Shown here: positions 1-64,000 of the stretch, piece after piece
Layout of the letters: the number at the start of each line of letters is the position of its first letter
Numbering within the stretch: the first letter of the stretch is position 1
DNA from: a virus
Taxonomy: Duplodnaviria; Caudoviricetes
Length of the DNA stretch: 64,000 nucleotides
Reading direction: 5' to 3' (one strand)
Virus record (IMG/VR): IMGVR_UViG_3300033120_001068
Span: 1-64,000 of that record
Translations under genes and position numbers: made by a program
The notes under the pieces: generated by a model
Database searches by the model: none
What the model was told of the DNA's origin: nothing
Seen by the model: only the letters and a program-made list of their open reading frames with translations

Positions 1-3
1 TCA

Positions 4-264
4 ATGTTCCTTGACTTTAAAGGAGATGGTCATTGTAAATCAGAAAAAATAAGAATTCCAGTTGGTTGTGAAAAAGCAGGAGAATATGTCTCAACTTGTA
101 TTTTCTTAAACCCTTCTTCTGCAATGATGGAAAAAAGAGACATTGAAAACAGACTACTTTTTGACTCACCAATCAAGCCAGATATTCCAAAATTTCCTGA
201 GGACAGAATAGAAAAAGGAGAAACTGGTTATAGTCAGTGTAAGGGTAAAAGAAAGTTCTTGTAA
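4..264 (+). CDS. hypothetical protein (may be 5'-truncated by window edge)
   Basis: ORF track; same strand as all neighbours; no motif recognised. Confidence 0.4.
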   Translation: MFLDFKGDGHCKSEKIRIPVGCEKAGEYVSTCIFLNPSSAMMEKRDIENRLLFDSPIKPDIPKFPEDRIEKGETGYSQCKGKRKFL

Positions 265-275
265 AAGTTTACCAG

Positions 276-830
276 ATGAGTAAAGAACTTAATGTCAAAA
301 TCAAACCAATAAGGAAAGGTTGGGTGATTGATTTATCTAAGATAGAGGAAGGATATTTGTATGAAGAAAAGACTGTTTCTACCAATACCATAAATGAGGC
401 AAAAACTAAATTACTTAATGAATTTAAATATGAGGGTTTAAGTGTATTAGGGGGTGAGGAATTAACTTATTTAAACATACCAGTTATAAGACATAAAGGG
501 TCAGATGTTTTTTTATTTGAAGGTAAAGAAAAGACTTTTTCTCAAATAACCAAACTACTTGAAGAAAAGGAGAGGGAGGAAGAATTAGACAAGATCTTAA
601 AAGACAATTCAATTAAATACTGTTATATCACAAAAAGAGGGTACCATTATAAATCAAACATGATGGGGTATACTGACTTTAGAATTTTTGCAGGAACTTA
701 CCTTAAAGAAATTGCAGTCAACCATGCCAAGTCAGTAAGAGAGGTTGTTCTTATTCCAATTGATATAGTTGAACATAATGAACTTATAAACAACCATATC
801 AATGAATTTAAATCAAGACTCTTAGAATAA
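276..830 (+). CDS. hypothetical phage protein
   Basis: 184-aa ORF; stop overlaps next ATG (TAATG coupling). Confidence 0.7.
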   Translation: MSKELNVKIKPIRKGWVIDLSKIEEGYLYEEKTVSTNTINEAKTKLLNEFKYEGLSVLGGEELTYLNIPVIRHKGSDVFLFEGKEKTFSQITKLLEEKEREEELDKILKDNSIKYCYITKRGYHYKSNMMGYTDFRIFAGTYLKEIAVNHAKSVREVVLIPIDIVEHNELINNHINEFKSRLLE

Positions 831-1063
831 TGGATTCACTTAAAAAAATAGAAATTGAGGAAGCAGAGATTATAGAAATCAAAGCCTTTGAGGTTTTGAA
901 AGAATTCTCTATCACCACCCCTTTAATCACAGTAACTTTCAGGAAAGGCTTAACTTTTCAAAGAGTTATTGATATGGAAGGAGATTATTTCAGTGAAGGT
1001 TTATATATTGTAAACCAAAGTGCCTTTGAGACCAATACAGAATATTTTAAACCAATTTATTAA
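830..1063 (+). CDS. hypothetical protein
   Basis: 77-aa ORF translationally coupled to the upstream gene. Confidence 0.6.
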   Translation: MDSLKKIEIEEAEIIEIKAFEVLKEFSITTPLITVTFRKGLTFQRVIDMEGDYFSEGLYIVNQSAFETNTEYFKPIY

Positions 1064-1155
1064 AGAGAGGTAAAAGAAGAAATTTAAAGTCAACTTGAAA
1101 AAAACAATTAAATTACTTAACTTTAAATTCTATTTATTCAAATAAAGGAACAGTT

Positions 1156-1506
1156 ATGAAAAACAAAATTATTAATGAAGAAGTAAAAGAGATGATTGGT
1201 GAGGTGTTGAAAGAGCCACTAAGTCAGATTTTACAATTCTTGAAAAAGGAGGCAGGAAATGCTATTGCAAGATTGGTGACAAAGAAAGATGGTAAATTGT
1301 TCCTTCCTTGGAGAAACAGGCAAGACAAACAAATTGTAGAACTTAAATCTGAGATTGTTAAACTTAACCAAAAACTATCAGTACTTTGTGAGTCAGTTGA
1401 TAAAGCTTTTCATTCCACCAACAAAGAAATAGAAGATTTCTGTAAAGAATGTCTTGAAGGAGAGGAGGAAGTAATTTTGGAACAAGAAGAACAAGACAGT
1501 CAATAA
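1156..1506 (+). CDS. hypothetical protein (coiled coil, acidic C-terminus)
   Basis: 116-aa ORF preceded by TAACTTTA at 1118-1125. Confidence 0.65.
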   Translation: MKNKIINEEVKEMIGEVLKEPLSQILQFLKKEAGNAIARLVTKKDGKLFLPWRNRQDKQIVELKSEIVKLNQKLSVLCESVDKAFHSTNKEIEDFCKECLEGEEEVILEQEEQDSQ

Positions 1507-1566
1507 TATTAAAAAGTCCTTAACAGGCGAGTTCTTAAAATACTTTTAATAGTAATATTTGTATTT

Positions 1567-1600
1567 ATCCCTTAATTTAAATTGTGTTAAGGGATTTTTA
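1567..1600 (+). terminator. probable intrinsic terminator
   Basis: ATCCCTTAA / TTAAGGGAT inverted repeat followed by a T-run. Confidence 0.6.
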
Positions 1601-1674
1601 TTTTCCTCCTTGGTGATATATTCGCAAAAAAGGAGGATTAGAAATATTTATCAAAATTTAATTAAATTTACAAA

Positions 1675-2181
1675 ATGGATATAGAAATATACTTTGATGG
1701 TGCTTGCCACAATATTCCGAACCAGAAAAATAAGTTTGGTGTTGGTGTTGCAGTTTATGTAGATAAGGAATACTCTCCCATCTTATCAAAAGCATTACCT
1801 GGTAAAGATGGAACTTCTAATATTTCTGAATGGTTTGGTTTACTTGAAACTATAAAGTCAATAAAGGACTTAGAAAGTAGATGTAAGGTGATTAAACAGA
1901 AGATAGGAAAAGTATCAGTATATGGAGATTCACAATTAATAGTAAATCAGTATAATGGAGTTTTTCAAGTGAAAGATGAAGATTTAAAAATACTTTCAAA
2001 AGAGGTTTTTAAAGAAATCAAAACCCTTGAAAACAAAATAACTGTTTCTTGGATTCCAAGAGAAAATAACACTAAGGCAGATGAGTTATCAAAAATAGGG
2101 ATTGAAAGAGCAAGAGATGATAATTATATTCTTGTTATAAAACCACTAACCCTTGATACTTTTAAAAATAAAACTGAATAA
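1675..2181 (+). CDS. rnhA: ribonuclease HI
   Basis: YFDGAC, NISEW, YGDSQL and RENNTKADELS match the RNase HI D-E-D-D acidic catalytic motifs. Confidence 0.9.
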   Translation: MDIEIYFDGACHNIPNQKNKFGVGVAVYVDKEYSPILSKALPGKDGTSNISEWFGLLETIKSIKDLESRCKVIKQKIGKVSVYGDSQLIVNQYNGVFQVKDEDLKILSKEVFKEIKTLENKITVSWIPRENNTKADELSKIGIERARDDNYILVIKPLTLDTFKNKTE

Positions 2182-2189
2182 TTGCATTT

Positions 2190-2837
2190 ATGAAAATAGC
2201 AGAAGAAGAAATTGAGGTGACCAATCCAACTGACCAACTTTCAAATATGGAAGTCTTATTGGCATGGTTAGAAGAAAAAGAGAATAAAATAATGTTAACC
2301 ACAAAAGCAAGGGAATATTCATTTATCTTCCAAGGCTGGTTTCATTTAAAGAGTTTCATGAAAACCACAAAGTTTGATATTGATGCTTCTTTACAAATGT
2401 TGAACTTATTGAAACTTACTGGTAACCTTGTTGCAAAGATTCATAAAAGTGGAAAATATGAGGAGTATAAAATAACTTTAGATCCTCAGACTAAACTGTA
2501 TGTTCTTAAAAATGAACTATCTAAACTTGTTCTTCAAATGGAACATTTAGAAAAAGAATTAGATGGTTTTAAGAAGGAAGGAGTATTCAATTTAGGAGAA
2601 AGAATTATAATTCCAAAATATTTCTTTAAGACAGTAGAAAGTCATGGAGATGAACTTAAACTAATTGGGGATTCAATTGAAGAAAGTTTAAAGTATCATG
2701 GTAAAAAAGGAACTGTCTGCTATCTTAATGAAGAGGAAGGAATAATGAAAGTAATTGCTGATATAAATCGAGAGGAAGGAATAATTGTCTTAGGAGGATA
2801 TTTCAGTAATGAAATCTATCCAAGTAAAGGCAAATAA
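2190..2837 (+). CDS. hypothetical protein
   Basis: 215-aa ORF, no recognised motif. Confidence 0.7.
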   Translation: MKIAEEEIEVTNPTDQLSNMEVLLAWLEEKENKIMLTTKAREYSFIFQGWFHLKSFMKTTKFDIDASLQMLNLLKLTGNLVAKIHKSGKYEEYKITLDPQTKLYVLKNELSKLVLQMEHLEKELDGFKKEGVFNLGERIIIPKYFFKTVESHGDELKLIGDSIEESLKYHGKKGTVCYLNEEEGIMKVIADINREEGIIVLGGYFSNEIYPSKGK

Positions 2838-2868
2838 CTTCCTTTAAAATAATTATATTTAGTTCTAT

Positions 2869-4485
2869 ATGTTAAATGAAATCCAATCTATTGAGCAACT
2901 CAATGAATATAAGCAAAAACTTACCATTCAAGAAGGCTTGATGGTTAAAAAGGCATTTGAGAGTAGTGATATAAATGAAATATACAAGGCACAAAGATAC
3001 CTTGCTTCAAAAATTACTCAGAAGGATGACTCAGAAGGGAGAGCAATGTTATTTGACCCTTTGGAAATCACAAGATCTCAAGGATATAGAAACAAGAGAT
3101 TTTCGGTTTCTTATGATATGTTGAGGGCAATGGGAAAAACTGATATTGTTAAAGCAATCATTGAAACCAGAAAAGACCAAGTAAAAGCATTCTGTACTCC
3201 TCAGCCTGATAAATATTCTACTGGTTTCATTATTCAAAAGAAGTCTAAATTTCAGTTAAACAAGGAAGAAAAGAAATTATCAAAACAAGAAGAAGAAAAA
3301 ATAGAATACATTACCAACTTTATTCTTGATTGTGGAAATAATGAGAACTTCTGGGATGGAGATAATTTTGATATTTTTATAGGAAAAATAGTTAGTGATT
3401 CTTTGACATTAGATCAAGCAACTTTTGAAATAATTAGAAATAAAAAAGGGGAAGTGACTCAGTTCTTTGCAACAGATGGAGCAACTTTTAGAATTGCAGA
3501 TTCCTATCAGGATGACGATGCACAGAATGAGAAATTTATAAAAGGGTATCCACCAAGTTATGTCCAGATGTATCAAGGAAAAATAATTTCTGAATACTAT
3601 CCTTGGGAACTTGCTTTTTGTATCAGAAACCCTCAAACTGATATTAGACTAAATGGTTATGGAGTATCAGAATTAGAGGATATGATACAAACAGTGACTG
3701 CTATTCTAAATGCAGGTACTTACAACTCAAACTTCTTTAAAGTTGGTTCGGCACCAAAAGGAATCTTGAAATATACTGGAAACATAAATCCTTCAACCGT
3801 TGAAGATTTTAGAAGGCAATGGACTCAGCAACTTTCAGGAGTTCAAGGGATGCACAAAATCCCTATTATAAATGCAGACAAGTTAGACTTTATAAATACT
3901 CATGTTTCTAATAAAGACATGGAATATATGAAATATGTAGAATTCTTGATAAAGATTTGTTGTGCCATTTATAAAATTGACCCTTCTGAAATAAACTTTC
4001 CAATGGGAGGCTCAGGAGATGCTAAACCAATGTTTGAAGGAAACAATGAAGCAAGACTAAAACATTCAAAAGATAAAGGGTTGAGACCCTTGTTAAAGTC
4101 AATTGAGTCTTGGATAAATAAATGGTTGATTTCTCAGATAGACAAGGATTATGAATTTAGATTTGTAGGTATTGAAAGTGAGAAAGGTGAAAAAGATGAC
4201 TTAGATCTTGATATACAAAAACTATCCAACTTCCAAACTGTTAATGAGATTAGAAAGAAAAGAAACTTGAAAGATGTAGAGGGAGGAGATGTAATTTTAA
4301 ACCCTACTTTTGTTCAAGCAAAAATGCAAGAACAAATGGCAATGATGGGAGGCGGACAAGGAGGAGAAGAAAATGGAATGTTTGATGACCAAGAAGGGAA
4401 TGCAGGAGGTTCTGGTGAGGAAGGAGATGATAGTGAAGAAAATCCATTCTTGAAGGCATTATTAGAAGATAAAAGTTTACTTTAA
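2869..4485 (+). CDS. portal protein
   Basis: Portal-like motifs (DSLTLDQATFEI, YGVSELE, NSNFFKVGSAPKGIL, IDPSEINF, LRPLLKSIESWINK, TVNEIRK); acidic tail; start of the head module. Confidence 0.9.
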   Translation: MLNEIQSIEQLNEYKQKLTIQEGLMVKKAFESSDINEIYKAQRYLASKITQKDDSEGRAMLFDPLEITRSQGYRNKRFSVSYDMLRAMGKTDIVKAIIETRKDQVKAFCTPQPDKYSTGFIIQKKSKFQLNKEEKKLSKQEEEKIEYITNFILDCGNNENFWDGDNFDIFIGKIVSDSLTLDQATFEIIRNKKGEVTQFFATDGATFRIADSYQDDDAQNEKFIKGYPPSYVQMYQGKIISEYYPWELAFCIRNPQTDIRLNGYGVSELEDMIQTVTAILNAGTYNSNFFKVGSAPKGILKYTGNINPSTVEDFRRQWTQQLSGVQGMHKIPIINADKLDFINTHVSNKDMEYMKYVEFLIKICCAIYKIDPSEINFPMGGSGDAKPMFEGNNEARLKHSKDKGLRPLLKSIESWINKWLISQIDKDYEFRFVGIESEKGEKDDLDLDIQKLSNFQTVNEIRKKRNLKDVEGGDVILNPTFVQAKMQEQMAMMGGGQGGEENGMFDDQEGNAGGSGEEGDDSEENPFLKALLEDKSLL

Positions 4486-4497
4486 AAATAATTAGTT

Positions 4498-5007
4498 ATG
4501 GATACAATAGTTAGAAGACTTAAAATTGAAAACTCCCACATAAAGATACTCATGTTTATTTTACTTTTAAATATTACATTCCTTTTTTTAGGACCAACTA
4601 TACAGAAATATATCTTCTCAGATGTATCTTTCTTGCCTTGGTTGGTGCTGGTGATGTTCTTAGATCTCATAACAGGAATCTTGAAAACTGTTCATATTTA
4701 TGGATGGGGAGGAGTTACAAGTTATGGTATAAGAAGGACAGTCAGTAAAGTTATTCAATATAGTGTCTTTTTGATACTATTGAACTTACTTGTAAAATTT
4801 GAAATTGGAGGAGAAGTGGTTTTAAAAGAACTTGTTTGGGTGGTGAAAATAGGACAGCAATTCTTAATATTCATTGAAGCAAAAAGTATAAAAGAGAATT
4901 TAGATGTGGTTAATCCTAAATTCTTATCTTTTAAACACCTAACCACTAAACTATTCCCTTTCCTACATAAAGAAGAAAAAGATGAAGACATTGAAAAAGA
5001 GGATTAA
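4498..5007 (+). CDS. holin (phage holin family 4-like)
   Basis: Several TM segments; DLITGILK...TSYGIRRTVSKVIQY pattern; charged C-tail; next to endolysin. Confidence 0.75.
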   Translation: MDTIVRRLKIENSHIKILMFILLLNITFLFLGPTIQKYIFSDVSFLPWLVLVMFLDLITGILKTVHIYGWGGVTSYGIRRTVSKVIQYSVFLILLNLLVKFEIGGEVVLKELVWVVKIGQQFLIFIEAKSIKENLDVVNPKFLSFKHLTTKLFPFLHKEEKDEDIEKED

Positions 5008-5704
5008 AATACTTATAATTGCAGTTGTACTAATTATACTCTTACTTGTTAATTTTAAGTCATGTTCTGACTTGACTTTTTATAAAGGACAATCAGAAAA
5101 TTTTGAACTGATCTCTAAGTCATGGAAAGATAAATATGACCAGCAGCATTTAGTGACTCAATCAACTGTCTTGGAAAAGCAGGAATTACTAACTAAATAC
5201 AATACACTTTCTTCTGGTTTAAAATTAAAGGAAAAGCAATTGAAGGATTTTAAATTACTTTCTTCAAATACTATTGTAAAAGTTAAACTAAAAACTGATA
5301 CTGTCTACTTTTCTAATCCTGTTTTTATTCATGAAAAAGATTCAACTAATTATATTTCTGATTATTCATTATATTTTTCTTTTAAAGATAATTGGGTAGA
5401 TATTAATGGTGATTTAGGGAATGAAGATTCTATTTCTATTGACATAAAAGACAGCATAGTAATTACTTCTTACACAAAAAGAAAAAGACTACATAAAGAA
5501 ACTTACATTGATGTAGTGAGCAAGAACCCTTATGTTACCCTTACAAACTTAGAATCTTATAGACTTCCACAAGAAAAAGTAATCTTCACCATTGCCCCAA
5601 TGATAGGAGTAGGATATGATTTTTATTCTAAATCTATCTTGCCTTTTGTTGGGGTAGGACTTCAATATCATCCTTTCTCTATAAAGGTGAAGAAAAAGAA
5701 ATAA
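4982..5704 (+). CDS. spanin-like lysis accessory protein
   Basis: N-terminal hydrophobic anchor ending in KSC (possible lipoprotein Cys), coiled coil, C-terminal GVGY...FVGVGLQY segment; lies between holin and endolysin. Confidence 0.5.
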   Translation: MKTLKKRIKILIIAVVLIILLLVNFKSCSDLTFYKGQSENFELISKSWKDKYDQQHLVTQSTVLEKQELLTKYNTLSSGLKLKEKQLKDFKLLSSNTIVKVKLKTDTVYFSNPVFIHEKDSTNYISDYSLYFSFKDNWVDINGDLGNEDSISIDIKDSIVITSYTKRKRLHKETYIDVVSKNPYVTLTNLESYRLPQEKVIFTIAPMIGVGYDFYSKSILPFVGVGLQYHPFSIKVKKKK

Positions 5705-5738
5705 ATTATTAACTTTATAGTACATAAAATTAGCAATA

Positions 5739-6479
5739 ATGAGAACAGTATTTTTATCAGCAGGACATACTAATAATCCAAAGAGGGATATGGGTGCTAT
5801 GTCAGTTTATGGAACAGAAGGGGAGGAAACAGTTTTATTTAGAGGAAGATTATCAAATAAACTTAAATCCCTAAATGTACCAGTTGTATCTGATTATGAT
5901 GATTCTACCTTATCTCAATCTCTTGCATATTTCAAAAACCTTACAAGTTCAAAAAGTATAGTTGTTGACATTCATTTCAATTCCTCCTCCAGTAATAAAG
6001 CAACAGGAGTTGAGGTCTTGATACCAAAAGACAATACTGATTTTGAAAGACAATTAGGCTCTACCGTCTCTATTGCAATTGGTAAAATCTTGATGATACC
6101 AGTGAGAGGATTATATAGAGGGTTGAGAGGCATTAAAACTGAACTAGAATCCCATCATGGTAGACTTGGATGGATGAACCTTACAGGAGAGAATATCTTG
6201 ATTGAAATTTGCTTTATTTCTAATAAAGATGATATGCAGTCTTATAGAAAAAATCTTGATAAATTGGTAGAGGAGGTTGCTTTGATATTGCAGTCATTCA
6301 GTAATTCTAAAGATGTAACTAATTCTGTAAAGTATCAAGAAGAATACCACATTGTACAACCAGGAGATACTTTATGGAGTATTTCTAGGATAAACAGTAT
6401 AAGTGTTTCTTCATTAAAGAAAATTAATGGTTTACAAGCAGACACTTTAAAAATTGGACAAAAATTAATACTTAAATAA
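5739..6479 (+). CDS. endolysin: N-acetylmuramoyl-L-alanine amidase (Amidase_3) with C-terminal LysM
   Basis: Zn ligands SAGH, EGEE, DIHFN and catalytic LIEICF; LysM YHIVQPGDTLWSIS...LKKINGL. Confidence 0.92.
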   Translation: MRTVFLSAGHTNNPKRDMGAMSVYGTEGEETVLFRGRLSNKLKSLNVPVVSDYDDSTLSQSLAYFKNLTSSKSIVVDIHFNSSSSNKATGVEVLIPKDNTDFERQLGSTVSIAIGKILMIPVRGLYRGLRGIKTELESHHGRLGWMNLTGENILIEICFISNKDDMQSYRKNLDKLVEEVALILQSFSNSKDVTNSVKYQEEYHIVQPGDTLWSISRINSISVSSLKKINGLQADTLKIGQKLILK

Positions 6480-6480
6480 A

Positions 6481-6894
6481 ATGGAAAATCATATTTTAAA
6501 AAGAAGACAAGAAATTTCTCAAAATATTTCTAAATCCTACAACCAAGATTTTCTTGAAAAAAGTGGAGAAGGAAGTCGAGGAGGAAAAGTTATTGGTCAT
6601 GACAAGAAAGGTAAGCCTATTTATTTTAATGCAAAAGCAGATGCTAATAAGATTCAGAATACTAAAGTGGCTTCTGATGAAAAGAATAAAGATACATCCA
6701 TTTTTGATAAAAAAACTGAAGGAAAGTTGTTTTCTAAGGATGGAGAAGAACTTAATTATAGAGTATATAAAGATGGAGGAGTTAAAATAGAAAGTCTAAA
6801 TTCTAATGAAAACTTTAACACCAAGAAAGAAGCACTTGAATATATTCAGAAGAAAGGTATTAGTCAGAATTCACCACAAAAAAAAAGAAAATAG
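6481..6894 (+). CDS. putative capsid-cargo protein, leader plus module A; probably continues into the GNAT by a -1 shift at an A9 run
   Basis: MENHILKRRQEI leader, FLEK|S site, GEGSRGGKVIGHDKKGKPIY module; ends just after A9 at 6878-6886. Confidence 0.75.
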   Translation: MENHILKRRQEISQNISKSYNQDFLEKSGEGSRGGKVIGHDKKGKPIYFNAKADANKIQNTKVASDEKNKDTSIFDKKTEGKLFSKDGEELNYRVYKDGGVKIESLNSNENFNTKKEALEYIQKKGISQNSPQKKRK

Positions 6895-6986
6895 AAACCA
6901 TTGAACAACTGGAAAAAAGACTTATTGAGAAACACAATTTAAAAACTTTATTTTTATCTGAACATAAAAATAATATTTCTTTAGAT

Positions 6987-7238
6987 ATGGTTGAAGTGTC
7001 TCCAAATGATAGAAATCAAGGAACAGGAACTTCTTTAATGAATGAGTTAGTTAAGTATGCAGATGATAACAATAAAGAAATAAGTTTAATGCCTGGTCTT
7101 CAAGATGATAGAAAAGGAACCACTTCAAGATCCCGTCTTGTTAACTTTTACAAGAGGTTTGGTTTTGTTGAAAATAAAGGGAGAAATAAAGATTTCACAA
7201 AGAAAAGTGGTGGAATGTATTATAAACCAAAACAATAA
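6987..7238 (+). CDS. GNAT-family acetyltransferase domain (reading frame open from 6864)
   Basis: Acetyl-CoA motif A RNQGTGTSLM and LVNFYKRFGF; no stop in frame back to 6864. Confidence 0.8.
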   Translation: MVEVSPNDRNQGTGTSLMNELVKYADDNNKEISLMPGLQDDRKGTTSRSRLVNFYKRFGFVENKGRNKDFTKKSGGMYYKPKQ

Positions 7239-7244
7239 TCTAAA

Positions 7245-8405
7245 ATGGAGAATCACATCTTAAAAAGAAGGCAAGAAATCTGTTCAAATATTTGTTCCAC
7301 TTTTGAAAAAGCAAAAGCTAATATTGGTGAAATTAGAATTTGGGGTGGAGAGAAGTATAAGAAAGTTAATGCAGGAGAATGGGTTAAGTTGGTTGACTCA
7401 AAAGGGATTGAAAAAGAAAAAACAATTGCTCCCTCAGGAATTAATAAAGTTCTAAAAGAAGAACTTAATGAAAAAGAACTTGACTTTAAAAGAAAAGAGG
7501 AAAACTTTGAAAAAGAATGGACCTCTAAAAATGGATTTGGTTTAGCAGGAATTATTTTAAAAGTAAGTTTATCAAGAGCAAAAGAGGCTTCTGAGGAATT
7601 TAATTTAATTGCAAAAGAATATTTCTCTCTTAGAAAAGATTTGACAGATGAGTCAAATGAGGTTAAAGAACTTATAGAAAAAAGACAAAAAGAAAAAAGA
7701 CAAAAAGAAAGTGGGAAAATAGAAATTGATTTAGATGATAATTTATTTAAAGATCTTTTCAAAGATATTACCTCCATTACAAGAAAATATAGTGAGTTAC
7801 CAGTAAGTGTCTCAGCAAAGGTGGCATTAGGATTAAAAGTAAATGCAGATGACTATTGGTTGAGTACCAGTACATCTTTTATGAATCTTTTTTCCTATGA
7901 CTCATTTGAAAGTAAAACAGATGAGAAAGGGGAATGGGTGGATCCAATAGAATTGGAATGGGAAAAATTAAAAAAAGAAAACCCTAAATTAGAACATACT
8001 CATTCTCCTAAATCAACCTCAGAATATTTAGTTGATAGGGAGAAGGGTTTGGTTTATAGGATGGCTGACCATTGGGGGAGGTGTGCTTCTTGCTATTGGG
8101 ATTTTCAAGGAACTCATAGTTATGGGATTGGTGTTTCTAAATTATCAGATTTTGAGAGAAATGATAATGGTTATGGATTTTTAAATCCTGAATTGACTCC
8201 ACTATTAATCTCCTCCTCAAAAACAATTTTTAGAAAAGTAAATAAGGTTTTAGAAAATGAGAAAGTTTATTTAACAAAGCCTTGTTTGAATAAACTTAAA
8301 GTTATTATTGACTCAGTTTCAAGAGATCTAAGGTATAAAATAAATCTTAATATAGAAGAAATTGATAAAATAAAAAAACAATATTCAAAAGTTTTTTTAA
8401 TTTAA
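7245..8405 (+). CDS. putative capsid-cargo protein, leader plus module B plus unknown domain
   Basis: MENHILKRRQEI leader, FEK|A site, IGEIRIWGGEKYKK module; C-terminal RMADHWGRCASCYW motif. Confidence 0.75.
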   Translation: MENHILKRRQEICSNICSTFEKAKANIGEIRIWGGEKYKKVNAGEWVKLVDSKGIEKEKTIAPSGINKVLKEELNEKELDFKRKEENFEKEWTSKNGFGLAGIILKVSLSRAKEASEEFNLIAKEYFSLRKDLTDESNEVKELIEKRQKEKRQKESGKIEIDLDDNLFKDLFKDITSITRKYSELPVSVSAKVALGLKVNADDYWLSTSTSFMNLFSYDSFESKTDEKGEWVDPIELEWEKLKKENPKLEHTHSPKSTSEYLVDREKGLVYRMADHWGRCASCYWDFQGTHSYGIGVSKLSDFERNDNGYGFLNPELTPLLISSSKTIFRKVNKVLENEKVYLTKPCLNKLKVIIDSVSRDLRYKINLNIEEIDKIKKQYSKVFLI

Positions 8406-8426
8406 ACTTCATATCTTAAAAAAGAA

Positions 8427-8648
8427 ATGACAACTTTTCTATCAAATTATAAAATTGAGAAATCAGAAAATGGTACTTTTTTATACAAAAGTAAAGCAGT
8501 CCCTTTTTCTATAAAGAAACCATTCTTCAAGGACAAACCACAGTTTGAGGTGATTTATAAGTTGGAAGATAAAATGAAGGAAAGTGGAAAAAATATGATT
8601 TTATCCACTAAAACTGAAATATTAAAATACTTAAAAACAATAACTTAA
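8427..8648 (+). CDS. hypothetical protein
   Basis: 73-aa ORF filling the gap between genes. Confidence 0.55.
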   Translation: MTTFLSNYKIEKSENGTFLYKSKAVPFSIKKPFFKDKPQFEVIYKLEDKMKESGKNMILSTKTEILKYLKTIT

Positions 8649-8660
8649 AATAAATCGAAT

Positions 8661-10082
8661 ATGAAAGCAGTTTATTCTTATTGGGAAGACTTTGAAATCA
8701 AACTAAATGGAGGCTTCAGGAGTGCTAAGGAAATGGCACTTGTCTTAACACTTTCAGTTATTGAAAGTAAAAAACAATTTTCTTCAGTTGAGTTTTACAC
8801 CACAGAATATGGAAAAAAGATAGTTGAGGATTACCAGATACCTTTTGATAAAGTCTATACCATACTTGATGACTTAACAGATAAAATAGGACTTAATCCT
8901 CAATTCTGGGCTTTTGCTAAAATTTATGTCTATTCCTTGCAAACTGTTCCTTTCATTCATATAGACAATGATGTAATAATCTGGGGTAAACTGCCTGAAA
9001 ATATTCTAAACTCAAAGGTTTTCTTTCAAAATAAGGAACACCTATCAACTCACCAAGGATATACACCAATTTTAAAGTTTGCAAAAGAGAACCTTCCTAA
9101 TGATATTCATGAAGAATTGAAAGAAGTTATAGACACCAAGGTTGACTGGGCTTATAATTGTGGAGTGGTTGGAGGCAATGATTTTTCTTTATTTAAGAAA
9201 TGGAGAGAAATAGTTGAGTCATACATTTTCAATAATGAATTAAACTACTGGGAAAAAGTTAAGGATAAGCATTCACAGAATCACTTTTTTGAGCAATACT
9301 TTATCTCCTCTTTGATAAAAATAACCAACACCACTGCTTCAACTTTATTGAGGGATGATTTTATGAAGTCAGCAACAAGAGATTTTAGATATACTCATTT
9401 ATGGGGAGAAGTTAAAAGAGATCCAAAAATAATCAATAAAGTAAAAGAAAGACTTTATCTTGACTATCCTGAGGTTCAGGAAAGGTTTGAAAAGGAATTG
9501 AGTGACTCAGAGGTCTTTACTGATATTTACCGTAATGAATTATGGGGGAAGGGTGCAGGTTCAGGAGGAGGAAGTTCTATTGAAATAACAGAAGGGTATA
9601 GACAGTTTTTACAAGATTTCTTGAAAGAAAATAAAGTAAAGACAGTAGTAGATTTTGGTTCAGGGGATTGGCAATTTTCAAAACTAATCAATTGGTCAGG
9701 AATTAAATATCTTGGAATTGATTGTGTAGAGGCGGTGGTTAAGAAATGCACAAAACAGCATGGTAAGAAGAATATAAAGTTTCTTTATGCAGATTCATTA
9801 AATGAACTTAAAGAAACCAAGTATGACTTACTTTTACTGAAAGATGTTATAATCCACTGGCCTAATGAAAAGATATCTTCATTCTTCAAGGAAATGAAAG
9901 AAAAAGAACAATTTTCTTATATTCTTGTAACTGTTCAGTCAAATGAAGAAAAAGTAAATGAAGATATAAAAGTAGGGGAATTTCATAATCTTGATTTACA
10001 GAAAGAACCTTTTTTATTGGATTGTGAGGTTTCATATAGATGGGATAATGATAAAAAAACAACTTATCTTTTTAAATTGTAA
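8661..10082 (+). CDS. glycosyltransferase-like (DUF6734-like, DxD) fused to class I SAM-dependent methyltransferase
   Basis: N-half HIDNDV, YNCGVVGG, FEQ and THLWG; C-half VVDFGSGDW, YLGIDCV and LLKDVIIHW. Confidence 0.7.
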   Translation: MKAVYSYWEDFEIKLNGGFRSAKEMALVLTLSVIESKKQFSSVEFYTTEYGKKIVEDYQIPFDKVYTILDDLTDKIGLNPQFWAFAKIYVYSLQTVPFIHIDNDVIIWGKLPENILNSKVFFQNKEHLSTHQGYTPILKFAKENLPNDIHEELKEVIDTKVDWAYNCGVVGGNDFSLFKKWREIVESYIFNNELNYWEKVKDKHSQNHFFEQYFISSLIKITNTTASTLLRDDFMKSATRDFRYTHLWGEVKRDPKIINKVKERLYLDYPEVQERFEKELSDSEVFTDIYRNELWGKGAGSGGGSSIEITEGYRQFLQDFLKENKVKTVVDFGSGDWQFSKLINWSGIKYLGIDCVEAVVKKCTKQHGKKNIKFLYADSLNELKETKYDLLLLKDVIIHWPNEKISSFFKEMKEKEQFSYILVTVQSNEEKVNEDIKVGEFHNLDLQKEPFLLDCEVSYRWDNDKKTTYLFKL

Positions 10083-10084
10083 AG

Positions 10085-11038
10085 ATGGTTTTAGATTCTC
10101 AACAAATAAATACTCTTTTATCAATTATCAATAACAACCAATCTATCTTGATAGGCAGGGAATTAGGTTTAGATTTCTTGTCTGAGTATGATAAGTCTTT
10201 ATTGATTAGTAATGGGATTGATTTGGAGGAATTATATCAACCAGGAAATGACTCAATCTATACTTCTTTCCATCTTGGTATGCTAGCAGTTGCTTTGAAT
10301 GATACCAAGGCTTTAAATAAATTGCAATACAAAGACCTTTATAATTATGTCAAAGAAGGAAAATATATACCAATTTCTCAAAGAGAACTTGCAACAGTTC
10401 AAGCAATCAAAAACCAAACCTTTGCAGACATAAAAACTTTGAATGGAAGAATATTCCAAGATCTTAATGGAATACTTTCTAATTCTACATTGAAGGGGCA
10501 ACAAGATTTCTTGAAAAAGGAGATTGTTGAGGGTTTAGAAAAAAAGAAGACATTAAGGGAAATTTCAAATACCATTTCTGAAAAGACAGGAGATTGGCAA
10601 AGAGATTTTGATAGGATTGTAGAATATCAATCTAATACTGCCTATCAAGAAGGAAGGGGGGCAATGTTTGAAAAAGATGAACTTGGGGAAACAAACAATT
10701 CTGACCCTGATGTCTATAAACTGGTTTTTGAATCTGCTTGTAAACATTGCCTAAGTCTATACACCACAAAAGGGTGGAGAAGTGAACCAATAGTTTTTAA
10801 ATTATCAGTACTTAAAGGAAATGGTACCAATATAGGTAGAAAGACTGCTGACTGGAAAGCAATAGTAGGGTCAACTCATCCTTTTTGTAGATGTTTATTA
10901 TTTAGAAAAAAGAAAAACACCTTTTGGGATATGAAGTCACAATCTTTTGTACAATCTAAAGAAAGCCCACTTGACCCTAAGATACGTAAGAGACAACCAA
11001 TTAGAATTAAGATAGCAGGTAAAGAAATGTCTGTATAA
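10085..11038 (+). CDS. MuF-like (Mu gpF / SPP1 gp7) minor head protein
   Basis: RIVEYQSNTAYQEG, CKHC and HPFCRC motifs; lies between portal and protease. Confidence 0.8.
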   Translation: MVLDSQQINTLLSIINNNQSILIGRELGLDFLSEYDKSLLISNGIDLEELYQPGNDSIYTSFHLGMLAVALNDTKALNKLQYKDLYNYVKEGKYIPISQRELATVQAIKNQTFADIKTLNGRIFQDLNGILSNSTLKGQQDFLKKEIVEGLEKKKTLREISNTISEKTGDWQRDFDRIVEYQSNTAYQEGRGAMFEKDELGETNNSDPDVYKLVFESACKHCLSLYTTKGWRSEPIVFKLSVLKGNGTNIGRKTADWKAIVGSTHPFCRCLLFRKKKNTFWDMKSQSFVQSKESPLDPKIRKRQPIRIKIAGKEMSV

Positions 11039-11054
11039 TTTATTAACTTTAAAC

Positions 11055-12119
11055 ATGGATTTTAATTCAATAAGAAAAGCTAAATCAGAAAGACTACTTC
11101 AATCTTTTATCCAACCTGAACTTGAAAAAGGGGGTAAGAGAGCTGTCGTTGGAGAGGTTCGGCTTTGGGGGAACGAAAAATGGGTTAAGCATGAAGACGG
11201 TTGGGTGAATGTTAATGAAAAATCTGGGAAAGCTACCTTAGAACATCCTGGTGGTAAGAGAAGTGCTGCTCAGCAGCACCACATCGACCACCATAAATCA
11301 AGTATGGAGAAGCATGGGGAAAGGAGTGAGAAAGAGGAGAAGGTTGAGAATCCATTAGTATCTGAAATTCAAACTAATCTTAGTAAAGTTTTAGATCTTG
11401 CAACTCCATTTCTTGAAGAAAAAACAAAAGAATATATAGAGTCAGTTTTAAAAGAGGGAAAAGAAGAACCAACTAACTTAGATATTGAATACTATAAACT
11501 TGGAATTACTATTGACTTAATAAAGGCATTTTCTAAGTATATCAAACCAACTGACCAAGTAAAGGTAGATTCATTTAAAACTACAAGAAATGGTTCTGTT
11601 TCTGCAAGTCTTACAGTGACAAGGGGAGAGGAAAAGTATAAAATGGAAACTGAAGCAATAATTGCTGGAGGGTATAACATTCAAGATAGACATTACAGAT
11701 ATATTTCTCACACTAAACTTCCCGCAAGTGAGAACAAAGATTCTTATCAAAAACTTGAAGAAAGAAGAAATAAACTTTCTAAAAGAAAAAAGTTAGAATA
11801 CGACTTAGAAATTCAAAGTAATTGGTATAAAAGAGATGTAGATAAGTTTGAAAAAGAAAGTTCAAAAACCTATGAAGAAGTAATTTCAGAGCATCCTTAT
11901 ATCACTATTGACAATACTTTTGATAAAATGAATAATGGTGGAAAAGCTAATTTTAATAATAGTCCTGATGAATTTAATGCCTACATGGAAAAAGAAAGAA
12001 AGGAAACTTGGCAAAGACATCAACAGGCATATAAACCAGAAAGGTTAAGAGCAATTCACAGTGATTATCAAAAAAGAATTAGTAAGTTACAATCTAAAAT
12101 TGAAGAAATAATTAACTGA
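11055..12119 (+). CDS. putative capsid-cargo protein, leader plus module B plus unknown domain
   Basis: RLLQSF...LEK|G site, AVVGEVRLWGNEKWVKHEDGW module; IIAGGYNIQDRHYR motif. Confidence 0.75.
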   Translation: MDFNSIRKAKSERLLQSFIQPELEKGGKRAVVGEVRLWGNEKWVKHEDGWVNVNEKSGKATLEHPGGKRSAAQQHHIDHHKSSMEKHGERSEKEEKVENPLVSEIQTNLSKVLDLATPFLEEKTKEYIESVLKEGKEEPTNLDIEYYKLGITIDLIKAFSKYIKPTDQVKVDSFKTTRNGSVSASLTVTRGEEKYKMETEAIIAGGYNIQDRHYRYISHTKLPASENKDSYQKLEERRNKLSKRKKLEYDLEIQSNWYKRDVDKFEKESSKTYEEVISEHPYITIDNTFDKMNNGGKANFNNSPDEFNAYMEKERKETWQRHQQAYKPERLRAIHSDYQKRISKLQSKIEEIIN

Positions 12120-12153
12120 AATTTTATTATCTTTAAACTAAAATAATTAAACC

Positions 12154-12690
12154 ATGGATTCTAATCATATTAAAGAAAGAAGACAAAGTATTTCAAACAA
12201 TATTTTTAATTCTTTTAATCAAGACACTATCGAAAAGGGTGGTGAAGGTAGTAAGGGAGGAAAAGTAATTGGTCATACCAAGTCCGGGAAACCGATTTAT
12301 GAAAGTGGTAGAGCTAAGGATTATAAAGACTTTACTGGTCAAGACCACTATGATGCAGCTAAGTTTCATAAAGAAAAGGTCTTGTCTATGACTCCAGAAC
12401 AAAGGGAAGAAAAGAAAATTAAGACTTATGATAATAATCATGAGATAGAAGGTCATAAAAAGACACTGGAAAATACAATGTCTGGGTATTCTGGAGAATA
12501 TAAGGCAGGTGTAAGTCCTCAATTCAATGAAACTCATTTGCATTACCATAAAGAAGACCAAGAAAAGGTAGATAAACACTTACAAGGTAAAGGGTATAAA
12601 AAAGACATTGATGAAAAGAATCAAATCTACTACCATAATAAGGATGTTAATCACTATATTTTAGCAAGACCAAAAAATACAAAGGTTTAA
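12154..12690 (+). CDS. putative capsid-cargo protein, leader plus module A
   Basis: MDSNHIKERRQSI...NIFNSF...IEK|G; GEGSKGGKVIGHTKSGKPIY. Confidence 0.75.
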   Translation: MDSNHIKERRQSISNNIFNSFNQDTIEKGGEGSKGGKVIGHTKSGKPIYESGRAKDYKDFTGQDHYDAAKFHKEKVLSMTPEQREEKKIKTYDNNHEIEGHKKTLENTMSGYSGEYKAGVSPQFNETHLHYHKEDQEKVDKHLQGKGYKKDIDEKNQIYYHNKDVNHYILARPKNTKV

Positions 12691-12741
12691 AGATCAATAG
12701 GTGAATAAGAAGAAAAAGATTAATTATTAAACTAAGTATAA

Positions 12742-14196
12742 ATGCACAAAGGGAAAGAAGTTCAAGCAAGGAGGATTCTTCAACTTTACCAAGGGGAGCT
12801 TAAGGAAGATATATTAAAGGGATTTTCTATTGAGGAAATTAGAAACTTTCATTTAATGCAAGTAGATTCTTTGGAAAAATCTATTTCTGGTAAAATAAAA
12901 AAGAAAGTTAAAGTTTCAATGAAGGATGGTTCTTTTCATTATGCAGTAAGGTGGGTTAATCCTGATACTGGACAATCTGATGACTTACAGCATAATAGAT
13001 ATAGAAAGACAGGGGATATGACTGCTGATGAAGACACAAGTGTTCAAGAAATAGTTTCTAATGATTCTTTGAAATCTACTGAAAAATTTAGGAAACTTGC
13101 AAGTCTTGGTATTTATGATAAAAAAACTTTAGCAACACTTTCAGGACATAAATATCCTGGGGACATTAAAGAAGCTCTTAAAAAAGAAGTTCAATTAAAC
13201 TCAGATGATTATAATGATAGTGTAAATTCTATTTTACCATCTTCCCCTCCTCCTGGAACAGTATCAAAGTTACAAGATGAAGAAGTTCAAAAAATGTCTA
13301 TTTCTGAGATTCAAGATAAATTTGGTTCAAAAGCAGCTTTTGAGGCACAAAGAAATTTAAAGCAAGAAATTATTGACAAGTACGGTTTAACAGTTGAAGA
13401 CAAATGGGATTCTTATGAACAAAGATTAACCACACTTGTAGTCAACAGATTTCCAAAAGCAGTAATGGCTTATGGAACAGGAGGGATTGGAAAGACTTAC
13501 ACATTTGAGAAAGTAGCAGCAGAAAATGGTTTAAGAGAGTTTGATGAAGAATTAGGTTTAGAAAATGGAGGTCCTGATTATGATTATTATATTATGTCTG
13601 GAAAAGGAGGTTCACTTGCAATTCAAAGAGCAATGTATGAACATTCAAACAAACTTATAGTTTTTGATGATTTTGACTCCATGTGGAAAGATGATGATTT
13701 GATAAATGTATTTAAGAAAGCATTAGATACCTCAGGAGATAATAAATGTCAATGGGCAAAACCTTTAAAAGAAACTGAACCTGGAAAAGGGGATACTGTT
13801 CCAAGTAGATTTAGATTTACGGGTAGAATGTTGTTTATCACCAACCTAACTAAAAAGGAACTAGATGCTGCAGGAGCTTCTCCTATTACAGAATCAAGGT
13901 GCTCCTCAATTGATCTTACAATGACTGCAGAACAAGCAATACAGAGACTTAAAAATGTCTTGCCTTATGCTAAGATCTTGACAGATGATAAAGAAGAAAT
14001 TGAAGCAACCTTTGAAGACAAGGAAATGGCTTTTGAGATTATGAATAATACTAGACAATATGCTAGGATAGAACAAATAAACAACAGGGTTCTTGGTACT
14101 ATAATAATGCAAGCAAGAACTCAAAGAGAAAGAACAGGAGAGTATGACCAAAGAAAGTTAGAAATCTTTTTGTTGCAACAATATGGATTAGGATAA
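12742..14196 (+). CDS. leader-bearing protein (module C) with C-terminal AAA+ ATPase
   Basis: Walker A GTGGIGKT, Walker B IVFDDFD, sensor FITN; N-terminal RILQLY...LK|G and LEK|S sites. Confidence 0.8.
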   Translation: MHKGKEVQARRILQLYQGELKEDILKGFSIEEIRNFHLMQVDSLEKSISGKIKKKVKVSMKDGSFHYAVRWVNPDTGQSDDLQHNRYRKTGDMTADEDTSVQEIVSNDSLKSTEKFRKLASLGIYDKKTLATLSGHKYPGDIKEALKKEVQLNSDDYNDSVNSILPSSPPPGTVSKLQDEEVQKMSISEIQDKFGSKAAFEAQRNLKQEIIDKYGLTVEDKWDSYEQRLTTLVVNRFPKAVMAYGTGGIGKTYTFEKVAAENGLREFDEELGLENGGPDYDYYIMSGKGGSLAIQRAMYEHSNKLIVFDDFDSMWKDDDLINVFKKALDTSGDNKCQWAKPLKETEPGKGDTVPSRFRFTGRMLFITNLTKKELDAAGASPITESRCSSIDLTMTAEQAIQRLKNVLPYAKILTDDKEEIEATFEDKEMAFEIMNNTRQYARIEQINNRVLGTIIMQARTQRERTGEYDQRKLEIFLLQQYGLG

Positions 14197-14215
14197 TTTT
14201 TAAAATTAGAAAAAG

Positions 14216-14341
14216 ATGTTTAATAATATAACTACAGAATCATTAGTTAAGTCTTTACTTATGCTAATACTAGATGGACATGGAGAAAGTCCTGATTTTA
14301 CTCCAATGTTACAAGAATGTAAAAAAAGATTACAAATATAA
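14216..14341 (+). CDS. 41-aa ORF, possibly the true N-terminus of the downstream polyvalent protein
   Basis: MFNNITTESLVK|SLLML...ECKKRLQI*, read by hand; removing one A from A7 (14321-14327) joins it to the 14274 frame. Confidence 0.35.
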   Translation: MFNNITTESLVKSLLMLILDGHGESPDFTPMLQECKKRLQI

Positions 14342-17300
14342 GATGGTTGGAAAAAAATCACCAGTTGGAACACAAAGTTTATGGTCTGAGGGTTGGATGG
14401 TTAAAACTCATGATAACTCAATCTTTGATAATGTCCATTCTCCCTGGAAACCAGTACCAAAAATTCCAAGTGGGATTTCTTCCCTCATTGAATTAATTGA
14501 GAGAATTGGAAGAGAAATTCACAAGTTCAAAGAACCAGCAGATGGGGCAATATGGTTAAAAAGGGTTCTTAACGAAATGAAAACTAAGAGTGGTAAAGAA
14601 TTTACTGCTGCTGAGTTTGAGGGTTATAAAGACTGGAATGGTGGAGAGGTTTTTTCTTTCAAAATGGCACTTGAAAAAAGGTACATTGATAATTTTTTGA
14701 AATTAAATTCTGAAATTTATGCAGAACTAGATTTACAGAATGACTCAGATACTGTTAGGTTAACTTCTGAACAAATAAAAGAAATCAAAAAAAGAGTTAA
14801 AGAAAGTTACATTGAGGATTCTGAACTTACAATGAGTCAGGAAGATTATCAAGATGTAAAAGAAACTTTACAATCTGTACTTGATGATTTAAGAGCAGGA
14901 TTTAACTTTGATGGTGAAAAAAAAGTAGTTTATGGTAGGTTTCAAGAATTTATTGAAATACTAACCAATTCACAAGAATATGTATCTATAAGAGCCATTA
15001 CAGATACTTTTTCTGAACAAATGCTTTCTATATCAAAAACTTTCAAAGATAGTTGGGGTATTCAAGATACTTTAAAAACAAAGTTAGCAAAAGGTCTTTC
15101 ATCTTATCAAGATAGATTTAAGAAAGAAATAAAGGAAGAATCTCAAAAAATATTCAATGAGAAATATCCTGACTTAAATATAGATTCTCCAGTTGAAGAT
15201 TTTTATAAGGAATTAAGAGAAATAGATAAAAAAGAAACCAATGACTTAATGAATGACCTTCCTGGTAGATTAGTTTCTTTTTCAGGAACAACTTACTTGA
15301 TTAACAACAGGAGAGGTCCAAAATCAGATGGTTCTTACAATTTATATTTAACTAATCTATCTACTAATGAAACTAAAGTTGTAGAAGCATCTATTGAAGA
15401 AATAAAAAGTGGAATTGAGGCAGTCACAGGGGGCAGTAGTTTAATTTCAACCCTACTTTCTGCAAGATTTAAAGAAAGAACAAATAAATCATTAGTAGGT
15501 TCATTTGGTTTTAAAGAACTTGAGATGCTTTATTATGTAGAAAAACTTTCTGAAAAACTTCCAGAAGGTCATTTGAAAACAAATAATGAATTAACCTCAT
15601 TTAGAAAACAAAATGAATATTTACCGGGTACAGATAACAGTTACGCTCATTATAGTCCTTCAAGTAAAGACATTTTTCTAAGTTCACAGTCTTTATCCAA
15701 AGCAAGTGATAACTTTGATATTAACAGCCCCTTAGAACTTCTTTCTGTTATGACTCATGAGATTGGTCATTCAGTAAGTCAAAAATTAGGAAGAATAAAC
15801 AGTATTCTTTATAAAAGATTTGTTATTGAATGTGGTTGGTCTTGGGGTCAGTTTCATGGAGGAAAATCTTATGTGGCAACTGGATCTGATGAAGATATTA
15901 AAAGAGAAGGAAGTAATTCTCAAACCCTTTTAATAACTGAATATAGTGCAAAGTCTCCTGAGGAAGCATTTGCTGAATACTATTCTTTCTATTCTTTGAA
16001 TAAAAAAGAAATTGACAGATTTATAGAAACAGGAGAAACTAAAAGTCTCAACAAACATAAAAGATTTAAAGAAACTAATACCAATAAAACTTACAGTGAT
16101 GTAAAAGAAAAACTTTTAAGAGCCCATCTTGACTTAGACATAAATTTTATAGATAATTTATTGATTAATTCAAACAGGGATATTTCTCAACATATAAAGA
16201 CAGACATAGTAGATCCATTTTATAATAATTTACAAGTCTCTCCAAACTTAGATTCTTTAAAATACAGAGTTAAACATATCTTAAAAGAAAATAGAGAAAG
16301 TTATGAAGGTGTGCCTATTTTCACTACTTTTAATTCAATTACAGGAGTTCATGAGAATAAAGATGATTATGAGAAAGGGATTAATTTAAGTAATAAATAC
16401 CTTCAAAGATTTACTCCAACTTATTCAATCTCAAATGACTGCTATAAAATTTTACAAGATAGTGGATATTCTAACTCAGAGATTGAAATCTATGTTCTCA
16501 AAAAGTTGAAAGATAAAAAAGTGCCTGAGGTTAATAAGAAAATATTATCAGGTAAGATAAATATAGACGATTTAACAAGTGGTTTAATGTATAGAGGTGA
16601 ATTACTTACAACTGATAAATTATCTAAAAACAAAAAGATTTTTCAAAGTATGAAAAATATATGGGAATCTGAAGAATTAAAGAAAGCAATGATAGAATTA
16701 GGATTTAATCAGACAAATGAAGCAGAACCAAACTCAGATAATGGGACTTTTTGGTCAGATACTTTTAAGCCTTTTATTAATAAATTTAAAGACTTACTTT
16801 CTCAAAAGAAAGACAAAAGGAAATATTATGCAGATACAGTTGTAAGAAACTCAAAAGGAGAAATCTTATTGCTTCAAAGATCTTATCAAGATGACTTTAT
16901 GCCAGGTGTATGGGGTTTACCAGGAGGGAAAGTAGATGCAGGAGAAAGTTTTGTTGAAGCAGCAGAAAGAGAATTATTAGAAGAAACAAATTTAGGAAGT
17001 ATTTCAAACTTGCAATTTAGATTTCTGAAAAGAGTTGAGAAAGAAGATTGTGTTATAGAATATTTTGAAACCCATATTGATGATATTGAAGGAATGATAT
17101 TAGATAATGAGGAACATTATAGACTACAATGGACCCCTATTGAAAGAATTGGTGATTATGATTTAATTTTAGACTTACATTCAACCCTTTTAGACCTTCC
17201 TTTATCTCTTTGCCAAGAATTTGATGAAGATATCCTGGAAGTGAACCCAACTCATCTTTTTGAAAGAAAATCTTCTTTATCAAAAGCATTTGAGGAAAAG

Positions 17301-17441
17301 TTGATAGATGAGGAAAAATATAAAAAAGAAACCAAGACACTTTCAAGACTATCTTTTGAAGTTATAAAGAAAGGATTTAATGAAGGCACAGTTAGTCTTG
17401 CTGATTATCATAGAGCCTATTTGATAGCAAGTAGAATTTAA
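14274..17441 (+). CDS. large polyvalent head protein: zincin metallopeptidase (HExxH) plus Nudix hydrolase
   Basis: THEIGH...TEYSAKSPEEAFAE zincin motif; Nudix box GGKVDAGESFVEAAERELLEETNL. Confidence 0.8.
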   Translation: MDMEKVLILLQCYKNVKKDYKYKMVGKKSPVGTQSLWSEGWMVKTHDNSIFDNVHSPWKPVPKIPSGISSLIELIERIGREIHKFKEPADGAIWLKRVLNEMKTKSGKEFTAAEFEGYKDWNGGEVFSFKMALEKRYIDNFLKLNSEIYAELDLQNDSDTVRLTSEQIKEIKKRVKESYIEDSELTMSQEDYQDVKETLQSVLDDLRAGFNFDGEKKVVYGRFQEFIEILTNSQEYVSIRAITDTFSEQMLSISKTFKDSWGIQDTLKTKLAKGLSSYQDRFKKEIKEESQKIFNEKYPDLNIDSPVEDFYKELREIDKKETNDLMNDLPGRLVSFSGTTYLINNRRGPKSDGSYNLYLTNLSTNETKVVEASIEEIKSGIEAVTGGSSLISTLLSARFKERTNKSLVGSFGFKELEMLYYVEKLSEKLPEGHLKTNNELTSFRKQNEYLPGTDNSYAHYSPSSKDIFLSSQSLSKASDNFDINSPLELLSVMTHEIGHSVSQKLGRINSILYKRFVIECGWSWGQFHGGKSYVATGSDEDIKREGSNSQTLLITEYSAKSPEEAFAEYYSFYSLNKKEIDRFIETGETKSLNKHKRFKETNTNKTYSDVKEKLLRAHLDLDINFIDNLLINSNRDISQHIKTDIVDPFYNNLQVSPNLDSLKYRVKHILKENRESYEGVPIFTTFNSITGVHENKDDYEKGINLSNKYLQRFTPTYSISNDCYKILQDSGYSNSEIEIYVLKKLKDKKVPEVNKKILSGKINIDDLTSGLMYRGELLTTDKLSKNKKIFQSMKNIWESEELKKAMIELGFNQTNEAEPNSDNGTFWSDTFKPFINKFKDLLSQKKDKRKYYADTVVRNSKGEILLLQRSYQDDFMPGVWGLPGGKVDAGESFVEAAERELLEETNLGSISNLQFRFLKRVEKEDCVIEYFETHIDDIEGMILDNEEHYRLQWTPIERIGDYDLILDLHSTLLDLPLSLCQEFDEDILEVNPTHLFERKSSLSKAFEEKLIDEEKYKKETKTLSRLSFEVIKKGFNEGTVSLADYHRAYLIASRI

Positions 17442-17459
17442 TTATATTACAGACTGGTT

Positions 17460-19031
17460 ATGAAAATACAAGATAATAAATTCAATTTCTTTGTCCCTGC
17501 TCAATTTGAGAAAAGTGGTAGTAAGGACAAAATGAAAATAAAAGGAGTATGTTCTACAGGAGATGAGGATTTTGATGGTGAATTTTTAGATCCAGATGGT
17601 TTTGATTTTTCTCCTCTTCTTGCTAGTGGTTATTTCAATTGGAACCACCAAGGGTCAAAAGATCCAGGAGCCATCATAGGAAGGCCTACAATGGCAAAAG
17701 TTTTACCTAAAAAGCAATTTTATGTAGAAGGATTTCTTTATTCAGGAGTGAAGGCAGCAAGAGATATCTATGATTTAGCAAAATCCTTGGAAGAGGAAGA
17801 TCCTGAAAGAAATATAGGCTTCTCAATTGAAGGAACAGTTGTACAGAGAGATCCAGTAAATCCTAAGAAAGTAAGGAAAGCAATTATAACAGGTATTGCT
17901 TTGACTCATTGTCCTAAAAACTCAAATACTTTGCTATCAATTGTTAAAGGTACTTATAATGAATCTTTCATAGGAGAAACAGAAGATAATAAGTCTTTAG
18001 TTGATGGATGGTGTAATTGGAGTAATGGAAGGGATTTAAATAGAGATAATGTAATAACTTTTCTTCAAGAAAATTTTACAGAACTTGACCCTAATGATGA
18101 TTTTGTATCTAAGTTAATGTTAGATGTAGGAAAATCAATGTCAACTGCTAATATCCCTATGCAAGAATCAGTTGAAGGAGATCCATATAGAAAACAAAAA
18201 AAGTTACTAAAAAGTAATGTTTATTCACAAATAATTAGTAAATTTAATTTCGAGAATGAAAAAGAGTCTAAAATAGAAGATATCTTTTCATTTATTGAAG
18301 AAACAGCCTTAAAATTATTTTCAATGAAAACTATAACCCAAGAAGTTTTAAATAAATCTTTTTCAATTCTAGAAGAATCAATTAAATTGGAAAAAGGTAA
18401 AAATGATTCTCCTTTAGATAAAACTGATGAAGTTCCTGAGGAAAAAGAACTTGAGGAAGAAGAAGATAAGAAAAAATCCAAATCTAAGGAAGAAGAAGTT
18501 CCTGAGGAAGAAGAACCTGAAAAAGAAGTTGTAGAAAAAAGTAAAGACTCATTTGATTTTAGTAAACTGGCAACAGGATTTTCTGATTTACTTCAAAAAT
18601 CTTATGATGAAAACTTTAAAGTTGTAGAAAATTTAGGAGAACAAATTTCTGATAGATTTGAAGCAATTGGTGATTTACTTCAAAAATCTTATGATGAAAG
18701 TTCTTTATTGAGGCAAGAAATTGCATCTTTACAAGAACAAGTTTTAAAAGTTGGAAATACTCCATATCCAAAAAAATCAATTACTAACCTTAGAGGAGTT
18801 GAAAGATTTGAAAAGTCTCAAGATTCACAAGGTAACCAATATTCACTTTCAATTCCTCAGCACCGTAACTACATAAAAGAACAATTGTTTGAAGAATTCC
18901 AAAAATCAATGGTTCTTGGAAAACCAAACCAATTGATTGAAAAGTCAATTATGGACTTAGAAATTGCTAAATCATTGCCTACAGAAATACTTCCTTTTCT
19001 ATCAAGTAGAGGAATTGATGTTATAAATTGA
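17460..19031 (+). CDS. prohead protease with C-terminal scaffold region
   Basis: EDFDGE, FNWNH and IGFSIEG protease motifs; acidic coiled-coil C-half with many K|S sites; directly upstream of the capsid gene. Confidence 0.88.
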   Translation: MKIQDNKFNFFVPAQFEKSGSKDKMKIKGVCSTGDEDFDGEFLDPDGFDFSPLLASGYFNWNHQGSKDPGAIIGRPTMAKVLPKKQFYVEGFLYSGVKAARDIYDLAKSLEEEDPERNIGFSIEGTVVQRDPVNPKKVRKAIITGIALTHCPKNSNTLLSIVKGTYNESFIGETEDNKSLVDGWCNWSNGRDLNRDNVITFLQENFTELDPNDDFVSKLMLDVGKSMSTANIPMQESVEGDPYRKQKKLLKSNVYSQIISKFNFENEKESKIEDIFSFIEETALKLFSMKTITQEVLNKSFSILEESIKLEKGKNDSPLDKTDEVPEEKELEEEEDKKKSKSKEEEVPEEEEPEKEVVEKSKDSFDFSKLATGFSDLLQKSYDENFKVVENLGEQISDRFEAIGDLLQKSYDESSLLRQEIASLQEQVLKVGNTPYPKKSITNLRGVERFEKSQDSQGNQYSLSIPQHRNYIKEQLFEEFQKSMVLGKPNQLIEKSIMDLEIAKSLPTEILPFLSSRGIDVIN

Positions 19032-19085
19032 TAATTGCTATTTAAAAATCGAAAATCGTGAAGAAAAAAAATAAAGAAAATTAAC

Positions 19086-20561
19086 ATGATAACGTTAAAC
19101 GATTACAACGTCGAAGCAGGTTTTCTTGGAGGTTCTGCAGAAGGGTCACTTGAATTACAGAAAGCAATGCAAGCCGGCCAGATAACTGGTAGAGACACAA
19201 CTGGTCAGATGCTGACTCAAGAGCCTTTAAAGGCTGAATCTTTGGAAACTACTCTTAAACTATTAGAGTTTAGAACAAAGGATGTAAAATTATGGAATGC
19301 CATTCCAAAACTTACTGCTTATAATACAGTAGAAGAGTTCTTGCAACTTTCAAGTTATGGTACACAAAGAGGAGGATTTTATAATGAAGGGGAACTTTCT
19401 GATGTAGAGGATTCTCAATACATTCGTAGATCTGAGAAAGTAAAATATATGCAGGTGACTGGAGAAGTTACAATGCAGGCTCAGATGGTTCGTAGTTTTG
19501 TAGATGCAATGAGAAAAGAAACTGAGAACAAGATGATGTGGATTCTTAGACTTGTTAATACTTCATTGACAAAAGCAGATGAAGATATAGTTCCTCAGGA
19601 ATTTAACTCACTTTACAAACAACATGCTTCTATTGGAGTTACACAAGAATTCTTGTATGCAACTTTTGAAGAATACTACAACTCAACTTCTGTTATTGAC
19701 CTTAGAGGTGCTACATTGACTCAAGATGATGTTGAAACTTCTTCTGTTAATATAGATGCTAACTATGGTTCACCAGACACTTTATTTGCTCCTACAACTG
19801 TAATTTCAGCACTTGCAAAAGATTACTACCAAGACCAAAGAATCTTGATGGATGGTAGAGGATTTGAAGGTACACTTGGAGTTGTTCCAAAAGCAATTTC
19901 AACTACACTTGGTGATATTGCTTTAATGTCTGATAAATTCATGAAAGCAGATCCTTCAAAATTACTTTCTACTCCTGCAACCTCAGTAAAAGCACCAACA
20001 GCACCTGCAAGTGTTACAGTTGCTTTAGCATTAGATGGTTTATCAAAATATAAAACTGGAGAACTTGGAGATGTCTTTTATGCAGTAAGTACACTTAACC
20101 GTAATGGTGAGTCAAATTTGACTGTCTACACAACTCCAGTTACTCTTGCAGCAGGATACAGAGCAGACATTACACCAATTTTAGGAACAGGCCCTAACAG
20201 TCCTTCTGGTTATGTTGTTTATAGAACAAAAGTAACTCTTGCATCTACTCCAACAGGATTGGAATTTTTTCCAATCTTCAAAGTAAGTTTAGCACAAGTT
20301 AACTCAGGCTATAATGGTTCAAGTTCTGGTGCTATTGGGGATAGAGGTTATTTCTTGCCTGATACAGAACAATGCTTCCAAACTCAAATGGATGAAGAAG
20401 TTTTAAGTTTCAAACAATTGGCTCCAATGTCTAAACTTGATTTAGCAGTATTGTCAATGAGTAGAAGATTTATCACTTTCTTATTTGGAACTCCTCAATT
20501 ATATACTCCTAAGAAATTTGTTAGGTTTATAAATGTAGGAAAGGTTTACAAAAAATCTTAA
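19086..20561 (+). CDS. major capsid protein
   Basis: PLKAESLETTLK and EEFLQLSSYG...GGFYNEGEL resemble Herelleviridae-type capsid; predicted maturation site LQK26|A27; followed by a strong terminator. Confidence 0.92.
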   Translation: MITLNDYNVEAGFLGGSAEGSLELQKAMQAGQITGRDTTGQMLTQEPLKAESLETTLKLLEFRTKDVKLWNAIPKLTAYNTVEEFLQLSSYGTQRGGFYNEGELSDVEDSQYIRRSEKVKYMQVTGEVTMQAQMVRSFVDAMRKETENKMMWILRLVNTSLTKADEDIVPQEFNSLYKQHASIGVTQEFLYATFEEYYNSTSVIDLRGATLTQDDVETSSVNIDANYGSPDTLFAPTTVISALAKDYYQDQRILMDGRGFEGTLGVVPKAISTTLGDIALMSDKFMKADPSKLLSTPATSVKAPTAPASVTVALALDGLSKYKTGELGDVFYAVSTLNRNGESNLTVYTTPVTLAAGYRADITPILGTGPNSPSGYVVYRTKVTLASTPTGLEFFPIFKVSLAQVNSGYNGSSSGAIGDRGYFLPDTEQCFQTQMDEEVLSFKQLAPMSKLDLAVLSMSRRFITFLFGTPQLYTPKKFVRFINVGKVYKKS

Positions 20562-20580
20562 GACTTAGAATAACATAAAG

Positions 20581-20610
20581 AAAAAGAGGAACGTTTGTTC
20601 CTCTTTTTTT
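20581..20610 (+). terminator. intrinsic terminator after the capsid gene
   Basis: AAAAAGAGGAAC-GTTT-GTTCCTCTTTTTTT perfect hairpin with U-tract. Confidence 0.9.
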
Positions 20611-20641
20611 ATTATATTTAACTTACTTAAAGAATTGAAAA

Positions 20642-21088
20642 ATGATAGAGCAAGAACAAGTTACAGTTAGCACAACTGAAAAAGGAAATTATAGAAATGG
20701 TAGACAAGTAACTTTGCCTATCTTAGGTTTCTTCTTTATTCCTTCATGTGGAACTTTTAAAGTTGAGAAAAATTTAGGAGAAAAATTTGTTGAAACAGTT
20801 GAAGGATTTGAGATAAGAGAACCAATTGCTCCTCAAACAACAGAAGGAGGAGAAGTTTTAGAAAAGAAAAAAAATGATAAAGGTCAAATTTTACCTCAAA
20901 CAACAGAAGAAGGATTAAAACTATCAGAAGGAGAAGAAGTTAGTTTGAGTGAATTAGAGGTTATTGAGTCATTGAGTGGTCTAACTGTCCCTGAATTGCA
21001 AGTAATGGCTGAGCCTTTTACAGAGAAGGAATGGAAGAATTTAAAAAAACAAGACTTAATTAATTATTTAGCTACTAAACTAAAATAA
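20642..21088 (+). CDS. hypothetical protein with C-terminal Rho-N/HeH-like helical domain
   Basis: LSGLTVPELQVMAE...KKQDLINYL; internal PQTTE repeat. Confidence 0.6.
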   Translation: MIEQEQVTVSTTEKGNYRNGRQVTLPILGFFFIPSCGTFKVEKNLGEKFVETVEGFEIREPIAPQTTEGGEVLEKKKNDKGQILPQTTEEGLKLSEGEEVSLSELEVIESLSGLTVPELQVMAEPFTEKEWKNLKKQDLINYLATKLK

Positions 21089-21093
21089 GATAT

Positions 21094-21960
21094 ATGGGTC
21101 AATTAATTTTACTTGCCCCTTTTGAGCAAAAGTTAAATACTGTCTTTTCGGTACAAGACTTGAAAGAAAGATATTTACCTGGAATTCCTTTGCCTGAGTC
21201 AGTTACAGAATCAAGTTTATCTTTCTTTATAGATAGTGCTATTTCTGAATTGGAAAATTTTCTTACTTTAAAGATACCAAAACAGATAGTTCATGAAAAT
21301 AAAGATTTTTATAGAGATGACTGGGTCAACTGGAATTATCTTAGAGTAACTTATCCAGTAGTTTGTCCAATTTCATTAGAAGGATATTTAGGTACAACAA
21401 GACAAATAACTTACCCTAGGGAATGGATGAGTACAAGGAAGACAAGTGATGGTAAGTTGTTCCACAGGTCTATTAATATGGTACCTACAAGAAACTCAAC
21501 CACAACTGAGGCATTAATTTACTCAGGAGTTATGCCTAATTCCCATTATACTGCTTCTAAAACTATTCCAAATTATTGGAGCATTAAATATGTGACTGGT
21601 TGGGATGTCCCTCCCCCTGAACTTTTAGATGTAATTGGAATGATGACTTCAATAAAAGTCTTGCAAATAATTTCAGATGCCTTAATGTCAGGAAGTTTAA
21701 GAAAAGTTGTCAATCAGGATGGTCAAGATACATTAGCTCCTAATGGTACTTCATTTGGCGGAGTTGGTTTTGGTTTGTCTTCTAAATCTATTTCAATAGA
21801 TGGTTTATCACAATCTTATTCTACTTATGTTAATGGTCAGACAGGAGTGTGGGGAGCAAGATTAAAACAATATGCAGAAATTTTAGATGTTACAAAGCCT
21901 AATACTTTATTAAATAGACTTTATGATACTTATACTGCTTTAACTATGGGAGTTGCTTAA
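21094..21960 (+). CDS. head-tail connector / neck protein
   Basis: Position after capsid; YVTGWDVPPPELLDVIG and SISIDGLSQS motifs. Confidence 0.65.
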   Translation: MGQLILLAPFEQKLNTVFSVQDLKERYLPGIPLPESVTESSLSFFIDSAISELENFLTLKIPKQIVHENKDFYRDDWVNWNYLRVTYPVVCPISLEGYLGTTRQITYPREWMSTRKTSDGKLFHRSINMVPTRNSTTTEALIYSGVMPNSHYTASKTIPNYWSIKYVTGWDVPPPELLDVIGMMTSIKVLQIISDALMSGSLRKVVNQDGQDTLAPNGTSFGGVGFGLSSKSISIDGLSQSYSTYVNGQTGVWGARLKQYAEILDVTKPNTLLNRLYDTYTALTMGVA

Positions 21961-21962
21961 TT

Positions 21963-22532
21963 ATGTACTCAGTTTCTGAAATAATAGAATTAAAAAAACA
22001 AAGGATTTCAAATTCTTTTGAAAAAGGGAAGAAACAAGTTCAAGTTAACCGTAATGGTAAGATCTATTATCAATTAAGAGAAGAAGGTAAAAAAGAAGAA
22101 GAATCAGAAGGCAAAAAACACTTAAAACAAATTTCTTCTTTTACCACTGGAAAGCAACAAGAATTCTATAAATGGCAACTTGATAATTCAAAAGTTACTC
22201 CAATTTCAAGAAGTAAAGACTTAGGTGTTAAGATTGGTAGACCTGAGTTGAAAGAATGTTATAAGAATGCAGCTAAGTGTTGCTTTATAAATGAAGGAGT
22301 TAATTATGTGGAAGGGTATGCAATGTTTATGGGGATACCAATTGAACATGCTTGGTGTGAGAAAGATGGTAAATATTTTGACCCTACAGTTGATGGGGTT
22401 TTAGATAGTTCATTTGACGAATATTTAGCAGTTGTAGAATTAACTCCTGATGAAATTTTAGAATATCAAAGAAAGACGGGAATGTATGGACCATATTTAA
22501 GTGAAGTTTTTAAAGACAAAAATAATGAGTGA
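21963..22532 (+). CDS. putative capsid-cargo protein, leader plus module C plus transglutaminase/papain-like Cys-His-Asp domain
   Basis: RISNSFEK|G; KKQVQVNRNGKIYYQ; ECYKNA, YVEG, IEHAW and FDPT. Confidence 0.7.
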   Translation: MYSVSEIIELKKQRISNSFEKGKKQVQVNRNGKIYYQLREEGKKEEESEGKKHLKQISSFTTGKQQEFYKWQLDNSKVTPISRSKDLGVKIGRPELKECYKNAAKCCFINEGVNYVEGYAMFMGIPIEHAWCEKDGKYFDPTVDGVLDSSFDEYLAVVELTPDEILEYQRKTGMYGPYLSEVFKDKNNE

Positions 22533-23286
22533 ATATACTATTCTTCCACCAAGAGCTGATTTTGAGAAAAATGACTTTGAAAACCTTCTTTATCAAAAAG
22601 GGAGAGAAGTAATTCATGAAAAAGCATTAGTCTGTCCTTGTAAAAGTGAATCTACAAACCATTTATCAAACTGCAATAATTGTGGAGGGTCAGGATGGGT
22701 TTTTATAAACCCTAAGCAAACAAGAATGCTTATCACCAATGTCTCTGTAACCAATGATTATAAGCCTTGGTCAGAAGAAGCAAGAGGAACTATCAATGTA
22801 ACCTCTCAGGTTAAAGATACAGTATCATTTATGGACAGAATTACTTTGATTGACGGGGAAAGTATTCATAACGAAGTTTTAACATTCAACTTAATTGAAG
22901 GGAAACTTGTTTCTTTTTCAGCCTATCCAATAAAGCATATTTTAGTTAGTTGTTTATTTATTTCCTCAGATGAAGGGTTGCAAGACCTTCCTATTGAATT
23001 ATTTACATCTGGACCAAGAAATAAAGTACAAATAAGCACAGATATCCTTCCTGCTGATGTTTCTCAGATAATGGTTTCTATTAAATATTATTTTTCTCCC
23101 TCTTATTGTATAATTGAGTTTAAAAGGGAAACAATGCAAAGTTATAAGTATCAAGAAGGGTTTGAGTTAAATCAAAGTTTACCAGTGGCTTCCTTAGCAA
23201 GAAGAACTCATTATGAGTTGAGACCAGTTGAAAATGTAACTATTGATAATGTTTTAAAAGAAAATAAAATTTCTAATAAATGTTAG
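22525..23286 (+). CDS. virion neck/head-closure protein
   Basis: Probable start MSEYTI at 22525; CPC...CNNCGGSGW Zn motif; neck position. Confidence 0.6.
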   Translation: MSEYTILPPRADFEKNDFENLLYQKGREVIHEKALVCPCKSESTNHLSNCNNCGGSGWVFINPKQTRMLITNVSVTNDYKPWSEEARGTINVTSQVKDTVSFMDRITLIDGESIHNEVLTFNLIEGKLVSFSAYPIKHILVSCLFISSDEGLQDLPIELFTSGPRNKVQISTDILPADVSQIMVSIKYYFSPSYCIIEFKRETMQSYKYQEGFELNQSLPVASLARRTHYELRPVENVTIDNVLKENKISNKC

Positions 23287-24080
23287 TCCCAATTGAGATA
23301 AATTCACAAGATATAGTTGACCAATTTACTTCTGTAACTCATGGTGATTTAGAAACTATGTTTGACAATATAGCAAAAGGATTAGCATTAAGTTATCTTG
23401 GTCAACTTGAAGCAATGGTTTCTCAGGAATTGAAAACAACAAGAAGGAGATATTTACAAAGTTTAAGACTTGTTGATGAAGGCAGGATGGTAGGGACAGT
23501 AATGCTTGATTTCTCACAAGATTCTTTAATTCAGATGATTGAAAGAGGGGGAAGTGCTTTTGACATGAAAGAAGGAATTCTTAGATCTTCAAAAGTTAAA
23601 GTAACAAAAGCAGGAAATAAATACTTAACAATTCCTTTTAGATGGGCTACTCCTTCTGCACTTGGAGAAAGTGATTTATTTACAGGAAGAATGCCTAATT
23701 CAGTTTATAAGGTTGCAAAGAAGTTAGATTCAGCAACACCAAGTGGGAATTCTTCAGGCATTCAAGACTCAATGTTAACACCAAAAAGACAGACATTAGG
23801 AGTTAGGAAAGAGGTTACAGATGGTGCAGGAAAAGTTTATGCTGAATATTCTCATAAAAGTTCTATTTATCAAGGCATAAGAAAAGAAACTGACTCAGCA
23901 ACAGGACAAAGTACTTATAATTCTTTTAGAAGAGTTTCTGAACTCTCTGACCCTAATTCTTTCATTCACCCCGGTATAAAAGAAAGGAACTTTATGAATA
24001 GAACATTTGAAAATATGAGTTTAGACAGTGAAGTTTCCAGTTTATTAGATTTAGAATTAGAAAAATTAGGGTTAATATGA
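23280..24080 (+). CDS. neck / tail completion protein
   Basis: Synteny; YLTIPFRW and FRRVSELSDPNSFIHPG motifs. Confidence 0.6.
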   Translation: MLVPIEINSQDIVDQFTSVTHGDLETMFDNIAKGLALSYLGQLEAMVSQELKTTRRRYLQSLRLVDEGRMVGTVMLDFSQDSLIQMIERGGSAFDMKEGILRSSKVKVTKAGNKYLTIPFRWATPSALGESDLFTGRMPNSVYKVAKKLDSATPSGNSSGIQDSMLTPKRQTLGVRKEVTDGAGKVYAEYSHKSSIYQGIRKETDSATGQSTYNSFRRVSELSDPNSFIHPGIKERNFMNRTFENMSLDSEVSSLLDLELEKLGLI

Positions 24081-24787
24081 GAAAATTATTACTTGTTCCA
24101 GAATTTATAATTCACAATGGAATAGAGGCAGTGAAGGAACAAATAAGGATTTCTTTGTTAGACACCTCAACTCCTGAAACTTTAAAATACTTATACAGAC
24201 TAACAGATGGTTTAGTTTTTCAAAAATATAATTTTTATGAACAAGCAAAGTCTATCTTTTTAAAAGACAAAGGGAATCCAAAGTACCTTCATGTTAGTTT
24301 AGGGTTTGATGTGGATAGACATACTCCTCCTCATGTTCATATAACATTAGCAGGAGACCAAAGTCATACCAACTCAGTTGCAGTTGGGGAAGGAAATGAA
24401 TCTCCTTTCTTTGATGACTCTTATTTGGATGATGAAATAGTCAGTACAACAGTTCAGAATGTATTTAATAGAAGATATAAAGGAACTTATGATGTCGTTA
24501 TTACAACAGACAACAGTAATGAAGGAGTTATGCTATCACATATAATGAGAGGAATCTTGACTTCTTTAATTCCATCTTTTTCAATTGCAGGATTAGAAAA
24601 TCTTTCTATTTCAATGCAAGATCTAAATCCTTACACTGAGTTAGTCCCTAAAGGCATTTTTGTAAGAGTTATAAGAATTTCATTGGAATATGAATCTTCA
24701 ACTTTACAATTGGATAAACAAATTATTTTTCCTTGGAAACCAATAGAATTGGAAGGAATTCCAAAAGAAGAAGAAGAAAAAGAATAA
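24077..24787 (+). CDS. tail terminator-like protein
   Basis: Immediately upstream of the sheath gene. Confidence 0.5.
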   Translation: MRKLLLVPEFIIHNGIEAVKEQIRISLLDTSTPETLKYLYRLTDGLVFQKYNFYEQAKSIFLKDKGNPKYLHVSLGFDVDRHTPPHVHITLAGDQSHTNSVAVGEGNESPFFDDSYLDDEIVSTTVQNVFNRRYKGTYDVVITTDNSNEGVMLSHIMRGILTSLIPSFSIAGLENLSISMQDLNPYTELVPKGIFVRVIRISLEYESSTLQLDKQIIFPWKPIELEGIPKEEEEKE

Positions 24788-24838
24788 TATTAACTAAAAT
24801 AGAAGAAAAATTATTATTTTTAAGATAATAAAACGAAT

Positions 24839-26509
24839 ATGGCAACAGCAATTATAGTTGGAGGTAAAAGGGTTATCAGACCTGGTGTATATTCAGAAAT
24901 TAAGTCTGGTATTCAAAACCCTCCTGTAGAACTTTCTTATGGTAATGTGGTTATAGTTGACAATGGTTCTTTAGGGAATGGTTGGGCAGCAGGGTCAGGC
25001 ATTAATGGAGAACACTCAGAAGGAAAAAATTCTATTTATGAATTTACAAGATTAGACGATTTTAAGTCACATATTAAAGGTGGACTTTTATGGTTGTTAT
25101 CAGAAGCCTTATTTTTACCAGGAGGTAGTGGTAGAGGAATTTCTGGTTGTTCCAAGTTGTATTATGTAAAAGCAGCAACCACAACTTCATCAGAAGTAGA
25201 GTTTGTTTTAGAAAATGGTTCTTTTACTATTCAACCATTAGATGAGGGTACAGGAGCAAATGGTGTCTTAACATCTGGAAACTTATCAAAAGGGTATGCA
25301 ATAAAATTAGTAAAAGGAAAGAAAGATCCTTCAAAGTATAAACTTGAATTTTATTTAGGTACTTATAAAGGAGATGATATAGAAAATTCTTACAAACCAT
25401 TAGATGGAATTTCTCCTGAAAAAGCAATTCCAAGAAATGTATTAAGTTCCCCTGAATTTTCTTATATTTCCCAACTTGTAAACTGGATGGAAACTGACTA
25501 TACTTTTTTGAGTTGGTTTAAACTTAAAAATGGTGCTTCTTATGAAAGTGGAGGTTTAGGATTAATTAACTTAACAGGAGGAGAAATAAAACCTGGTGAC
25601 TTAACTTCTTATCCTGACTTCAATCTTGCAGTAGGTGGTACTGAAAATTATGGTTCTATTGATTTTGATACAGTTCTTCCTTTCTTGAAAGATCTTGATA
25701 ATTCTTTTTATATCTCAACTGATTCTGGAGCTAATGGTAACAGTGTTGAGAATGGTAAGTTGTTAGACTTGTGTAAAAATGGTAAGTTTGAAAGATTCTT
25801 ATACATTGCAGGAGGTTCTAATAAAACTGAATTTAAAGGAAGTTCTCTAAGTCAGTCAGAAGGGTTGGTGAAAGAATTAAACTCAGATATTGCAACTGTT
25901 GTCCATGGTGGAGTTTTAAAAAGTAGAAGAGGGTTGCCAGTAATAAGGCAATACAATTCAATGTATAAAACTTTCTTGATTTGTGGAAGAGAAGCAGGGT
26001 TACCTCCACAAGTTCCTTTAACTTTTAAATGGTTAGATATAGATGGTGAAACTCAACTACTTTCAGAGGAAGATCAAGAATTTTGCTTAGATAATGGTAT
26101 AATGTACTCCTACTATGATACTGAGTTAAGTAGAATAGTTTGTGGTCAAGGAATAAACACTTTACAAGAAAATTCAAATTTAGTAAACCCTGATTCTACT
26201 TCTTTCTCAAAAGCATTAAAAAGAATCTGTTCTCAATTGAATAAAGAAATAATTTTCAACTGTAAAAGGGATTTATTTGCAACTGAGCAAGGACCAAATA
26301 GAAATACTATTTCTGAAATTGATATTAAAACCTGGTTAGATGGATTCTTATCTACAAAAATTGCAACTTCAAAACAAGACAATTTAATTTTAAGATTTTC
26401 AAATATAAATGTAGAAACTACTCAAGATAATTACCATATTACTTATGAGTTTGTCCCTAATTTTGAAGTATCAAAAGCATTATTTACTGGATTTATCCTT
26501 GAAAAATAA
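24839..26509 (+). CDS. contractile tail sheath protein
   Basis: N-terminal GGKRVIRPGVYS; C-terminal GINTLQ...ICSQL sheath-like motifs; 556 aa. Confidence 0.9.
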   Translation: MATAIIVGGKRVIRPGVYSEIKSGIQNPPVELSYGNVVIVDNGSLGNGWAAGSGINGEHSEGKNSIYEFTRLDDFKSHIKGGLLWLLSEALFLPGGSGRGISGCSKLYYVKAATTTSSEVEFVLENGSFTIQPLDEGTGANGVLTSGNLSKGYAIKLVKGKKDPSKYKLEFYLGTYKGDDIENSYKPLDGISPEKAIPRNVLSSPEFSYISQLVNWMETDYTFLSWFKLKNGASYESGGLGLINLTGGEIKPGDLTSYPDFNLAVGGTENYGSIDFDTVLPFLKDLDNSFYISTDSGANGNSVENGKLLDLCKNGKFERFLYIAGGSNKTEFKGSSLSQSEGLVKELNSDIATVVHGGVLKSRRGLPVIRQYNSMYKTFLICGREAGLPPQVPLTFKWLDIDGETQLLSEEDQEFCLDNGIMYSYYDTELSRIVCGQGINTLQENSNLVNPDSTSFSKALKRICSQLNKEIIFNCKRDLFATEQGPNRNTISEIDIKTWLDGFLSTKIATSKQDNLILRFSNINVETTQDNYHITYEFVPNFEVSKALFTGFILEK

Positions 26510-26514
26510 ACAAA

Positions 26515-27027
26515 ATGAGTGAAAAAGTACTTACAGGAGCCATTGCCTTGATTAAAAGTAAAGGTAAGGTTATAGGCAGGATGAAATCTGTTAGAATTCA
26601 AGAACAAATAAGAAGACAACCAGTTAGAGGAATTGGTACTATTCTTCCTTCTGAACAAGCAGCAACTGAGTGGGATGGAACTTTAAGTTGTGAATTTATG
26701 GAAATTAAATTTACAGGAGAAAATGCAACTGGAATTCCACAAGGAATAAGAAGAAAATTTTCCTCAGCAGGTTCTCAAGTTTTTCAAGGTCTTGAATCTT
26801 TTGAAGACCAGATAGTACTGGATAGTGATATTGGAGTACAGGTTGATATTTACAAAAAAGTTAGAGATGTTATTAATCCTGATGGAACTATAATTCCAAA
26901 AGCAGTTCCTCATGCAATAGTAAAACGTTGCTTGATTGAATCTGACTCTCTTGATATTTCAGAAGGTTCAATTGCTGGTCACTCACAATCCTTCAAGTAC
27001 TTAGATCCAATATTAGAAACTCCATAA
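26515..27027 (+). CDS. tail tube protein
   Basis: Follows sheath; VRGIGTILPSEQ...GTLS motif; followed by a terminator. Confidence 0.85.
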   Translation: MSEKVLTGAIALIKSKGKVIGRMKSVRIQEQIRRQPVRGIGTILPSEQAATEWDGTLSCEFMEIKFTGENATGIPQGIRRKFSSAGSQVFQGLESFEDQIVLDSDIGVQVDIYKKVRDVINPDGTIIPKAVPHAIVKRCLIESDSLDISEGSIAGHSQSFKYLDPILETP

Positions 27028-27051
27028 GAAATAATAAAACATTAGATAATT

Positions 27052-27087
27052 AAAGGCCACTTGTTTAAAAGGTGGCCTTTTGTTTTT
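27052..27087 (+). terminator. intrinsic terminator after the tube gene
   Basis: AAAGGCCAC / GTGGCCTTT hairpin followed by TGTTTTT. Confidence 0.85.
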
Positions 27088-27127
27088 ACAATAAAAAACT
27101 TTAACTTTAAAAATATAAACAAGAACC

Positions 27128-27490
27128 ATGAATCGTACAACAAAAATAGTATTTAGAGAAAAAGAATATGAAATTACTTTTCCTAATAATAGACAATATA
27201 TTGAGATCCATTCATTAAAATCTAAACTTTCACCAAGATACCAAGAATTAGGATATAGTGGGATAGAGTCTGGATATGCTCAACAACTGGTTGATACTAT
27301 TTCTCACTTTAAAATTCTTTGTCCTGACTTAGAAAAAACCATAAATGTTCCAATGAATGACCTTTCTTTAGAAGATGGATTAGAATTGGTTGGAATTTAT
27401 ACTAAACAATTTAGACCTTGGTATGATGATTTACTTTCTTTTATATTTAAACCAAAGGTTGAAGATGTAAAAGAAAAAAATAATGAATAG
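27128..27490 (+). CDS. tail assembly chaperone
   Basis: Small gene between tube and tape measure. Confidence 0.6.
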   Translation: MNRTTKIVFREKEYEITFPNNRQYIEIHSLKSKLSPRYQELGYSGIESGYAQQLVDTISHFKILCPDLEKTINVPMNDLSLEDGLELVGIYTKQFRPWYDDLLSFIFKPKVEDVKEKNNE

Positions 27491-27797
27491 ACAAAAGGAG
27501 TCAAGAGATTTCTTGTTAAGTTGGAATTATATGTTCCCATTTGACAGATTATGGAGAAAAAGATATAACATTTCATTTCTTTCAAAAGAACATCTTGATT
27601 CTTGTCAAATTGATATAACTTTAGAATTTCTTGAAGAAACTCTCTTTACCACAATTAAGGAAGAATCAATTGAAAGAAATAAAAATAAAACATCTTATGC
27701 AAAAGGAATTTTATTTAAGGAAGAATCAATTGAAAAAGATGAAAAAGAAAATGAAGATGCTTTCTTTAACTTAGATATAGATAAATTTAATGAGTAA
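27483..27797 (+). CDS. second tail assembly chaperone-like protein
   Basis: Synteny before tape measure; WN...DRLWRKRY motif. Confidence 0.5.
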   Translation: MNRQKESRDFLLSWNYMFPFDRLWRKRYNISFLSKEHLDSCQIDITLEFLEETLFTTIKEESIERNKNKTSYAKGILFKEESIEKDEKENEDAFFNLDIDKFNE

Positions 27798-29832
27798 TCA
27801 AACTGTAAGTTTTAATGTTCAAGGCAGTAATGTCCTTTCTTATATGGATTCTGTAAGAGAGAGGTCAACTAATATGGCTAATCAATTTATAAGAGATTCT
27901 CAAAGACAAGGACAAACTGGAAAAGACCAATTAAAAGCAGTAGAAGAAAGAATAAAGGCTCTTGAGAGAGAAAGACTTTTAACTAGAAGGATTGCAGAGG
28001 AGTCAATTAGACAGGAGGCAAGAAACAGAATACAGTCTGTAAATTCAAGTTTAGATGCTAGGGCAGCTTTAAATGCTGAAAATAGAACTAATGGAAACAT
28101 AACTCCTCAGCAATATAGGGAGGAGGAGGCAAGGATAGCACAGTCAAGAAACTTTCTAGATCCTGAAACAATTCTTAGAGATGCAGAAGATAGAGTTAGT
28201 GAACATAGAGAAGGAGAGAGGGATGATAATCTTGTCTTGCAACAACTTAGATTAATTTTAGAAGGCATTAGAACAGGTTCTCAAGGTCAGATAGGAGCAA
28301 TTATAAGTGGAAATGAAACTCTTGAGAACCTTCAAACAGAAAATATAGATGAACTTACTGATTTATCTAATAGAATAGTAACTGAGGGAGTTGGTGGAGA
28401 AAATCCATCTGATGAAGAAAAAAGACCTTCTCCTGCTCTTGCTAACATGATGTCAGTTGCTAATGGAATTTTAGTTGATAGATTAGGTTCTATGGTTTCA
28501 AGTATGCCAGGAGCAAAGAATGAACTTGAATATATCAAGCCTATGATGTCTATAATGGGAGCTTCAATTGCAGGAGTTTTAGGTAGTTTAGGTGATATGG
28601 TTTTAGGGGCCTCAGGAGCAGGATTTGGTTTAGGTAACAGTTCTCTTGGAGTTCTTGGTATTCAGGCAGGAGGCAAATTAGGAGAATTTGCAGGGTCAGC
28701 CTTAGAAAGAACTTATAAAACAAGGGAAGATTTAACAATATCAAACTTGGCTTTAAAAGCAATGACTGGTGGATTAGGGTCAGTTGACAATAACAATGGA
28801 CCTCTTGGTGGAAAAGGGTATATTTCAGGATTAGGACAAGATTATTCACATTTAGGAAAGAGTTTTAATGAGATTTCTCAATTACAATATAATATAGCAA
28901 GTAGGAAAGGAAGTAGTAGTGGATTAGGAAATTCTACAAGAGATGTTTTAGGGTTAGAAAAAGGGTATGGAGTAAAAGAAGAAACAAGTTTGTCTTTACT
29001 TGAATTACTTAGACACAATAAAAAGGGAGATAAAGATTTAGGGAATATAGTCAGTGGTGTTCTTGAAAAAGGAATAACTACAATGTTTAAGAATGATAGA
29101 ACCTACTTAAATGAATTTTTAACTAAAAACTATACTCAATTACAAAAAACTTTATTGAATACTCAATCCTCAGTTGCCTCAGGAACTGTTTATGATATTT
29201 TGAGTAAATTTAATGCAGTTGGAGGACAATTTGACGTAAAAGATAGTAGGTCAGGAGGCTTAATTAACTCAGTACAATCTTCTTTAGCTAACCCAAGCTC
29301 AGACACTATGAAGGCTTTATCTTTTCATTTAATGAAAAAAGAATATCCTGATATGAATCTTGCCGATATTGGAATAGAAACACAAAAAGGTCTTGGTTCA
29401 GAAAAGTATTTTGGTTCAGTGATGAAATATTTAAGTGAGTTGGGAGGGGATGATTCTTATCAGACTTATAATGTAGCATCTGCTTTTGGTTTACAAGGTA
29501 ACCTTTCAGCAGCAAGGGAACTTTTAACTGGATATAGAAATGGAACTTTTAATGGAGGAATGGACCAAAGTAATCTTTTAGGTTCAGGGTCACCAATGGG
29601 ACTTGCAGAACAACAAACTTCTTATTATCAAAAATCAACTGCAGAAATAGAAAATGCTTTTATTGAAGGAGCAATAGACGGGATAAATGAAGTTAAAGGA
29701 AAAATGACTAACCTATTTGGGGTTATGATAGATGAGTTGGAAGAGTTTGTTAGATCAGAGATTAAAAAACTTATTTCTGGTGGAAAAAAACAATTGGTAG
29801 ACAATACAACTAACATTCCTGGAAGAAAATAA
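27790..29832 (+). CDS. tape measure protein
   Basis: Helical, Gly/Ala/Ser-rich, central hydrophobic segment; position after chaperones. Confidence 0.7.
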   Translation: MSNQTVSFNVQGSNVLSYMDSVRERSTNMANQFIRDSQRQGQTGKDQLKAVEERIKALERERLLTRRIAEESIRQEARNRIQSVNSSLDARAALNAENRTNGNITPQQYREEEARIAQSRNFLDPETILRDAEDRVSEHREGERDDNLVLQQLRLILEGIRTGSQGQIGAIISGNETLENLQTENIDELTDLSNRIVTEGVGGENPSDEEKRPSPALANMMSVANGILVDRLGSMVSSMPGAKNELEYIKPMMSIMGASIAGVLGSLGDMVLGASGAGFGLGNSSLGVLGIQAGGKLGEFAGSALERTYKTREDLTISNLALKAMTGGLGSVDNNNGPLGGKGYISGLGQDYSHLGKSFNEISQLQYNIASRKGSSSGLGNSTRDVLGLEKGYGVKEETSLSLLELLRHNKKGDKDLGNIVSGVLEKGITTMFKNDRTYLNEFLTKNYTQLQKTLLNTQSSVASGTVYDILSKFNAVGGQFDVKDSRSGGLINSVQSSLANPSSDTMKALSFHLMKKEYPDMNLADIGIETQKGLGSEKYFGSVMKYLSELGGDDSYQTYNVASAFGLQGNLSAARELLTGYRNGTFNGGMDQSNLLGSGSPMGLAEQQTSYYQKSTAEIENAFIEGAIDGINEVKGKMTNLFGVMIDELEEFVRSEIKKLISGGKKQLVDNTTNIPGRK

Positions 29833-29842
29833 AAACAAATAT

Positions 29843-32710
29843 ATGTCAAATTATGAAGTAACTGTCTGTTCACCAGAAATAAAAACATTAGGGGAATATA
29901 CAAGCCTTCTTGAATCCCCTGCTTTTCAATTTCAAGGTAAGGAAGAGGAGTTTTTAAAAGTTGAAGATGAAGAAGGTAATTCTAATAAAAATTTAATTTA
30001 CTTGCAATATAATGACTGGGAATTAGAAGAAAATAAAGACAAAACTGCCTCAAAACTTCTTTTAAAAACAGGAACTAAACTTCTAATACCAACCTCAAAA
30101 ATTAATACAGTAGCAACTCTTACAGATGGTATTGAAGTAGTTTCAAGTAATTTTAAAGCATTTAAAGCCTCCAATCTTGTAAAACTTCAATCAGATACAA
30201 AATATGTTCAAAAGCATAAACCAATAAATGGAGAATTTACAGGAGTAAGTAAAGATTATTACCCTTATTTGAGTATTCAGATATGGTGTAAATCATTAAG
30301 TATAACTGATAAGTTAGAAGGAGGCTTACTTGATGTAACTCCTTTTATAGTAGCTTGCAATACAACAGTAGGCAAGAATGGGGGACAGTTCAACTTACAA
30401 TTCCCTCCCACACCATGCACTATTTTTAAAGATGGTTCACAAAATTTTCTAGGGTGGATTTGGGAAACAAAAGAAGGAGTTGAGATGTTTGCAGGGCCTT
30501 CTGGTAAAGTAGAATATTTTTCACAAACTGAACTCTTTGAAAGAATTAATGATACTGACTGGGTTGGCACTCCTGACTTGATAAGAACACAATTTTATTT
30601 CCATAACATTATAAAAAGTAATGACTTAGTTTTTATAAAATTTGAGGAACTTGAATTGGAAGAAAACAGAGAAAATACTTCATTGAAAAGGAGTGTTGTT
30701 ACTGATTTAGCAGGAGGAGTTTATGATATGATAGGACTTGTAGATTCTAATCAGCAATCAGTTGACCCTAACACAATGGAGGTTACTATTACAGTTTCAG
30801 GCAGGGACTTGATAAAACTATTTATAGAAGATGGAACTTATTTCTATAACCTTGAAAACATATCAGGACAATTTAGAGTAGCAGGAGAGGCAGCAAGGGA
30901 GTCTGAGTTAATGAGAAGATTGGTTGGTGATAACACCTTATACTATCTTAACCTTTATCAAAATACAAGTATAAAGCATGTTCTGCAATTTATCATTCAA
31001 CAATTATCAACCATTAGAATTGCAGATGACTCAGTATTTCAAGGCTGGGGAACTTATGGTGGAAAAGACAGGAGAAATTATCGTATTAAAAGTGAAGATA
31101 AAGGCATTGAAAAGCAAAATAGATTACAAGAACTTGAAGGAATCAAAACAACAAGTATAACCAATTTTGATGTTTTAATTTTAAAAACTGCACCAACTTA
31201 CCATACACAGAATAAAGACATCTCTTTAATAGTTTGGAATGTTTTATATAGTTTTTTAACAGGACTTAGAACACAAAAGAAAAGAAAAGAAGGAAATCTT
31301 GGTTCAAAAACTGAAACTTTAGGATGGTCAGAATATGTCTTGTCTTATTCTTCTCCTTTTAATACAACTGAAAATTTAGATGAAAATGAGATACCTTATT
31401 TACTAACAATGTTAAATTTAGGAGAAGGAATCTATTCAAAAGTTGCAAACCCTGAAATATCTTCAATGTTAGGGATGGTGGATGAGTATATAGATTTTGA
31501 AAATTCAATAAAAGACAATCCTCAACAAACTTTCTCAACAGGATTGGCAAAAGGAGTTTGGCAAATAGTTAAACTTGTTATAGATGAAGGAATTACAGGA
31601 AGAAGAATTGTAGATAGTTCTATGTCTTCTGCTAATGGTTCTTTGTTGAATTTTATAAGAAAAGTTTGCCAAGAGCCTTTTGTAGAATTTTTAACTGATA
31701 CTTATGGTGACCAATTTTTTCTAATTGCAAGAAAGCCCCCTTTTGATAGAAAAAGTATAAAATCAATTTTATTAGGAGAAGTAACTTTTGATATGGATCT
31801 TGAAAGTAAAAAAACTATATATAATGTTGAAGAAGCAGAGTCTTATATAAAAGCAACTATTATAGATGTAGAAATTGAAGATGTTCTAAAAGAAGATTTA
31901 CAAATGAATGATGGAGAAGTTTATTCTTGGTATAAGTTTGCTCCTCAGAATGTTTATGCAGGTGGAGGAAATATATTGCCTACTTCTTACACTCCTGCTT
32001 TGTTTTTTGAAGATTATGCTAAAATCTGGGGAAGTAAACCTCTTGAACTTGTCCATAATTATAATCCTTACTACCCATTGGTGAATGAGGAAGGAGTTCC
32101 TGATGTAGCAAGATTTGAAACTCAAGCAATTGAGGATTTAAAATATGTTGTAGAATGTAATTCTTATTTGCCTTTTACAAGAAAAGGTCAATTGACTATA
32201 AATGGAGATAGAAGAATAAAAAGAGGGGATTTTATTAGATATAAATCAACCGGGGAGATTTTTTATGTAGATCTTGTAACTCAATCTCACAGTATTTCAG
32301 ATTCTTCAATTGACAGAATTACTACTTTACAAGTATCAAGAGGGATGGTAGAGATTTATATTTATGGGGGAGAAGTGGTTTTTGATAAAGATGGAAAAGG
32401 TTGGTATCCTTCTTATTTTGATATAATAAATACAAATATTGAGATTCAGACAAGACAATATGGTGAAAAAGAAATTGAAAAAGAAGAACTTATAACTAAC
32501 CCTGATGGAACTCAAACTAAAAGAAAATATAAGGAAAAAGTTCCTCAATATATTGGTTTAGATTTAGAAAAGTCTTTGGGAGTTATAAAAGTAAATAAAC
32601 CTATTTTTGACTTTTTTGTGAAAGGGTTACAATTTGAAGCAAGTTTACTTAAAGAAAATCCAAATGGTTTTACTTTACCAGTTATAAATATGAATATTTC
32701 TAAAAAATAA
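29843..32710 (+). CDS. baseplate hub-like protein
   Basis: 955 aa after tape measure; GRDLIKLF, EPFVEF and GQLTINGDRRIKRG patterns typical of hub proteins. Confidence 0.55.
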   Translation: MSNYEVTVCSPEIKTLGEYTSLLESPAFQFQGKEEEFLKVEDEEGNSNKNLIYLQYNDWELEENKDKTASKLLLKTGTKLLIPTSKINTVATLTDGIEVVSSNFKAFKASNLVKLQSDTKYVQKHKPINGEFTGVSKDYYPYLSIQIWCKSLSITDKLEGGLLDVTPFIVACNTTVGKNGGQFNLQFPPTPCTIFKDGSQNFLGWIWETKEGVEMFAGPSGKVEYFSQTELFERINDTDWVGTPDLIRTQFYFHNIIKSNDLVFIKFEELELEENRENTSLKRSVVTDLAGGVYDMIGLVDSNQQSVDPNTMEVTITVSGRDLIKLFIEDGTYFYNLENISGQFRVAGEAARESELMRRLVGDNTLYYLNLYQNTSIKHVLQFIIQQLSTIRIADDSVFQGWGTYGGKDRRNYRIKSEDKGIEKQNRLQELEGIKTTSITNFDVLILKTAPTYHTQNKDISLIVWNVLYSFLTGLRTQKKRKEGNLGSKTETLGWSEYVLSYSSPFNTTENLDENEIPYLLTMLNLGEGIYSKVANPEISSMLGMVDEYIDFENSIKDNPQQTFSTGLAKGVWQIVKLVIDEGITGRRIVDSSMSSANGSLLNFIRKVCQEPFVEFLTDTYGDQFFLIARKPPFDRKSIKSILLGEVTFDMDLESKKTIYNVEEAESYIKATIIDVEIEDVLKEDLQMNDGEVYSWYKFAPQNVYAGGGNILPTSYTPALFFEDYAKIWGSKPLELVHNYNPYYPLVNEEGVPDVARFETQAIEDLKYVVECNSYLPFTRKGQLTINGDRRIKRGDFIRYKSTGEIFYVDLVTQSHSISDSSIDRITTLQVSRGMVEIYIYGGEVVFDKDGKGWYPSYFDIINTNIEIQTRQYGEKEIEKEELITNPDGTQTKRKYKEKVPQYIGLDLEKSLGVIKVNKPIFDFFVKGLQFEASLLKENPNGFTLPVINMNISKK

Positions 32711-32715
32711 AACCC

Positions 32716-33522
32716 ATGTCTTTTGTACCAGGATATAATTATAGTGTAGGTGTAGGATACATTGCTATACCAGTAGACATTGATAGAGACAAGTATATAG
32801 GACTTTGTTATAAGACAAATACTGTAAGTATTTTGTGTGATGATGGAAGTTTTTTTAACAGAATCCCAATTCCAAGTTCAATTCTTGGTTTTATTGATTT
32901 CCCTAAAAATGTAAGAGATTTTGGTACTGCTGTCTTATATGTAAATGAGCCTATTAAAAATCAACTTTTTATAGTTTCATTAGTTGAGTCACCAATAGAA
33001 ATTGGAGATATGACTGAGAATCAGTTTAAGTGGAAAAGAAAATGGGGAAATAATTTAGTTGAAATTTCAGGGAGTGGAAAAGAAAAATATGTCTCAATAA
33101 CTGTAGATGGTGAGGAGGGAGAAAGTAATTTTATAGTATCAGTAAAAAATAAAAGTAAGACAGGAAAGGTTTTAATTGAAACTGATGGAGAAATTAAATT
33201 ATCAACCAACCAAAAATTATCTCTTGAAACCTTTAAAGAATTTATTGTATCAACACTAAGTAAAAATGAGATTCTTGCTTTATATAAGCAATCAGAAGAA
33301 GAACACTATTTTGAAGGAAAAAAGTTTAGAATAAATAAAGGAGATGAAGCAATGCTGAAAGGAAATAAAACAAAAGATTTTCTTGAAGAACTTTTAACTA
33401 CAATCTCAAAAATTACGGTAACAACCTCTCTTGGGGTGATGCCAATAATGAATCTTCAAGACTTTATTCTTTTAAAAGAGAAATTAAAACTATTATTATC
33501 TGAAAAATCTTTTTTAGAATAA
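32716..33522 (+). CDS. baseplate spike-like protein
   Basis: After hub; beta-repeat middle; C-terminal TTSLG motif. Confidence 0.5.
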   Translation: MSFVPGYNYSVGVGYIAIPVDIDRDKYIGLCYKTNTVSILCDDGSFFNRIPIPSSILGFIDFPKNVRDFGTAVLYVNEPIKNQLFIVSLVESPIEIGDMTENQFKWKRKWGNNLVEISGSGKEKYVSITVDGEEGESNFIVSVKNKSKTGKVLIETDGEIKLSTNQKLSLETFKEFIVSTLSKNEILALYKQSEEEHYFEGKKFRINKGDEAMLKGNKTKDFLEELLTTISKITVTTSLGVMPIMNLQDFILLKEKLKLLLSEKSFLE

Positions 33523-33543
33523 ATTCATTAACTTTAAAGCAAG

Positions 33544-34251
33544 ATGAGTAGTATTCAAGGCGTAATTGAAGAAAGAAATAGACTTCTAAGTACTATTGGA
33601 AAAGAGACTTTAAATATAATGTTTCCAAAAGAATTTGAGTTATATGTTATGGCTTTTGAGGTGGTGGATAGTTCAAATAAAACATTAGAATATTTCTTGT
33701 TTCCAGTAATGCCAGATGAATTTTCAGAGTCTATACCTTTCATAAATAGTATAAAGAAAACTTTAGGGGGTGTTACTGCAATAAGTAATAATACCTTTGT
33801 GCCTACTGATATTACACTTTCTGGATCTTTTGGAAGGAGTTTTAAAATTTCATTAGGAGGAGTTTTACTTGACTTAATTTCTTCTTATAAATCAAATAAA
33901 CTTAGATCTTTCAGTAAACTTGCTAAGACTGGATATGGATATTGTAAAGTTTTACAGTCACTTATAAATGACAGTAAATTACCAGATTCTTTAGGGAACA
34001 GTAAACTTTTAATATTTCATAACTTAGCCTTAGGTAACTCCTATCTTGTAAAACCTTCAAACTTGACTTTTAGACAGTCTCAACAAAATAATATGATATG
34101 GAATTATAGTCTTTCACTTAAAACCATAGCACCATTAGAATCTTTAAATAAAAAGGGTCAGATTAAAAAGAAAAACTTACTTTTGGTTATGTCTGGTTTT
34201 ATTCAAAAAAGAACAACAAATTTAATTTCTAATCTAAATTCTTTATTATGA
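33544..34251 (+). CDS. baseplate / tube-initiator protein
   Basis: Synteny; FPVMPDEFS...ITLSGSFG motif. Confidence 0.5.
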   Translation: MSSIQGVIEERNRLLSTIGKETLNIMFPKEFELYVMAFEVVDSSNKTLEYFLFPVMPDEFSESIPFINSIKKTLGGVTAISNNTFVPTDITLSGSFGRSFKISLGGVLLDLISSYKSNKLRSFSKLAKTGYGYCKVLQSLINDSKLPDSLGNSKLLIFHNLALGNSYLVKPSNLTFRQSQQNNMIWNYSLSLKTIAPLESLNKKGQIKKKNLLLVMSGFIQKRTTNLISNLNSLL

Positions 34252-35177
34252 TTTTAAAAAAAGAAATATTAGAGGAATTTAAAAGAATTACTGGAAAAGA
34301 TATCCAAAGTTTTTTAAAAGAAACTTCTGATTTTATGAATCAGAATTACCCTTACATTTTACAATATTTTTCTGGAAAAGCAAACACTTTATCTTCAATT
34401 CATTATAAAAAATTACAACTTCAAAAGGAGAAACTGGTAATTATGTTTGAAGGGTATTACTTTAACTCTCAGCAATTAGTTGGAACAAGATGGTGGGATT
34501 TATTGCAATTATTAGAAGACATAGATAGTCAATTCAATACTATTGATAATATTCCAAAATGGTCAAGAAGTTCTATAACAGAAATAAGTTATTCCTCAAC
34601 TGTAAATCTTGACTATACTTTGAAACAAAATCAGAGTTTAGAGAAAGTTGCAGTTGAAGTTATGGATGGTTCTGGAAATGATTGGACAAAAATTGCTTTA
34701 TCAAATTCTTTAAAAGAGGAAGATTATTCTTTAACAAGTCAAAACCTTTTGAAAATAGTTGGAAATAAAGCAGTGAAACCTATAAATATCATTAGTGTAG
34801 TTGATGTAATTGATAGAAAGAAAATTTATGGTAGAGATTTAATAAAGTACATTTCCTTTGAAGATGAAGATTTGGTCAGTTTAGATTATTGGGACACTAT
34901 TTTACAAACGGTGGATATCTTATCAAACTTGAAAAGAGGAGATAATCCAATGGAACCTAATGAAGGAGTACAATCTTCAATAGTAACAGGAGGAAATAGG
35001 GCAACTTTTAACTTCCCAATTTTAACAAGGCAGATGAGTCAAGTATTTTCAAGTGATGATACTTTAAAAGACTTTCAAGTACTTTCTTTGAAGATTGAGG
35101 AAGATAATTTAAATTTAGAATACCAAGTCTATACAAGAGTTGATGAAGTTGAGATAAATAACACAGTAAACTTTTAA
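34248..35177 (+). CDS. baseplate wedge protein (LysM-like plus gp25-like)
   Basis: YTLKQNQSLEKVA...WTKIALSN LysM-like segment; YGRDL...LKRGDNP...G gp25-like segment. Confidence 0.55.
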   Translation: MILKKEILEEFKRITGKDIQSFLKETSDFMNQNYPYILQYFSGKANTLSSIHYKKLQLQKEKLVIMFEGYYFNSQQLVGTRWWDLLQLLEDIDSQFNTIDNIPKWSRSSITEISYSSTVNLDYTLKQNQSLEKVAVEVMDGSGNDWTKIALSNSLKEEDYSLTSQNLLKIVGNKAVKPINIISVVDVIDRKKIYGRDLIKYISFEDEDLVSLDYWDTILQTVDILSNLKRGDNPMEPNEGVQSSIVTGGNRATFNFPILTRQMSQVFSSDDTLKDFQVLSLKIEEDNLNLEYQVYTRVDEVEINNTVNF

Positions 35178-35179
35178 AA

Positions 35180-36382
35180 ATGTCTTTAAACATAAAACCA
35201 ACTACAAGTGAGGAAAGGAAATTACTGTTCCTTGAAACTTTTTTTAATACAACTTCTAAGGTTTCAAAATCTTCTCCTCACTCAATTGTAAGTGGTATAG
35301 CAGGAGGAATTGGAAAAATTTCAGGTAAGTCAGAAAAAGACATAATTCTTGCATTATCTCAATTATTTCCTGATACTGCTTATTCTCAAGAACTTGACCA
35401 AGTGGCAAGTAATTTTGGTTTAGCAAGTAGATTTACTTCTTCAGGAAGTTCTCTTTATATAAGAGTTGTAGGAAATCCAGGTACTGTATATATACAAGGA
35501 TTACATATTTTTTCTTCTAATTCAGGAATACAATTTGAAATGGAAGAAACAACTTTCACTATACCAATACATGGTTTTGGATATATAAAAGTAAGATCTT
35601 TATTGCAAGGAGAAACCACCAATATAAAGTCACTATCTTTGACAAGAATCTCTCCAATACCCTCAGGTCATAAATATTTAATAAATGAGTCTCCTGCTAC
35701 AGGAGGAAGGGATGTTGAAAGTGATGAATTATTTAGAATAAGAATAAAAGATGGATCAAACATTTTAGCAAGAGGAACCCTTGCAATGTTAGAACAAGTC
35801 TTTATGTCTATCAATCAAAAAGTCTTAAAATGTATTTATCAAGGGATAAATTCAAAAGGGAAAATAAGAATAGCAATTGTAACTCAGAATGGTCAAGCTT
35901 TGTCTAATACAGAACTTGACTTACTTTTAGAAAATTCCTATGAGTACTTCTGTTTAACTGATAATAAGCCTATTGGTGTAAACTATTATGGTGTTGAGTT
36001 AATTAATATAGACTATCAACCAATAGACATTTCTTTTAGATGTTCTTACAATGGTAATCCTGATGAAATAAGACAAGCAATTCAGATAAATATCAATAAA
36101 TATTTGGACCATAGATTTTTTGACCCAAGTAAACAAAAAGTTGAGTGGGATAATTTATTAGAGATTGTAAAGAATACCAGTAACGTGAAATATGTTCCTG
36201 ACCAATATTTCTTTCCAAGAACTGATATTGTAGTTGATACTCATAAACTCCCAAGATTAAGAGGATTCTTGATGCTGGATTTAAATGGTTCAATTATACA
36301 AGATTTTCAAGGACTATTGAATCCAGTTTATTACCCTTCAACTCCTGACTTTTCTTTACAGCAGTCTATTATAAATGGATAA
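35180..36382 (+). CDS. baseplate J-like wedge protein
   Basis: Hallmark ATGGRDVESDELFRIRI. Confidence 0.88.
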   Translation: MSLNIKPTTSEERKLLFLETFFNTTSKVSKSSPHSIVSGIAGGIGKISGKSEKDIILALSQLFPDTAYSQELDQVASNFGLASRFTSSGSSLYIRVVGNPGTVYIQGLHIFSSNSGIQFEMEETTFTIPIHGFGYIKVRSLLQGETTNIKSLSLTRISPIPSGHKYLINESPATGGRDVESDELFRIRIKDGSNILARGTLAMLEQVFMSINQKVLKCIYQGINSKGKIRIAIVTQNGQALSNTELDLLLENSYEYFCLTDNKPIGVNYYGVELINIDYQPIDISFRCSYNGNPDEIRQAIQININKYLDHRFFDPSKQKVEWDNLLEIVKNTSNVKYVPDQYFFPRTDIVVDTHKLPRLRGFLMLDLNGSIIQDFQGLLNPVYYPSTPDFSLQQSIING

Positions 36383-36387
36383 AAATT

Positions 36388-38127
36388 ATGATAGAAATTG
36401 GATATAGAAAAGATATAGGTAATACAGTGGTTTTAGAAATGAAACCAGTAGTTGGAATAATTGGAATAATTTCATTGACTGAAAATATAAGTGGAACCTT
36501 TTTGAAAAGTTTTTCTTATAGTTTAGATGGTATTAATTATAGTGACCAGTTAGATTTGTCTTTAATAACCACAATACTTTTTAATAAAAAAGACACTGTT
36601 TGCATTACAATAATTTATACTAAGATAGATAATGGAGAAGTTGTAGATGTTTTTCTTACAGAACTTGTTTCTACCATTGATTATGACCAGACTTATTTTG
36701 ATACAAGTAATTTTAAGAAGTTCTTTGAATCATCTGATAATGAGTTGGTGCCTTGGTTTATAAATGTTCTTAAAAAGACATATTCAGTTGATAATGATGT
36801 TTTACCTAAATTTATAGATAGAAAAAATAAAGAAGGGTTAGACAAAGATTTTATTGATTTTTGGTTAGCAATTTCTAAGTTTTTCAGTTTCTTTGTTATT
36901 TATTCAAGAAAATATCAAAAATTTTATCTTCAAGAAGATTTATTGAGAGAATTTCTTTCACAGAGAGGAATGCTTATTTCTCAGTTTGACAGTTTAGAGG
37001 AACTTCAATATTTAATGGAGAAATTTTACCATGAAGTATTTTTGAGAGGAACAAATAATATACAGTCAAGAAAGGTTATAGAAGATTTTAGTTTTGAAGG
37101 ATTTTTAGATTATAACAATACAAAAGGAGAAGTTAATGGTGAATTATTAAGATTAATAAATTTCTTACCTAAGAATGAATTATTATTTAATTTACATGAG
37201 CCTCAAAATTTTGGATGGAATTTAGGAAACAGTTCTCCTCTTTACAGAGGATTAGGAATGAACAAGTCTTTATATAAGTTGACTGAATCTTCAAAAACTA
37301 CTAAAATAAATATTTCTTTAAGTTATGAGATTAGTTTTAAAATTAAAACTGATAAACCAATAACTTTAAGACTTTTAGGCTTTGATTCTTCTCATGACCC
37401 TATAAAATTTATTTCTCAGAAAGATGGTTCAATTACAGATTACTTTTTTGAAGATCTTGAATTATATAGAGATGACATTTTTGTTTATATTAAATGCTAT
37501 TTGTATAGAAAAGATTTTCCCATAAACAACTTAAACAACCCTTTAAATCAAGGAAACAACTTAATTATTGGGTCTGAAAGTGTAAATTATATTAGACCAG
37601 TATTTTATATAGATGGGTTGGAGATGGTTTTAACAGAAGAAGAAGAATTTAGAATTAATCCTTTAGAAACAAGTTATTCCCATGGTATCCTGCAGGTTTA
37701 TAATTGGATTAGTTGTTTTATAGTAAATAATAATTACTCTAAGAAACTGCATGATGTAAAACAAACAATAAGAAAATATTTAATCCCTTATAATTCACAT
37801 TTAGAGTTAATTGGTTTATTTCCCAGCACTATTATTGAAATTGAAAAAGATAAGTGTGATTATTTGATTGATCTTTCTGAGTTGGAAATTGGAGATGATA
37901 GTTTTCAACTTAAAGTTTTAATAAATGGTAACTGGGTGGATGTTACAGGAGAGGTGGTAGGGGATGTTTGGATTAGATTACAAACTTCTGATTTTATAAG
38001 TGAATATAGAGTTTTTGTTTCTGGTGAAATTATAATTGAGGACTTAGTTTCTAAATCAAACTGTACCAATGATTGTGGTTGTATTTATGTAGAATGTGGT
38101 TATTGGGATTGTTCTACCTATCCTTAA
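36388..38127 (+). CDS. baseplate wedge (gpI-like) protein
   Basis: Follows baseplate J; RGT motif; Cys-rich C-terminus. Confidence 0.5.
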   Translation: MIEIGYRKDIGNTVVLEMKPVVGIIGIISLTENISGTFLKSFSYSLDGINYSDQLDLSLITTILFNKKDTVCITIIYTKIDNGEVVDVFLTELVSTIDYDQTYFDTSNFKKFFESSDNELVPWFINVLKKTYSVDNDVLPKFIDRKNKEGLDKDFIDFWLAISKFFSFFVIYSRKYQKFYLQEDLLREFLSQRGMLISQFDSLEELQYLMEKFYHEVFLRGTNNIQSRKVIEDFSFEGFLDYNNTKGEVNGELLRLINFLPKNELLFNLHEPQNFGWNLGNSSPLYRGLGMNKSLYKLTESSKTTKINISLSYEISFKIKTDKPITLRLLGFDSSHDPIKFISQKDGSITDYFFEDLELYRDDIFVYIKCYLYRKDFPINNLNNPLNQGNNLIIGSESVNYIRPVFYIDGLEMVLTEEEEFRINPLETSYSHGILQVYNWISCFIVNNNYSKKLHDVKQTIRKYLIPYNSHLELIGLFPSTIIEIEKDKCDYLIDLSELEIGDDSFQLKVLINGNWVDVTGEVVGDVWIRLQTSDFISEYRVFVSGEIIIEDLVSKSNCTNDCGCIYVECGYWDCSTYP

Positions 38128-38155
38128 TTTTTTTTTATTAAATTTATCTTATAAA

Positions 38156-38416
38156 ATGAGTATTTTAGTTAAATATAACGAAACAGGGAGAAAACTAACC
38201 ACTGAAGAGGTGGATGGTAATTGGAGTAAAATAGAAGATAGATTTAATGTAATTGAATCTCCTGGAGTTTTACTTTTTAAAAAAACTGGAAATGGTAATT
38301 TAAAAAGTATTCAAATAGGGGATGTTAGATTAGGATTTCTTGATTCTTCTTCTTTTGGATTTCAGCAATGGGATGGTACAGATTGGGTGGAACTTAATGC
38401 AATGACAATACAATAA
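38156..38416 (+). CDS. small tail-fibre-associated protein
   Basis: Probable start MSILVK at 38156; RKLTTEEVDGNW fibre N-terminal-like motif. Confidence 0.5.
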   Translation: MSILVKYNETGRKLTTEEVDGNWSKIEDRFNVIESPGVLLFKKTGNGNLKSIQIGDVRLGFLDSSSFGFQQWDGTDWVELNAMTIQ

Positions 38417-38422
38417 ATAATT

Positions 38423-41185
38423 ATGAAAAAAAGATTAGTGCTTTTATTTTTCTTAATAAGTTTTTTTACAACTTATAGTCAAGTCCCTACTGGGTCTTTA
38501 GGAATTGGTGTAAGACCTCCACAAGCAATGCTTGATGTAAATGGGGAACTAAAAGTTGGTGAAATAAGATCTTCACCAATACAAGATGGTATGGTTCAAT
38601 ATAAAGATAACCAATTTTTATTTAGACAAAATGGTGAATGGATTCCTTTAAACTCAAACATTTCTCCATCTTGCATAGGCGAAATTACAAAAACTGTAGA
38701 TGTTCCTACTCAATTTAACAGTAAGAGTGGTTATATTAGTATATATGAGTCAGGCGTAGTTCCTAATGCTAAGCAGTTTGTAACAACAGATTTAAGTAGT
38801 TTTAATGTAGAAATTACAATTAAATATTACTCAGAAGATGGTACACTTACAATTGGTTCTTCTAATTCAAATTTACCTTCTGGTAGTTCTTCAACTAACA
38901 TAAGAGATTTAGTTGTGGGAACTTTGTTTCCTGATGTAATAAGTCAACTTCCTTCAAATAGTATAGGGTATGGAAATTCTGCTTTTTCTATGCCGGGTTT
39001 TTATGTTCAAGGATTTAATAATGATAATTATATTTTTGAGTTTGAAATTACTTCTACAACTGGAAATTTTACAACAGATTTAGATAATAATTTCAACAAG
39101 AATTATGGAGGGGAATATATTTCTTACTTCACATCTTCAAACTCAACTGAGTTCCTTCTTGTTAATGAGTTCTTTTCTAAATTTAATTTAAAATTAACTA
39201 AAAGTAATTCTACAACTCAATACTTAAAATGGTGGGAATTAACTGAAGGAACAACTCTTGACCTAGATACCTCTGTAAATAAAGTTGAGAAAGTTATTGG
39301 ATGGAATGGAACTTACACAATGGTTACTTACAATTTAGGAGAGTTACCAATAACTGAAGAACAAGTTGACTTAAATATTTGTGAAGAATTAATAAATCTT
39401 GATGATAAAATTAATAATATTTCTACTATTTATACTACCGATGGAGAAGCTACTGAGTTTCGAAATGCCACTTTTCCTGATGGTTTAGTAATTGGAAGAG
39501 ATATAAATAATGATTTATTGACTTTTAATTCAGGTGGCTATGAAGGTAAAAATATTACAGGTTTATCTTCAAGTGGAAATATGGAACTTGTTACAAAAGA
39601 TACTTTAGTATTACAATCTTCAGGGGAAGAAGGATTAATTTGGTTCTCTGATGGAAATTTAGATGGTTTAAATGATTTAAGTGTAAAATTTTATGAATTA
39701 CCAATTATAGGAGAAATTGATTCTTTAGAATATATATATGGAGAAGGTTTAGATGGTCATTTGAAAAGAATAGAGACTTCCTTATTAGGAGGAGATTATA
39801 TTCCTCTTGCAGGTACAGAAAGTGGGAAACCAGTTACAGGAAATATATATTTTACAGAAGAAGGAAACGACGAAGATACTCTTAATTATATAGGATGGGT
39901 TGGTAATAATGATAGTCCGGCTATTGTTCGCCATAATCCTTCAACTAACACTGATATACAAACAGGTGCAGGATATATAATTCTTAAAAACGATACAGCG
40001 ATAAACCAAGTAAATCTTGGAGCAGATAAATTAGAAATAAGTTCAGGCATAACTAATTTTAGTGGCATATTGGGGAATGTTTCTTTTATAGATTATTACA
40101 CAGATGGATCTTTTGTTCAAAAGAAATATGTAGATAGTTTATTCTCAAGTAGTAGTGGTGGTTCATCATACTCTGCAAAGAATGGCATTTATATAAATAG
40201 TGATACTATTAAATTAGGTGGAAATATTACAGAACCAACAGTTATAAACTTAGATACTAATTATATAGTGTTTAAAGGAGAAAATAATGGTTTTCATTTA
40301 AACAGTTCTGATACTACTATATTTCCAGTAAACTTATATGGTTCTACTTCTAAAGATACTATAAGTGGTTTTAAGACTATAAATGGTTCGGCGCAAATTA
40401 GTGATTATTTTCCTGATTTATATATACCTATTAGTGGAGTTCTAAGAGGCAATCCAATTGGAGATGATTTAGATCCTGGTTCTGAAATGTCTACATTTAT
40501 AGCAGATATAGATGTCAATGAAGATGATATAACAGATACAGCCACAGTTGCAAGAATAATGGGTATCTACACAAGTCCAGCAAGTGATTATGTTGTTCAA
40601 ACTGTAGATGATTTAAATGCTAAAAAAGGTGTTAGTTTACTTAGAGTAAGACAAAGTTTATTAGATGGGGGTATTAAAAGTATTAGTTATTCACTTAATG
40701 AAAATACAGGTTTTAATCTAAGTCTATCAAGGCAAGATGCAATGATGAATCCATTTTATATTTCAAGAATAAATGCTGATAGTAATGGTGTTTTTAATGT
40801 TTATGTGGATACTAAACTTGGATCATCTTCATCTTCAACATTCCTTGGTAAAAATAAATTTGATATTTCTGTAGGTGCTAATGGAGATGCTTGGGAAAAT
40901 AGATATTTTAATTTTAATCAAAGTGGTTTAACTATAAAAAATAAAGATACAACTAATTATAGTTCTGCAGTTTTTGACTTAAATAATATTACATTTTCAG
41001 CAGATCCTTCAAATTACACTAGAATAACTCCAGCTACAATGACGGGGACTAATACAATAACAATACCCAGCAAAACAGGCACAATGGCAACTTTAGATGA
41101 TATAGAAAACCTTCCTACACCTCCACCAACTGGCACCTATATACTTAAATCAGTTGATGGAGTTGTACAATGGGTGGAAGAGTAA
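38423..41185 (+). CDS. signal-peptide-bearing fibre/adhesin-like protein
   Basis: MKKRLVLLFFLISFFTTYS|Q; GIGVRPPQAMLDVNG, YIPLAGT, NGIY..LGG and TITIP..TGT fibre-like modules. Confidence 0.6.
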   Translation: MKKRLVLLFFLISFFTTYSQVPTGSLGIGVRPPQAMLDVNGELKVGEIRSSPIQDGMVQYKDNQFLFRQNGEWIPLNSNISPSCIGEITKTVDVPTQFNSKSGYISIYESGVVPNAKQFVTTDLSSFNVEITIKYYSEDGTLTIGSSNSNLPSGSSSTNIRDLVVGTLFPDVISQLPSNSIGYGNSAFSMPGFYVQGFNNDNYIFEFEITSTTGNFTTDLDNNFNKNYGGEYISYFTSSNSTEFLLVNEFFSKFNLKLTKSNSTTQYLKWWELTEGTTLDLDTSVNKVEKVIGWNGTYTMVTYNLGELPITEEQVDLNICEELINLDDKINNISTIYTTDGEATEFRNATFPDGLVIGRDINNDLLTFNSGGYEGKNITGLSSSGNMELVTKDTLVLQSSGEEGLIWFSDGNLDGLNDLSVKFYELPIIGEIDSLEYIYGEGLDGHLKRIETSLLGGDYIPLAGTESGKPVTGNIYFTEEGNDEDTLNYIGWVGNNDSPAIVRHNPSTNTDIQTGAGYIILKNDTAINQVNLGADKLEISSGITNFSGILGNVSFIDYYTDGSFVQKKYVDSLFSSSSGGSSYSAKNGIYINSDTIKLGGNITEPTVINLDTNYIVFKGENNGFHLNSSDTTIFPVNLYGSTSKDTISGFKTINGSAQISDYFPDLYIPISGVLRGNPIGDDLDPGSEMSTFIADIDVNEDDITDTATVARIMGIYTSPASDYVVQTVDDLNAKKGVSLLRVRQSLLDGGIKSISYSLNENTGFNLSLSRQDAMMNPFYISRINADSNGVFNVYVDTKLGSSSSSTFLGKNKFDISVGANGDAWENRYFNFNQSGLTIKNKDTTNYSSAVFDLNNITFSADPSNYTRITPATMTGTNTITIPSKTGTMATLDDIENLPTPPPTGTYILKSVDGVVQWVEE

Positions 41186-41219
41186 AACTTAATTAACTAA
41201 TTACCTTAATAAAGAATTC

Positions 41220-42380
41220 ATGAAAAATCTTAAACAAGCATTACTATTCCTGGCATTTATTTTTGCCACAACAAGCCTTTCGGCACAACAATTACCAACT
41301 TATAAGTTACAGACTTATAAGTTAGCACAATTACAAACCATTAAAGAACAAAAAGACACTTTTACACAAGGTTTCAACTTAGGGACTTTATTTCAATTTA
41401 TTGCTGTAAAGTATAACAAGCAAGAAGATATTCCACAGGACTTACTAGATAAAATAAATAAAGTAGTTCCTCGTAGATTACTTAATACTATAAGAGTAAC
41501 AGGGACAATGGGTAACTATATGTCGATTAAGCAAAAAGGTTATGGAGAGAACAAGGATCTTTGGAAAATTTGGCAAATGTTAAGCTCCAAACTTTCTTTT
41601 GGGGACAAGTTAAAATATACAGGGTATTATTTTACTAATAATATGGTTGGAGTAGTCAACATGCTTTCTAAGTATGTTGATAGGTCGTTTCTTTACAACT
41701 TTGTAAAGGCTTATAAACAGTTAAATGCAAAAGAGGTGGAGTTTACATTTAATAGCTTGTCGCCTTTTTTAGACTTTATGTCATTATCAGAATCCCTTGA
41801 AAGTTTAAAATATATCAAGGATAATACAAACCTGACAAGACTAGAATTAGTTAATGAAAGCTACTTTGACGACCGAATAATCAAAAAGGATAACAATGAG
41901 CAAAAAGGATATGAAAATACAAAAAGGTTTACAGACTATCTTTATAGCATAGTTCCAGAAATTACAAAGATTGTAGGCAAAAATACTCCCCTTGGTCTAA
42001 ATGTCGCTAATTATAGAAGTGGTGCAAAGTTCAAAGGTCATAATAGAGCATTCACAGAATTAGCGGATAAGCTAATTGCAGATGGATATAAAGTATATTT
42101 AGTGCCTCATATTTATTTTGATTCTTACGATTTAGTAGAAATTGAAGCAGAAATTAAAGACCTTATTTCTCCATTTGTGGGTAAATACGAAATAAGAGTT
42201 ACAGAATTTAATGTAGACCCTAAAGTTAAATTACCAAATGGTAAAAAACTTACTCAAGCAGAATACACTATTTTCATGGATAATATCTTAGCTATATTCC
42301 AAAAATTAGGAGTGTCGGGAGCATTTATACATAGCTTGTGGGAATTGGATAATACTCAGTTTTCATATATAAAAAATTAA
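41220..42380 (+). CDS. secreted clan GH-A-like glycoside hydrolase (TIM barrel)
   Basis: Signal peptide ...TSLSA|QQ; LVNE acid/base-like and VTEFN nucleophile-like motifs. Confidence 0.55.
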   Translation: MKNLKQALLFLAFIFATTSLSAQQLPTYKLQTYKLAQLQTIKEQKDTFTQGFNLGTLFQFIAVKYNKQEDIPQDLLDKINKVVPRRLLNTIRVTGTMGNYMSIKQKGYGENKDLWKIWQMLSSKLSFGDKLKYTGYYFTNNMVGVVNMLSKYVDRSFLYNFVKAYKQLNAKEVEFTFNSLSPFLDFMSLSESLESLKYIKDNTNLTRLELVNESYFDDRIIKKDNNEQKGYENTKRFTDYLYSIVPEITKIVGKNTPLGLNVANYRSGAKFKGHNRAFTELADKLIADGYKVYLVPHIYFDSYDLVEIEAEIKDLISPFVGKYEIRVTEFNVDPKVKLPNGKKLTQAEYTIFMDNILAIFQKLGVSGAFIHSLWELDNTQFSYIKN

Positions 42381-42383
42381 GTT

Positions 42384-42728
42384 ATGCAATTAATTATAAA
42401 CTTATCTTGGGTTTTACTAGGGATATTATTCTATAAACTTTTATCTTTTAAAAAAAATAAAGTAACTGGTAAGTTTGACTTAAAGTTTTGGATTTTAGAT
42501 AATTGGAGGGATGTCTTATTAAATTTATTGTTGTCTTTTATAATTGTTAGATTTTATGATAATATTGTATATTTAGTAGGTGCTTTATCTTTTGTTGATA
42601 CTGGTTTACTTCTTAGAATAAAGGAAATTGAATTTTCTTTCTTTTTAATGGGATATTGCCACCAAACTATTTTCAGTTATTTAAGACATACAGAGTTTAA
42701 AAAAGTGTTAACAGAAAAAGAAAATTAG
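42384..42728 (+). CDS. small multi-pass membrane protein
   Basis: About three hydrophobic segments. Confidence 0.6.
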   Translation: MQLIINLSWVLLGILFYKLLSFKKNKVTGKFDLKFWILDNWRDVLLNLLLSFIIVRFYDNIVYLVGALSFVDTGLLLRIKEIEFSFFLMGYCHQTIFSYLRHTEFKKVLTEKEN

Positions 42729-45302
42729 ATGAAAGTTAATTTTGTTCCAAACCTATTTCTTGAAGTTATAGAACTTGAGAAATTTAAAGATTCTTTAGAC
42801 AAAGAAGGATTTAGAAAAAATATCTTAGAAAATTCTGAAAGTTTTGGTTTTATAAAAAATAAGTATAAAGACCCAAATTTTCTTAATTGTAAAGTTTCAA
42901 GAGATGTAGATGATAGTTTTGGAAATAAGACAGTCAAGGTTGAGGAATTTTTTGGAATAGATTCAACAGGAAATTTCTTGTATAAAGAACCTTTAAATTC
43001 AATAGTAATACCTAATGATGGGTCTTGGTATTGGTTGAGAACTTCTTATCAAGAATCTTCAATTGAAAAAGGGTTGTTTTCAATAAGTCAAGAAGGAAAT
43101 TTAGTTGGTAATTTTGATTCTAAATTATTATCAATATTTAGAGGGCAACCAAACTTTCCAACAAGAATTAAGTTTGAGAATAGTATTTATAATACCCAGG
43201 AGTATGATGTGGTTGAAGTTATAAATAACCAAAATGCTATTATTTCACATCCAGGACTTAGTTATTTAGGGGCATCTCAATTTATTCCTGAAACTGGTTT
43301 AAAAATATCTCTTGTAGGAACTTTTACTCCTGGAATTTTAGTTCCTCCTTCTGATAAGTTTCCTTTTAAATATGATTCTTCTTTTTTACAAGTTTTAAAA
43401 GAAACTTCTTTTAATACTCCTCCCCCATATATAAAAGACTCAACTTTTTATATTGCAAGATGTAGAGTTGTTTCTGGTCAAGTTATTATTCAAGATAAAA
43501 GATCTCAGTATTGGAAGACAGAAGGAACAGACTGGACAACAGAATTAAAAGAAACTCCAAACCCATTAATAGGGATTGAGGCAATTAAATGGAATCATAA
43601 ATATACTCCTGCTGATAAAAATATAGTAGAAGTTAGTTGGGGCATGAGATCTTTAAACTGGACAATTGATACCAGTTCAAATACTGTAACTTTTTATGGA
43701 GGGTCAGAAGGAGGCAGAATAAAGGCAATTGAAGATTTTATTAATGGAGATTTTGATGGGTGGAGACTTTATACAGAAAATGGTGAGTACAGTAAAGTGT
43801 TGTCATCTGTAAAGCAAGGAAGTTCTATAAATTTACTTCTTGATGTTTTAGAGGTTAACAATTATTCAAGCAATGGAGGTAACAGTTTAGACAGTGGAAC
43901 TAAACAACTTTTAGTTGTCCCTGATTGTGAAGAAATTGAAATTAAATTTGAGCCCATAAATAATGTAAATACTTCTTTTATAGAAAAGACATTTAAGTTT
44001 TCAATAAATACTTTTCTTGCAAGATGTGAACTGGTTGTCTTTAAAGATATTTGTGAATACAAAGTTTCTTATAGAAACAAATTGTTAAAAGAATATACTG
44101 AGTTTCTTTTAATTCCTGATGATACCACAAAAGGATACTTAACAGAAATTTCTTTTAATAATGGAGTCATAAAGCCTTTTGAAGATAGATCTTATAAAAC
44201 TTACCAAAATGGTATTATTCAACTTATACTTGCAAGTTATTCTTATATAAATTTTGTAGACAGGGTTGATAGAGGAGACTTATATAAAGTTAGAACTTTC
44301 CTTGAATTATCTCAGCCTTCTTATGAATTACAAGTTGGTGTTTCTGAAATGTATAACCATTTTATTGGTGATACTATTCAACTTGCAAGTAACACAAAGT
44401 TTATTTTATCTAATCAAGGAGTTAGGGATTTAAATGAATTTACTTTCCATTTTGACTGTTTAACTTTAAATTTAAACAACTTTACCTTAACTATTGAGGA
44501 ACCAACCTCAGATCCTCTTGTAAATAAAGTTCTTAAAGAAATAAAACCTGGAGATATTTTCCAAATGATGAATCAAGATAAAGGTATTTCCATTAAATTT
44601 GTCTGGGATTCTTTAAAAGATACTTGGATACCTACTCAAAATTATAATCTTGGAGCTCCAACAGAAATTAAGATTCTTGATGGTCAGCCTGGAGATTTAT
44701 TCAATGTTCAAGGGTGGGGTAAAGTTAGAGGGTTATTTGGTTACCATATTTGTAATGGAGAAGATGATGCTCCTGATATGAGAAAACTTTTTGTAGTTGG
44801 ATATGACTCAGATGACTCAGATTATGATTCTGTAGGTAATACCAATGTTCCTCAAACTTCAGAAGAAGAAGAAAAAGGGTATAGACTTATTGACGGAGGA
44901 AAAAGAATGGTTTTAAGGTATGGTTCACTTCCTCCTCACATACATATCACTCCAACCACAACTAGACTATTTGAAAGTGGTTCTGAACCACCAAGACTTA
45001 TTAGAACTATATCTGATAATTCTGTATCAGACGGGGATAGAGAATTGTATTTAGGAGCATTTGACGATAGGGGGACAGTTATTGGTGTCAATGATGTAGT
45101 GACAGGACCAATGATTCATGAGGATTTAGGAGTCCCTGAGGATAATATGGAAAAGTATAGAATGCTTAGATTTATTAATAACAGGGATACACAAGAAGAA
45201 GGGAATTCTGCTAGACAAACATATTTAAATATGGACCCTGCTTTTTCTATTGATAGAAGACCTCCTTACTATACTGTTCTTTATGCTAAAAAAATGTTTT
45301 AA
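42729..45302 (+). CDS. tail fibre / baseplate-associated protein with tail-collar-like C-terminus
   Basis: CNG...PDMRKLFVVGYD...LPPHIH...RPPYYTVLY collar-type motifs. Confidence 0.65.
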   Translation: MKVNFVPNLFLEVIELEKFKDSLDKEGFRKNILENSESFGFIKNKYKDPNFLNCKVSRDVDDSFGNKTVKVEEFFGIDSTGNFLYKEPLNSIVIPNDGSWYWLRTSYQESSIEKGLFSISQEGNLVGNFDSKLLSIFRGQPNFPTRIKFENSIYNTQEYDVVEVINNQNAIISHPGLSYLGASQFIPETGLKISLVGTFTPGILVPPSDKFPFKYDSSFLQVLKETSFNTPPPYIKDSTFYIARCRVVSGQVIIQDKRSQYWKTEGTDWTTELKETPNPLIGIEAIKWNHKYTPADKNIVEVSWGMRSLNWTIDTSSNTVTFYGGSEGGRIKAIEDFINGDFDGWRLYTENGEYSKVLSSVKQGSSINLLLDVLEVNNYSSNGGNSLDSGTKQLLVVPDCEEIEIKFEPINNVNTSFIEKTFKFSINTFLARCELVVFKDICEYKVSYRNKLLKEYTEFLLIPDDTTKGYLTEISFNNGVIKPFEDRSYKTYQNGIIQLILASYSYINFVDRVDRGDLYKVRTFLELSQPSYELQVGVSEMYNHFIGDTIQLASNTKFILSNQGVRDLNEFTFHFDCLTLNLNNFTLTIEEPTSDPLVNKVLKEIKPGDIFQMMNQDKGISIKFVWDSLKDTWIPTQNYNLGAPTEIKILDGQPGDLFNVQGWGKVRGLFGYHICNGEDDAPDMRKLFVVGYDSDDSDYDSVGNTNVPQTSEEEEKGYRLIDGGKRMVLRYGSLPPHIHITPTTTRLFESGSEPPRLIRTISDNSVSDGDRELYLGAFDDRGTVIGVNDVVTGPMIHEDLGVPEDNMEKYRMLRFINNRDTQEEGNSARQTYLNMDPAFSIDRRPPYYTVLYAKKMF

Positions 45303-45304
45303 AA

Positions 45305-45880
45305 ATGATTTTATATTATTCAGGTTCCTCAGCACCAAGTCAGTCTTCTAATTCTATAAAATCATTAGGAGGATATATTTCAGGAACTCAGATTCCTAAC
45401 TCAAGTATTGGAAATTTATTTGGTCAATTGACACTAAGTTCAATTTTAAGAAATAGAAGAGATACCAAACTAATTGTTTTTAAAAATATTAGTTCAGAAA
45501 CAAAAGTTTTTTCAATCTACACAGAATTACCAGTTGATTCTTTATATAGATTAAAAATAGGAGTTTGCCTTCCTGCAGAAGACCCATGTGGAATTAAATA
45601 CTTTGAACAAATAAATTCCTCTGACCAACTCCCTTATACTGCAATTTTACAAGAACATGAAGGGGTTGGAAATAAAATTGAAATGGGATCTCTTTCTCCT
45701 GGAAAAATTGTAGGTGTTTGGATTACAAGAGAAGTACTTCCTGAAACCGTTCAGACTTATACTACAATGAGTACAGATGGAAATGTAACTGGTTGTACTG
45801 AGGAATCAATAAGTAAATTAGAAAACAGACTTTTAGAAAATAAGACAGTAGAACCAAAAATTATCATTTCTTGGAACTAA
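45305..45880 (+). CDS. virion structural protein (putative)
   Basis: SLGGYISGTQIPN...LF motif; end of the tail module. Confidence 0.45.
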   Translation: MILYYSGSSAPSQSSNSIKSLGGYISGTQIPNSSIGNLFGQLTLSSILRNRRDTKLIVFKNISSETKVFSIYTELPVDSLYRLKIGVCLPAEDPCGIKYFEQINSSDQLPYTAILQEHEGVGNKIEMGSLSPGKIVGVWITREVLPETVQTYTTMSTDGNVTGCTEESISKLENRLLENKTVEPKIIISWN

Positions 45881-45929
45881 TAATTTCAAAAAGAAACCTT
45901 ATATTTAAAACCAACTTAAAATCTATATA

Positions 45930-46235
45930 ATGAGAAGTTTAGTATTTACAGACCAAAACTCAACAATCAAAGTTGAGTATGTTACAGACATCATTGACCC
46001 TACTTCACAAAACTTTACTGTAATGGAGGTGAAGGGAGAAGATACGGCATGGGAAAAGAAAAATTTACCTTTTAAAAAGGTTGAAACCAATGTACAATCC
46101 TTTGTAAAATTTGCCAAAGAAAATGATTTAAAATTAACTTTGGTTGATTATCAAAAACCAATCTCAGATATCATTGTCTTGCAAGACTTTACTAATCAGT
46201 ATTATAATGGAGGCCTAGGAACAGATAATTTATAA
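45930..46235 (+). CDS. hypothetical protein
   Basis: 101-aa ORF preceded by TATATTTA at 45900-45907. Confidence 0.6.
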   Translation: MRSLVFTDQNSTIKVEYVTDIIDPTSQNFTVMEVKGEDTAWEKKNLPFKKVETNVQSFVKFAKENDLKLTLVDYQKPISDIIVLQDFTNQYYNGGLGTDNL

Positions 46236-46291
46236 TTAAATTAGGTTTATTTAAATAAGGTTTATATATTTACTTATAACCCTTATTTAAA

Positions 46292-46926
46292 ATGGACTTA
46301 AATACTATTTCTAATTATCAATCTATCATTTCAAGAACAAGGTTACTTGAAGGACAAGATACTTTTAACACCAGAAAATTAAATAAAATAGTTAATTCTT
46401 TTTTTATGAAAAACTCAACCATTATAGAAATCTTAGATAAACCAGTTTCTCTTGATATAATTAAGTCTCTTGATGATTCTTCCTTAATTAAGTTACATAG
46501 TCTTTGTAAATCAAATCTTCATTTAAACAACCTTAGAAATAAAAATAGGTTTGATTATGAACCAGTAGTTGCACAAGAAATAGTTTCAAGACAGAAAACT
46601 TGAAAGAATTGGAAATTTTTGAGAAAGGGAGGAGAAGGTTCTCGGGGAGGAAAGATAATTGGTCATACAAAATCTGGAAAGCCAATTTACAAAACATTAT
46701 CTCACACTGGATTTAGTCCTAAGTATTCAGGGGGAATATCACATAAAAAATAAAAGAAGATTATTCTGCAGAAGATCACAAAGATGCAGCAGAAGCTTAT
46801 CGCAAACAAGCAGAGTCTCTTAATAAGGAAAACGACCCTTATGACCATGAAGGTGCAGCTAATCGTATAACTGCTTCTTTTCATGAAGGTCACCACAAAG
46901 AAAAAGAAATGAGGAAGAAAAAGTAA
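46292..46926 (+). pseudogene. interrupted capsid-cargo paralog (module A), similar to 12154..12690
   Basis: ORF stops at TGA 46601, but the same frame continues KGGEGSRGGKIIGHTKSGKPIY. After A6 (46745-46750) the -1 frame gives DYSAEDHKDAAEAY (cf. DFTGQDHYDAAKFH) to TAA 46924-46926, followed by a terminator. Confidence 0.75.
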
Positions 46927-46947
46927 TAATTAACCCCATTGAAATTA

Positions 46948-46986
46948 AAAATAAAGTAAGTATTAATATTTACTTTATTTTTTTTA
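46948..46986 (+). terminator. intrinsic terminator
   Basis: AAATAAAGTAA / TTACTTTATTT hairpin followed by a long T-run. Confidence 0.7.
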
Positions 46987-47025
46987 ACTAAAATTTATTT
47001 AATTTTATTAAATTAGTAAAACTTC

Positions 47026-47595
47026 ATGGAAGATTTCTTAACTGAAAGAAACTTAAATAAAGGATACCAGTATTTTAATGGAAAACATTATAATACTAAG
47101 TTCACTCCTACTGAAAGTTCAAAAAAGATAGGGGAGAAATTTATTTTATTGTGTGATAAAAAACTTAAAGGAACTTTAAAAGTAGGGTTTCTTTATAAAT
47201 ACCTTTTATTTCAATTCTCTTATTGGAATTCTTGTACCATTGAACAGTATAACAAAAGAGTAAATTATTCCTTCATTTATGGAGAGAAGGCCTTTAAAAG
47301 GTATTTAGAAAGGAATATTTCAATGGACTTCTTATTGCATAGTGTAGATTTTCTTTATTTACAACAACTTAAGATTTCAGAAAGAGAATTTAAGCAATTA
47401 TTCAAGACAAAATTAGTTAGGCAAACAAAAAGGGTTCCTTATAATAATCCTATAAGAAAAATTAGACTAAATACTGATTTAGGGTTATTTACTTGTAGTT
47501 CGAACTATTTATTTTTTACAGAATTAGATGAGTCATGTAAAGTGTGTATTTTTAAAGAAGATTGTTTAACATTAAAAAAAGAAAACAACCTATAA
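47026..47595 (+). CDS. hypothetical replication-associated protein with C-terminal Cys cluster
   Basis: Upstream of helicase; C...CKVC..C. Confidence 0.55.
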   Translation: MEDFLTERNLNKGYQYFNGKHYNTKFTPTESSKKIGEKFILLCDKKLKGTLKVGFLYKYLLFQFSYWNSCTIEQYNKRVNYSFIYGEKAFKRYLERNISMDFLLHSVDFLYLQQLKISEREFKQLFKTKLVRQTKRVPYNNPIRKIRLNTDLGLFTCSSNYLFFTELDESCKVCIFKEDCLTLKKENNL

Positions 47596-47598
47596 ACT

Positions 47599-48942
47599 AT
47601 GAAAGTTTTAACCAAAGATTTTGTTGTTGAATTGTTTAGTGCAATATTAAGAGATGAAAAAATATTGCTTATTTGTAAAGAGTATTTAAAATATCAGTAT
47701 TTATATGATGATTCTCAAAAGAAAGTTTTCAAATACATAATAGAAACTTATACTTTGACAGGAGTAAGTCCTACAATTGGTGCAATAGGACAAACTTTTT
47801 CAATTGATGAAGAGACTCTAAATTTTCTAACAAAAGTCAAAAAAGTTACAGTAACAAAAGATGATGTTGGAACACTTTTGTCTACTTTTGAAATTTTTAT
47901 AAAAGACAGTAGATTTAGACTGCTTTATGATAAAATAACTGACTTATATAATGAAGGAAAAAAAGAAGGAGCAATTAAATACTTAGAAGAAGAATCTGCT
48001 TTAATAAGTTCCTTCTCATTGAAAGACAATACTTATACTACTGTTTTTAAAGGGTTTGCAGATAGACAAGAAAAAAGGATTAATAGTAGTGATGATATTT
48101 TACTGGAAAAACTGACTTTTGGAGTTCATGAGTTGGACGATTTAACAAGAGGAGGATTTAATAAAGGGACTTCAGTCTTATTGATGGCATTATCAGGAAA
48201 AGGAAAATCAACTTTTTTAAGATGGATTGGTTTATGTAATGCTAGATTGGGTAGAAGAGTTGTTCATTTCCAAGCAGAAGGGACAGAACAAGATTGTCTA
48301 AATGCTTATGATGCTGGTTGGACCTCAGTTAATATTTATGATATGGAAACTGGCAGTCTTCCATCTGATAAAAAAGACAAGATTTTAAAAGCACAAAGAG
48401 ACATTTTAGCAACAGGAGGAGAGATTTATGTTTATGCAAGTGAGAGTTTTGATTCTATGTCTATTAATAAATGTAATGATGTTTTAGATGATATAGAAAA
48501 AATTCATGGACCAGTAGATTTAGTTATTTTTGACTACCTTGAAATTTTTACAGTAAAAGGGCAATATGGTTCCTCAGAGGCAAGTGAAAGAAAAAGGAGA
48601 GAAGAAATTTCTAATAAAATAACTAATATTGCAGTTCAGAGAAAATGTGGGACAGTTGCTGCTACACAAGCTCAAGATATCTCAAAAGATAAAGTGGATA
48701 ATGAAGAATTTGTCTTGACCAGAAATCATATTTCAGAATTTAAAGGGTGTGTAAAGCCTTTTTCTTACTTTATAACAATCAACCAAACCTCAGATGAGTA
48801 TGAGTCTGAAATAATAAGACTGTATTGTGATAAGTTTAGAAAATACAAGTCAGGACAAGTTGTTAAAGCATTCCAGTCCTTGAGTAATGGAAGGTTCTAT
48901 AATGCCATGAAAACTTTACAGTACATTTATAAAGTAAAATAA
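47599..48942 (+). CDS. replicative DnaB-like helicase
   Basis: Walker A ALSGKGKST, HFQAEG, IFDYLE and ATQ motifs. Confidence 0.88.
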   Translation: MKVLTKDFVVELFSAILRDEKILLICKEYLKYQYLYDDSQKKVFKYIIETYTLTGVSPTIGAIGQTFSIDEETLNFLTKVKKVTVTKDDVGTLLSTFEIFIKDSRFRLLYDKITDLYNEGKKEGAIKYLEEESALISSFSLKDNTYTTVFKGFADRQEKRINSSDDILLEKLTFGVHELDDLTRGGFNKGTSVLLMALSGKGKSTFLRWIGLCNARLGRRVVHFQAEGTEQDCLNAYDAGWTSVNIYDMETGSLPSDKKDKILKAQRDILATGGEIYVYASESFDSMSINKCNDVLDDIEKIHGPVDLVIFDYLEIFTVKGQYGSSEASERKRREEISNKITNIAVQRKCGTVAATQAQDISKDKVDNEEFVLTRNHISEFKGCVKPFSYFITINQTSDEYESEIIRLYCDKFRKYKSGQVVKAFQSLSNGRFYNAMKTLQYIYKVK

Positions 48943-49941
48943 ATGAAACTTTCAAGACAAGAATTGGAAAAATTGATACAAGTAACTGGAACTGATTATT
49001 CCAAAAAGAATCTAACAGGAAAATGTCCAAAATGTAACCAAAATGAGTTTGGAATCTCACTTGATGAAAATCACAAGTTTGGTTGTTATAGATTAAAGAA
49101 ATGTGGTTTTTCAGGAAACATTTTTACTTTATTAAAATTCTTAGGCAAATTAGAGGAATATACAAAAGATGATTCTCGGTATAAAAACTCAATAGGTAAA
49201 CTTATTTCAGGCATCCAAGAACCAGAAAAAATTGTAGAAGAAGTACTCCTGCAAGAAGTATATAAACCAGTTGGTTGGAAAAGAATTTATTACCATGACT
49301 ACCTTGAAAAAAGAGGATTTACAAAAAAATACTATGAAAAATATTATATAGGCACAACTCACTTGGATCCCTATTTAAAAGATTTTTACATTATTATATT
49401 GATAGTCCAAAAAGGCTTAGTGGTTGGTTATGTTTCAAGACATATTTGGGATAAAAAACAAATTTTAGAACATAACAAGAAAAATCCTAAAAATCCAATT
49501 TTAAGATATAAAAACTCAACTTCTCAACTTTCTCTTTTCTTATATGGAATAGAAGAATGTAATAGTAATACTCACACTATAATTATAGTAGAAGGTTTCT
49601 TTGACAAGACAGTAACAGAAGAAATAGTAGGAGGAGAAGGAGTGGTGGTTTGTTGTACTTGGAAATGTGATATTAGTCCTTCTCAGATTGAGGACATTAA
49701 AAAAGTTAAAGGATTAAAAAATATCATTTTACTTTATGACCCTGATGTCTTGCAACAAGTAATAAGAACAGGAAATAAACTAAGTGATAGTTTCAATGAG
49801 CTTAACATTTATATAGGATGGAATGAAAATGGGAATGACCCTGGTGATATGGATGAAAAAGAGTTTATAGAAGTGATAGATAATATGGAAAAGATAGAAA
49901 AATTTGCTTATAAAAAAATTAGTAAGAAAGAATTAAGATGA
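48943..49941 (+). CDS. DNA primase (Zn finger plus TOPRIM)
   Basis: CPKC...C...CG; IVEGFFD, LYDPD and DPGD. Confidence 0.88.
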   Translation: MKLSRQELEKLIQVTGTDYSKKNLTGKCPKCNQNEFGISLDENHKFGCYRLKKCGFSGNIFTLLKFLGKLEEYTKDDSRYKNSIGKLISGIQEPEKIVEEVLLQEVYKPVGWKRIYYHDYLEKRGFTKKYYEKYYIGTTHLDPYLKDFYIIILIVQKGLVVGYVSRHIWDKKQILEHNKKNPKNPILRYKNSTSQLSLFLYGIEECNSNTHTIIIVEGFFDKTVTEEIVGGEGVVVCCTWKCDISPSQIEDIKKVKGLKNIILLYDPDVLQQVIRTGNKLSDSFNELNIYIGWNENGNDPGDMDEKEFIEVIDNMEKIEKFAYKKISKKELR

Positions 49942-49969
49942 TTTTGTTAAAAAAAACTTATTTTAAAGT

Positions 49970-50452
49970 ATGGAACAGTTAGAAAAAAAGAAAACAAGGC
50001 ATCTAACCACTTATGAATTTTTTGAAGCAATCCAAGTAGAATATATTTGTTGTCTATTAAGAAGTAAGATTTATAAGAAAGTTAGAGATAAGATTTATTG
50101 GTCAAAAGTAGCAGAAGGAAAAAAAGCAGTAATAGAAAGTATATCTTCAAGAAATGGAGATTTACCAACTATTTTCAGTGATAGTGACTTATTGCAAGCA
50201 CTACAAAGAAGAGTTTACAATGACAATGGTACTCCCTATTTTTCTTATAAAGACAAGGACCATAAATTGGTACAAGAATATTTTGATTTATTATACTACT
50301 ACTCTCTTGGAAGTCAAGTTAGGTATGATGTTGGTTTAGGACTTCAAATTGGTAAAATTATATCTTATAAACCATTTTCTAAAACTATAACAGTTGAGAC
50401 AAATGAAGAAAAGATTGACCTTGAAGTTTTTAAAGTAGTTAGAATTTTATAA
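49970..50452 (+). CDS. hypothetical protein
   Basis: 160-aa ORF; beta-rich SH3-like C-terminus. Confidence 0.6.
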   Translation: MEQLEKKKTRHLTTYEFFEAIQVEYICCLLRSKIYKKVRDKIYWSKVAEGKKAVIESISSRNGDLPTIFSDSDLLQALQRRVYNDNGTPYFSYKDKDHKLVQEYFDLLYYYSLGSQVRYDVGLGLQIGKIISYKPFSKTITVETNEEKIDLEVFKVVRIL

Positions 50453-50518
50453 TTTTATTTAAAATAGTTTTATTTAAAAAAATAAACCTTATATTTAAAA
50501 GGTTATTAAAAAAATCGT

Positions 50519-53500
50519 ATGTTAGAAATTGAGGAATTATTTCTCTCTTGGTGCCAGGAGAATTTAATTAAATTTGAAAAATTAGAAGAAAATATTTTCA
50601 ATATTCCAAGTTTTGGTAAAATATATTTAGTAGGTAAAGACAGAAATGAAAGAGACAGTACATTAGATACTTCTATGAACTTACTTTTGACTGACTTTGA
50701 GTATGAGGATATTGATAAAAAAGATCCTGATTATTTAGTTTATAAGTTTGGAGATAGATTTTATTACACCGAAACTGTTCAATCTCAAAAATTAATTCCC
50801 TTTTTATATGTAGGCGAACCAGATTTAGTTTTTGGTCCTATTGATTTTCCTTATCTTGGTATTCATTCAGGATTTGAACTTCTTTCAGGAAGTAGAAGAT
50901 ATAAGGATTATGTCCAAAAAATAAAATGGTTAGGCAGTACAATGGCAGGAGTTTGTGAAGAAAATACTCTTTCAGGAGTTATTTCTTTTCAAGAACAATG
51001 TGAGAAAAAGGGAATAAAATCAATTATTGGTGAAACTCTTTCTTTTTCATTAGTTGGTGATGAAATTAATAAAATTAAGTTCTATGTAAAAAATAAAGAA
51101 GGATGGACCAATTTACTTAAAATTCATAGACTTGCAACTACTGTAAATAAATTTATTTTATACAAAAAAGATTTAGACTATGACTTACTAAAAGGATTAA
51201 TAGTTGTAATTACACCAAGTATTGAATGTAGTTTAAGAACTATTTATAACCATTTCATAAAGGTCTTAAACCATAATGATACTTATTTTCAATTAGATTT
51301 TACAGAATGGACTTCACAAGATAGAGAAACTGCTTCCTTGTCAATTTTACAAGAATATATCTTGAATAAAGAAAACATTAAGTCAGTTCTTATAAATGAT
51401 TATTACTACTTAGAAAAAGGAGATTCTCATATAAAGAAAAAACTTGAATTTATAGGAGGAGGTGCTTTTAATTATTCTTCTAATGACCAATATTTAAAAA
51501 GTATTGACCAATATATTTTAGAACCTTTAGAATTAATAGAAAATGAAGAGTTTGTCTATTCTTTAATTGTAGATGCTTTGACCAATACAATTGATGCTTT
51601 TAAAGACATTGATTTTAATATTTTGACAAAAAAATTCTACTTACCAAAATTTCCAGTTGAGGGAAATGATACACCTGAAAGTTTACTTCTTGGTTATATA
51701 AGAAAAGGGATGCAAGAGAAAGTTGAGCCTTATAAAACAAGTACACAATTAGTTGAGTATTGGGAAAGAGTAGAAAGAGAATTTGATGTAATAAGTAGGG
51801 GTGGTTTTATTGATTATTTTCTTATCTTAATTGACTTATATCAATTTGCAGACAGAGAAGGAATATGGTATGGTATTGGAAGAGGGTCTTCTGCAGGATG
51901 TTTAATATCTTATTTAACTGGCATTGTAGGTGTAGATCCTATAAAGTATGACTTGTTCTTTGAAAGGTTCTTGAATGAAGGGAGACTTGGTAAATCTTTG
52001 CCTGATATTGATACTGATTGGCAAGGAAGTAGAAGAGAAGAAATAAAAAAATATTTAGAACATAAATATGGAAGTGACCAAGTAATAGGAATTGGTACTT
52101 ATGGTACATTTAGACTAAGAAATGCTTTTAGAGATGTAGCAAGAGCAAGTGGTATTGATATTGCAACTATAAATTTGGTTTCAAAGAATCTTCCTGATAC
52201 TGGTCAAAGGCAAGGAAGAGACCATTTTTATTGGGAACTTTTTCAATATTGCAGTTCAAGTATATTTTATGCTTTTTTACAGAAGTATCCTAATGTCTTA
52301 GAAGATATTTATCTGGTTTTAATGCAACCAAAAAATGCTTCAACTCATGCAGCAGGGGTGGTAATTACTCCAATAGAATTTGGAAAATCTTATGAGCAAC
52401 TCCCCGTAAAACTCATGGATGGTCAACCAGTATCAGAATGGGAGGGAGTTTTTGTAGATGAGGCAGGGTTTTTAAAAATAGATATTTTAGGAATTAAGCA
52501 ATTAGATAAACTTGCAGACATTTCTAAAATGATATTTGAGAGATATTCAAAAAATATAACTTTTAATGATATTGAGTTAGATGACCTTGAAGTATTTGAA
52601 AAGTTTAAGGGAGGATGGAATGAAGATGTCTTCCAATTGCAAGGAGTTGGTTTAAAAGGGTATTCAAAAGATCTTCAGCCTGATAACATTGAAGATATTA
52701 TAGCAACTGTTGCTTTATATAGACCAGGACCAATAGAAAGTGGCTCACATTTGAAGTATATTAAAAGAAAAAATGGAATTGAAGACATTGAGTTTTATCC
52801 AGGTATTGAAGAAATAACTAAAAGAACCTATGGTCTTGTGGTTTATCAAGAGCAAGTTATGCAGATATGCCAAAAACTTGCAGATTTCACATTAGTGGAA
52901 GCAGATGATATTAGAAAAGCAATGGGTAAGATGAAACCTGAGTTAGTTAGTGAGTACAAAATTATTTTCATGAAAAGAGTTAAAGAAAATGGTTATTCTG
53001 AAATTCTAATGGAAAGATTATGGGAGGAAATGGCAGCCTTTGCTAAATATGCCTTTAACCGTTCTCATGCTGTCTGTTATGCAATTACGGGGTATTATTG
53101 TCAATGGTTTAAAGTTTATTATCCATTAGAATTTTGGACCATTTCTTTACAGTATTCAAATGATGATGAAAGACCAAGTAGATTAACAGAAATTTATAAA
53201 ACTTCTACTATTAAAATAAAATCAGTTGATATTAATTATAGTTCAGTAGGGTTTAGGTCTGAGGTTAAAACAAATACTATTTACTGGTCCTTGGTGTCTG
53301 TTAAGTTTGTGGGAGAGAAAGTAGTTGAAGGTATTTTTGAAGAAAGAGAAAAAGGAGGATTATTTTATTCTTTTGAAGAATTTTTAAGTAGAATAAAAAA
53401 ATATTCCTCAGTAAATAAGAGAGCAATAACAAACCTTATAATCTGTGGAGCTTTTGATGAAATTGAAAAAATAAATGAACCTCAGGAAAGGTTTAGATTG

Positions 53501-53971
53501 TTTGACCAATTACATGGGAATGAAATAAAAGAAGATTTAAAGGAACTTAGGCTTTCAGACAACCACACCTGGGCTTTAAAAGAATATGATTTAACAGGAT
53601 TTGGTTTCTTTGACTTTGAAAAATTAATAGTAAAATCAACTTTATTCTCTAAAATTTCTTCTTATAAAACTAATCAAGAAATTCTTGAAAATGAAGAATT
53701 TATAGAACAACTAACTCATGTCTTGGTTGCAGGGTTATTAGTTGGTTTTGTTGAAAGGGAATCTAAAAATGGTAAGTTTTGTGAACTTCAATTAAGAGAC
53801 AATACTGACTTACTTTACATCACTGTATGGTCTGATTTTTATGATACAGAAATAATGAATGAAAAAAACATAGGAAAAACCATACTTTTTTATGGTCAAG
53901 TTACTTATGATACTTATAAAAAAAGCAATGTACTGCACAGTTGTAAAAAAACAAAAATTGACTTAATATGA
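50519..53971 (+). CDS. dnaE: DNA polymerase III alpha subunit (family C)
   Basis: GRGSSAG, DLFFERFLN, LPDIDTD, THAAGVVI, KIDILG, LYRPGP, YQEQVM and FNRSHA motifs; C-terminal OB fold. Confidence 0.96.
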   Translation: MLEIEELFLSWCQENLIKFEKLEENIFNIPSFGKIYLVGKDRNERDSTLDTSMNLLLTDFEYEDIDKKDPDYLVYKFGDRFYYTETVQSQKLIPFLYVGEPDLVFGPIDFPYLGIHSGFELLSGSRRYKDYVQKIKWLGSTMAGVCEENTLSGVISFQEQCEKKGIKSIIGETLSFSLVGDEINKIKFYVKNKEGWTNLLKIHRLATTVNKFILYKKDLDYDLLKGLIVVITPSIECSLRTIYNHFIKVLNHNDTYFQLDFTEWTSQDRETASLSILQEYILNKENIKSVLINDYYYLEKGDSHIKKKLEFIGGGAFNYSSNDQYLKSIDQYILEPLELIENEEFVYSLIVDALTNTIDAFKDIDFNILTKKFYLPKFPVEGNDTPESLLLGYIRKGMQEKVEPYKTSTQLVEYWERVEREFDVISRGGFIDYFLILIDLYQFADREGIWYGIGRGSSAGCLISYLTGIVGVDPIKYDLFFERFLNEGRLGKSLPDIDTDWQGSRREEIKKYLEHKYGSDQVIGIGTYGTFRLRNAFRDVARASGIDIATINLVSKNLPDTGQRQGRDHFYWELFQYCSSSIFYAFLQKYPNVLEDIYLVLMQPKNASTHAAGVVITPIEFGKSYEQLPVKLMDGQPVSEWEGVFVDEAGFLKIDILGIKQLDKLADISKMIFERYSKNITFNDIELDDLEVFEKFKGGWNEDVFQLQGVGLKGYSKDLQPDNIEDIIATVALYRPGPIESGSHLKYIKRKNGIEDIEFYPGIEEITKRTYGLVVYQEQVMQICQKLADFTLVEADDIRKAMGKMKPELVSEYKIIFMKRVKENGYSEILMERLWEEMAAFAKYAFNRSHAVCYAITGYYCQWFKVYYPLEFWTISLQYSNDDERPSRLTEIYKTSTIKIKSVDINYSSVGFRSEVKTNTIYWSLVSVKFVGEKVVEGIFEEREKGGLFYSFEEFLSRIKKYSSVNKRAITNLIICGAFDEIEKINEPQERFRLFDQLHGNEIKEDLKELRLSDNHTWALKEYDLTGFGFFDFEKLIVKSTLFSKISSYKTNQEILENEEFIEQLTHVLVAGLLVGFVERESKNGKFCELQLRDNTDLLYITVWSDFYDTEIMNEKNIGKTILFYGQVTYDTYKKSNVLHSCKKTKIDLI

Positions 53972-54444
53972 CCAACCAAATTAAAACCAAAGCACCTAAA
54001 CAGGTGGTTGTTAGACAAATCTCAGAAGGGATTGTAACCAATGATAAAAAGACAACTTATAAAAAAATACTTTTCAAATGCCTTGCAGGGAATGACTGGT
54101 TGATGTATGTTAGAAAGGATTATGGGAGATATCTTTATGACTCAATAAAAGTAGGAGATATTTATACCAATGTTCAACTTTCTGATAAAGGGTCAAGAGT
54201 GAATCAACTTAGTTCAAAATTGAATACCCCATTAGGTAATACTAAAGATTGGATTGATGAAGGACATAAAGGAAGTGGTGTGCACTGTTATAGACATTCT
54301 GAAAAACCAGAAAAAACTATTCTTATAATACCAAAAACTGATAATCCAGGATTTAAGTTAGTTATTTTTCAAGATGGTTCCAATATTATTCCATATACTT
54401 TGAGTAAGGTTGAAATATTGAATAAATTTTGTATTTTTTTATAA
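53968..54444 (+). CDS. hypothetical protein
   Basis: 158-aa ORF overlapping the dnaE stop (ATGA-type overlap). Confidence 0.6.
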   Translation: MTNQIKTKAPKQVVVRQISEGIVTNDKKTTYKKILFKCLAGNDWLMYVRKDYGRYLYDSIKVGDIYTNVQLSDKGSRVNQLSSKLNTPLGNTKDWIDEGHKGSGVHCYRHSEKPEKTILIIPKTDNPGFKLVIFQDGSNIIPYTLSKVEILNKFCIFL

Positions 54445-54446
54445 TT

Positions 54447-54500
54447 TTTTATTTAAAATACTTTTATTTAAATAAACTTTAATTATATTTATACTAACAA
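54447..54500 (+). promoter_or_regulatory. repeated promoter cassette (copy 1)
   Basis: Palindrome TTTATTTAAATAAA (54463-54476) plus TATATTTA (54484-54491); near-identical to 61934-61990. Confidence 0.7.
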
Positions 54501-54538
54501 CTCAAACACAAATAAAAACTCAAACAAAAACTGAACCC

Positions 54539-56470
54539 ATGAAAAAAAACAATACCATACTTAGAAAGTATCAAAAAAATGACCTTCAACTAGTACTTGA
54601 AAGTCTTGAAAAAAATGATGGAGTATTATATCAATTGATGACTGGGGGAGGGAAATCAGTTATTATTTCTGAAGTTATTCAAACTTATAAAAACAAAAAA
54701 ATCCTCTTCCTTGCTCATAGAAGAGAACTGCTTCTACAAATGAGGAGAAGACTTCAAGAGTCAGGATTAAAAGTTGGAGTAATGATGTCTGAAATGGAAG
54801 AAGAATTAGAAGACAATATAGTTATTGCTTCCATTCAAACTGCTACAAGAGAAAAGAGATTAAGTTCCTTATTGGAACATAAATGGGATTTAATTGTAAT
54901 TGATGAAGCACATCATTTAAGATCTCCTTCTTATGATAAATTACTTGATGCTTTAAAAAGTGAAAATGAAGGCATTAAAATCTTTGGAGTAACTGCAACT
55001 CCATACCGTTCTGATAAGAAAGAATTTACTCCTTATTTCCAAGATTTGATTACTTCCCTCCCTGCAGAAGAATTAGTTGCACAAGGATATTTAGCAGGAG
55101 TTACTACTTTTTCTATGAAATTAACAGACATAGAAACAGAAGTTGTAAGATATGAAAATGACTACCAAACATCTTCACTTTCTGAATATATGAGAAAACC
55201 AAAGTATCTCCAATACTTGGTTGATATGTATAAAGAAAAAGCAGATGGTAAGCAAATGATAGTTTTCTGTGTAGACATTAAACATGCTAAGTCAGTAATG
55301 GAAACTTATATAAACAATGGTTATACTTCTATTGGTTATATAGATTCATCTGTAACTAATGAGGAAAGGGACTCTATTTTGTTAGCATATAGAAACAAAG
55401 AACTTGATATAATTGTCTGTATTGAAACTTTAACCGAAGGTGTAGATTTACCAGAAACCAGTGTTGTTCAAATTGCAAGACCTACTAAATCAATTATTTT
55501 ATTTTCTCAAATGGGAGGAAGGGGAACTAGGCCAAAAGAAGATGGCAGTAATTTAATACTTTTAGATTGTGGAGATTGTATGAATGAACATGGTCATCTA
55601 TATTCAAAAAGGGAATGGACACTTGATTCTTCCAAAGATCCAAATAGTTTAAGAAAAGGAAATAAGGTGGTTGCAAAAAGGAATGGTGAGTTTATAGAAT
55701 TTTCAGAAGTAGAAGATGGTAGTTTTGACGAATTAGTTGAACTTTCCATGGAAGAATATTTAATGAATTTTTCTGGTTCTATTGAAAAAATGAAAGAAAA
55801 AAACAGTCAGTTAGATGATGAAATTTCAGAAATTCTAAAAAATACACATAAAAAAATACTTGAAAAATTTCTAAAAGAACATGCTACTCTCTTTATCGAA
55901 TCATCTGTATCTGAACGTTACTTTGATTTTTCTTTGAAAACAAATAAGTATAATCCCATAATTACAATAGGAAGTTATAGTAAACCTGAAGAAATACTTA
56001 TAGGAGGAGTAAAAGGGACAGTTGAAGAAGTTCAGAATCAAGTTAATCTTACTCAGATTTTTACAAAAAACTTGCTTGAAATACTTAAAATTACTTCTTC
56101 TGCAAGAAAGGAAATTGCAGAAATTAAAAGTAAGAAAGTTGATATTTATGAGTTAAAAGAAAAAGTTTTAGTTCTGAAAGAAGAAAAAAGACTTCTTGAG
56201 TTACAAGATTTACTTTCAATTACAGATGGATCTCTGTTCTTAAAAAATGAACAGTCAATAGGACAATGGTTTTCAAATAGTTATGGTTGGGTGAATGAAA
56301 TTAAGTTCAGTAGAAATAAATTGCTTTCCACAAATGATGTAACTTTTATCAAAAAAACAGAAGAGAAGTCTAAAAAAATACACCATGTTAAATTCTTGGA
56401 AAAGAAAAAAATACTTGAAATCTTTTCCACTAAATTACTAACTGAAATAAGAGAAAATTTAAATAATTAA
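54539..56470 (+). CDS. superfamily 2 DEAD/DEAH-like helicase
   Basis: TGGGKS, DEAHH, TAT, LTEGVDLP and QMGGRGTR. Confidence 0.92.
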   Translation: MKKNNTILRKYQKNDLQLVLESLEKNDGVLYQLMTGGGKSVIISEVIQTYKNKKILFLAHRRELLLQMRRRLQESGLKVGVMMSEMEEELEDNIVIASIQTATREKRLSSLLEHKWDLIVIDEAHHLRSPSYDKLLDALKSENEGIKIFGVTATPYRSDKKEFTPYFQDLITSLPAEELVAQGYLAGVTTFSMKLTDIETEVVRYENDYQTSSLSEYMRKPKYLQYLVDMYKEKADGKQMIVFCVDIKHAKSVMETYINNGYTSIGYIDSSVTNEERDSILLAYRNKELDIIVCIETLTEGVDLPETSVVQIARPTKSIILFSQMGGRGTRPKEDGSNLILLDCGDCMNEHGHLYSKREWTLDSSKDPNSLRKGNKVVAKRNGEFIEFSEVEDGSFDELVELSMEEYLMNFSGSIEKMKEKNSQLDDEISEILKNTHKKILEKFLKEHATLFIESSVSERYFDFSLKTNKYNPIITIGSYSKPEEILIGGVKGTVEEVQNQVNLTQIFTKNLLEILKITSSARKEIAEIKSKKVDIYELKEKVLVLKEEKRLLELQDLLSITDGSLFLKNEQSIGQWFSNSYGWVNEIKFSRNKLLSTNDVTFIKKTEEKSKKIHHVKFLEKKKILEIFSTKLLTEIRENLNN

Positions 56471-56476
56471 TATATT

Positions 56477-57241
56477 ATGCCTAAAACATTAATAAGTAGT
56501 GAAAGTGCTACACATCCAATCCCTGAAGGATATAAAGAAGGAAAACTTATGATTTCTGAACTCTTCATTGATACAATACAAGGGGAAGGAAGGACAATTG
56601 GATTCCCTTGTATCTTCATAAGATTTACAGGATGTACTTTAAATTGTAGTTGGTGTGATACCACAGAAGTATGGAGAAAAGGACTTTACTACACTTTTGA
56701 AGATTTATTTACTATGCTTGAAATAAGTGGAACAATTGGTAAGTTGAAAACTGGTCAACACTTAATTTTAACAGGAGGTAGTCCTTTAAAACAACAAAAA
56801 AGTATAGTAGAATTTTTGATGCAATTTATTTCTAAATATGGTTTTAAACCTTTTATAGAAGTAGAAAATGAGTGTGTTTTAATGCCTTCAAGACACTTGA
56901 TTTCTTTGGTTGACCAATGGAATAATTCTCCAAAATTAGCTAATTCAAACATGAAAGTTAAAGCAAGAATGAAACCTGATATAATCTTAGCAACTGCTTT
57001 ACTTCCAAACTCATGGTTTAAGTTTGTTGTTTATTGTCAAGAAGACTGGAATGAAATACTTTCTGATTTTGTTGAAACCGGACTTGTAACCATGGATCAA
57101 ATAATACTTATGCCTCTTGGAATAAATCAAGAAGAGTTAAGTAAATCAAGAGAATTCGTTGTAAATTTATGTACTGAAAATTCAGTACTTTTTTCTGATA
57201 GGTTGCATATAACAATATGGGACAAAAAAACTGGTGTATAA
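56477..57241 (+). CDS. queE: 7-carboxy-7-deazaguanine synthase (radical SAM)
   Basis: TIQGEG...IRFTGCTLNCSWCDT (CxxxCxxC), TGGSP, SPKL and RLHI..W. Confidence 0.93.
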   Translation: MPKTLISSESATHPIPEGYKEGKLMISELFIDTIQGEGRTIGFPCIFIRFTGCTLNCSWCDTTEVWRKGLYYTFEDLFTMLEISGTIGKLKTGQHLILTGGSPLKQQKSIVEFLMQFISKYGFKPFIEVENECVLMPSRHLISLVDQWNNSPKLANSNMKVKARMKPDIILATALLPNSWFKFVVYCQEDWNEILSDFVETGLVTMDQIILMPLGINQEELSKSREFVVNLCTENSVLFSDRLHITIWDKKTGV

Positions 57242-57471
57242 TGAAAAACTTAGAAGTAGAATTAAAAGAATTGGTATTAGATACTGCTAATGCAACCCTT
57301 ATTATTTCAGTAAATAAAGAAGGGAAATGGTATGCAACCATTGGAGATAAAGGAGCAAGAGTGGAAGAAGAGGGTTTAAAACAACTTGTCCCTTCAATAA
57401 TTTCTTATTTAAAAGAAAATAGAAAAGTTAAAGAACCTACAAAAAGATCACTTAAAAACTTTACATTGTAA
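57241..57471 (+). CDS. hypothetical protein
   Basis: Probable start MKNLEVE, coupled to the queE stop. Confidence 0.5.
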   Translation: MKNLEVELKELVLDTANATLIISVNKEGKWYATIGDKGARVEEEGLKQLVPSIISYLKENRKVKEPTKRSLKNFTL

Positions 57472-57474
57472 CGT

Positions 57475-57924
57475 ATGTATGAATCAACTAAATTTTTTAA
57501 AGGGTACTCATGTGCTATCAGACAATGGAGAGCAAGTCATTCTCATTGCCAATTGGTGCATGGATATTCTTTTTATTTTCAAATAACTTTTTCTCCTATA
57601 AATGGAAAGTTAGACGAAATGAATTGGGTTCAGGATTTTGGTTCTTTTAAAAGAAATGGTCTTAAAGAATGGTTAGATGAAATGTTTGACCACACCACTT
57701 TAATTGAAAAAGATGACCCTTACCTTGAATGGTTTCAATGGGCAGATTCTGAAAAGATTTTAAAGTTAGTTATACTTGACCAGATGGGTGCAGAATCAGT
57801 AGCTAAACTTGTTTTTGATAAGTTCAATGAAAGACTTAGTTTAATTGAGGGAGGAAGAGTTGAAGTTGTCAAAGTAGAATGTTTTGAAAATGAAAATAAT
57901 TCAGGAATTTATAAAAAACAGTGA
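57475..57924 (+). CDS. queD: 6-carboxy-5,6,7,8-tetrahydropterin synthase
   Basis: HSHCQLVHGY, DFG, FDHT, GAE and ENENN. Confidence 0.9.
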   Translation: MYESTKFFKGYSCAIRQWRASHSHCQLVHGYSFYFQITFSPINGKLDEMNWVQDFGSFKRNGLKEWLDEMFDHTTLIEKDDPYLEWFQWADSEKILKLVILDQMGAESVAKLVFDKFNERLSLIEGGRVEVVKVECFENENNSGIYKKQ

Positions 57925-58275
57925 ATGAAAAAAGAAGAACAAATAAGTAGACTTAATCAATTGGATAAAGATACAATTGAGTTGATAAAAACTAAATCTG
58001 AGGATTATGCAAAGGATATAGATGTTCTTTCAAACTTCAAAATAGTTTCAAAACTGATTGAGTTAATTGGAGTTGATGTCACCAAACCAGAAGGGTATGC
58101 AATGTTAATGGTACTTTTAAAAATAGTAAGAATTTGGAACTTAAAATCAGCAAATAAAATTCCAAACAATGAGTCACTTTTAGATTCTTATAAAGATCTA
58201 ATAAATTATGCTAAATTATCATTACTTAACGAAATAGAATCTAATAAAAATGTCACTACAGAAAACAAAAACTAA
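57925..58275 (+). CDS. DUF1599-like nucleotide-modification-associated all-alpha protein
   Basis: KSEDYA..SNF...LK..R...ESLLDSYKDLINYA pattern. Confidence 0.55.
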   Translation: MKKEEQISRLNQLDKDTIELIKTKSEDYAKDIDVLSNFKIVSKLIELIGVDVTKPEGYAMLMVLLKIVRIWNLKSANKIPNNESLLDSYKDLINYAKLSLLNEIESNKNVTTENKN

Positions 58276-58921
58276 TCCTGAATTAGGGAAAAAAGTTGAA
58301 AAATACTTAAAAGAAAAAGGAGTCCAAACTCCCATGTCCAATTTTGAAATCTTGGATGAAGAAAAAAAAGAAATAATAGAAGACAGTTTTAGAAAGATAA
58401 TGCAAGTTTTAGGACTTGATTTATCAGATGATTCTTTAGAAGACAGTCCTAAAAGAGTTTCAAAAATGTATGTAGATGAAATATTTTGGGGATTAAATCC
58501 TTCAAACTTTCCTAAATGTACTGCAATTGACAACAAGATGAATGTAGATGAGATGGTCATAGAAAGAAACATAAATGTCCAAAGCAACTGCGAACACCAT
58601 TTTGTTATAATAGATGGCACTTGTGATGTAGCATATATCCCAAAAAACAAAGTTTTAGGATTATCAAAAATGAATAGGATAGTTGAATATTTTTCAAAAA
58701 GGCCTCAAGTTCAAGAAAGACTTACAAGTCAAATTTTTCATACCTTATGTTTCATTTTGGAAACAGAAGACGTAGCAGTTAGAATAAAGGCTCAGCACTT
58801 TTGTGTTAAGTCAAGAGGAGTTGAGGATACTGGTTCAGACACAGTCACTTCAAAGTTGGGAGGTTCTTTTAAAAATGAGCCTGAATGTAGATCTGAATTT
58901 TTCTCACTTCTTAACAAATAA
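58250..58921 (+). CDS. folE: GTP cyclohydrolase I
   Basis: SNCEHHF, GLSKMNRIV..FSKRPQVQERLT and HFCVKSRGV. Confidence 0.96.
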   Translation: MSLQKTKTNPELGKKVEKYLKEKGVQTPMSNFEILDEEKKEIIEDSFRKIMQVLGLDLSDDSLEDSPKRVSKMYVDEIFWGLNPSNFPKCTAIDNKMNVDEMVIERNINVQSNCEHHFVIIDGTCDVAYIPKNKVLGLSKMNRIVEYFSKRPQVQERLTSQIFHTLCFILETEDVAVRIKAQHFCVKSRGVEDTGSDTVTSKLGGSFKNEPECRSEFFSLLNK

Positions 58922-58923
58922 GA

Positions 58924-59343
58924 ATGCCAAAAGTAACTCATGTTAAAAGTTGCAATAAAACTATTTTTTTTATCAATTCAAAAGGAGAAGAAAAAGTTTT
59001 AGTTGAAAAAGGGAAAGAATATTGGTGGTGGAAATTTAGAAATTTTCCAAGACAAGTTTCTTCAACAAAACCTAAACCAAGAGATGTAAGACATCCTAAT
59101 AAATCTACTTGGGATCTTGATATTCAAAAGTACCAAGAAGAAGTCAATGATTTAGAAGAATGTCTTGATTTAGAACTTATTGAGAACTTGATTTCTGAAT
59201 TAGAAGAACAAGTTGAAACTATGCAAGATTCTTTATCTAATATGCCTGAGCAATTACAAGAATCAAGTATTCTTAATGAAAGAATAGAAGAACTGCAAGA
59301 ATTTATTTCCACTTTGGAAGGAATTGATTTAGAAGAAAGATAA
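58924..59343 (+). CDS. hypothetical protein
   Basis: Basic N-half (KGKEYWWWKF), acidic coiled-coil C-half. Confidence 0.65.
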   Translation: MPKVTHVKSCNKTIFFINSKGEEKVLVEKGKEYWWWKFRNFPRQVSSTKPKPRDVRHPNKSTWDLDIQKYQEEVNDLEECLDLELIENLISELEEQVETMQDSLSNMPEQLQESSILNERIEELQEFISTLEGIDLEER

Positions 59344-59350
59344 ATTAAAA

Positions 59351-59635
59351 ATGGAAACTACCGTTGACGAATACCAAAATAAAGTGACCTTAGTAAAGAA
59401 ATATGTAAAAGGCCAAGAAGATTTATATTTATTAGCCAAACTTACTGAGGAAGCAGGCGAGGTTGCAAAAGAAATAAGAAGGAAAGTAGAAGGAATAGAT
59501 ACTTGTAAAGATCTTACAAGTGAGTTGGGAGATTTACTTTGGTGTATCACTGCAATAGCAGAAAGAAATGACATTGCAATGAGCAAAGTTATTGAAGCTA
59601 ACCTTGAAAAATTAAAACAAAGAGGCTTATTATGA
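59351..59635 (+). CDS. mazG: MazG-like nucleotide pyrophosphohydrolase
   Basis: LTEEAGEVAKEIRR...ELGDLLWCITAIA. Confidence 0.88.
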   Translation: METTVDEYQNKVTLVKKYVKGQEDLYLLAKLTEEAGEVAKEIRRKVEGIDTCKDLTSELGDLLWCITAIAERNDIAMSKVIEANLEKLKQRGLL

Positions 59636-60450
59636 AAATAGCTCATGAATCACCAACTTCTATTTTTAAAGAAGTTCAGAAACTTACAGACTATGACTAT
59701 TGTTTAGTTCACCTTTTAGAAGAAGATTCAAATTATTTAGAAAATTTTCTGTCTTCAAAAAAAGAAGGAAGGGAAATAATTTTAGATAATTCAATTTTTG
59801 AATTAGGAGTAGCATTTGATTCCAAAAGTTTTTCTAAATGGGTTGAAAAATTAAGACCTGACTGGTATATTGTTCCAGATGTTTTAGAAAATTGTTATTC
59901 AACTGTCTTGAATTATCATAGTTTTATAAGAGAATATCCTGATTTGCCAGGCAAGAAAATAGGAGTTTTACAAGGGAAGACTTATGAACAACTTTTATAT
60001 TGCTATGTTAATCTGGTTGATCTTGGAGTTGATAAGATAGCAATTTCTTTTGACTACTCTTATTATGTTGATTTATATCCCAATGAAAACAAGTTAGTTT
60101 CTTGGTGTGAAGGTAGAAAGATGTTCATTGATAAAATAATAGAAGATGTAAGATTTGACTCCTCCATTCCAATACATTTATTAGGATGCTCACTACCTCA
60201 AGAATTTAATCATTATAGAAATAATGAAATTATTGAAAGTATGGATTCTTCTAATCCAGTAGTTTGTGGTTTATATGGAATAGAATATAATGGTTTGCAA
60301 GGATTACAAGAAAAGCCTTCTAAAAAACTTTTTGAATTGATTAGAGAAAAAGTAAATGAGGATTCTCTAAGTAAAGTAATAAAAAACATATTGACTTTTA
60401 AAAAAATAGTAAATGGGAAAACTAATATCAATCTCAGGAACTCATTGTAG
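59632..60450 (+). CDS. dpdA: DpdA/TGT-like 7-deazaguanine transglycosylase
   Basis: TGT-like barrel motifs ILDNS, VPDV, LQG, HLLG and SMDSS; embedded in the que cluster. Confidence 0.7.
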   Translation: MKIAHESPTSIFKEVQKLTDYDYCLVHLLEEDSNYLENFLSSKKEGREIILDNSIFELGVAFDSKSFSKWVEKLRPDWYIVPDVLENCYSTVLNYHSFIREYPDLPGKKIGVLQGKTYEQLLYCYVNLVDLGVDKIAISFDYSYYVDLYPNENKLVSWCEGRKMFIDKIIEDVRFDSSIPIHLLGCSLPQEFNHYRNNEIIESMDSSNPVVCGLYGIEYNGLQGLQEKPSKKLFELIREKVNEDSLSKVIKNILTFKKIVNGKTNINLRNSL

Positions 60451-61000
60451 TGGAAAAACTACTTTATTAAAAGAACTTGAAACTTCATATTCTGTAAATA
60501 GAAAAGATGAAGATTTTAAAGTTTTATTTGTTGACTCAGTAACAAGGAGTTTGAAGAAAAAAGGGTATCCAATCAATAATGAGGAAAGTTCTAATTATGA
60601 TGGTACTCAAATTGCTTGTCTTAAACAAGATTTAAGAAATATTCAAACTGCCTTTTTACTTGATGGAACCTATATTTTTGATAGAAGTTTACTTGATACT
60701 TTTGTTTATACAACTTATCTGTTTAGGCAAAAGAAAGTTTCAACTGAGGCTTATGAAGAAATTAAGTCCAGGTGGGAAGGAAATAAAAATTCTTTTGATG
60801 TAATCTTTCTTTTAAACCATACAGAAATCCCTTTTGATAATGATGGAGTCAGAAGTCCTAATTTACTTTTTAGAGAAGAAATTGCATTGATTTTTAAAGA
60901 AATTTTAGGAGAAAGCAACATAGTTCTTGAAATAGTTTCAGGAAGTAAAGAAATTAGATTATTAACAGTAATTAAAAAGATATGGAAAATAAATCAATAA
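60413..61000 (+). CDS. P-loop nucleotide (dNMP-type) kinase
   Basis: GTHCSGKTT, FDRSLLD and DGVR. Confidence 0.8.
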   Translation: MGKLISISGTHCSGKTTLLKELETSYSVNRKDEDFKVLFVDSVTRSLKKKGYPINNEESSNYDGTQIACLKQDLRNIQTAFLLDGTYIFDRSLLDTFVYTTYLFRQKKVSTEAYEEIKSRWEGNKNSFDVIFLLNHTEIPFDNDGVRSPNLLFREEIALIFKEILGESNIVLEIVSGSKEIRLLTVIKKIWKINQ

Positions 61001-61929
61001 ATGACTTTGCATCTAAGTCACTTGGTAGTGAGAATAGTTATGCAATATACAGTGAGAAGTATGACCCTTCCTTACTTGTAAAAATGCCAAGATATTTGGC
61101 AAGGCAGGAAATAAAAGTTTCCAATTCTCCTTTTGGAGTTGATGTTTGGCATGGTTATGAATGTACTTTTTTATTGAATAATGGTTTACCAATTTCAGGA
61201 ATTCTAAAATTTGTCTATCCTTCAAGTAGTTTTTTTATGGTTGAGTCAAAATCTATGAAACTTTACTTGAATACTTTTGATATGTGTAAATTAGGAGAAG
61301 AGGAAGTTGAAGCAGTAGAAAATTATCTGCACCTTGTGGGGAGTCACTTAAGTGAATGTCTTGAAATTCTCCCTTCTTCTCTAATTTTAAGTTTCCATTC
61401 TGACTCTAATTTTATTTTGCCTAAACTTGATCTTAATTCTTTAATCAACTTAGAGTCTCTTGTTTCTAAAGATGATAAGTTTAATTATAGTGAACTTGTT
61501 GAAATAAATAATCACATTAAAACTCTTGAGATTAAAGAAGTAGAAGAAAGAACAAAAAATTGGACTTTTTATAAAACTAACATTCTAAGATCAAGATGTA
61601 GACACACTAAACAAAAAGACACAGGATATGGTTTCTTCTTTATAAAAACTTCTATTGATGTTACCATAGATCCATTATCTTTATTGAAGCAAGTATTAGC
61701 ATTAAGAGAAACAAATGAGTTTCATGAATTTTGCAGTGAAAAGTTATATACTGCAATAAAAGAGACAGAAGGAGTTGAGGAATGTTGTGTGGTATTAATG
61801 TATGTAAGAAGGGGAGGCTTGGATATTAATCCTATCAGATCTTCTTTACCTTTTAAAGACATCCCTCACCATTTACCTGAATATTTAAGTCTTGGTAAAT
61901 TTTTATTTGAAAGAACTTTTATTCAATAA
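60982..61929 (+). CDS. queF: preQ0 nitrile reductase, bimodular (YqcD-type)
   Basis: QueF signature ESKSMKLY; catalytic SRC..T.QKD; FHEFC; RRGGLDINP. Confidence 0.9.
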   Translation: MENKSINDFASKSLGSENSYAIYSEKYDPSLLVKMPRYLARQEIKVSNSPFGVDVWHGYECTFLLNNGLPISGILKFVYPSSSFFMVESKSMKLYLNTFDMCKLGEEEVEAVENYLHLVGSHLSECLEILPSSLILSFHSDSNFILPKLDLNSLINLESLVSKDDKFNYSELVEINNHIKTLEIKEVEERTKNWTFYKTNILRSRCRHTKQKDTGYGFFFIKTSIDVTIDPLSLLKQVLALRETNEFHEFCSEKLYTAIKETEGVEECCVVLMYVRRGGLDINPIRSSLPFKDIPHHLPEYLSLGKFLFERTFIQ

Positions 61930-61933
61930 ACAA

Positions 61934-61990
61934 TTATTTTATTTAAAATGCTTTTATTTAAATAAACTTTCATTATATTTATGCTATCAA
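61934..61990 (+). promoter_or_regulatory. repeated promoter cassette (copy 2)
   Basis: Palindrome TTTATTTAAATAAA (61953-61966) plus TATATTTA (61974-61981). Confidence 0.7.
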
Positions 61991-62010
61991 CTCAAACAAA
62001 AACACAAACC

Positions 62011-62433
62011 ATGGAATCACTTGAAATTAAGTCAGTTGTAGAAATGCAAATCATCATGGAAATGAGGCAGCATTTTACAGATGAAGACAGCATCAAAATC
62101 TTCAATTCTTTATGTCTAAGTCAAACTCATTTTCCAAACATATCTTTAGAAGAACTTTGGAAGAAAGAAAAATTGTTCTATTTAATTCACAAAGAATCTT
62201 CTATTCAATGCATAAGAATGGGGTTAAATATTTCAGGGTTATTTAGGGAAGACATCTTCCAGTCTTTTGAGAAAATTAAAAAAAGCATTTTATCTTCAAA
62301 AAATACTGAGCATTTAAAATCATGCAAGGAACTTCTTGTTCTTTTCAATGATAAATTTAGTTCTCATAAAGCCATTTCTACTTTTAATCTTGAGTTGGAT
62401 TTTTTATGGAATACAACTTACTATAACCTATAA
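62011..62433 (+). CDS. hypothetical protein
   Basis: The track ATG at 61981 lies inside the promoter cassette; ATG 62011 (AAACCATG) matches the 54539 context. Confidence 0.6.
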   Translation: MESLEIKSVVEMQIIMEMRQHFTDEDSIKIFNSLCLSQTHFPNISLEELWKKEKLFYLIHKESSIQCIRMGLNISGLFREDIFQSFEKIKKSILSSKNTEHLKSCKELLVLFNDKFSSHKAISTFNLELDFLWNTTYYNL

Positions 62434-62442
62434 ATCATAAAT

Positions 62443-63246
62443 ATGAAAAAAGCAATTCTTGCACTATCAGGAGGAATGGATTCAACCTGCCTTTTACTAA
62501 GATTACTTAGAGAGAATTTTGAAGTAACTTGTATTCTTTTTGACTATGGTCAAAAGCATAAAGTTGAATTGGAAAGGGCTCTTAGAAATATAAACCATTT
62601 GAAAAAAAATGAACTTCCTGTCTCTTATCATAAAGTAGATTTAAGTTTCATGTCTGACTTTGGTTCATCTTTGACTTCTTCTTCATGTAAAGTTCCAGAA
62701 GGGCATTATAGTGAAGATAACATGAAAAGCACAGTTGTCCCTAACAGGAATGCTATTTTTTCTTCCATAATATATGGATATGCACTTTCTTTATCAAACT
62801 CATGTAATAATGAGGAAGTAGTAATCTCACTAGGTATTCATTCAGGAGACCATGCTATTTATCCTGATTGTAGACCAGAATTTAGAGATTCACTTGAAAA
62901 AGCATTTAAACTAGGAAATTGGGGAGGAGATAAAGTTTCATACTACACTCCATTTATTGATTTTGACAAAACAATGATTTTAAGGAGTGCTATGGACTCA
63001 TGTGAGTATTTAGGCCTTTCATTTGATTTTATCTTAGGAAATACTTTAACTTCCTATAATCCTGATTCTCTTGGTCGTTCATCTGGAAAATCTGGTTCTG
63101 ATATTGAAAGAATTGAAGCATTTATGAACATTTCTAGAATAGACCCAATCCAATACCAAGAACCTTGGGAGGCAGTAAAGAAACATGCTCTTAAAATTTT
63201 AAATAAATTTAAAGATGAGGGAAATACCAATAAGTCAGGAAATTAG
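62443..63246 (+). CDS. queC: 7-cyano-7-deazaguanine synthase
   Basis: LSGGMDST, FDYGQKH, VPNRNAIF and YPDCRPEF. Confidence 0.94.
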   Translation: MKKAILALSGGMDSTCLLLRLLRENFEVTCILFDYGQKHKVELERALRNINHLKKNELPVSYHKVDLSFMSDFGSSLTSSSCKVPEGHYSEDNMKSTVVPNRNAIFSSIIYGYALSLSNSCNNEEVVISLGIHSGDHAIYPDCRPEFRDSLEKAFKLGNWGGDKVSYYTPFIDFDKTMILRSAMDSCEYLGLSFDFILGNTLTSYNPDSLGRSSGKSGSDIERIEAFMNISRIDPIQYQEPWEAVKKHALKILNKFKDEGNTNKSGN

Positions 63247-64000
63247 TCAATGTACAACTCTTAAAAAAAGTTATGAGTTGTGTTCTGAGATTCAGAAAAT
63301 GGTATTAACTTTACTTAAAGTAGATAGAAGGACAATTCCAAGAGAAGAACTCTCAAAGTTTAAAGGAAGATTAAGTCTTTATTCAAAACTTTATAATCAG
63401 GCTTATGATAAATATTTCTTGTTAAGACTAACTTGTCTTGAAGAAAAACCTTATGTAAAAGTACCAGAAGAATTTTCTGAACTTATAAAAGAATATAACT
63501 GGAAAAAAATAACTGGTAATTGTCTACCACTTAAAAAAACAAATTATTTAAAAACAGAATTAAACATTGAAAAAATTATGGCACAAAAATCTTTTTTTTA
63601 TCGAAATGACCCACAAGTAGTTGTGGACACACAAAGTTTAGACCTTGAAGTATTTTTAGAAAAATATTCAAGTCAAACAAAACAAGAAGTTTTAGAAAAA
63701 GTTTGGAAAGAAAACCAAAAAACTATTGAACAAAAAGTTAAAGATAGAGTTGGTGTTGAAAAAGAAACTGAGCCTTTGGTTGCAATTGCAGGGAAAGGAA
63801 AAACTTCTAAAAAGAAGGAAACAACCACAGTTGATGGAGTTAAAATAATTGCAGGGAAAACAGTTTATGAGGCTCCTGAAAGTGAAATAAAACAAGCCTT
63901 CAAGGAAATTGAAAAGCCTAAGTCAACTCAGAAAGAAGTTGAAAAGTCTGAATCTGAACCAACTAAAAAATTGGAAGAAGAAGTTGTTGAAGACTCAAAA
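63215..64000 (+). CDS. hypothetical protein, runs off the window edge
   Basis: MREIPISQE... translated by hand, open to position 64000; Lys/Glu-rich C-part. Confidence 0.65.
   Translation, partial: MREIPISQEISQCTTLKKSYELCSEIQKMVLTLLKVDRRTIPREELSKFKGRLSLYSKLYNQAYDKYFLLRLTCLEEKPYVKVPEEFSELIKEYNWKKITGNCLPLKKTNYLKTELNIEKIMAQKSFFYRNDPQVVVDTQSLDLEVFLEKYSSQTKQEVLEKVWKENQKTIEQKVKDRVGVEKETEPLVAIAGKGKTSKKKETTTVDGVKIIAGKTVYEAPESEIKQAFKEIEKPKSTQKEVEKSESEPTKKLEEEVVEDSK

Follow-up and report, generated by a model that had tools for sequence, protein, structure and literature searches.

The genome of this tailed phage raises the question of what could remove a single dinucleotide, CG, almost completely from viral DNA. 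The window analysed here (the whole stretch of 64,000 nt, positions 1 to 64,000 of IMG/VR record IMGVR_UViG_3300033120_001068) contains 129 CG, an odds ratio (rho) of 0.092 at a chance density of 21.9 CG per kb (fC 0.124 x fG 0.177). The first-pass annotation, which had put the expectation by eye at about 20 per kb, had proposed an extreme avoidance of CpG along the entire genome; this is confirmed for the window and for the full record of 89,022 bp (197 CG, symmetrised rho 0.10), and the deficit runs to the end of the record. Its hand counts also held, with no CG in positions 1-1527 (the first is at position 1528) and five in both the portal gene (3104, 3516, 3749, 3798, 4353) and dnaE (50770, 50815, 52405, 53060, 53088), where about five had been given. 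In 4-kb bins of the record the CG ratio is 0.02-0.18 each, the exception being the last kb (0.69).

1..64000, no strand: genome-wide CG depletion (129 CG, odds ratio 0.092)
2869..4485, + strand: portal gene (PF04860 by Pfam; 5 CG by count), the query with which relatives of the clade were collected
50519..53971, + strand: DnaE-type DNA polymerase gene (5 CG by count)

Codon phase, sequence context and strand

The deficit is a real property of the virus. An assembly or base-calling artefact arising from modified bases was considered and rejected: reading frames are intact, conserved arginines are kept as AGR, and contigs from other projects agree. In the portal protein the conserved Arg positions are retained while CGN codons are nearly absent, which points to codon choice and not to sequencing error. 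CGN makes up 32 of 1016 Arg codons, and NCG codons number 42 where third-position G use in the other four-fold boxes predicts about 508. At codon junctions there are 102 CG, against 569 +/- 19 in synonymous-codon shuffles (500 shuffles, minimum 511), so that codon-preserving shuffles fail to explain the loss. By codon phase the odds ratios are 0.07 and 0.08 within the codon and 0.15 at the junction. The earlier statement that the avoidance covers NCG codons and junctions, and thus exceeds an AGA bias in Arg usage, is therefore borne out.

All 16 NCGN contexts are depleted (range 0.03-0.20), and each XCG is depleted to the same degree as its reverse-complement partner. Since both strands are alike, CG would be read either in double-stranded form or free of context. 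Four-base CG palindromes are depleted no more than non-palindromic CG contexts, and for this reason no specific enzyme is implicated. The loss is made through synonymous choices, and not through mutation scars or modified guanine; we read it as maintained by selection acting on the DNA dinucleotide itself.

The description of GC as common stands in part: the window has 969 GC, but GC is itself under-represented (0.70). Arithmetic on k-mer counts gives GC a ratio of 0.95 in contexts unable to create CG; the GC deficit is thus largely a by-product of CG loss, together with avoidance of AGCT and GGCC. A joint avoidance of CG and GC steps, i.e., of G on opposite strands, was rejected on the same value.

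Residual CG and other avoided words

The CG ratio is 0.09 in coding DNA, 0.62 in leaders and 0.41 in other intergenic DNA, where it should be noted that part of the intergenic CG sits within small ORFs absent from the ORF calls used. Three places illustrate what is retained.

8652..8663, + strand: example of CG retained in an A-rich TCGAA leader immediately 5' of ATG
19046..19175, + strand: densest residual CG cluster of the window (500-bp bin counts)
38423..42380, + strand: two genes of the tail-fibre region, significantly richer in CG than the rest (Poisson test)

The TCGAA leader arrangement recurs at window positions 24830, 50512 and 57468 and at record positions 73606, 79082 and 88013. 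In the densest cluster, two CG belong to an A-rich leader (AAATCGAAAATCG) and five to the opening ~90 nt of the gene that begins at 19087. On position and sequence alone we judge this gene to be that of the major capsid protein; the 500-bp bin that holds the cluster has nine CG, where the rate of the genome as a whole predicts 1.5. The two tail-fibre-region genes have CG ratios of 0.23 and 0.44 (Poisson P 2e-3 and 1.5e-5), a surplus that would be expected if these modules had been recently exchanged and the purge were still incomplete.

The stronger depletion of coding DNA relative to leaders and other intergenic DNA, and of codons relative to their junctions, could be taken as selection at the level of mRNA or translation, whether because the host decodes NCG and CGN codons inefficiently, because codon pairs meeting at C and G are selected against, or because one of the host's RNases cleaves at CG. 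We consider this rather improbable. Junction CG is still depleted 6-fold, which is beyond the reach of tRNA supply; contexts behave alike on both strands; in this one-strand genome the DNA between genes is probably transcribed along with them; and the densest CG cluster falls in the first codons of the putative major capsid gene.

Other short words are avoided as well. Observed counts over mononucleotide and over Markov expectation are, respectively, 0.13 and 0.19 for CTAG, 0.24 and 0.47 for AGCT, and 0.40 and 0.45 for GATC; among hexamers, CATATG occurs 0 times (Markov expectation 11.3, P 1e-5), CTATAG once (17.7, P 4e-7) and CTTAAG five times (20.2, P 6e-5). Short and mostly palindromic words are thus under-represented relative to a composition-aware expectation, as in restriction-site avoidance. 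The situation resembles that of non-temperate dsDNA phages (Rusinov et al., 2018; PMC6286503) in that short words are lost via synonymous choices and that these six further words are also avoided; it differs in that what is chiefly avoided here is a dinucleotide alone, whatever its flanks, and not a full site.

Relatives, candidate hosts and base modification

Alignment-based scans of IMG/VR with the portal gene collected 88 relatives (a single-protein portal scan found none), in which the CG odds ratio ranges from 0.15 to 1.40 with a median of 0.77. Low CG is limited to a few of the nearest relatives (0.19-0.32), these being independent metagenome contigs from other projects (L086, 0.19; L064, 0.24; L072, 0.25; L088, 0.32), whereas sister contigs at equal portal identity have normal CG (0.81-0.96). 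The trait therefore turns over quickly, and the deficit is not simply inherited. AT-rich relatives typically lie at ~0.5-0.6. At codon junctions the phage value of 0.15 compares with 0.94-1.16 in the normal sisters and 0.44-0.79 in candidate host genomes. The closest protein relatives have portals 77% and 64% identical, on Logan contigs of 18 and 80 kb, and the nearest isolate is a Chryseobacterium phage.

The Shine-Dalgarno core precedes only 5 of 106 genes and leaders are A-rich, in agreement with translation initiation in Bacteroidota (PMC6847099), and we infer that the hosts are Bacteroidota of the Flavobacteria type. Bacterial homologues of FolE gave no host signal (Chlorobiales, cyanobacteria and one Flavobacterium MAG, at 63-68% identity), and the phage has no tRNA genes or Rfam families that could serve as clues. 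Its gene content looks lytic (its own DnaE, helicases, primase, ThyA and DHFR), with no integrase among the 30 proteins scanned with Pfam.

About 700 Bacteroidota species genomes, evenly drawn, were screened by the ratio of W4CGW4 to W4GCW4. This is a rough proxy, as one genome (G004) has a ratio of 0.28 but an overall CG of 0.83-0.90; because some low-ratio genomes have normal overall CG, the lowest were rechecked on sequence. The ratio was never under 0.18, and the lowest genomes sampled are small AT-rich Flavobacteriales with a real CG of 0.32-0.54. In these, CCGG, ACGT and TCGA are avoided beyond the dinucleotide effect, which suggests long exposure to restriction-modification with CG-containing sites. 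A host-lineage component of this kind was absent from the causes listed in the first-pass annotation.

One alternative is that the phage simply mirrors the dinucleotide make-up of a host outside the sample whose CG is about 0.1, the two having the same tRNA pool and the same biases of mutation and repair. Phages tend toward the CpG content of their hosts, according to PMC11282364; low CG is common to several related contigs; and the nearest signature match sampled, a 1-Mb Flavobacteriales genome of 28% GC (G403), has a CG of 0.34, a CC/GG of 1.27 and a delta* of 0.082. Such pure mimicry is nonetheless unlikely in our estimate, given that none of the ~700 genomes fell below the screening ratio of 0.18, that the rechecked CG stops at 0.32, and that junction CG in the low-CG genomes is well above that of the phage. 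The dependence of CpG bias on G+C and on host described by Forni et al. (2024; PMC11282364) likewise has low-GC genomes and their phages low in CpG, and the AT-rich relatives and candidate hosts, at 0.3-0.6, conform to it. This phage does not: its CG is 3-5 fold lower than the trend and lower than in any of the relatives and bacterial genomes sampled.

The phage also encodes a 7-deazaguanine module, and poor tolerance of the modified G after C had been among the causes first proposed.

56477..63246, + strand: 7-deazaguanine module (queE, queD, DUF1599, folE, MazG-like, DpdA3-type, P-loop kinase, queF, queC)
59351-59635, + strand: MazG-like ORF within the module
59632-60450, + strand: DpdA3-type transglycosylase (tblastn)

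By tblastn the DpdA is 53% identical to that of Flavobacterium phage immuto_2-6A and 38% to that of CP220. Pfam found FolE, PTPS, radical SAM, QueF and QueC, the gene set of DpdA3 phages, and a DpdN-like formyltransferase was not found in the phage. The neighbourhood (MazG-like, DpdA, kinase, QueF) and the DpdA3 subfamily are shared with phiST, immuto_2-6A and CP220, in which 100% of G is replaced (Hutinet et al., 2023; PMC10516641). If every G were a preQ1-type base, possibly with a cationic aminomethyl group since the formyltransferase of most DpdA3+QueF phages is missing here, CpG steps might harm DNA structure or be poor DpdA3 substrates and so be selected against. The presence of DpdA3, QueF and QueC without the formyltransferase agrees with such a link, as does the fact that no other DpdA3 locus examined is as poor in CG. 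The dpdA and queF genes contain zero CG. We hold the link to be very unlikely all the same: the fully replaced phages, compared with 0.10 here, have a CG of 0.65 (phiST), 0.47 (immuto_2-6A) and 0.72 (CP220), 57 further DpdA3 loci have 0.41-0.95, and the DpdA3+QueF loci that lack a formyltransferase match are still at 0.41-0.57. Within the portal clade, too, CG loss does not follow the 7-deazaguanine system, a complete relative without a DpdA match having 0.31 and one with a distant DpdA match 0.85. The purge acts independently of guanine modification by DpdA3/preQ1. Our literature search found no paper tying CpG loss to 7-deazaguanine or to Flavobacteria phages.

The classical explanation of CpG loss is deamination of 5mC, and long-term deamination had also been suggested for this DNA; CG would have been methylated by a CG-specific cytosine methyltransferase of host or phage and then eroded. 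There is a precedent in Mycoplasma penetrans, where CpG under-representation is linked to the CG-specific methyltransferase M.MpeI (with M.SssI, as cited in PMC11282364), a prokaryotic-type genome with a strong genome-wide loss of CG. In contrast to that case, the full record has no match to PF00145 or PF01555, i.e., no C5 or N4/N6 methyltransferase domain, and no methyltransferase is present among the 30 Pfam-scanned proteins. TG/CA is 1.05 instead of the 1.18 predicted at CG 0.10 (regression over the 88 relatives), the compensating excess falling in CC/GG and AG/CT, and depletion is weaker outside coding DNA than within it, the opposite of what decay would produce. This route is therefore unsupported and, in our view, highly improbable.

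Proposed selection on phage DNA and its possible agent

The account that we favour, tentatively, has two layers: a low-CG bias of the host lineage, and selection on phage DNA that deepens it by another 3-5 fold. The phage would carry the first layer as a member of a Bacteroidota-infecting lineage, at the level seen in the small Flavobacteriales and the AT-rich relatives. The second would consist of the further depletion, to the present overall and junction values, by synonymous choice (AGR for CGN, NCA or NCT for NCG, and T for C before a codon starting with G), and its driver may be host DNA-targeting defences with short CG-containing recognition words. Dropping the dinucleotide would be a cheap way to erase all CG words at once in a genome of 30% GC. 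Of the causes listed at the outset, selection against CG-containing targets or by a CG sensor fits best, because the loss is synonymous, free of context, alike on both strands and fast-changing and is accompanied by avoidance of non-CG palindromes, although no particular enzyme is implicated; pressure from CG-containing targets of host defence is, by inference, the most likely driver. The second layer would become superfluous if the host lay outside the sample and had a CG of about 0.1.

Two observations run against a model of defence targets. We know of no restriction enzyme with bare CG as its recognition site, and CG in non-coding DNA (~0.4-0.6) stands far above that in coding DNA; under a pure DNA-target model the latter can be accommodated only if function preserves certain CG, as in the leader motif or terminator stems. 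In addition, full replacement of G should block most G-reading enzymes (PMC10516641), so that a CG purge would be redundant if all G were replaced here as in other DpdA3 phages. A more speculative and decidedly unlikely extension is that planktonic AT-rich Flavobacteriales, or mobile elements in them, carry an undescribed reader of bare CG in dsDNA which guanine replacement does not stop and which forces near-complete deletion of CG in lytic phages; in a second version of this idea, what is intolerable would be the CpG step itself once both its strands carry cationic dPreQ1.

Sampled hosts, base modification and methylation decay all fail to account for this ten-fold purge of one dinucleotide, which suggests that something in the hosts reads CG in DNA, an agent recognising as few as two bases. 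Were a host defence responsible, its range would be very broad, and matching of phages to hosts by composition would need rereading. If only an extreme host bias is involved, the phage would mark an unsampled lineage of Flavobacteriales with the lowest bacterial CpG content known to us.

Extent and sequence context of the CG loss

The CG loss of this phage is real and is produced via synonymous choices. The window holds 129 CG, an odds ratio of 0.092 (CG values are odds ratios, 1 being chance, unless given as counts), and the whole record 197, a symmetrised odds ratio of 0.10, against a density of 21.9 per kb expected from composition; all 4-kb bins lie at 0.02-0.18, except for the last kb of the record at 0.69. 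The hand counts of the first-pass annotation, which had found no CG before position 1528 and about five each in the portal gene and dnaE, proved exact, the first CG being located at 1528. CGN accounts for 32 of 1016 Arg codons, and 42 NCG codons were observed where about 508 are expected from the use of G3 in the GTN, GGN and CTN boxes. Junction CG, in which C ends one codon and G starts the next, occurs 102 times as against 569 ± 19 (minimum 511) in 500 within-gene synonymous shuffles, so that the codon-preserving shuffles named in that annotation as a possible refutation leave the loss unexplained. By codon phase the ratios are 0.07, 0.08, and 0.15.

The loss is context-free and strand-symmetric. 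All 16 NCGN contexts are depleted (0.03-0.20), CGCG is absent, and depletion of the four CG palindromes is no stronger than that in non-palindromic contexts. Reverse-complement partners on the coding strand behave alike: ACG 0.11 vs CGT 0.08, TCG 0.09 vs CGA 0.12, CCG 0.19 vs CGG 0.14, and GCG 0.054 vs CGC 0.052. The GC dinucleotide stands at 0.70 overall, a deficit which is mostly a by-product of CG loss because, by arithmetic on the context counts, GC reaches 0.95 where the context cannot form CG. Several palindromes other than CG are avoided as well.

Other avoided words
CTAG: observed/mononucleotide expectation 0.13, observed/Markov 0.19
AGCT: observed/mononucleotide expectation 0.24, observed/Markov 0.47
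GATC: observed/mononucleotide expectation 0.40, observed/Markov 0.45
CATATG: 0 vs Markov expectation 11.3, P = 1e-5
CTATAG: 1 vs Markov expectation 17.7, P = 4e-7
CTTAAG: 5 vs Markov expectation 20.2, P = 6e-5
GTATAC: 1 vs Markov expectation 9.6, P = 7e-4

In the whole record TGATCA is absent and ACATGT occurs once. Among the relatives the avoidance of AGCT (0.24) is found only in this phage, and the sets of avoided palindromes vary between phage relatives; variation between phages is what is expected for the avoidance of strain-specific restriction sites (PMC6286503).

Residual CG

The CG which remain are clustered (variance/mean 2.2, P < 0.0005).

Clusters and leaders retaining CG
Window 19046-19175: two CG in a leader (AAATCGAAAATCG) and five in the first ~90 nt of the gene starting at 19087; the densest cluster in the window
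38423-42380: two tail-fibre-region genes, ratios 0.23 and 0.44, significantly above the rest of the genome
83.5-84 kb of the record: CG cluster
Record 88001-89022 (last kb, outside the window): 15 CG, odds ratio 0.69, three small ORFs
Window 8652-8663, 24830-24841, 50512-50521 and 57468-57477, and record 73606, 79082 and 88013: CG-retaining leaders

From its position and sequence alone, the gene starting at 19087 is taken to be a putative major capsid gene. The higher CG of the tail-fibre-region genes is what host-range modules should show if their exchange was recent. In the last kb of the record, 4 of the 15 CG sit in the 80-bp gap 88307-88386; candidate explanations for this stretch are recent acquisition of a module, a site for packaging or replication, and the contig end. 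Over the 15 nt preceding start codons the ratio is 0.62, compared with 0.41 in other non-coding DNA (part of the CG counted as non-coding falls within small uncalled ORFs) and 0.09 in coding DNA. Seven genes retain one CG in an A-rich 'TCGAA' leader, AAAA(T)CG(A)A(N), adjoining the ATG. This motif may act in initiation or in regulation. A few further residual CG lie in hairpin stems.

Gene content and the 7-deazaguanine module

The window covers the initial 64 kb of a linear 89,022-bp IMG/VR record (CheckV completeness 89%; G+C 30%) with nearly every gene on the plus strand. The phage encodes an HK97-type portal, large terminase, DnaE, a DnaB-like helicase, primase, SF1 and SF2 helicases, SbcCD-like proteins, ThyA, and DHFR. 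A Shine-Dalgarno core is present in only 5 of 106 genes, and the leaders are rich in A, which peaks at -11 to -13; this combination is the Bacteroidota pattern (PMC6847099). Among isolates, Chryseobacterium phage MA9V-3 is the closest (portal identity 58%). Outside the window, the 394-aa thymidylate synthase (record 80216-81400; the Pfam model spans 383 residues) has a long insertion, also present in related Bacteroidota phages, and a short DHFR-like gene lies nearby (record 82114-82728).

The 272-aa protein at 59632-60450, for which Pfam gave no match, is of the DpdA3 subfamily of 7-deazaguanine transglycosylases; in the members so far tested all guanines are replaced (PMC10516641). Its start is overlapped by the 3' end of a 94-aa MazG-like ORF (59351-59635; EEAGEVAKE motif), directly upstream of which a 139-aa ORF (58924-59343) had no Pfam match. 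A minus-strand ORF at 59329-59646 was rejected as spurious, the MazG-like ORF occupying the region. Synteny (MazG-like, DpdA, kinase, QueF) is shared with phage immuto_2-6A, which has a formyltransferase in this neighbourhood whereas our phage does not.

Possible causes of the CG loss

Poor tolerance of the modified G, proposed in the first-pass annotation, is not supported by comparison with phages in which 100% of G is replaced: phiST (dDG) stands at 0.65, immuto_2-6A (fdPreQ1) at 0.47, and CP220 (dADG) at 0.72. The 57 IMG/VR loci with DpdA3 homologues range over 0.41-0.95, the few lacking a formyltransferase match over 0.41-0.57; a dPreQ1-specific constraint is an unlikely rival that nothing supports. 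Among relatives collected by portal gene, the sole complete record (L080, with direct terminal repeats) has 0.31 and no DpdA match, and the one with a distant DpdA match (L071) has 0.85; the CG loss is independent of DpdA. Decay of methylated CG through deamination, likewise proposed, is argued against as the main cause: no C5 or N4/N6 methyltransferase domain was found in the phage record, TG/CA is 1.05 vs the 1.18 predicted at this CG level by the clade regression, and the compensating excess lies in CC/GG (1.31) and AG/CT (1.20). After a codon-final C, the next codon starts with C (1.67) or T (1.55) in excess, and T|G, at only 1.03, gives no visible replacement. Non-coding DNA is also less depleted than coding DNA, contrary to such decay.

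The alignment of 35 portal homologues led to 22 IMG/VR and 80 metagenome loci. The 88 of at least 5 kb have a median CG of 0.77 (5th percentile 0.33, minimum 0.15), the phage lying below all, and AT-rich members are typically near 0.5-0.6. In the FastTree portal tree the closest subclade mixes CG-poor contigs (L086 0.19, L064 0.24, L088 0.32, L089 0.52) with normal ones (L081 and L087 0.85-0.96, L068 and L069 0.81-0.87), and therefore the trait turns over fast and is not deeply inherited. At codon junctions, L086 and L064 have CG of 0.20-0.23, as against 0.94-1.16 for L087, L069, and MA9V-3. Another portal relative, L108 (JAAIGE0100939227.1), has an unusual signature with both CG (0.36) and GC (0.39) depleted and CC/GG at 1.34.

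Host bias was addressed by comparing counts of W4CGW4 with those of its reversed control, W4GCW4, over an evenly drawn set of 401 Bacteroidota genomes and over 301 Flavobacteriales genomes. The phage ratio is 0.16 and the minimum of the phylum sample 0.226; in the Flavobacteriales sample small (1-2 Mb), 26-33%-GC genomes go down to 0.18-0.28, with true CG of 0.32-0.54 and junction CG of 0.44-0.79 in 20-kb stretches. The closest overall signature to the phage (delta* 0.082) is that of G403, a 1-Mb genome of 28% GC. Since these small Flavobacteriales are CG-low, part of the phage bias is host-like. Stretches of three such AT-rich genomes (L171, L173 and L179, from G419, G529, and G624) avoid CCGG (0-0.08), ACGT (0.03-0.23), and TCGA (0.08-0.19) well beyond their own general CG deficit; restriction-modification systems directed at CG palindromes may thus have been present in that group for a long time. 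A rival account is that the phage purely mimics an unsampled CG-low host; its CG depletion exceeds that of every sampled bacterial genome 3-5 fold.

Attributing the remainder to defence systems with CG-containing targets has its weak points: we know of no enzyme that reads bare CG, coding DNA is depleted more than non-coding DNA, and a genome with full guanine modification should already resist most G-reading enzymes. Among the rivals, selection at the mRNA or translation level ranks after host mimicry, followed by a dPreQ1-specific constraint and, least likely, methylation decay. On the reading we favour, a low-CG background from the probable host lineage would have been sharpened through selection on phage DNA, most probably exerted by defence systems with CG-containing targets; for a 30%-GC genome, deleting the dinucleotide would be the cheapest general escape. 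CG loss is evolutionarily labile.

Follow-up and report, generated by a model that had tools for sequence, protein, structure and literature searches.

Why do several otherwise dissimilar proteins encoded around the head genes of a phage have a short N-terminal leader with the same type of site at its end as the predicted propeptide of the phage's capsid protein? We addressed this question in a window of 64,000 nucleotides (positions 1–64,000 of IMG/VR record IMGVR_UViG_3300033120_001068) from the 89-kb genome of an uncultured Bacteroidota phage. To judge from the sequence, the capsid probably takes up several gene products of this phage, which would be trimmed inside the head. The kind of system is already known (the T4 capsid-targeting sequence, the propeptides of phiKZ), and the present set is a variant with different parts.

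Organization of the head region

All features described here lie on the plus strand, and genes are named by their first nucleotide. The head module starts with the portal protein gene (2869–4485; PHROG portal families, E = 4e-47; weak match to TIGR01537) and contains the genes of the prohead protease (17460–19031) and the major capsid protein (19086–20561). The leader-gene block is flanked by the portal gene on one side and by the protease and capsid genes on the other.

Rereading the ORFs and N termini from the sequence confirmed the lysine positions given by the earlier note for six intact genes (K27, K22, K25, K28, K46, and K21). All six leaders end in a hydrophobic residue, Glu, and Lys, followed by Ser, Gly, or Ala (a slash marks the proposed cut). 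In leader gene 1 (6481–6894, 137 amino acids), the leader comprises residues 1–27 (6481–6561), ends in FLEK/S, and is followed by module B (GEGSRGGKVIGHDKKGKPIY). The leaders of gene 2 (7245–8405, 386 amino acids; residues 1–22, 7245–7310, TFEK/A) and gene 3 (11055–12119, 354 amino acids; residues 1–25, 11055–11129, ELEK/G) precede module A and a cargo region, whereas that of gene 4 (12154–12690, 178 amino acids; residues 1–28, 12154–12237, TIEK/G) precedes module B and a DFTxxDHxDA motif. Candidate leader gene 5 (12742–14196, 484 amino acids) has a proposed leader of residues 1–46 (12742–12879) ending in SLEK/S, then module C and a P-loop ATPase. Probable leader gene 6 (21963–22532, 189 amino acids) combines a leader of residues 1–21 (21963–22025, SFEK/G) with module C, a β-hairpin, and a transglutaminase-like domain.

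The neighboring block genes 8661 and 10085 are without leader. The latter (10085–11038) encodes a conserved head-module protein of 317 amino acids, present in 30 related loci; it may be a relative of the SPP1 gp7/MuF minor capsid protein, to judge from a match to TIGR01641 (E = 0.0037) that stays under the cut-off of that model. Gene 14274 (14274–17441) encodes a large multidomain protein with a module A-like start and no family leader. Its Nudix domain (Pfam NUDIX, E = 9.5e-18) is the sole confirmed one; a possible zincin is suggested by a very weak peptidase M48 match (E = 0.18). Homologues of this protein begin directly at MAKRMPVGTIRSW, so its true start may be Met24.

A predicted cleavage site in capsid, protease, and scaffold

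The prohead protease occupies residues 1 to about 170 of its gene product and continues into an acidic scaffold-like tail (phrog_1028, E = 2.6e-42). It matches SPO1-type proteases (tblastn E = 2e-18), searches of Pfam and NCBIfam returned no protease family for it, and it carries a site of its own, QFEK18/S. The capsid protein (phrog_752, SU10_MCP) matches SPO1 gp6.1 (PDB code 9vel, E = 3.6e-49; tblastn E = 3e-48). Its predicted propeptide (residues 1–26, 19086–19163) ends in LQK26/A, as the earlier note had read it, and SPO1 gp6.1 has LNK/A aligned at the same point. Across 49 dereplicated lineages, the capsid L-x-K/A and the N-terminal Phi-x-K/[GSA] of the protease are kept, with an invariant Lys.

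When the strict site is defined as [LIFVM][EQ]K[SGA], the protease-scaffold gene contains 8 strict sites, together with 15 loose ones; the 8 strict sites fall in 523 residues, versus 34 in 28,494 residues overall in this genome. In the scaffold parts of protease genes from 37 related lineages, the strict site is 13-fold over background (Poisson 3e-118), and in SPO1, 11 sites fall within the 244 residues of the scaffold gp3.3. The strict site is also found in the first 50 residues of 9 of 22 head-region ORFs, versus 4 of 89 other ORFs of this genome (Fisher p = 4e-5). Across 48 dereplicated related loci, an N-terminal site occurs in 44 of the 270 ORFs that lie upstream of the capsid gene, compared with 25 of the 389 downstream (p = 8e-5).

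From these sequence comparisons, the signal at the leader ends very probably marks the point where the SPO1-type prohead protease of the phage itself cuts. The semi-tryptic N termini put forward earlier as a cleavage test are unsuitable: trypsin also cuts after Lys, so that the trimmed ends would appear fully tryptic.

Two related metagenome contigs, L014 and L015, each carry a single 1098-residue ORF in which the protease is joined with three module B (12154-like) units, a module C unit, and a 12742-type ATPase, with cleavage-type sites at the unit junctions. This fusion links 12154-like and 12742-like proteins to the procapsid interior. Since the site type is common to the capsid, the protease N terminus, the scaffold, and this natural protease–cargo fusion, head packaging and in-head trimming are the best reading of the leader proteins. 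We consider it likely that they are capsid-interior precursors, with leaders that would be cut off by the phage's own prohead protease.

Cargo domains

The leaders had been described as attached to diverse enzymes. This holds for genes 21963 and 12742, and for 6481 if fused to its neighbor, all of which look enzymatic, but 7245 and 11055 are without recognizable fold or family, and 12154 encodes a small protein. The cargo of 21963 is a putative transglutaminase-like Cys-His-Asp domain. Residues Cys-99, His-129, and Asp-140 are invariant in 50 sequences, and in the AF2 model (pLDDT 93) the cysteine starts helix 99–109. In the transglutaminase-like/papain-like cysteine peptidase superfamily, a Cys that opens a helix is combined with His and Asp on the strands that come next. 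Fold matches to PeiW, LapG, and TglA agree with such a relationship but are weak (Z 4.0–4.6, Foldseek E about 0.1), and a Pfam search gave no match for this domain. The same domain recurs within multidomain proteins of 500–1844 residues, next to NUDIX, His_Phos_1 (histidine phosphatase), and Zeta_toxin-like domains. The cargo of 12742 is assigned as a P-loop ATPase by phrog_1250 and weak AAA matches.

A GNAT acetyltransferase reading frame (6864–7238; Pfam Acetyltransf_7/10/1) lies in the −1 frame with respect to 6481 and is open from 6864. The A9 run at 6878–6886, the sole A9 run in the genome, could fuse this frame to leader gene 1. No fold match was found for the cargo of 7245, nor a recognizable family or fold for that of 11055, and domain searches detected more than one catalytic domain in none of the six leader genes. 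That the leader proteins are injected into the host and have anti-defence roles is something that we only infer.

The smaller proteins of the set (12154, 6481, and what remains of 46292), and perhaps others, could instead be head-core assembly or DNA-packing proteins that are cut by the protease and have no role in the host, in which case "effector" would be the wrong word. L014 and L015 carry their three module B units where other phages have scaffold, the mature N termini are basic, and the 12154 family consists mostly of proteins of 108–180 residues, without enzyme motif and in several copies per genome. However, the same leader–site–module architecture also bears enzyme-like cargos (transglutaminase-like, ATPase, possible GNAT), and the conservation of the residues DFTxxDHxDA..H may indicate a specific function. 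Small size and basic character are, moreover, shared by the T4 internal proteins, one of which, IPI, is an anti-restriction factor. We regard a pure assembly role as rather unlikely, though it is the alternative that deserves most weight.

β-Hairpin modules at the leader junctions

The proteins behind the leaders had been called unrelated. This is true beyond residue 50–80; before that point, short modules are common to pairs of them (6481/12154, 7245/11055, and 12742/21963). Of 11 starts of module A, 10 have a site in front of them; for module B the count is 11 of 12. In the 12154 family, which has 152 metagenome relatives, a Lys occupies the leader/module junction in 117 of 118 members, with leaders from 4 to 224 residues long. 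Similarly, Glu-21 and Lys-22 are invariant across nine members of the 7245 family, whereas the leader varies, and eight 7245 orthologues retain both residues and module A. Homologues of 12742 have short leaders ending in IEK/A or IQK/A.

Module A of 7245 is a four-stranded β meander. In the AF2 model of this protein (pLDDT 86.8), Lys-22/Ala-23 lies in a low-confidence linker after helix 2–18, and in the model of 21963, Lys-21/Gly-22 is placed between helix 4–20 and the hairpin. A search for module B relatives in cultured phages found none.

The shared N terminus might also be an ordinary paralogous domain, for example an oligomerization helix with a Gly-rich linker, which spread by duplication or recombination and is neither cut nor used for packaging, its likeness to the capsid site being coincidental. 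The three module-sharing pairs are indeed partial paralogues, and E-K-G-G could be a plain helix cap and linker. The near-invariant junction Lys behind leaders of such different length, however, argues against this explanation, as do the 13-fold enrichment of the motif in scaffolds, its conservation at the capsid maturation point, its presence at the junctions of the protease fusion in related phages, and the specificity of the enrichment for N termini of head-region genes. We consider it improbable.

Within the preferred reading of protease-trimmed precursors, the idea that the leader is a portable address tag stands in part. The leaders do end in a prohead protease-type site, shared with capsid, protease N terminus, and scaffold, and protease–cargo fusions exist. 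The helix as portable address does not stand: homologues with the same cargo have leaders of down to seven residues (MNTDIEK/G, MVGVIEK/S) or none, and the hairpin modules right behind the cut are conserved at least as well as the leader helix. A leader helix that is dispensable in many homologues makes its role as the address doubtful. To judge from their conservation, it may be these hairpin modules that actually serve as the address; for the targeting element, the evidence leans to the module or site region rather than to the helix.

Statistical support for the leader family

Membership of the leader family is statistically supported for 6481, 7245, 11055, and 12154, whereas 12742 and 21963 belong to it by motif and orthologues only, and 46292 is a broken paralogue. 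In leader-family profile and jackhmmer searches, the four supported proteins, 6481 robustly among them, retrieve each other and about 15 proteins of related phages. Seeding jackhmmer with the leader of 11055 recovers 6481, 12154, and 13 related-phage proteins. Profile E-values within the family range from 1e-7 to 1e-19, compared with E > 0.02 for the next unrelated matches. Gene 21963 ranks top in a leave-one-out profile test, but with E = 0.14 only; its orthologues retain a leader ending in FEK/S or IEK/S. The leader of 12742 was retrieved by no profile and fits by the motif alone.

A profile search found no significant leader in the disrupted 12154-family paralogue (46292–46926; tblastn E = 1e-11 to 12154 and 2e-12 to 6481). 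Its 103-amino acid ORF is closed by an in-frame TGA at 46601, past which the sequence reads FLRK/GGEGSRGGKIIGHTKSGKPIY, followed by a frameshift into a DH.DAA motif.

Over their first 12 codons, 6481 and 7245 encode an identical peptide with 5 synonymous and no non-synonymous differences, indicating selection at the peptide level, as had been proposed. Two other features attributed to the leaders had to be given up. The six-residue pattern [NRK]-[IL]-x-x-[STL]-[FY] is not specific on its own, as it also matches about five unrelated ORFs, and the leaders are not basic overall, their net charge being about 0 to +0.6; the basic stretch is the 40 residues downstream of the site. Chance in a Lys- and Glu-rich, low-GC proteome, for which these unrelated matches and a loose-site background of 0.6 per 100 residues could be cited, is highly improbable in view of the profile E-values and the significant Fisher and Poisson tests, and for 6481, 7245, 11055, and 12154 it is refuted by the leave-one-out profile and jackhmmer searches.

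Comparison with known systems

In T4, the internal proteins IPI–III and Alt carry an N-terminal capsid-targeting sequence (CTS) that is removed by the prohead protease gp21 (PMC3012670, PMC9026906). As with the CTS, the leaders described here appear as short N-terminal peptides on otherwise unrelated proteins, ending in the apparent capsid/scaffold protease site, and the T4 cargo of small basic proteins and a host-modifying enzyme is comparable to the present set. However, there is no sequence similarity to the CTS, the predicted cut follows Lys instead of Glu (L/I-x-E in T4), and the protease is SPO1-type rather than of the gp21 family. Leader length is also highly variable here, and the interchangeable β-hairpin modules that follow are absent from T4.

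In the giant phages phiKZ and SPN3US, ejection and inner-body proteins bear propeptides, and the prohead protease trims many head-internal proteins, among them paralogous families, at a motif that they have in common (PMC5694885, PMC7411985, PMC10052503). The present proteins likewise include paralogues with a shared predicted protease motif, but the protease lineage and the motif differ (theirs is cut after Glu), the genome has only 89 kb, and the propeptides are short and modular.

Iyer et al. 2017 (PMC5512222) predicted that polyvalent proteins of phages and conjugative elements, in which at least two dissimilar catalytic domains share a polypeptide, are packaged into the head and injected. 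Their repertoire matches the Nudix, acetyltransferase, peptidase-like, and ATPase domains that adjoin the head-morphogenesis genes here, and the 21963 domain occurs inside such proteins. In contrast to polyvalent proteins, most cargos here consist of a single domain and have a gene, a leader, and a site of their own; the passages of that work consulted make no mention of Lys-site leaders or of these modules.

The head module itself has a close parallel in SPO1 (Herelleviridae), with a homologous protease (gp3.2) and capsid protein (gp6.1) and with the Phi-x-K/[SGA] site type in capsid protein, protease, and scaffold. SPO1 gp5.3 starts with MDKDILLVIDIEK/G, then a basic hairpin-like stretch. 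Whereas the SPO1 genes of portal gp3.1, protease gp3.2, scaffold gp3.3, and capsid gp6.1 are adjacent and without cargo block, here ∼13 kb of genes separate portal and protease, and scaffold and protease form a single fusion protein.

Proposed mechanism and implications

Each precursor would begin with an amphipathic helix, which is optional and differs in length, continue with the site hydrophobic-(Glu/Gln/x)-Lys/(Ser/Gly/Ala) and a hairpin module, and end in a variable cargo, the module being a β-hairpin of 20–30 residues of one of at least four types. Such precursors would co-assemble with the protease-scaffold core within the procapsid, where the protease would remove the leaders and, likewise, the first 26 residues of the capsid protein, and degrade the scaffold. 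Mature cargo would then remain with the DNA in the head and exit with it at infection. An early action on the host is possible for some cargos, namely the transglutaminase-like domain, the ATPase, the possible acetyltransferase, and the neighboring Nudix multidomain protein.

More tentatively, SPO1-type head modules, from SPO1 to a large group of uncultured Bacteroidota phages, may use an undescribed two-part loading code, in which a removable Phi-x-Lys/small-residue leader is paired with one of several hairpin adaptors of 20–30 residues that dock to the procapsid core or to DNA. If this were true, whatever cargo follows the pair would enter the head and be delivered, and chosen proteins could be loaded into heads. 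The question could be taken to the bench with SPO1 gp5.3 or with MA9V-3, a Chryseobacterium phage available in culture.

If confirmed, the packaging and trimming of the leader proteins would extend protease-coupled cargo loading from T4 and the phiKZ group, the main cases so far, to a different lineage of proteases, cutting after Lys, that would take in SPO1-like phages as well as many uncultured phages of Bacteroidota. Site and module together would then be a sequence rule that predicts which unannotated phage genes encode injected proteins, and genes so predicted would be promising candidates for a role in taking over the host early or in countering its defences.

Organization of the Head Module

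The full genome is a single contig of 89,022 bp with 30% G+C, the window being its first 64 kb, and all of its long ORFs lie on the plus strand. The head module opens with the gene for the portal protein (2869–4485, plus strand), followed by two genes for membrane proteins and one for an endolysin. After a block of ∼11 kb come the genes for the protease, which is fused to a scaffold-like acidic tail (17460–19031, plus strand), and for the major capsid protein (19086–20561, plus strand). Judged by tblastn, the protease is homologous to gp3.2 of SPO1 (E = 2e-18) and the capsid protein to gp6.1 of SPO1 (E = 3e-48), the counterparts in SPO1-like Herelleviridae. The capsid protein also matched PDB code 9vel (E = 3.6e-49); a sequence search with the protease matched no solved structure. 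By capsid identity, the closest cultured phages are Chryseobacterium phage MA9V-3 (71%) and the Bacteroides phages of the DAC/SJC group (38%).

Two genes within the cargo block (8427–10082) lack the leader described below. One encodes a small conserved protein of 73 amino acids with an IEK12|S motif that is not retained in its orthologues, and the other a 473-amino acid protein with DUF6734 and a SAM methyltransferase domain. The adjacent 317-amino acid protein (10085–11038) is conserved in 30 related loci and shows a faint match to TIGR01641 (SPP1 gp7/MuF minor capsid protein; E = 0.0037, below the cut-off); it may be a MuF-like anchor of the cargo block.

Predicted Cleavage Site of the Prohead Protease

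The leaders described in the earlier note end at a site of the form Φ-x-K|[SGA], where Φ is hydrophobic and the bar marks the predicted cut. Its account of seven N termini (genes 6481, 7245, 11055, 12154, 12742, 21963, and 46292, named by their start positions), of their lysines (K27, K22, K25, K28, K46, and K21 in the six intact genes), and of the capsid site LQK26|A was borne out. The strict form of the site, [LIFVM][EQ]K[SGA], occurs 34 times in the 28,494 residues of the proteome, and eight of these occurrences fall in the 523-residue protease-scaffold. The lysine site is more frequent at the N termini of head genes, being found within the first 50 residues of 9 of 22 head-region ORFs versus 4 of 89 others (Fisher p = 4e-5).

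Four lines of evidence, all independent of the leader genes, suggest that this motif is the cleavage site of the prohead protease. Among 48 related loci (this genome excluded), the strict site lies within the first 50 residues of 44 of the 270 ORFs that precede the capsid gene versus 25 of the 389 that follow it (p = 8e-5), the internal background being 4.5%. Across 49 dereplicated lineages, the aligned position of the capsid protein reads L-x-K|A, and the protease carries Φ-x-K|[GSA] near its N terminus; the lysine and the small residue after it are constant, and the residue preceding the lysine is variable. SPO1 gp6.1 has LNK|A aligned at the capsid maturation position. In 37 related protease genes, the scaffold-like part is enriched 13-fold over background in the strict site and 6-fold in the loose one (Poisson p = 3e-118), a density that is expected because a scaffold must be destroyed by its protease, and the separate scaffold protein of SPO1, gp3.3, holds 11 Φ-x-K-S sites in 244 residues. 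Covariation of the P2 residue between the capsid site and the leader sites was not evident by eye.

The portal protein (2869–4485) has two site-like motifs near its N terminus (VKK28|A and IYK40|A) and another nine residues before its C terminus (FLK529|A), and might itself be trimmed by the prohead protease.

Membership of the Leader Family

The six-residue leader pattern put forward in the earlier note is specific when combined with the lysine site but not alone, as approximately five unrelated ORFs also match it. Genes 6481 and 7245 do encode an identical peptide in their first 12 codons, with five differences, all synonymous. Just after the site follow short β-rich modules, namely module A in 7245 and 11055, module B in 6481 and 12154, and module C in 12742 and 21963; the domain beyond the module is the cargo.

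Leave-one-out profile tests within the genome recovered 6481, 12154, and 7245 (E = 1e-14 to 3e-4); 21963 was top-ranked, yet at E = 0.14, 11055 reached E ∼1, and 12742 was not recovered. For comparison, 80 related loci were drawn from IMG/VR using the capsid protein alignment; an IMG/VR search with the protease alone as the query gave no matches. A profile built on the six leaders found genes of MA9V-3 as its only matches at E < 0.01 among 82 loci, and iterative N-terminus searches were needed for the leader family. These covered 1,623 ORFs with 12154 or 11055 as seeds and recovered 6481, 7245, 11055, and 12154 together with ∼15 proteins of nine related phages, with the consensus DFNEIRKAQSERILKSYNTDELLEK|GG. 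In the same search, 21963 ranked 32nd, 46292 49th, and 12742 61st, none of them significant. Orthologues of 21963 in a large protein library start with MYTFESLPNNRVRQIYSCFEK|S and MVGVIEK|S and continue into the same hairpin module, so that 21963 is a probable member of the family. For 12742, the motif is the only basis of a putative membership; its homologues in more distant phages have the N termini MSDIIQK|A or MVKNEDLIEK|A.

The gene at 46292–46926 is a broken paralogue with module B, in which an in-frame TGA at 46601 is followed by FLRK|GGEGSRGGKIIGHTKSGKPIY (E = 1e-11) and then by a frameshift. Because TGA serves as an ordinary stop here, ending 13 of 90 long ORFs, decay of the gene is more probable than recoding. 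A leader on the 1055-amino acid Nudix protein (14274–17441) was rejected, as its homologues begin at the module itself. Their start, MAKRMPVGTIRSW, aligns with residue 24 onwards; the annotated Met-1 may therefore be wrong and Met-24 the likelier true start.

The Leader–Module Junction and the Loading Signal

Alignments of relatives indicate that the junction of leader and module is the conserved element of these proteins. With 12154 as the query, 152 relatives were found among 5.8 billion proteins, none carrying a name, and tblastn against cultured phages gave no matches. The junction lysine is present in 117 of 118 module B relatives, P3 (two before the lysine) is leucine or isoleucine in 103, and the residue after the lysine is glycine, alanine, or serine in 117 of 117; the leader is 4 to 224 residues long and contains the helix motif in only about half. 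Within the 7245 family (nine members), Glu-21, Lys-22, and module A are invariant, and the leader differs among members in both length and sequence. An exposed site is consistent with the AF2 models: 7245 is modeled with a helix (residues 2–18), low-confidence residues 13–23 including K22|A23, and a confident four-stranded meander (residues 30–60), and 21963 with a helix (residues 4–20), K21|G22, and a hairpin (residues 23–40).

The leaders, modules, and cargos of 7245, 11055, and 12154 matched no family in Pfam, PHROGs, or NCBIfam. Another type of N-terminal module, N-[RK]-x-L-G-R-V-G, occurs in two loci (L012:5051–8293 and L002:14503–16161), one in an IMG/VR phage, where it follows DIIEK|S, and one in Bacteroides phage DAC19, where it lies close to the N terminus of a protein. 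A literature search by text found no paper on the module motifs, this one included.

The earlier note had proposed that the leader is a portable address tag for head loading and injection. This role is cast into doubt by homologues in which the same modules and cargos stand behind leaders of seven residues (MNTDIEK|G) or, as in those of 14274, lack any leader. The site directly precedes the N-terminal copies of module A in 10 of 11 cases and of module B in 11 of 12, and the leaders are near neutral, with the 40 residues after the cut being basic. These features suggest that loading may be signaled by the modules or by the site region itself and that the helix may be an accessory.

A Natural Fusion of Protease and Cargo

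On two related IMG/VR contigs from different metagenome samples, protease and cargo are joined in one ORF of 1098 residues (L014:3579–6875 and L015:3579–6875). In this ORF, the protease is followed by one module B unit, a copy of the mature N terminus of the capsid protein (FKK|AMEAGSVTGTETTNQSLTQAPLKEES), two further module B units, and module C with a 12742-type ATPase. At the junctions inspected, Φ-x-K|[SGA] is present. As the procapsid interior is where the protease acts, this fusion is the strongest evidence here that the units are taken into the procapsid and cut apart inside it. The copy of the capsid arm sits between cargo units, where it may serve as a decoy or provide the capsid shell with a docking element.

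Cargo Domains

Past the modules, no two of the six proteins are related. The description of the cargos as diverse enzymes is only partly true, as some contain enzyme-like domains, whereas 7245 and 11055 have no recognizable family or fold. The 7245 model had only generic helical matches in Foldseek and VIA-align, and ESM Atlas gave nothing usable for 11055. The family to which 12154 belongs consists of small proteins that share a DFTxxDHxDA motif. The small members could conceivably be structural.

By its sequence, the cargo of 12742 is a P-loop ATPase. That of 21963 is a 140-residue domain with invariant Cys-99, His-129, and Asp-140, the cysteine lying at the start of a helix. Its fold matches are weak (Z ≤ 4.6), and the top-ranked are mostly transglutaminase-like cysteine peptidases, among them PeiW, LapG, and TglA. 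A search restricted to near-length proteins found only 21963 itself; a profile search without length limits found 1,619 cluster representatives. The domain occurs alone or within proteins of 500–1844 residues with NUDIX, histidine-phosphatase, and zeta-toxin-like domains, which is the polyvalent-protein setting described by Iyer et al. 2017 (PMC5512222).

A GNAT acetyltransferase frame (6864–7238) is separated from 6481 by an A9 run (6878–6886), the sole A9 run in the 89-kb genome, versus 14 A8 runs. Because this run lies between the two frames, 6481 may be joined to the acetyltransferase by slippage. A weak Phage_g100 match of 6481 (E = 0.0046, below the cut-off) was set aside.

Comparison with Known Systems

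The T4 capsid-targeting sequence and the propeptides of phiKZ/SPN3US follow the same logic as the leaders predicted here. This phage differs from both in the protease lineage, the predicted cut after lysine, the leader sequence, and the adaptor-like modules, and a literature search found no paper describing lysine-cut leaders with adaptor-like modules. The semi-tryptic N termini suggested earlier as a readout would not reveal the predicted cut, because cleavage after lysine yields fully tryptic peptides.

In SPO1, the genes for portal, protease, scaffold, and capsid protein are adjacent, without the cargo block present here. The motifs LSK|A and LEK|S lie close to the N terminus of the SPO1 portal. 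Just upstream of the SPO1 portal gene, gp5.3 (138 amino acids; L083:6852–7268) starts with MDKDILLVIDIEK|G, followed by the basic hairpin-like stretch VVTYVKDGRTVTRKQWVR, the same architecture as that of the cargo genes of this phage. Because gp5.3 shares this layout, a model phage may offer a way to test the scheme.

Follow-up and report, generated by a model that had tools for sequence, protein, structure and literature searches.

A DpdA3 transglycosylase encoded between MazG and a nucleotide kinase points to a possible pre-replicative route to 7-deazaguanine DNA in a Flavobacteriales-type phage

Introduction

In phage T4, with hmC, and in the Z-genome phages, complete replacement of a canonical base is reached at the nucleotide level through a dNTPase, a modifying enzyme and a kinase or synthetase: dCTPase gp56, dCMP hydroxymethylase gp42 and dNMP kinase gp1 in T4; MazZ, PurZ and DatZ in the Z-genome phages. 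To our knowledge, the characterised TGT/DpdA enzymes all act on a polynucleotide—with the exception of Cap10, which modifies protein—and we know of no TGT-fold enzyme acting on a mononucleotide. Phages of the DpdA3 type replace all of their G, and the study that defined DpdA3 put forward insertion after replication for all DpdA families; when produced alone in E. coli, DpdA3 did not modify DNA (PMC10516641). For Campylobacter phages, a route through modified dGTP had been suggested earlier (cited in PMC6884629), and it was set aside after the discovery of DpdA3 (PMC10516641). Here, we describe an uncultured Flavobacteriales-type phage that carries a DpdA3-type 7-deazaguanine genome-modification module.

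Results

The window analysed is a stretch of 64,000 nt from an 89-kb phage genome whose terminase is nearest to those of Flavobacteriales phages. All genes named in the first-pass annotation are present where it had placed them, and every feature described here lies on the plus strand. A gap-free run opens with an SF2 helicase (ResIII/Helicase_C; 54539..56470; Pfam ResIII 1e-25, Helicase_C 6e-17) that is kept in the nearest relative, L217, and absent from other DpdA3 loci. It continues with a QueE-like radical SAM enzyme (7-carboxy-7-deazaguanine synthase; 56477..57241; Pfam Fer4_12 1.5e-6, Radical_SAM 3e-4), homologous to QueE of phage immuto and of 36 loci, an 84-aa protein (57217..57471) with no match in Pfam or PHROG and conserved in L217 (E 1e-21), and the 6-carboxytetrahydropterin synthase QueD (57475..57924; Pfam PTPS 6e-16). 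A DUF1599/DUF6378-like protein of 116 aa (57925..58275) does sit, as had been claimed, between QueD and the GTP cyclohydrolase I FolE (58250..58921; Pfam GTP_cyclohydroI 9e-59), which is followed by a 139-aa protein (58924..59343) that matched no family, has unnamed viral clusters as its only Atlas neighbours and is conserved in L217 (E 4e-46). The run then proceeds through MazG, DpdA3 and the kinase to a bimodular QueF (preQ0 to preQ1 reductase; 60982..61929; Pfam QueF_N 6e-22, QueF 7e-8). Just past it lies QueC (preQ0 synthase; 62443..63246; Pfam QueC 2e-40), and upstream of it the phage's own replicative polymerase, a genuine DnaE of 1150 aa (50519..53971) with PHP, pol III alpha, finger and HHH domains (Pfam DNA_pol3_alpha 1e-58, finger 5e-46, HHH_6, PHP). 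The phage encodes a complete preQ1 gene set, and DpdA3 is encoded together with these 7-deazaguanine base synthesis genes.

A 73-nt AT-rich cassette occurs as a direct repeat (D1), once just 5′ of the helicase gene at the head of the run (54447..54519) and once 3′ of QueF (61937..62009), with 90% identity between the copies. The second copy overlaps the start (61981) of the next ORF, which encodes a 150-aa protein (61981..62433) that matched no family and shows weak similarity to a 76-aa ORF in L217 (E 7e-7). Scanned for sigma-70 promoters, the cassette scored no better than shuffled sequences.

The tight packing described around the transglycosylase is borne out at the nucleotide level, with MazG (59351–59635), DpdA3 (59632–60450), the kinase (60413–61000) and QueF (60982–61929) overlapping head to tail. 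The MazG stop and the DpdA3 start share a common ATGA (59632–59635), an overlap retained in L217 and L218, and the DpdA3 stop codon (TAG, 60448–60450) falls 38 nt into the kinase ORF, whose ATG at 60413 is consistent with the family alignment. With its stop at 61000, the kinase gene shares 19 nt with QueF, provided that the ATG at 60982 is the QueF start; a second QueF ATG at 61001 would leave the two genes abutting rather than overlapping.

Homology and predicted fold together identify the "DpdA-like" gene (59632..60450) as DpdA3, a 7-deazaguanine transglycosylase of 272 aa. The protein is 53% identical to DpdA of Flavobacterium phage immuto and 38% to gp056 of Campylobacter phage CP220, both matches spanning 96–97% of the length (tblastn); it matches PHROG 19058 (E 2.5e-45), and a family HMM built around it matches DpdA3 of phage phiST (CGPG_00065; E 6e-26). 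Its AF2 model (pLDDT 95.3) is a bare, minimal TGT barrel that resembles TGT in Foldseek (E 8e-8) and, by VIA, ArcTGT (Z 18.3, rmsd 3.2, 237 aligned residues), DpdA 7ui4 (Z 17.8) and TGT (Z 16.5). Invariant positions in the family include LDNS (D52), D83, Q114-G115, H182-LLG and D205 (MDSSNP in the window protein), and a profile alignment—itself a marginal match (E 0.045)—places HLLG...SxD on DpdA 7ui4 and D205 on the SID of DpdA.

The enzyme is also small. Against 413 aa in DpdA and ~370 in TGT, of which 238 residues align, DpdA3 is 100–170 residues shorter than the polynucleotide-acting enzymes, and ~65 residues follow its nucleophile. TGT carries a C-terminal zinc-binding subdomain with the motif CxCxxC...H, as well as insertions that bind nucleic acid; DpdA3 shows neither feature. 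Among 55 aligned DpdA3-family sequences, we found no conserved Cys at any position; a Pfam search at E 0.01 returned no family, the TGT model (PF01702) included, and phmmer against PDB sequences found nothing. Having neither a Pfam match nor a conserved Cys for the zinc site, DpdA3 was not assigned to the canonical TGT or bacterial DpdA type (PF01702). Net charge did not separate DpdA3 from DpdA1.

The gene overlapping the end of DpdA3 encodes a P-loop nucleoside/nucleotide kinase of 195 aa (60413..61000; Pfam AAA_28 3e-18, 66.8 bits against a cut-off of 27; dNK 1e-4) that matches PHROG 2107 "thymidylate kinase" (8e-26) and is the sole AAA_28 kinase gene in the 89-kb genome. Its AF2 model (pLDDT 88) is closest by VIA to the NadR kinase domain (Z 19.0), vaccinia TMPK (Z 17.5) and human dGK (Z 17.2), and by Foldseek to dAK, TMPK and dCK (~1e-7). 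These fold neighbours are all small-molecule nucleoside/nucleotide kinases, among which the fold alone leaves nucleoside and NMP kinases indistinguishable. The motifs GxxSxGKTT, E.TR, DR..D..VY and DDGxRS are conserved in the window protein, and across the family the Walker A motif GxxSxGKTT, DRxxxDxxVY and DDGxRS show little or no variation. With Walker A, a DR(x) acceptor-site motif, an Arg-bearing LID and a kinase fold, the protein belongs with the dNK/TMPK-like P-loop kinases.

Linkage of a kinase to DpdA3 extends well beyond this phage, into distant lineages. Of 47 dereplicated loci, 41 have a gene of the same kinase family directly downstream of DpdA3, in the same orientation. At four others, its slot is taken by a T7 gp1.7-like DUF3310 gene, DUF3310 being the domain of the T7 gp1.7 nucleotide kinase. 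T7 gp1.7 phosphorylates dTMP and dGMP (PMC11897194). At the last two (phiST and MA9V-3), an unrelated P-loop kinase-like gene (AAA_18) lies directly upstream of DpdA3, and a kinase gene of one of three unrelated types is found beside DpdA3 at 47/47 loci. We found a P-loop kinase at 0/41 control loci with DpdA1 (phage 9g type); the adjacency (41/47 versus 0/41) gives a Fisher p of 5e-19, uncorrected for shared descent and relative to a control set that is a single lineage of ~60-kb siphoviruses with few nucleotide genes. Because the loci share ancestry, such counts overstate independence; after clustering at 70% identity, kinase–DpdA3 adjacency is seen in 13 of 19 DpdA3 clusters. Across 50,697 isolate phage records searched by tblastn, the kinase turned up almost only in DpdA3-bearing Campylobacter phages, and the family also occurs apart from DpdA3 (Streptomyces phage Enygma). 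DpdA3 is found elsewhere as fusion proteins with QueF, and also with DpdN and acyltransferase-like domains; no DpdA3–kinase or MazG–DpdA3 fusion was found.

On its other side, DpdA3 is joined by a MazG-type NTP pyrophosphohydrolase of 94 aa (59351..59635; Pfam MazG, PF03819, 5e-13, 49.6 bits against a cut-off of 22) whose metal-binding motif EEAGE...E(LG)D aligns to that of B. subtilis YpjD (2gta). The usual product of the MazG family is a monophosphate. It is the sole MazG in the 89-kb genome, in which we found no RNR, HD, canonical TMPK or PRTase gene. About half of the 47 DpdA3 loci carry an NTP pyrophosphatase or an HD hydrolase; the pyrophosphatase lies within 4 kb of DpdA3 in 23 of the 47 and takes the PRA-PH form in 3 of 19 clusters (70% identity). 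Among the 41 DpdA1 control loci, one has DUF3310 within 4 kb of the DpdA1 gene and two have MazG within that distance, with MazG 5.3 kb away at a third. In each of the three phages whose replacement was measured at 100%, a dNTP-cleaving enzyme stands beside DpdA3: in CP220 this is an HD–kinase domain fusion, in phiST MazG and in immuto a PRA-PH/MazG-superfamily gene.

Two other genes that had been counted in support of a nucleotide-level route fell away on comparison. The DUF1599-like ORF matches its family weakly (Pfam E 7e-5, 23.5 bits against a 25-bit cut-off), though the ESM Atlas groups it with DUF1599/DUF6378 clusters; being found in one of the 47 DpdA3 loci and in L217, it is confined to its own clade and is not a conserved partner. 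Likewise, the replicative polymerase varies in type among DpdA3 phages (DnaE, PolA or a T4-like polymerase).

Discussion

The DpdA3 gene is flanked by one for a dNTP-cleaving enzyme and one for a kinase, and it keeps such companions in related phages. This arrangement suggests that the new base is made on free nucleotides before the DNA is copied, a reading towards which we incline, if mildly, over the published post-replicative swap. Of the route proposed in the first-pass annotation, the core—MazG, transglycosylase, kinase—is backed by comparative genomics, whereas the DUF1599-like protein and DnaE drop out as conserved partners. The free ADG nucleoside seen in CP220-infected cells, the failure of DpdA3 alone to modify DNA in E. 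coli and the earlier suggestion of modified dGTP also speak for it. MazG would cleave dGTP to dGMP, both lowering competing dGTP and supplying the substrate; in the key step, DpdA3 would swap guanine for preQ1 on the free deoxynucleotide via its conserved Asp nucleophile. The dNK/TMPK-fold kinase, presumably dedicated to this step, would then phosphorylate the modified dNMP, which the host guanylate kinase may not accept, and host NDP kinase would finish the triphosphate for incorporation by the phage DnaE. Complete or near-complete G replacement would result, as measured for immuto, phiST and CP220. The phage lacks the formyltransferase DpdN, so the final base is predicted to be dPreQ1, unless some ORF without assigned function decorates it.

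In its full form, the proposal is that DpdA3 is a deoxynucleotide:7-deazaguanine transglycosylase that acts with MazG and the kinase before replication, and that every G in this phage becomes dPreQ1; we advance it tentatively, with confidence a shade short of even. If true, DpdA3 would be the first TGT-superfamily enzyme working on a free mononucleotide, and full replacement of G by dPreQ1 would be new, not yet having been reported for that base.

The published view, by which DpdA3 works on DNA, exchanging G for the 7-deazaguanine base very efficiently after replication, while MazG and the kinase belong to the usual nucleotide-pool genes of a large phage and by chance share its early/middle operon, strikes us as rather unlikely. 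It leaves unexplained why a kinase of any of three unrelated types stands beside DpdA3 at 47/47 loci, and at none of the DpdA1 loci, and why all three fully replaced genomes come with a dNTP-cleaving enzyme, even if around half of the loci lack the pyrophosphatase and the search for kinase fusions came up empty. In favour of this view, DpdA3 is homologous to TGT and DpdA, its best matches among solved structures being enzymes of tRNA or DNA, and an SF2 helicase opens the operon in this clade; against it, the protein falls 100–170 residues short of the polynucleotide-acting enzymes and the family conserves no Cys that could serve the TGT zinc site. Insertion after replication was proposed for all DpdA families in the same study in which DpdA3 left E. 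coli DNA unmodified and the characterised post-replicative DpdA enzymes reached at most ~30% of G (PMC10516641).

Exchange could also precede replication at a level other than dGMP: on deoxyguanosine, on dGTP, or on a ribonucleotide that then passes through the host RNR. In the deoxyguanosine variant, a triphosphohydrolase would supply the nucleoside and the kinase would be a deoxynucleoside kinase, which its fold fits as well as it fits TMPKs. Here, however, the hydrolase is a MazG, with a monophosphate as its usual product, and the genome encodes a single kinase, with no gene for a PRTase, an RNR or an HD protein. Support for such variants comes from other phages as well: in CP220, an HD domain (dNTP triphosphohydrolase fold) is fused to a second kinase domain in addition to a separate kinase, and free ADG nucleoside has been reported from infected cells; immuto-type loci carry a PRTase-like gene, though its match covers the PRPP motif only. 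On balance, we consider these variants improbable.

That the kinase-like protein is instead an ATPase helper of a DNA-acting DpdA3, just as bacterial DpdA needs an ATPase partner (DpdB, Dpd system), or a GMP kinase recycling to GTP for FolE the guanine that any exchange model releases stoichiometrically (the PRTase-like gene of immuto-type loci could start such recycling), is very hard to credit, given that in fold and in its E.TR, DR..D..VY and DDGxRS motifs it matches small-molecule nucleoside/NMP kinases and not DNA-dependent ATPases, that a nucleotide-kinase domain of the T7 gp1.7 type takes its place at some loci, which speaks for kinase chemistry, and that hosts already have guanylate kinase.

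Among described phages, immuto offers a close parallel to the module. It shares FolE, QueD, QueE, QueC, the bimodular QueF and a 53% identical DpdA3, has the same kinase family between DpdA3 and QueF and an all-alpha NTP pyrophosphatase upstream of DpdA3, and its G is fully replaced according to published measurements. It differs in that its base is formyl-dPreQ1, whereas dPreQ1 is predicted here for want of DpdN; in its pyrophosphatase (PRA-PH type rather than MazG, PF03819), its PRTase-like gene, its polymerase (PolA rather than DnaE) and its genome size (160 kb rather than 89 kb). The present clade, for its part, adds the DUF1599-like gene and three small ORFs without assigned function.

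Cellulophaga phage phiST (dDG, DpdA3 and DpdL), which has the same host order and complete G replacement, likewise presents QueD-QueE-FolE-MazG-...-kinase-like-DpdA3 beside DnaE. Its DpdA3 is a distant subtype, however, which tblastn with the window protein misses and an HMM recovers (E 6e-26); the kinase-like gene is an AAA_18 upstream of DpdA3, and there is no QueC or QueF, DpdL giving 7-deazaguanine. In Campylobacter phage CP220 (Firehammervirus, dADG), where replacement is 100% (PMC10516641), a 38% identical DpdA3 is preceded directly by a phosphohydrolase and followed by the same kinase family, but that hydrolase consists of an HD domain joined to a second kinase-like domain, base synthesis ends short of preQ0 and the phage is a T4-like myovirus.

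The DpdA1 systems of phage 9g and the Queuovirinae also cluster a TGT-superfamily transglycosylase with FolE, QueD, QueE and QueC near a polymerase, and they modify DNA after replication, partially and in a motif-dependent manner (at most ~30% of G; PMC10516641). Unlike DpdA3, DpdA1 has 317 aa and conserved Cys/His residues, and its loci lack the P-loop kinase (0/41) and rarely have MazG. The logic proposed for the module would instead be that of the T4 and Z-genome trios, by which a canonical dNTP is taken to the monophosphate, the mononucleotide is altered and the product is returned to the triphosphate—with the difference that here the base would be exchanged whole, by transglycosylation, and not altered while still attached to its nucleotide.

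Organization of the 7-deazaguanine gene cluster

The IMG/VR virus record, of which the window is the initial 64 kb, comprises 89,022 bp at an estimated completeness of 89%. Structural genes occupy roughly the first 46 kb, followed from 47 kb onward by DnaB, primase, DnaE, and the 7-deazaguanine cluster; the remainder of the genome carries SbcCD-like genes, UvrD, TerL, and a ThyA-like gene. The closest TerL, at 61% identity, is that of Chryseobacterium phage MA9V-3, and the next come from Riemerella, Croceibacter, and Cellulophaga phages; a Flavobacteriales host is therefore probable. A thymidylate-synthase-family protein (genome positions 80216–81400; L003:17216–18400) spans 394 aa, extending ~130 residues beyond the 266-position Pfam model, and ThyA of the Flavobacterium phage immuto is similarly long; the protein may be an ordinary ThyA or a paralogue that modifies dUMP or dCMP.

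Between 54539 and 61929, eleven consecutive plus-strand genes overlap or are separated by at most 7 nt. They encode, in order, an SF2 helicase, QueE, an 84-aa ORF, QueD, a DUF1599-like ORF, FolE, a 139-aa ORF, MazG (59351–59635), a 272-aa ORF without Pfam match (59632–60450), an AAA_28/dNK-like kinase (60413–61000), and a bimodular QueF (60982–61929); a 150-aa ORF and then QueC follow downstream of QueF. The first-pass annotation had described this cluster and claimed that the genes around the DpdA-like ORF overlap. The cluster as a whole was confirmed, and all three junctions are real: MazG and the 272-aa ORF have an ATGA in common, the latter overlaps the kinase gene by 38 nt, and the kinase gene overlaps queF by 19 nt—an overlap that is absent if QueF begins at the next ATG.

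Two copies of a 73-nt AT-rich cassette (90% identical), one before the helicase gene (54447–54519) and one after queF (61937–62009), flank the gap-free run containing MazG, the 272-aa ORF, and the kinase. A role as a promoter or regulatory element of the phage is possible; a sigma-70 promoter scan was uninformative (47 sites versus 46 expected). The cluster DNA had no megablast match among 50,697 phage records. No Pfam match was obtained for the ORFs at 53968–54444, 58924–59343, and 61981–62433 or for the 320-aa ORF after QueC, nor did PHROGs and Atlas, applied to some of these four, return any. Along with the DUF1599-like gene, the unassigned ORFs of the cluster are kept in this phage's clade only.

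Assignment of the 272-aa protein to DpdA3

DpdA3 was defined by Cui, Hutinet et al., who described complete G replacement in Campylobacter phage CP220 (dADG), Cellulophaga phage phiST (dDG), and immuto (formyl-dPreQ1) (PMC10516641). Conserved motifs and structural modeling identify the 272-aa protein as a DpdA3. Compared singly with the sequences of solved structures it gave no match, but an AlphaFold model built with 55 diverse relatives as input (pLDDT 95.3) found its best solved neighbors in archaeosine TGT (Z 18.3) and the DNA preQ0 insertase DpdA (7ui4; Z 17.8), followed by bacterial TGT (Z 16.5), QTRT2, and the protein-modifying, TGT-like Cap10 (Z 15.4). Invariant or nearly so in the family are LDNS (D52), PD (D83), QG, R162, HLLG, and the D205 motif, which reads MDSSNP here versus DTSNP in most members; in a profile comparison, the HLLG...SxD stretch aligned with DpdA. 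Because a conserved cysteine is absent and the protein is 100–170 residues shorter than TGT or DpdA, DpdA3 is a bare barrel without zinc subdomain. Net charge and pI were uninformative as a proxy for DNA binding (median pI 5.55 for DpdA3 versus 5.63 for DpdA1, the phage 9g-type transglycosylase). The family is abundant, with 2854 proteins after clustering at 90%, 1547 representatives at 50% identity, and at least 552 loci in IMG/VR.

Kinase genes adjoin DpdA3

We gathered 128 viral DpdA3 loci, collapsed them at 90% DpdA3 identity, and kept the 47 flanked on each side by 2.5 kb or more. A kinase-family HMM detected a member within 4 kb of DpdA3 in 41 of the 47, always downstream, on the same strand, and between QueF and DpdA3 (or DpdN, the formyltransferase making formyl-dPreQ1). 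When loci were grouped at 70% identity, the kinase was present in 13 of 19 clusters. In four environmental loci lacking a P-loop kinase, its slot between DpdN and QueF is taken by a DUF3310 gene (L042:7310–7594, and equally in L059, L117, and L120). The nucleotide kinase gp1.7 of T7 (L216:567–1154) matches Pfam DUF3310 (E = 4.5e-23) and, according to PMC11897194 quoting Tran et al. 2012, turns dTMP and dGMP into diphosphates. As the ORFs in the DpdA3 loci amount to roughly the DUF3310 domain alone (~95–128 aa), we regard them as putative kinases. In the other two loci, MA9V-3 carries an AAA_18/AAA_33 kinase-like gene directly upstream of DpdA3, and Bacillus phage BSTP12 a weak P-loop gene bearing a DR motif.

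Comparable layouts recur elsewhere. The gene order in phiST is MazG, small ORF, AAA_18 'ATPase', DpdA3, small ORF, DnaE; CC_R7 has QueC, a DpdA3-like gene, the kinase, and the DNA polymerase; and in CP220 an HD-plus-kinase-domain fusion is followed by DpdA3 and then the kinase. Three unrelated types of kinase or putative kinase thus fill the position adjoining DpdA3. The two nearest relatives (63% and 55% DpdA3 identity) keep the order MazG, DpdA3, kinase, even with a homing endonuclease or 330-aa gene inserted. The latter (L217:5786–6778), found in the otherwise fully syntenic relative with 63% identity, separates DpdA3 from the kinase. It thus takes the slot used by DpdN elsewhere and may encode another base-decorating enzyme.

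As a control, we used 41 dereplicated loci of DpdA1, which modifies up to ~27% of G in the phage 9g type. None of them had the P-loop kinase, one had DUF3310, and two had MazG within 4 kb. Fisher's test for the kinase in DpdA3 versus DpdA1 loci gave p = 5e-19, a value that overstates the evidence because the loci are related by descent and all controls come from one lineage of small siphoviruses. In the most divergent DpdA1 locus (L081; 40% identity to phage 9g), adjacent MazG and DUF3310 genes (3346–4094) lie 2.3–2.6 kb upstream of the transglycosylase; the association with nucleotide enzymes is therefore not strictly limited to DpdA3.

A tblastn search of 50,697 isolate phage records with the kinase retrieved 17 Campylobacter phages, all bearing DpdA3, and a single Streptomyces phage. 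In the latter, Enygma, gp96–gp97 (L220:5204–6615) comprise a true kinase-family member (E = 5e-36) overlapping an FkbM-like methyltransferase gene, with MazG and DnaE nearby and DpdA3 absent; this locus may be another nucleotide-level modification module. MA9V-3 (L064) has a related backbone by TerL (61% identity), yet its DpdA3 is of the phiST type (29% identity), with the AAA_18 kinase-like gene upstream and no QueF. Here the backbone is related but the modification module has been exchanged.

The kinase model (pLDDT 88) has as neighbors the ribosylnicotinamide kinase domain of NadR (Z 19.0), vaccinia thymidylate kinase (17.5), human deoxyguanosine kinase (17.2), and other TMPKs and dNKs, and Foldseek concurs. 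Motifs conserved in the family comprise the P-loop, E.TR, DR..D..VY, and DDGxRS. On this model the protein is a small-molecule kinase, a description that fits nucleoside and NMP kinases alike.

Nucleotide hydrolases near DpdA3

In 23 of the 47 loci, DpdA3 has an all-alpha NTP pyrophosphatase gene no more than 4 kb away, as PRA-PH in the immuto clade—only 3 of the 19 clusters at 70% identity—and as MazG in this phage's clade and L135. All three phages with measured full replacement have a hydrolase adjoining DpdA3, in three different forms. In the present genome, MazG and the kinase are each the sole gene of their kind, and no RNR, HD, or canonical TMPK gene was found; a deoxynucleotide-level route would thus be simpler than a ribonucleotide one.

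Fusion partners and the predicted base

DpdA3 occurs fused to QueF, DpdN, a GNAT-like C-terminal domain, and an uncharacterized 317-aa N-terminal domain (metagenomic proteins P0271, P0272, P0179, P0182, P0164, and P0121). The QueF, DpdN, and GNAT-like fusions fit a direct handover of the preQ1 base to DpdA3, and the acyltransferase-like ones raise the possibility that DNA carries other N-acylated preQ1 bases not yet described. Fusions of DpdA3 to the kinase or MazG were absent from 150 representatives, 3 long forms, and the best 120 phiST-type relatives.

Of the first 60 loci, 52 have DpdN after DpdA3, but this phage lacks it; we therefore predict dPreQ1 as its final base. In formyl-preQ1-type clusters, a peptide deformylase gene (PF01327, 6e-36) lies upstream (L097:1919–2434 and eight more loci); it could be an ordinary auxiliary gene or encode an enzyme that deformylates the modified base. 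Immuto-type clusters also carry, ahead of FolE, a ~131-aa phosphoribosyltransferase-like gene (L001:5840–6235 and 25 more loci), whose product may recycle released guanine. A phosphoribosyltransferase route was ruled out for the present phage, as the gene is absent from it and the Pfam match elsewhere spans the PRPP motif only.

Base exchange before or after replication

The first-pass annotation had proposed that G is replaced before replication. MazG would yield dGMP, whose base DpdA3 would exchange at the level of the free nucleotide; the kinase would re-phosphorylate the modified nucleotide, and the polymerase would incorporate it. We consider this the best-supported reading, slightly likelier than an even chance; all enzymatic steps beyond preQ1 synthesis we infer from genomic context, fold, and analogy with T4 and Z-genome phages. 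Hutinet et al. 2019 mention an earlier proposal, for Campylobacter phages, of machinery producing modified dGTP (PMC6884629).

The published model, in which DpdA3 exchanges the base post-replicatively in DNA, appears rather unlikely to us. It leaves unexplained the linkage to a kinase—a word absent from the main text of PMC10516641—and the non-orthologous replacement of that kinase, as well as why DpdA3 is so minimal in build and why by itself it failed in E. coli, where Cui, Hutinet et al. could not obtain any activity (PMC10516641). Among the full-text papers searched, no later one settles the DpdA3 substrate. That the kinase is a DpdB-like, DNA-dependent ATPase helper is opposed by its fold neighbors and the conserved E.TR, DR..D..VY, and DDGxRS motifs.

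Two further partners named in the first-pass annotation did not hold. The DUF1599-like gene does sit between queD and folE, but occurs in one of the 47 loci and the nearest relative only, and is ruled out as a conserved partner. Likewise, the phage does encode its own DnaE, but polymerase type varies among DpdA3 phages, so DnaE is not required.

Should pre-replicative exchange be correct, the mechanism would be new enzymology: the TGT superfamily would gain free nucleotides as a new substrate class, and it would be explained why expressing only DpdA3 in E. coli failed. The base pathway, MazG, DpdA3, and the kinase would then form a minimal transferable gene set, serving fully deazaguanine-substituted DNA in vivo or enzymatic modified dNTPs, and expectations for restriction and CRISPR evasion by these phages and for their appearance in sequencing data would change.

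Relation to known systems

The DpdA3 system is known, but a variant lacking DpdN, as found in this cluster, is new and predicts full dPreQ1 DNA; reports of dPreQ1 have to date described partial modification only. Genomes in which a canonical base is completely replaced are rare, and the well-studied cases rewire the nucleotide pool. Current descriptions make the 7-deazaguanines an exception, said to be inserted post-replication even at 100%.
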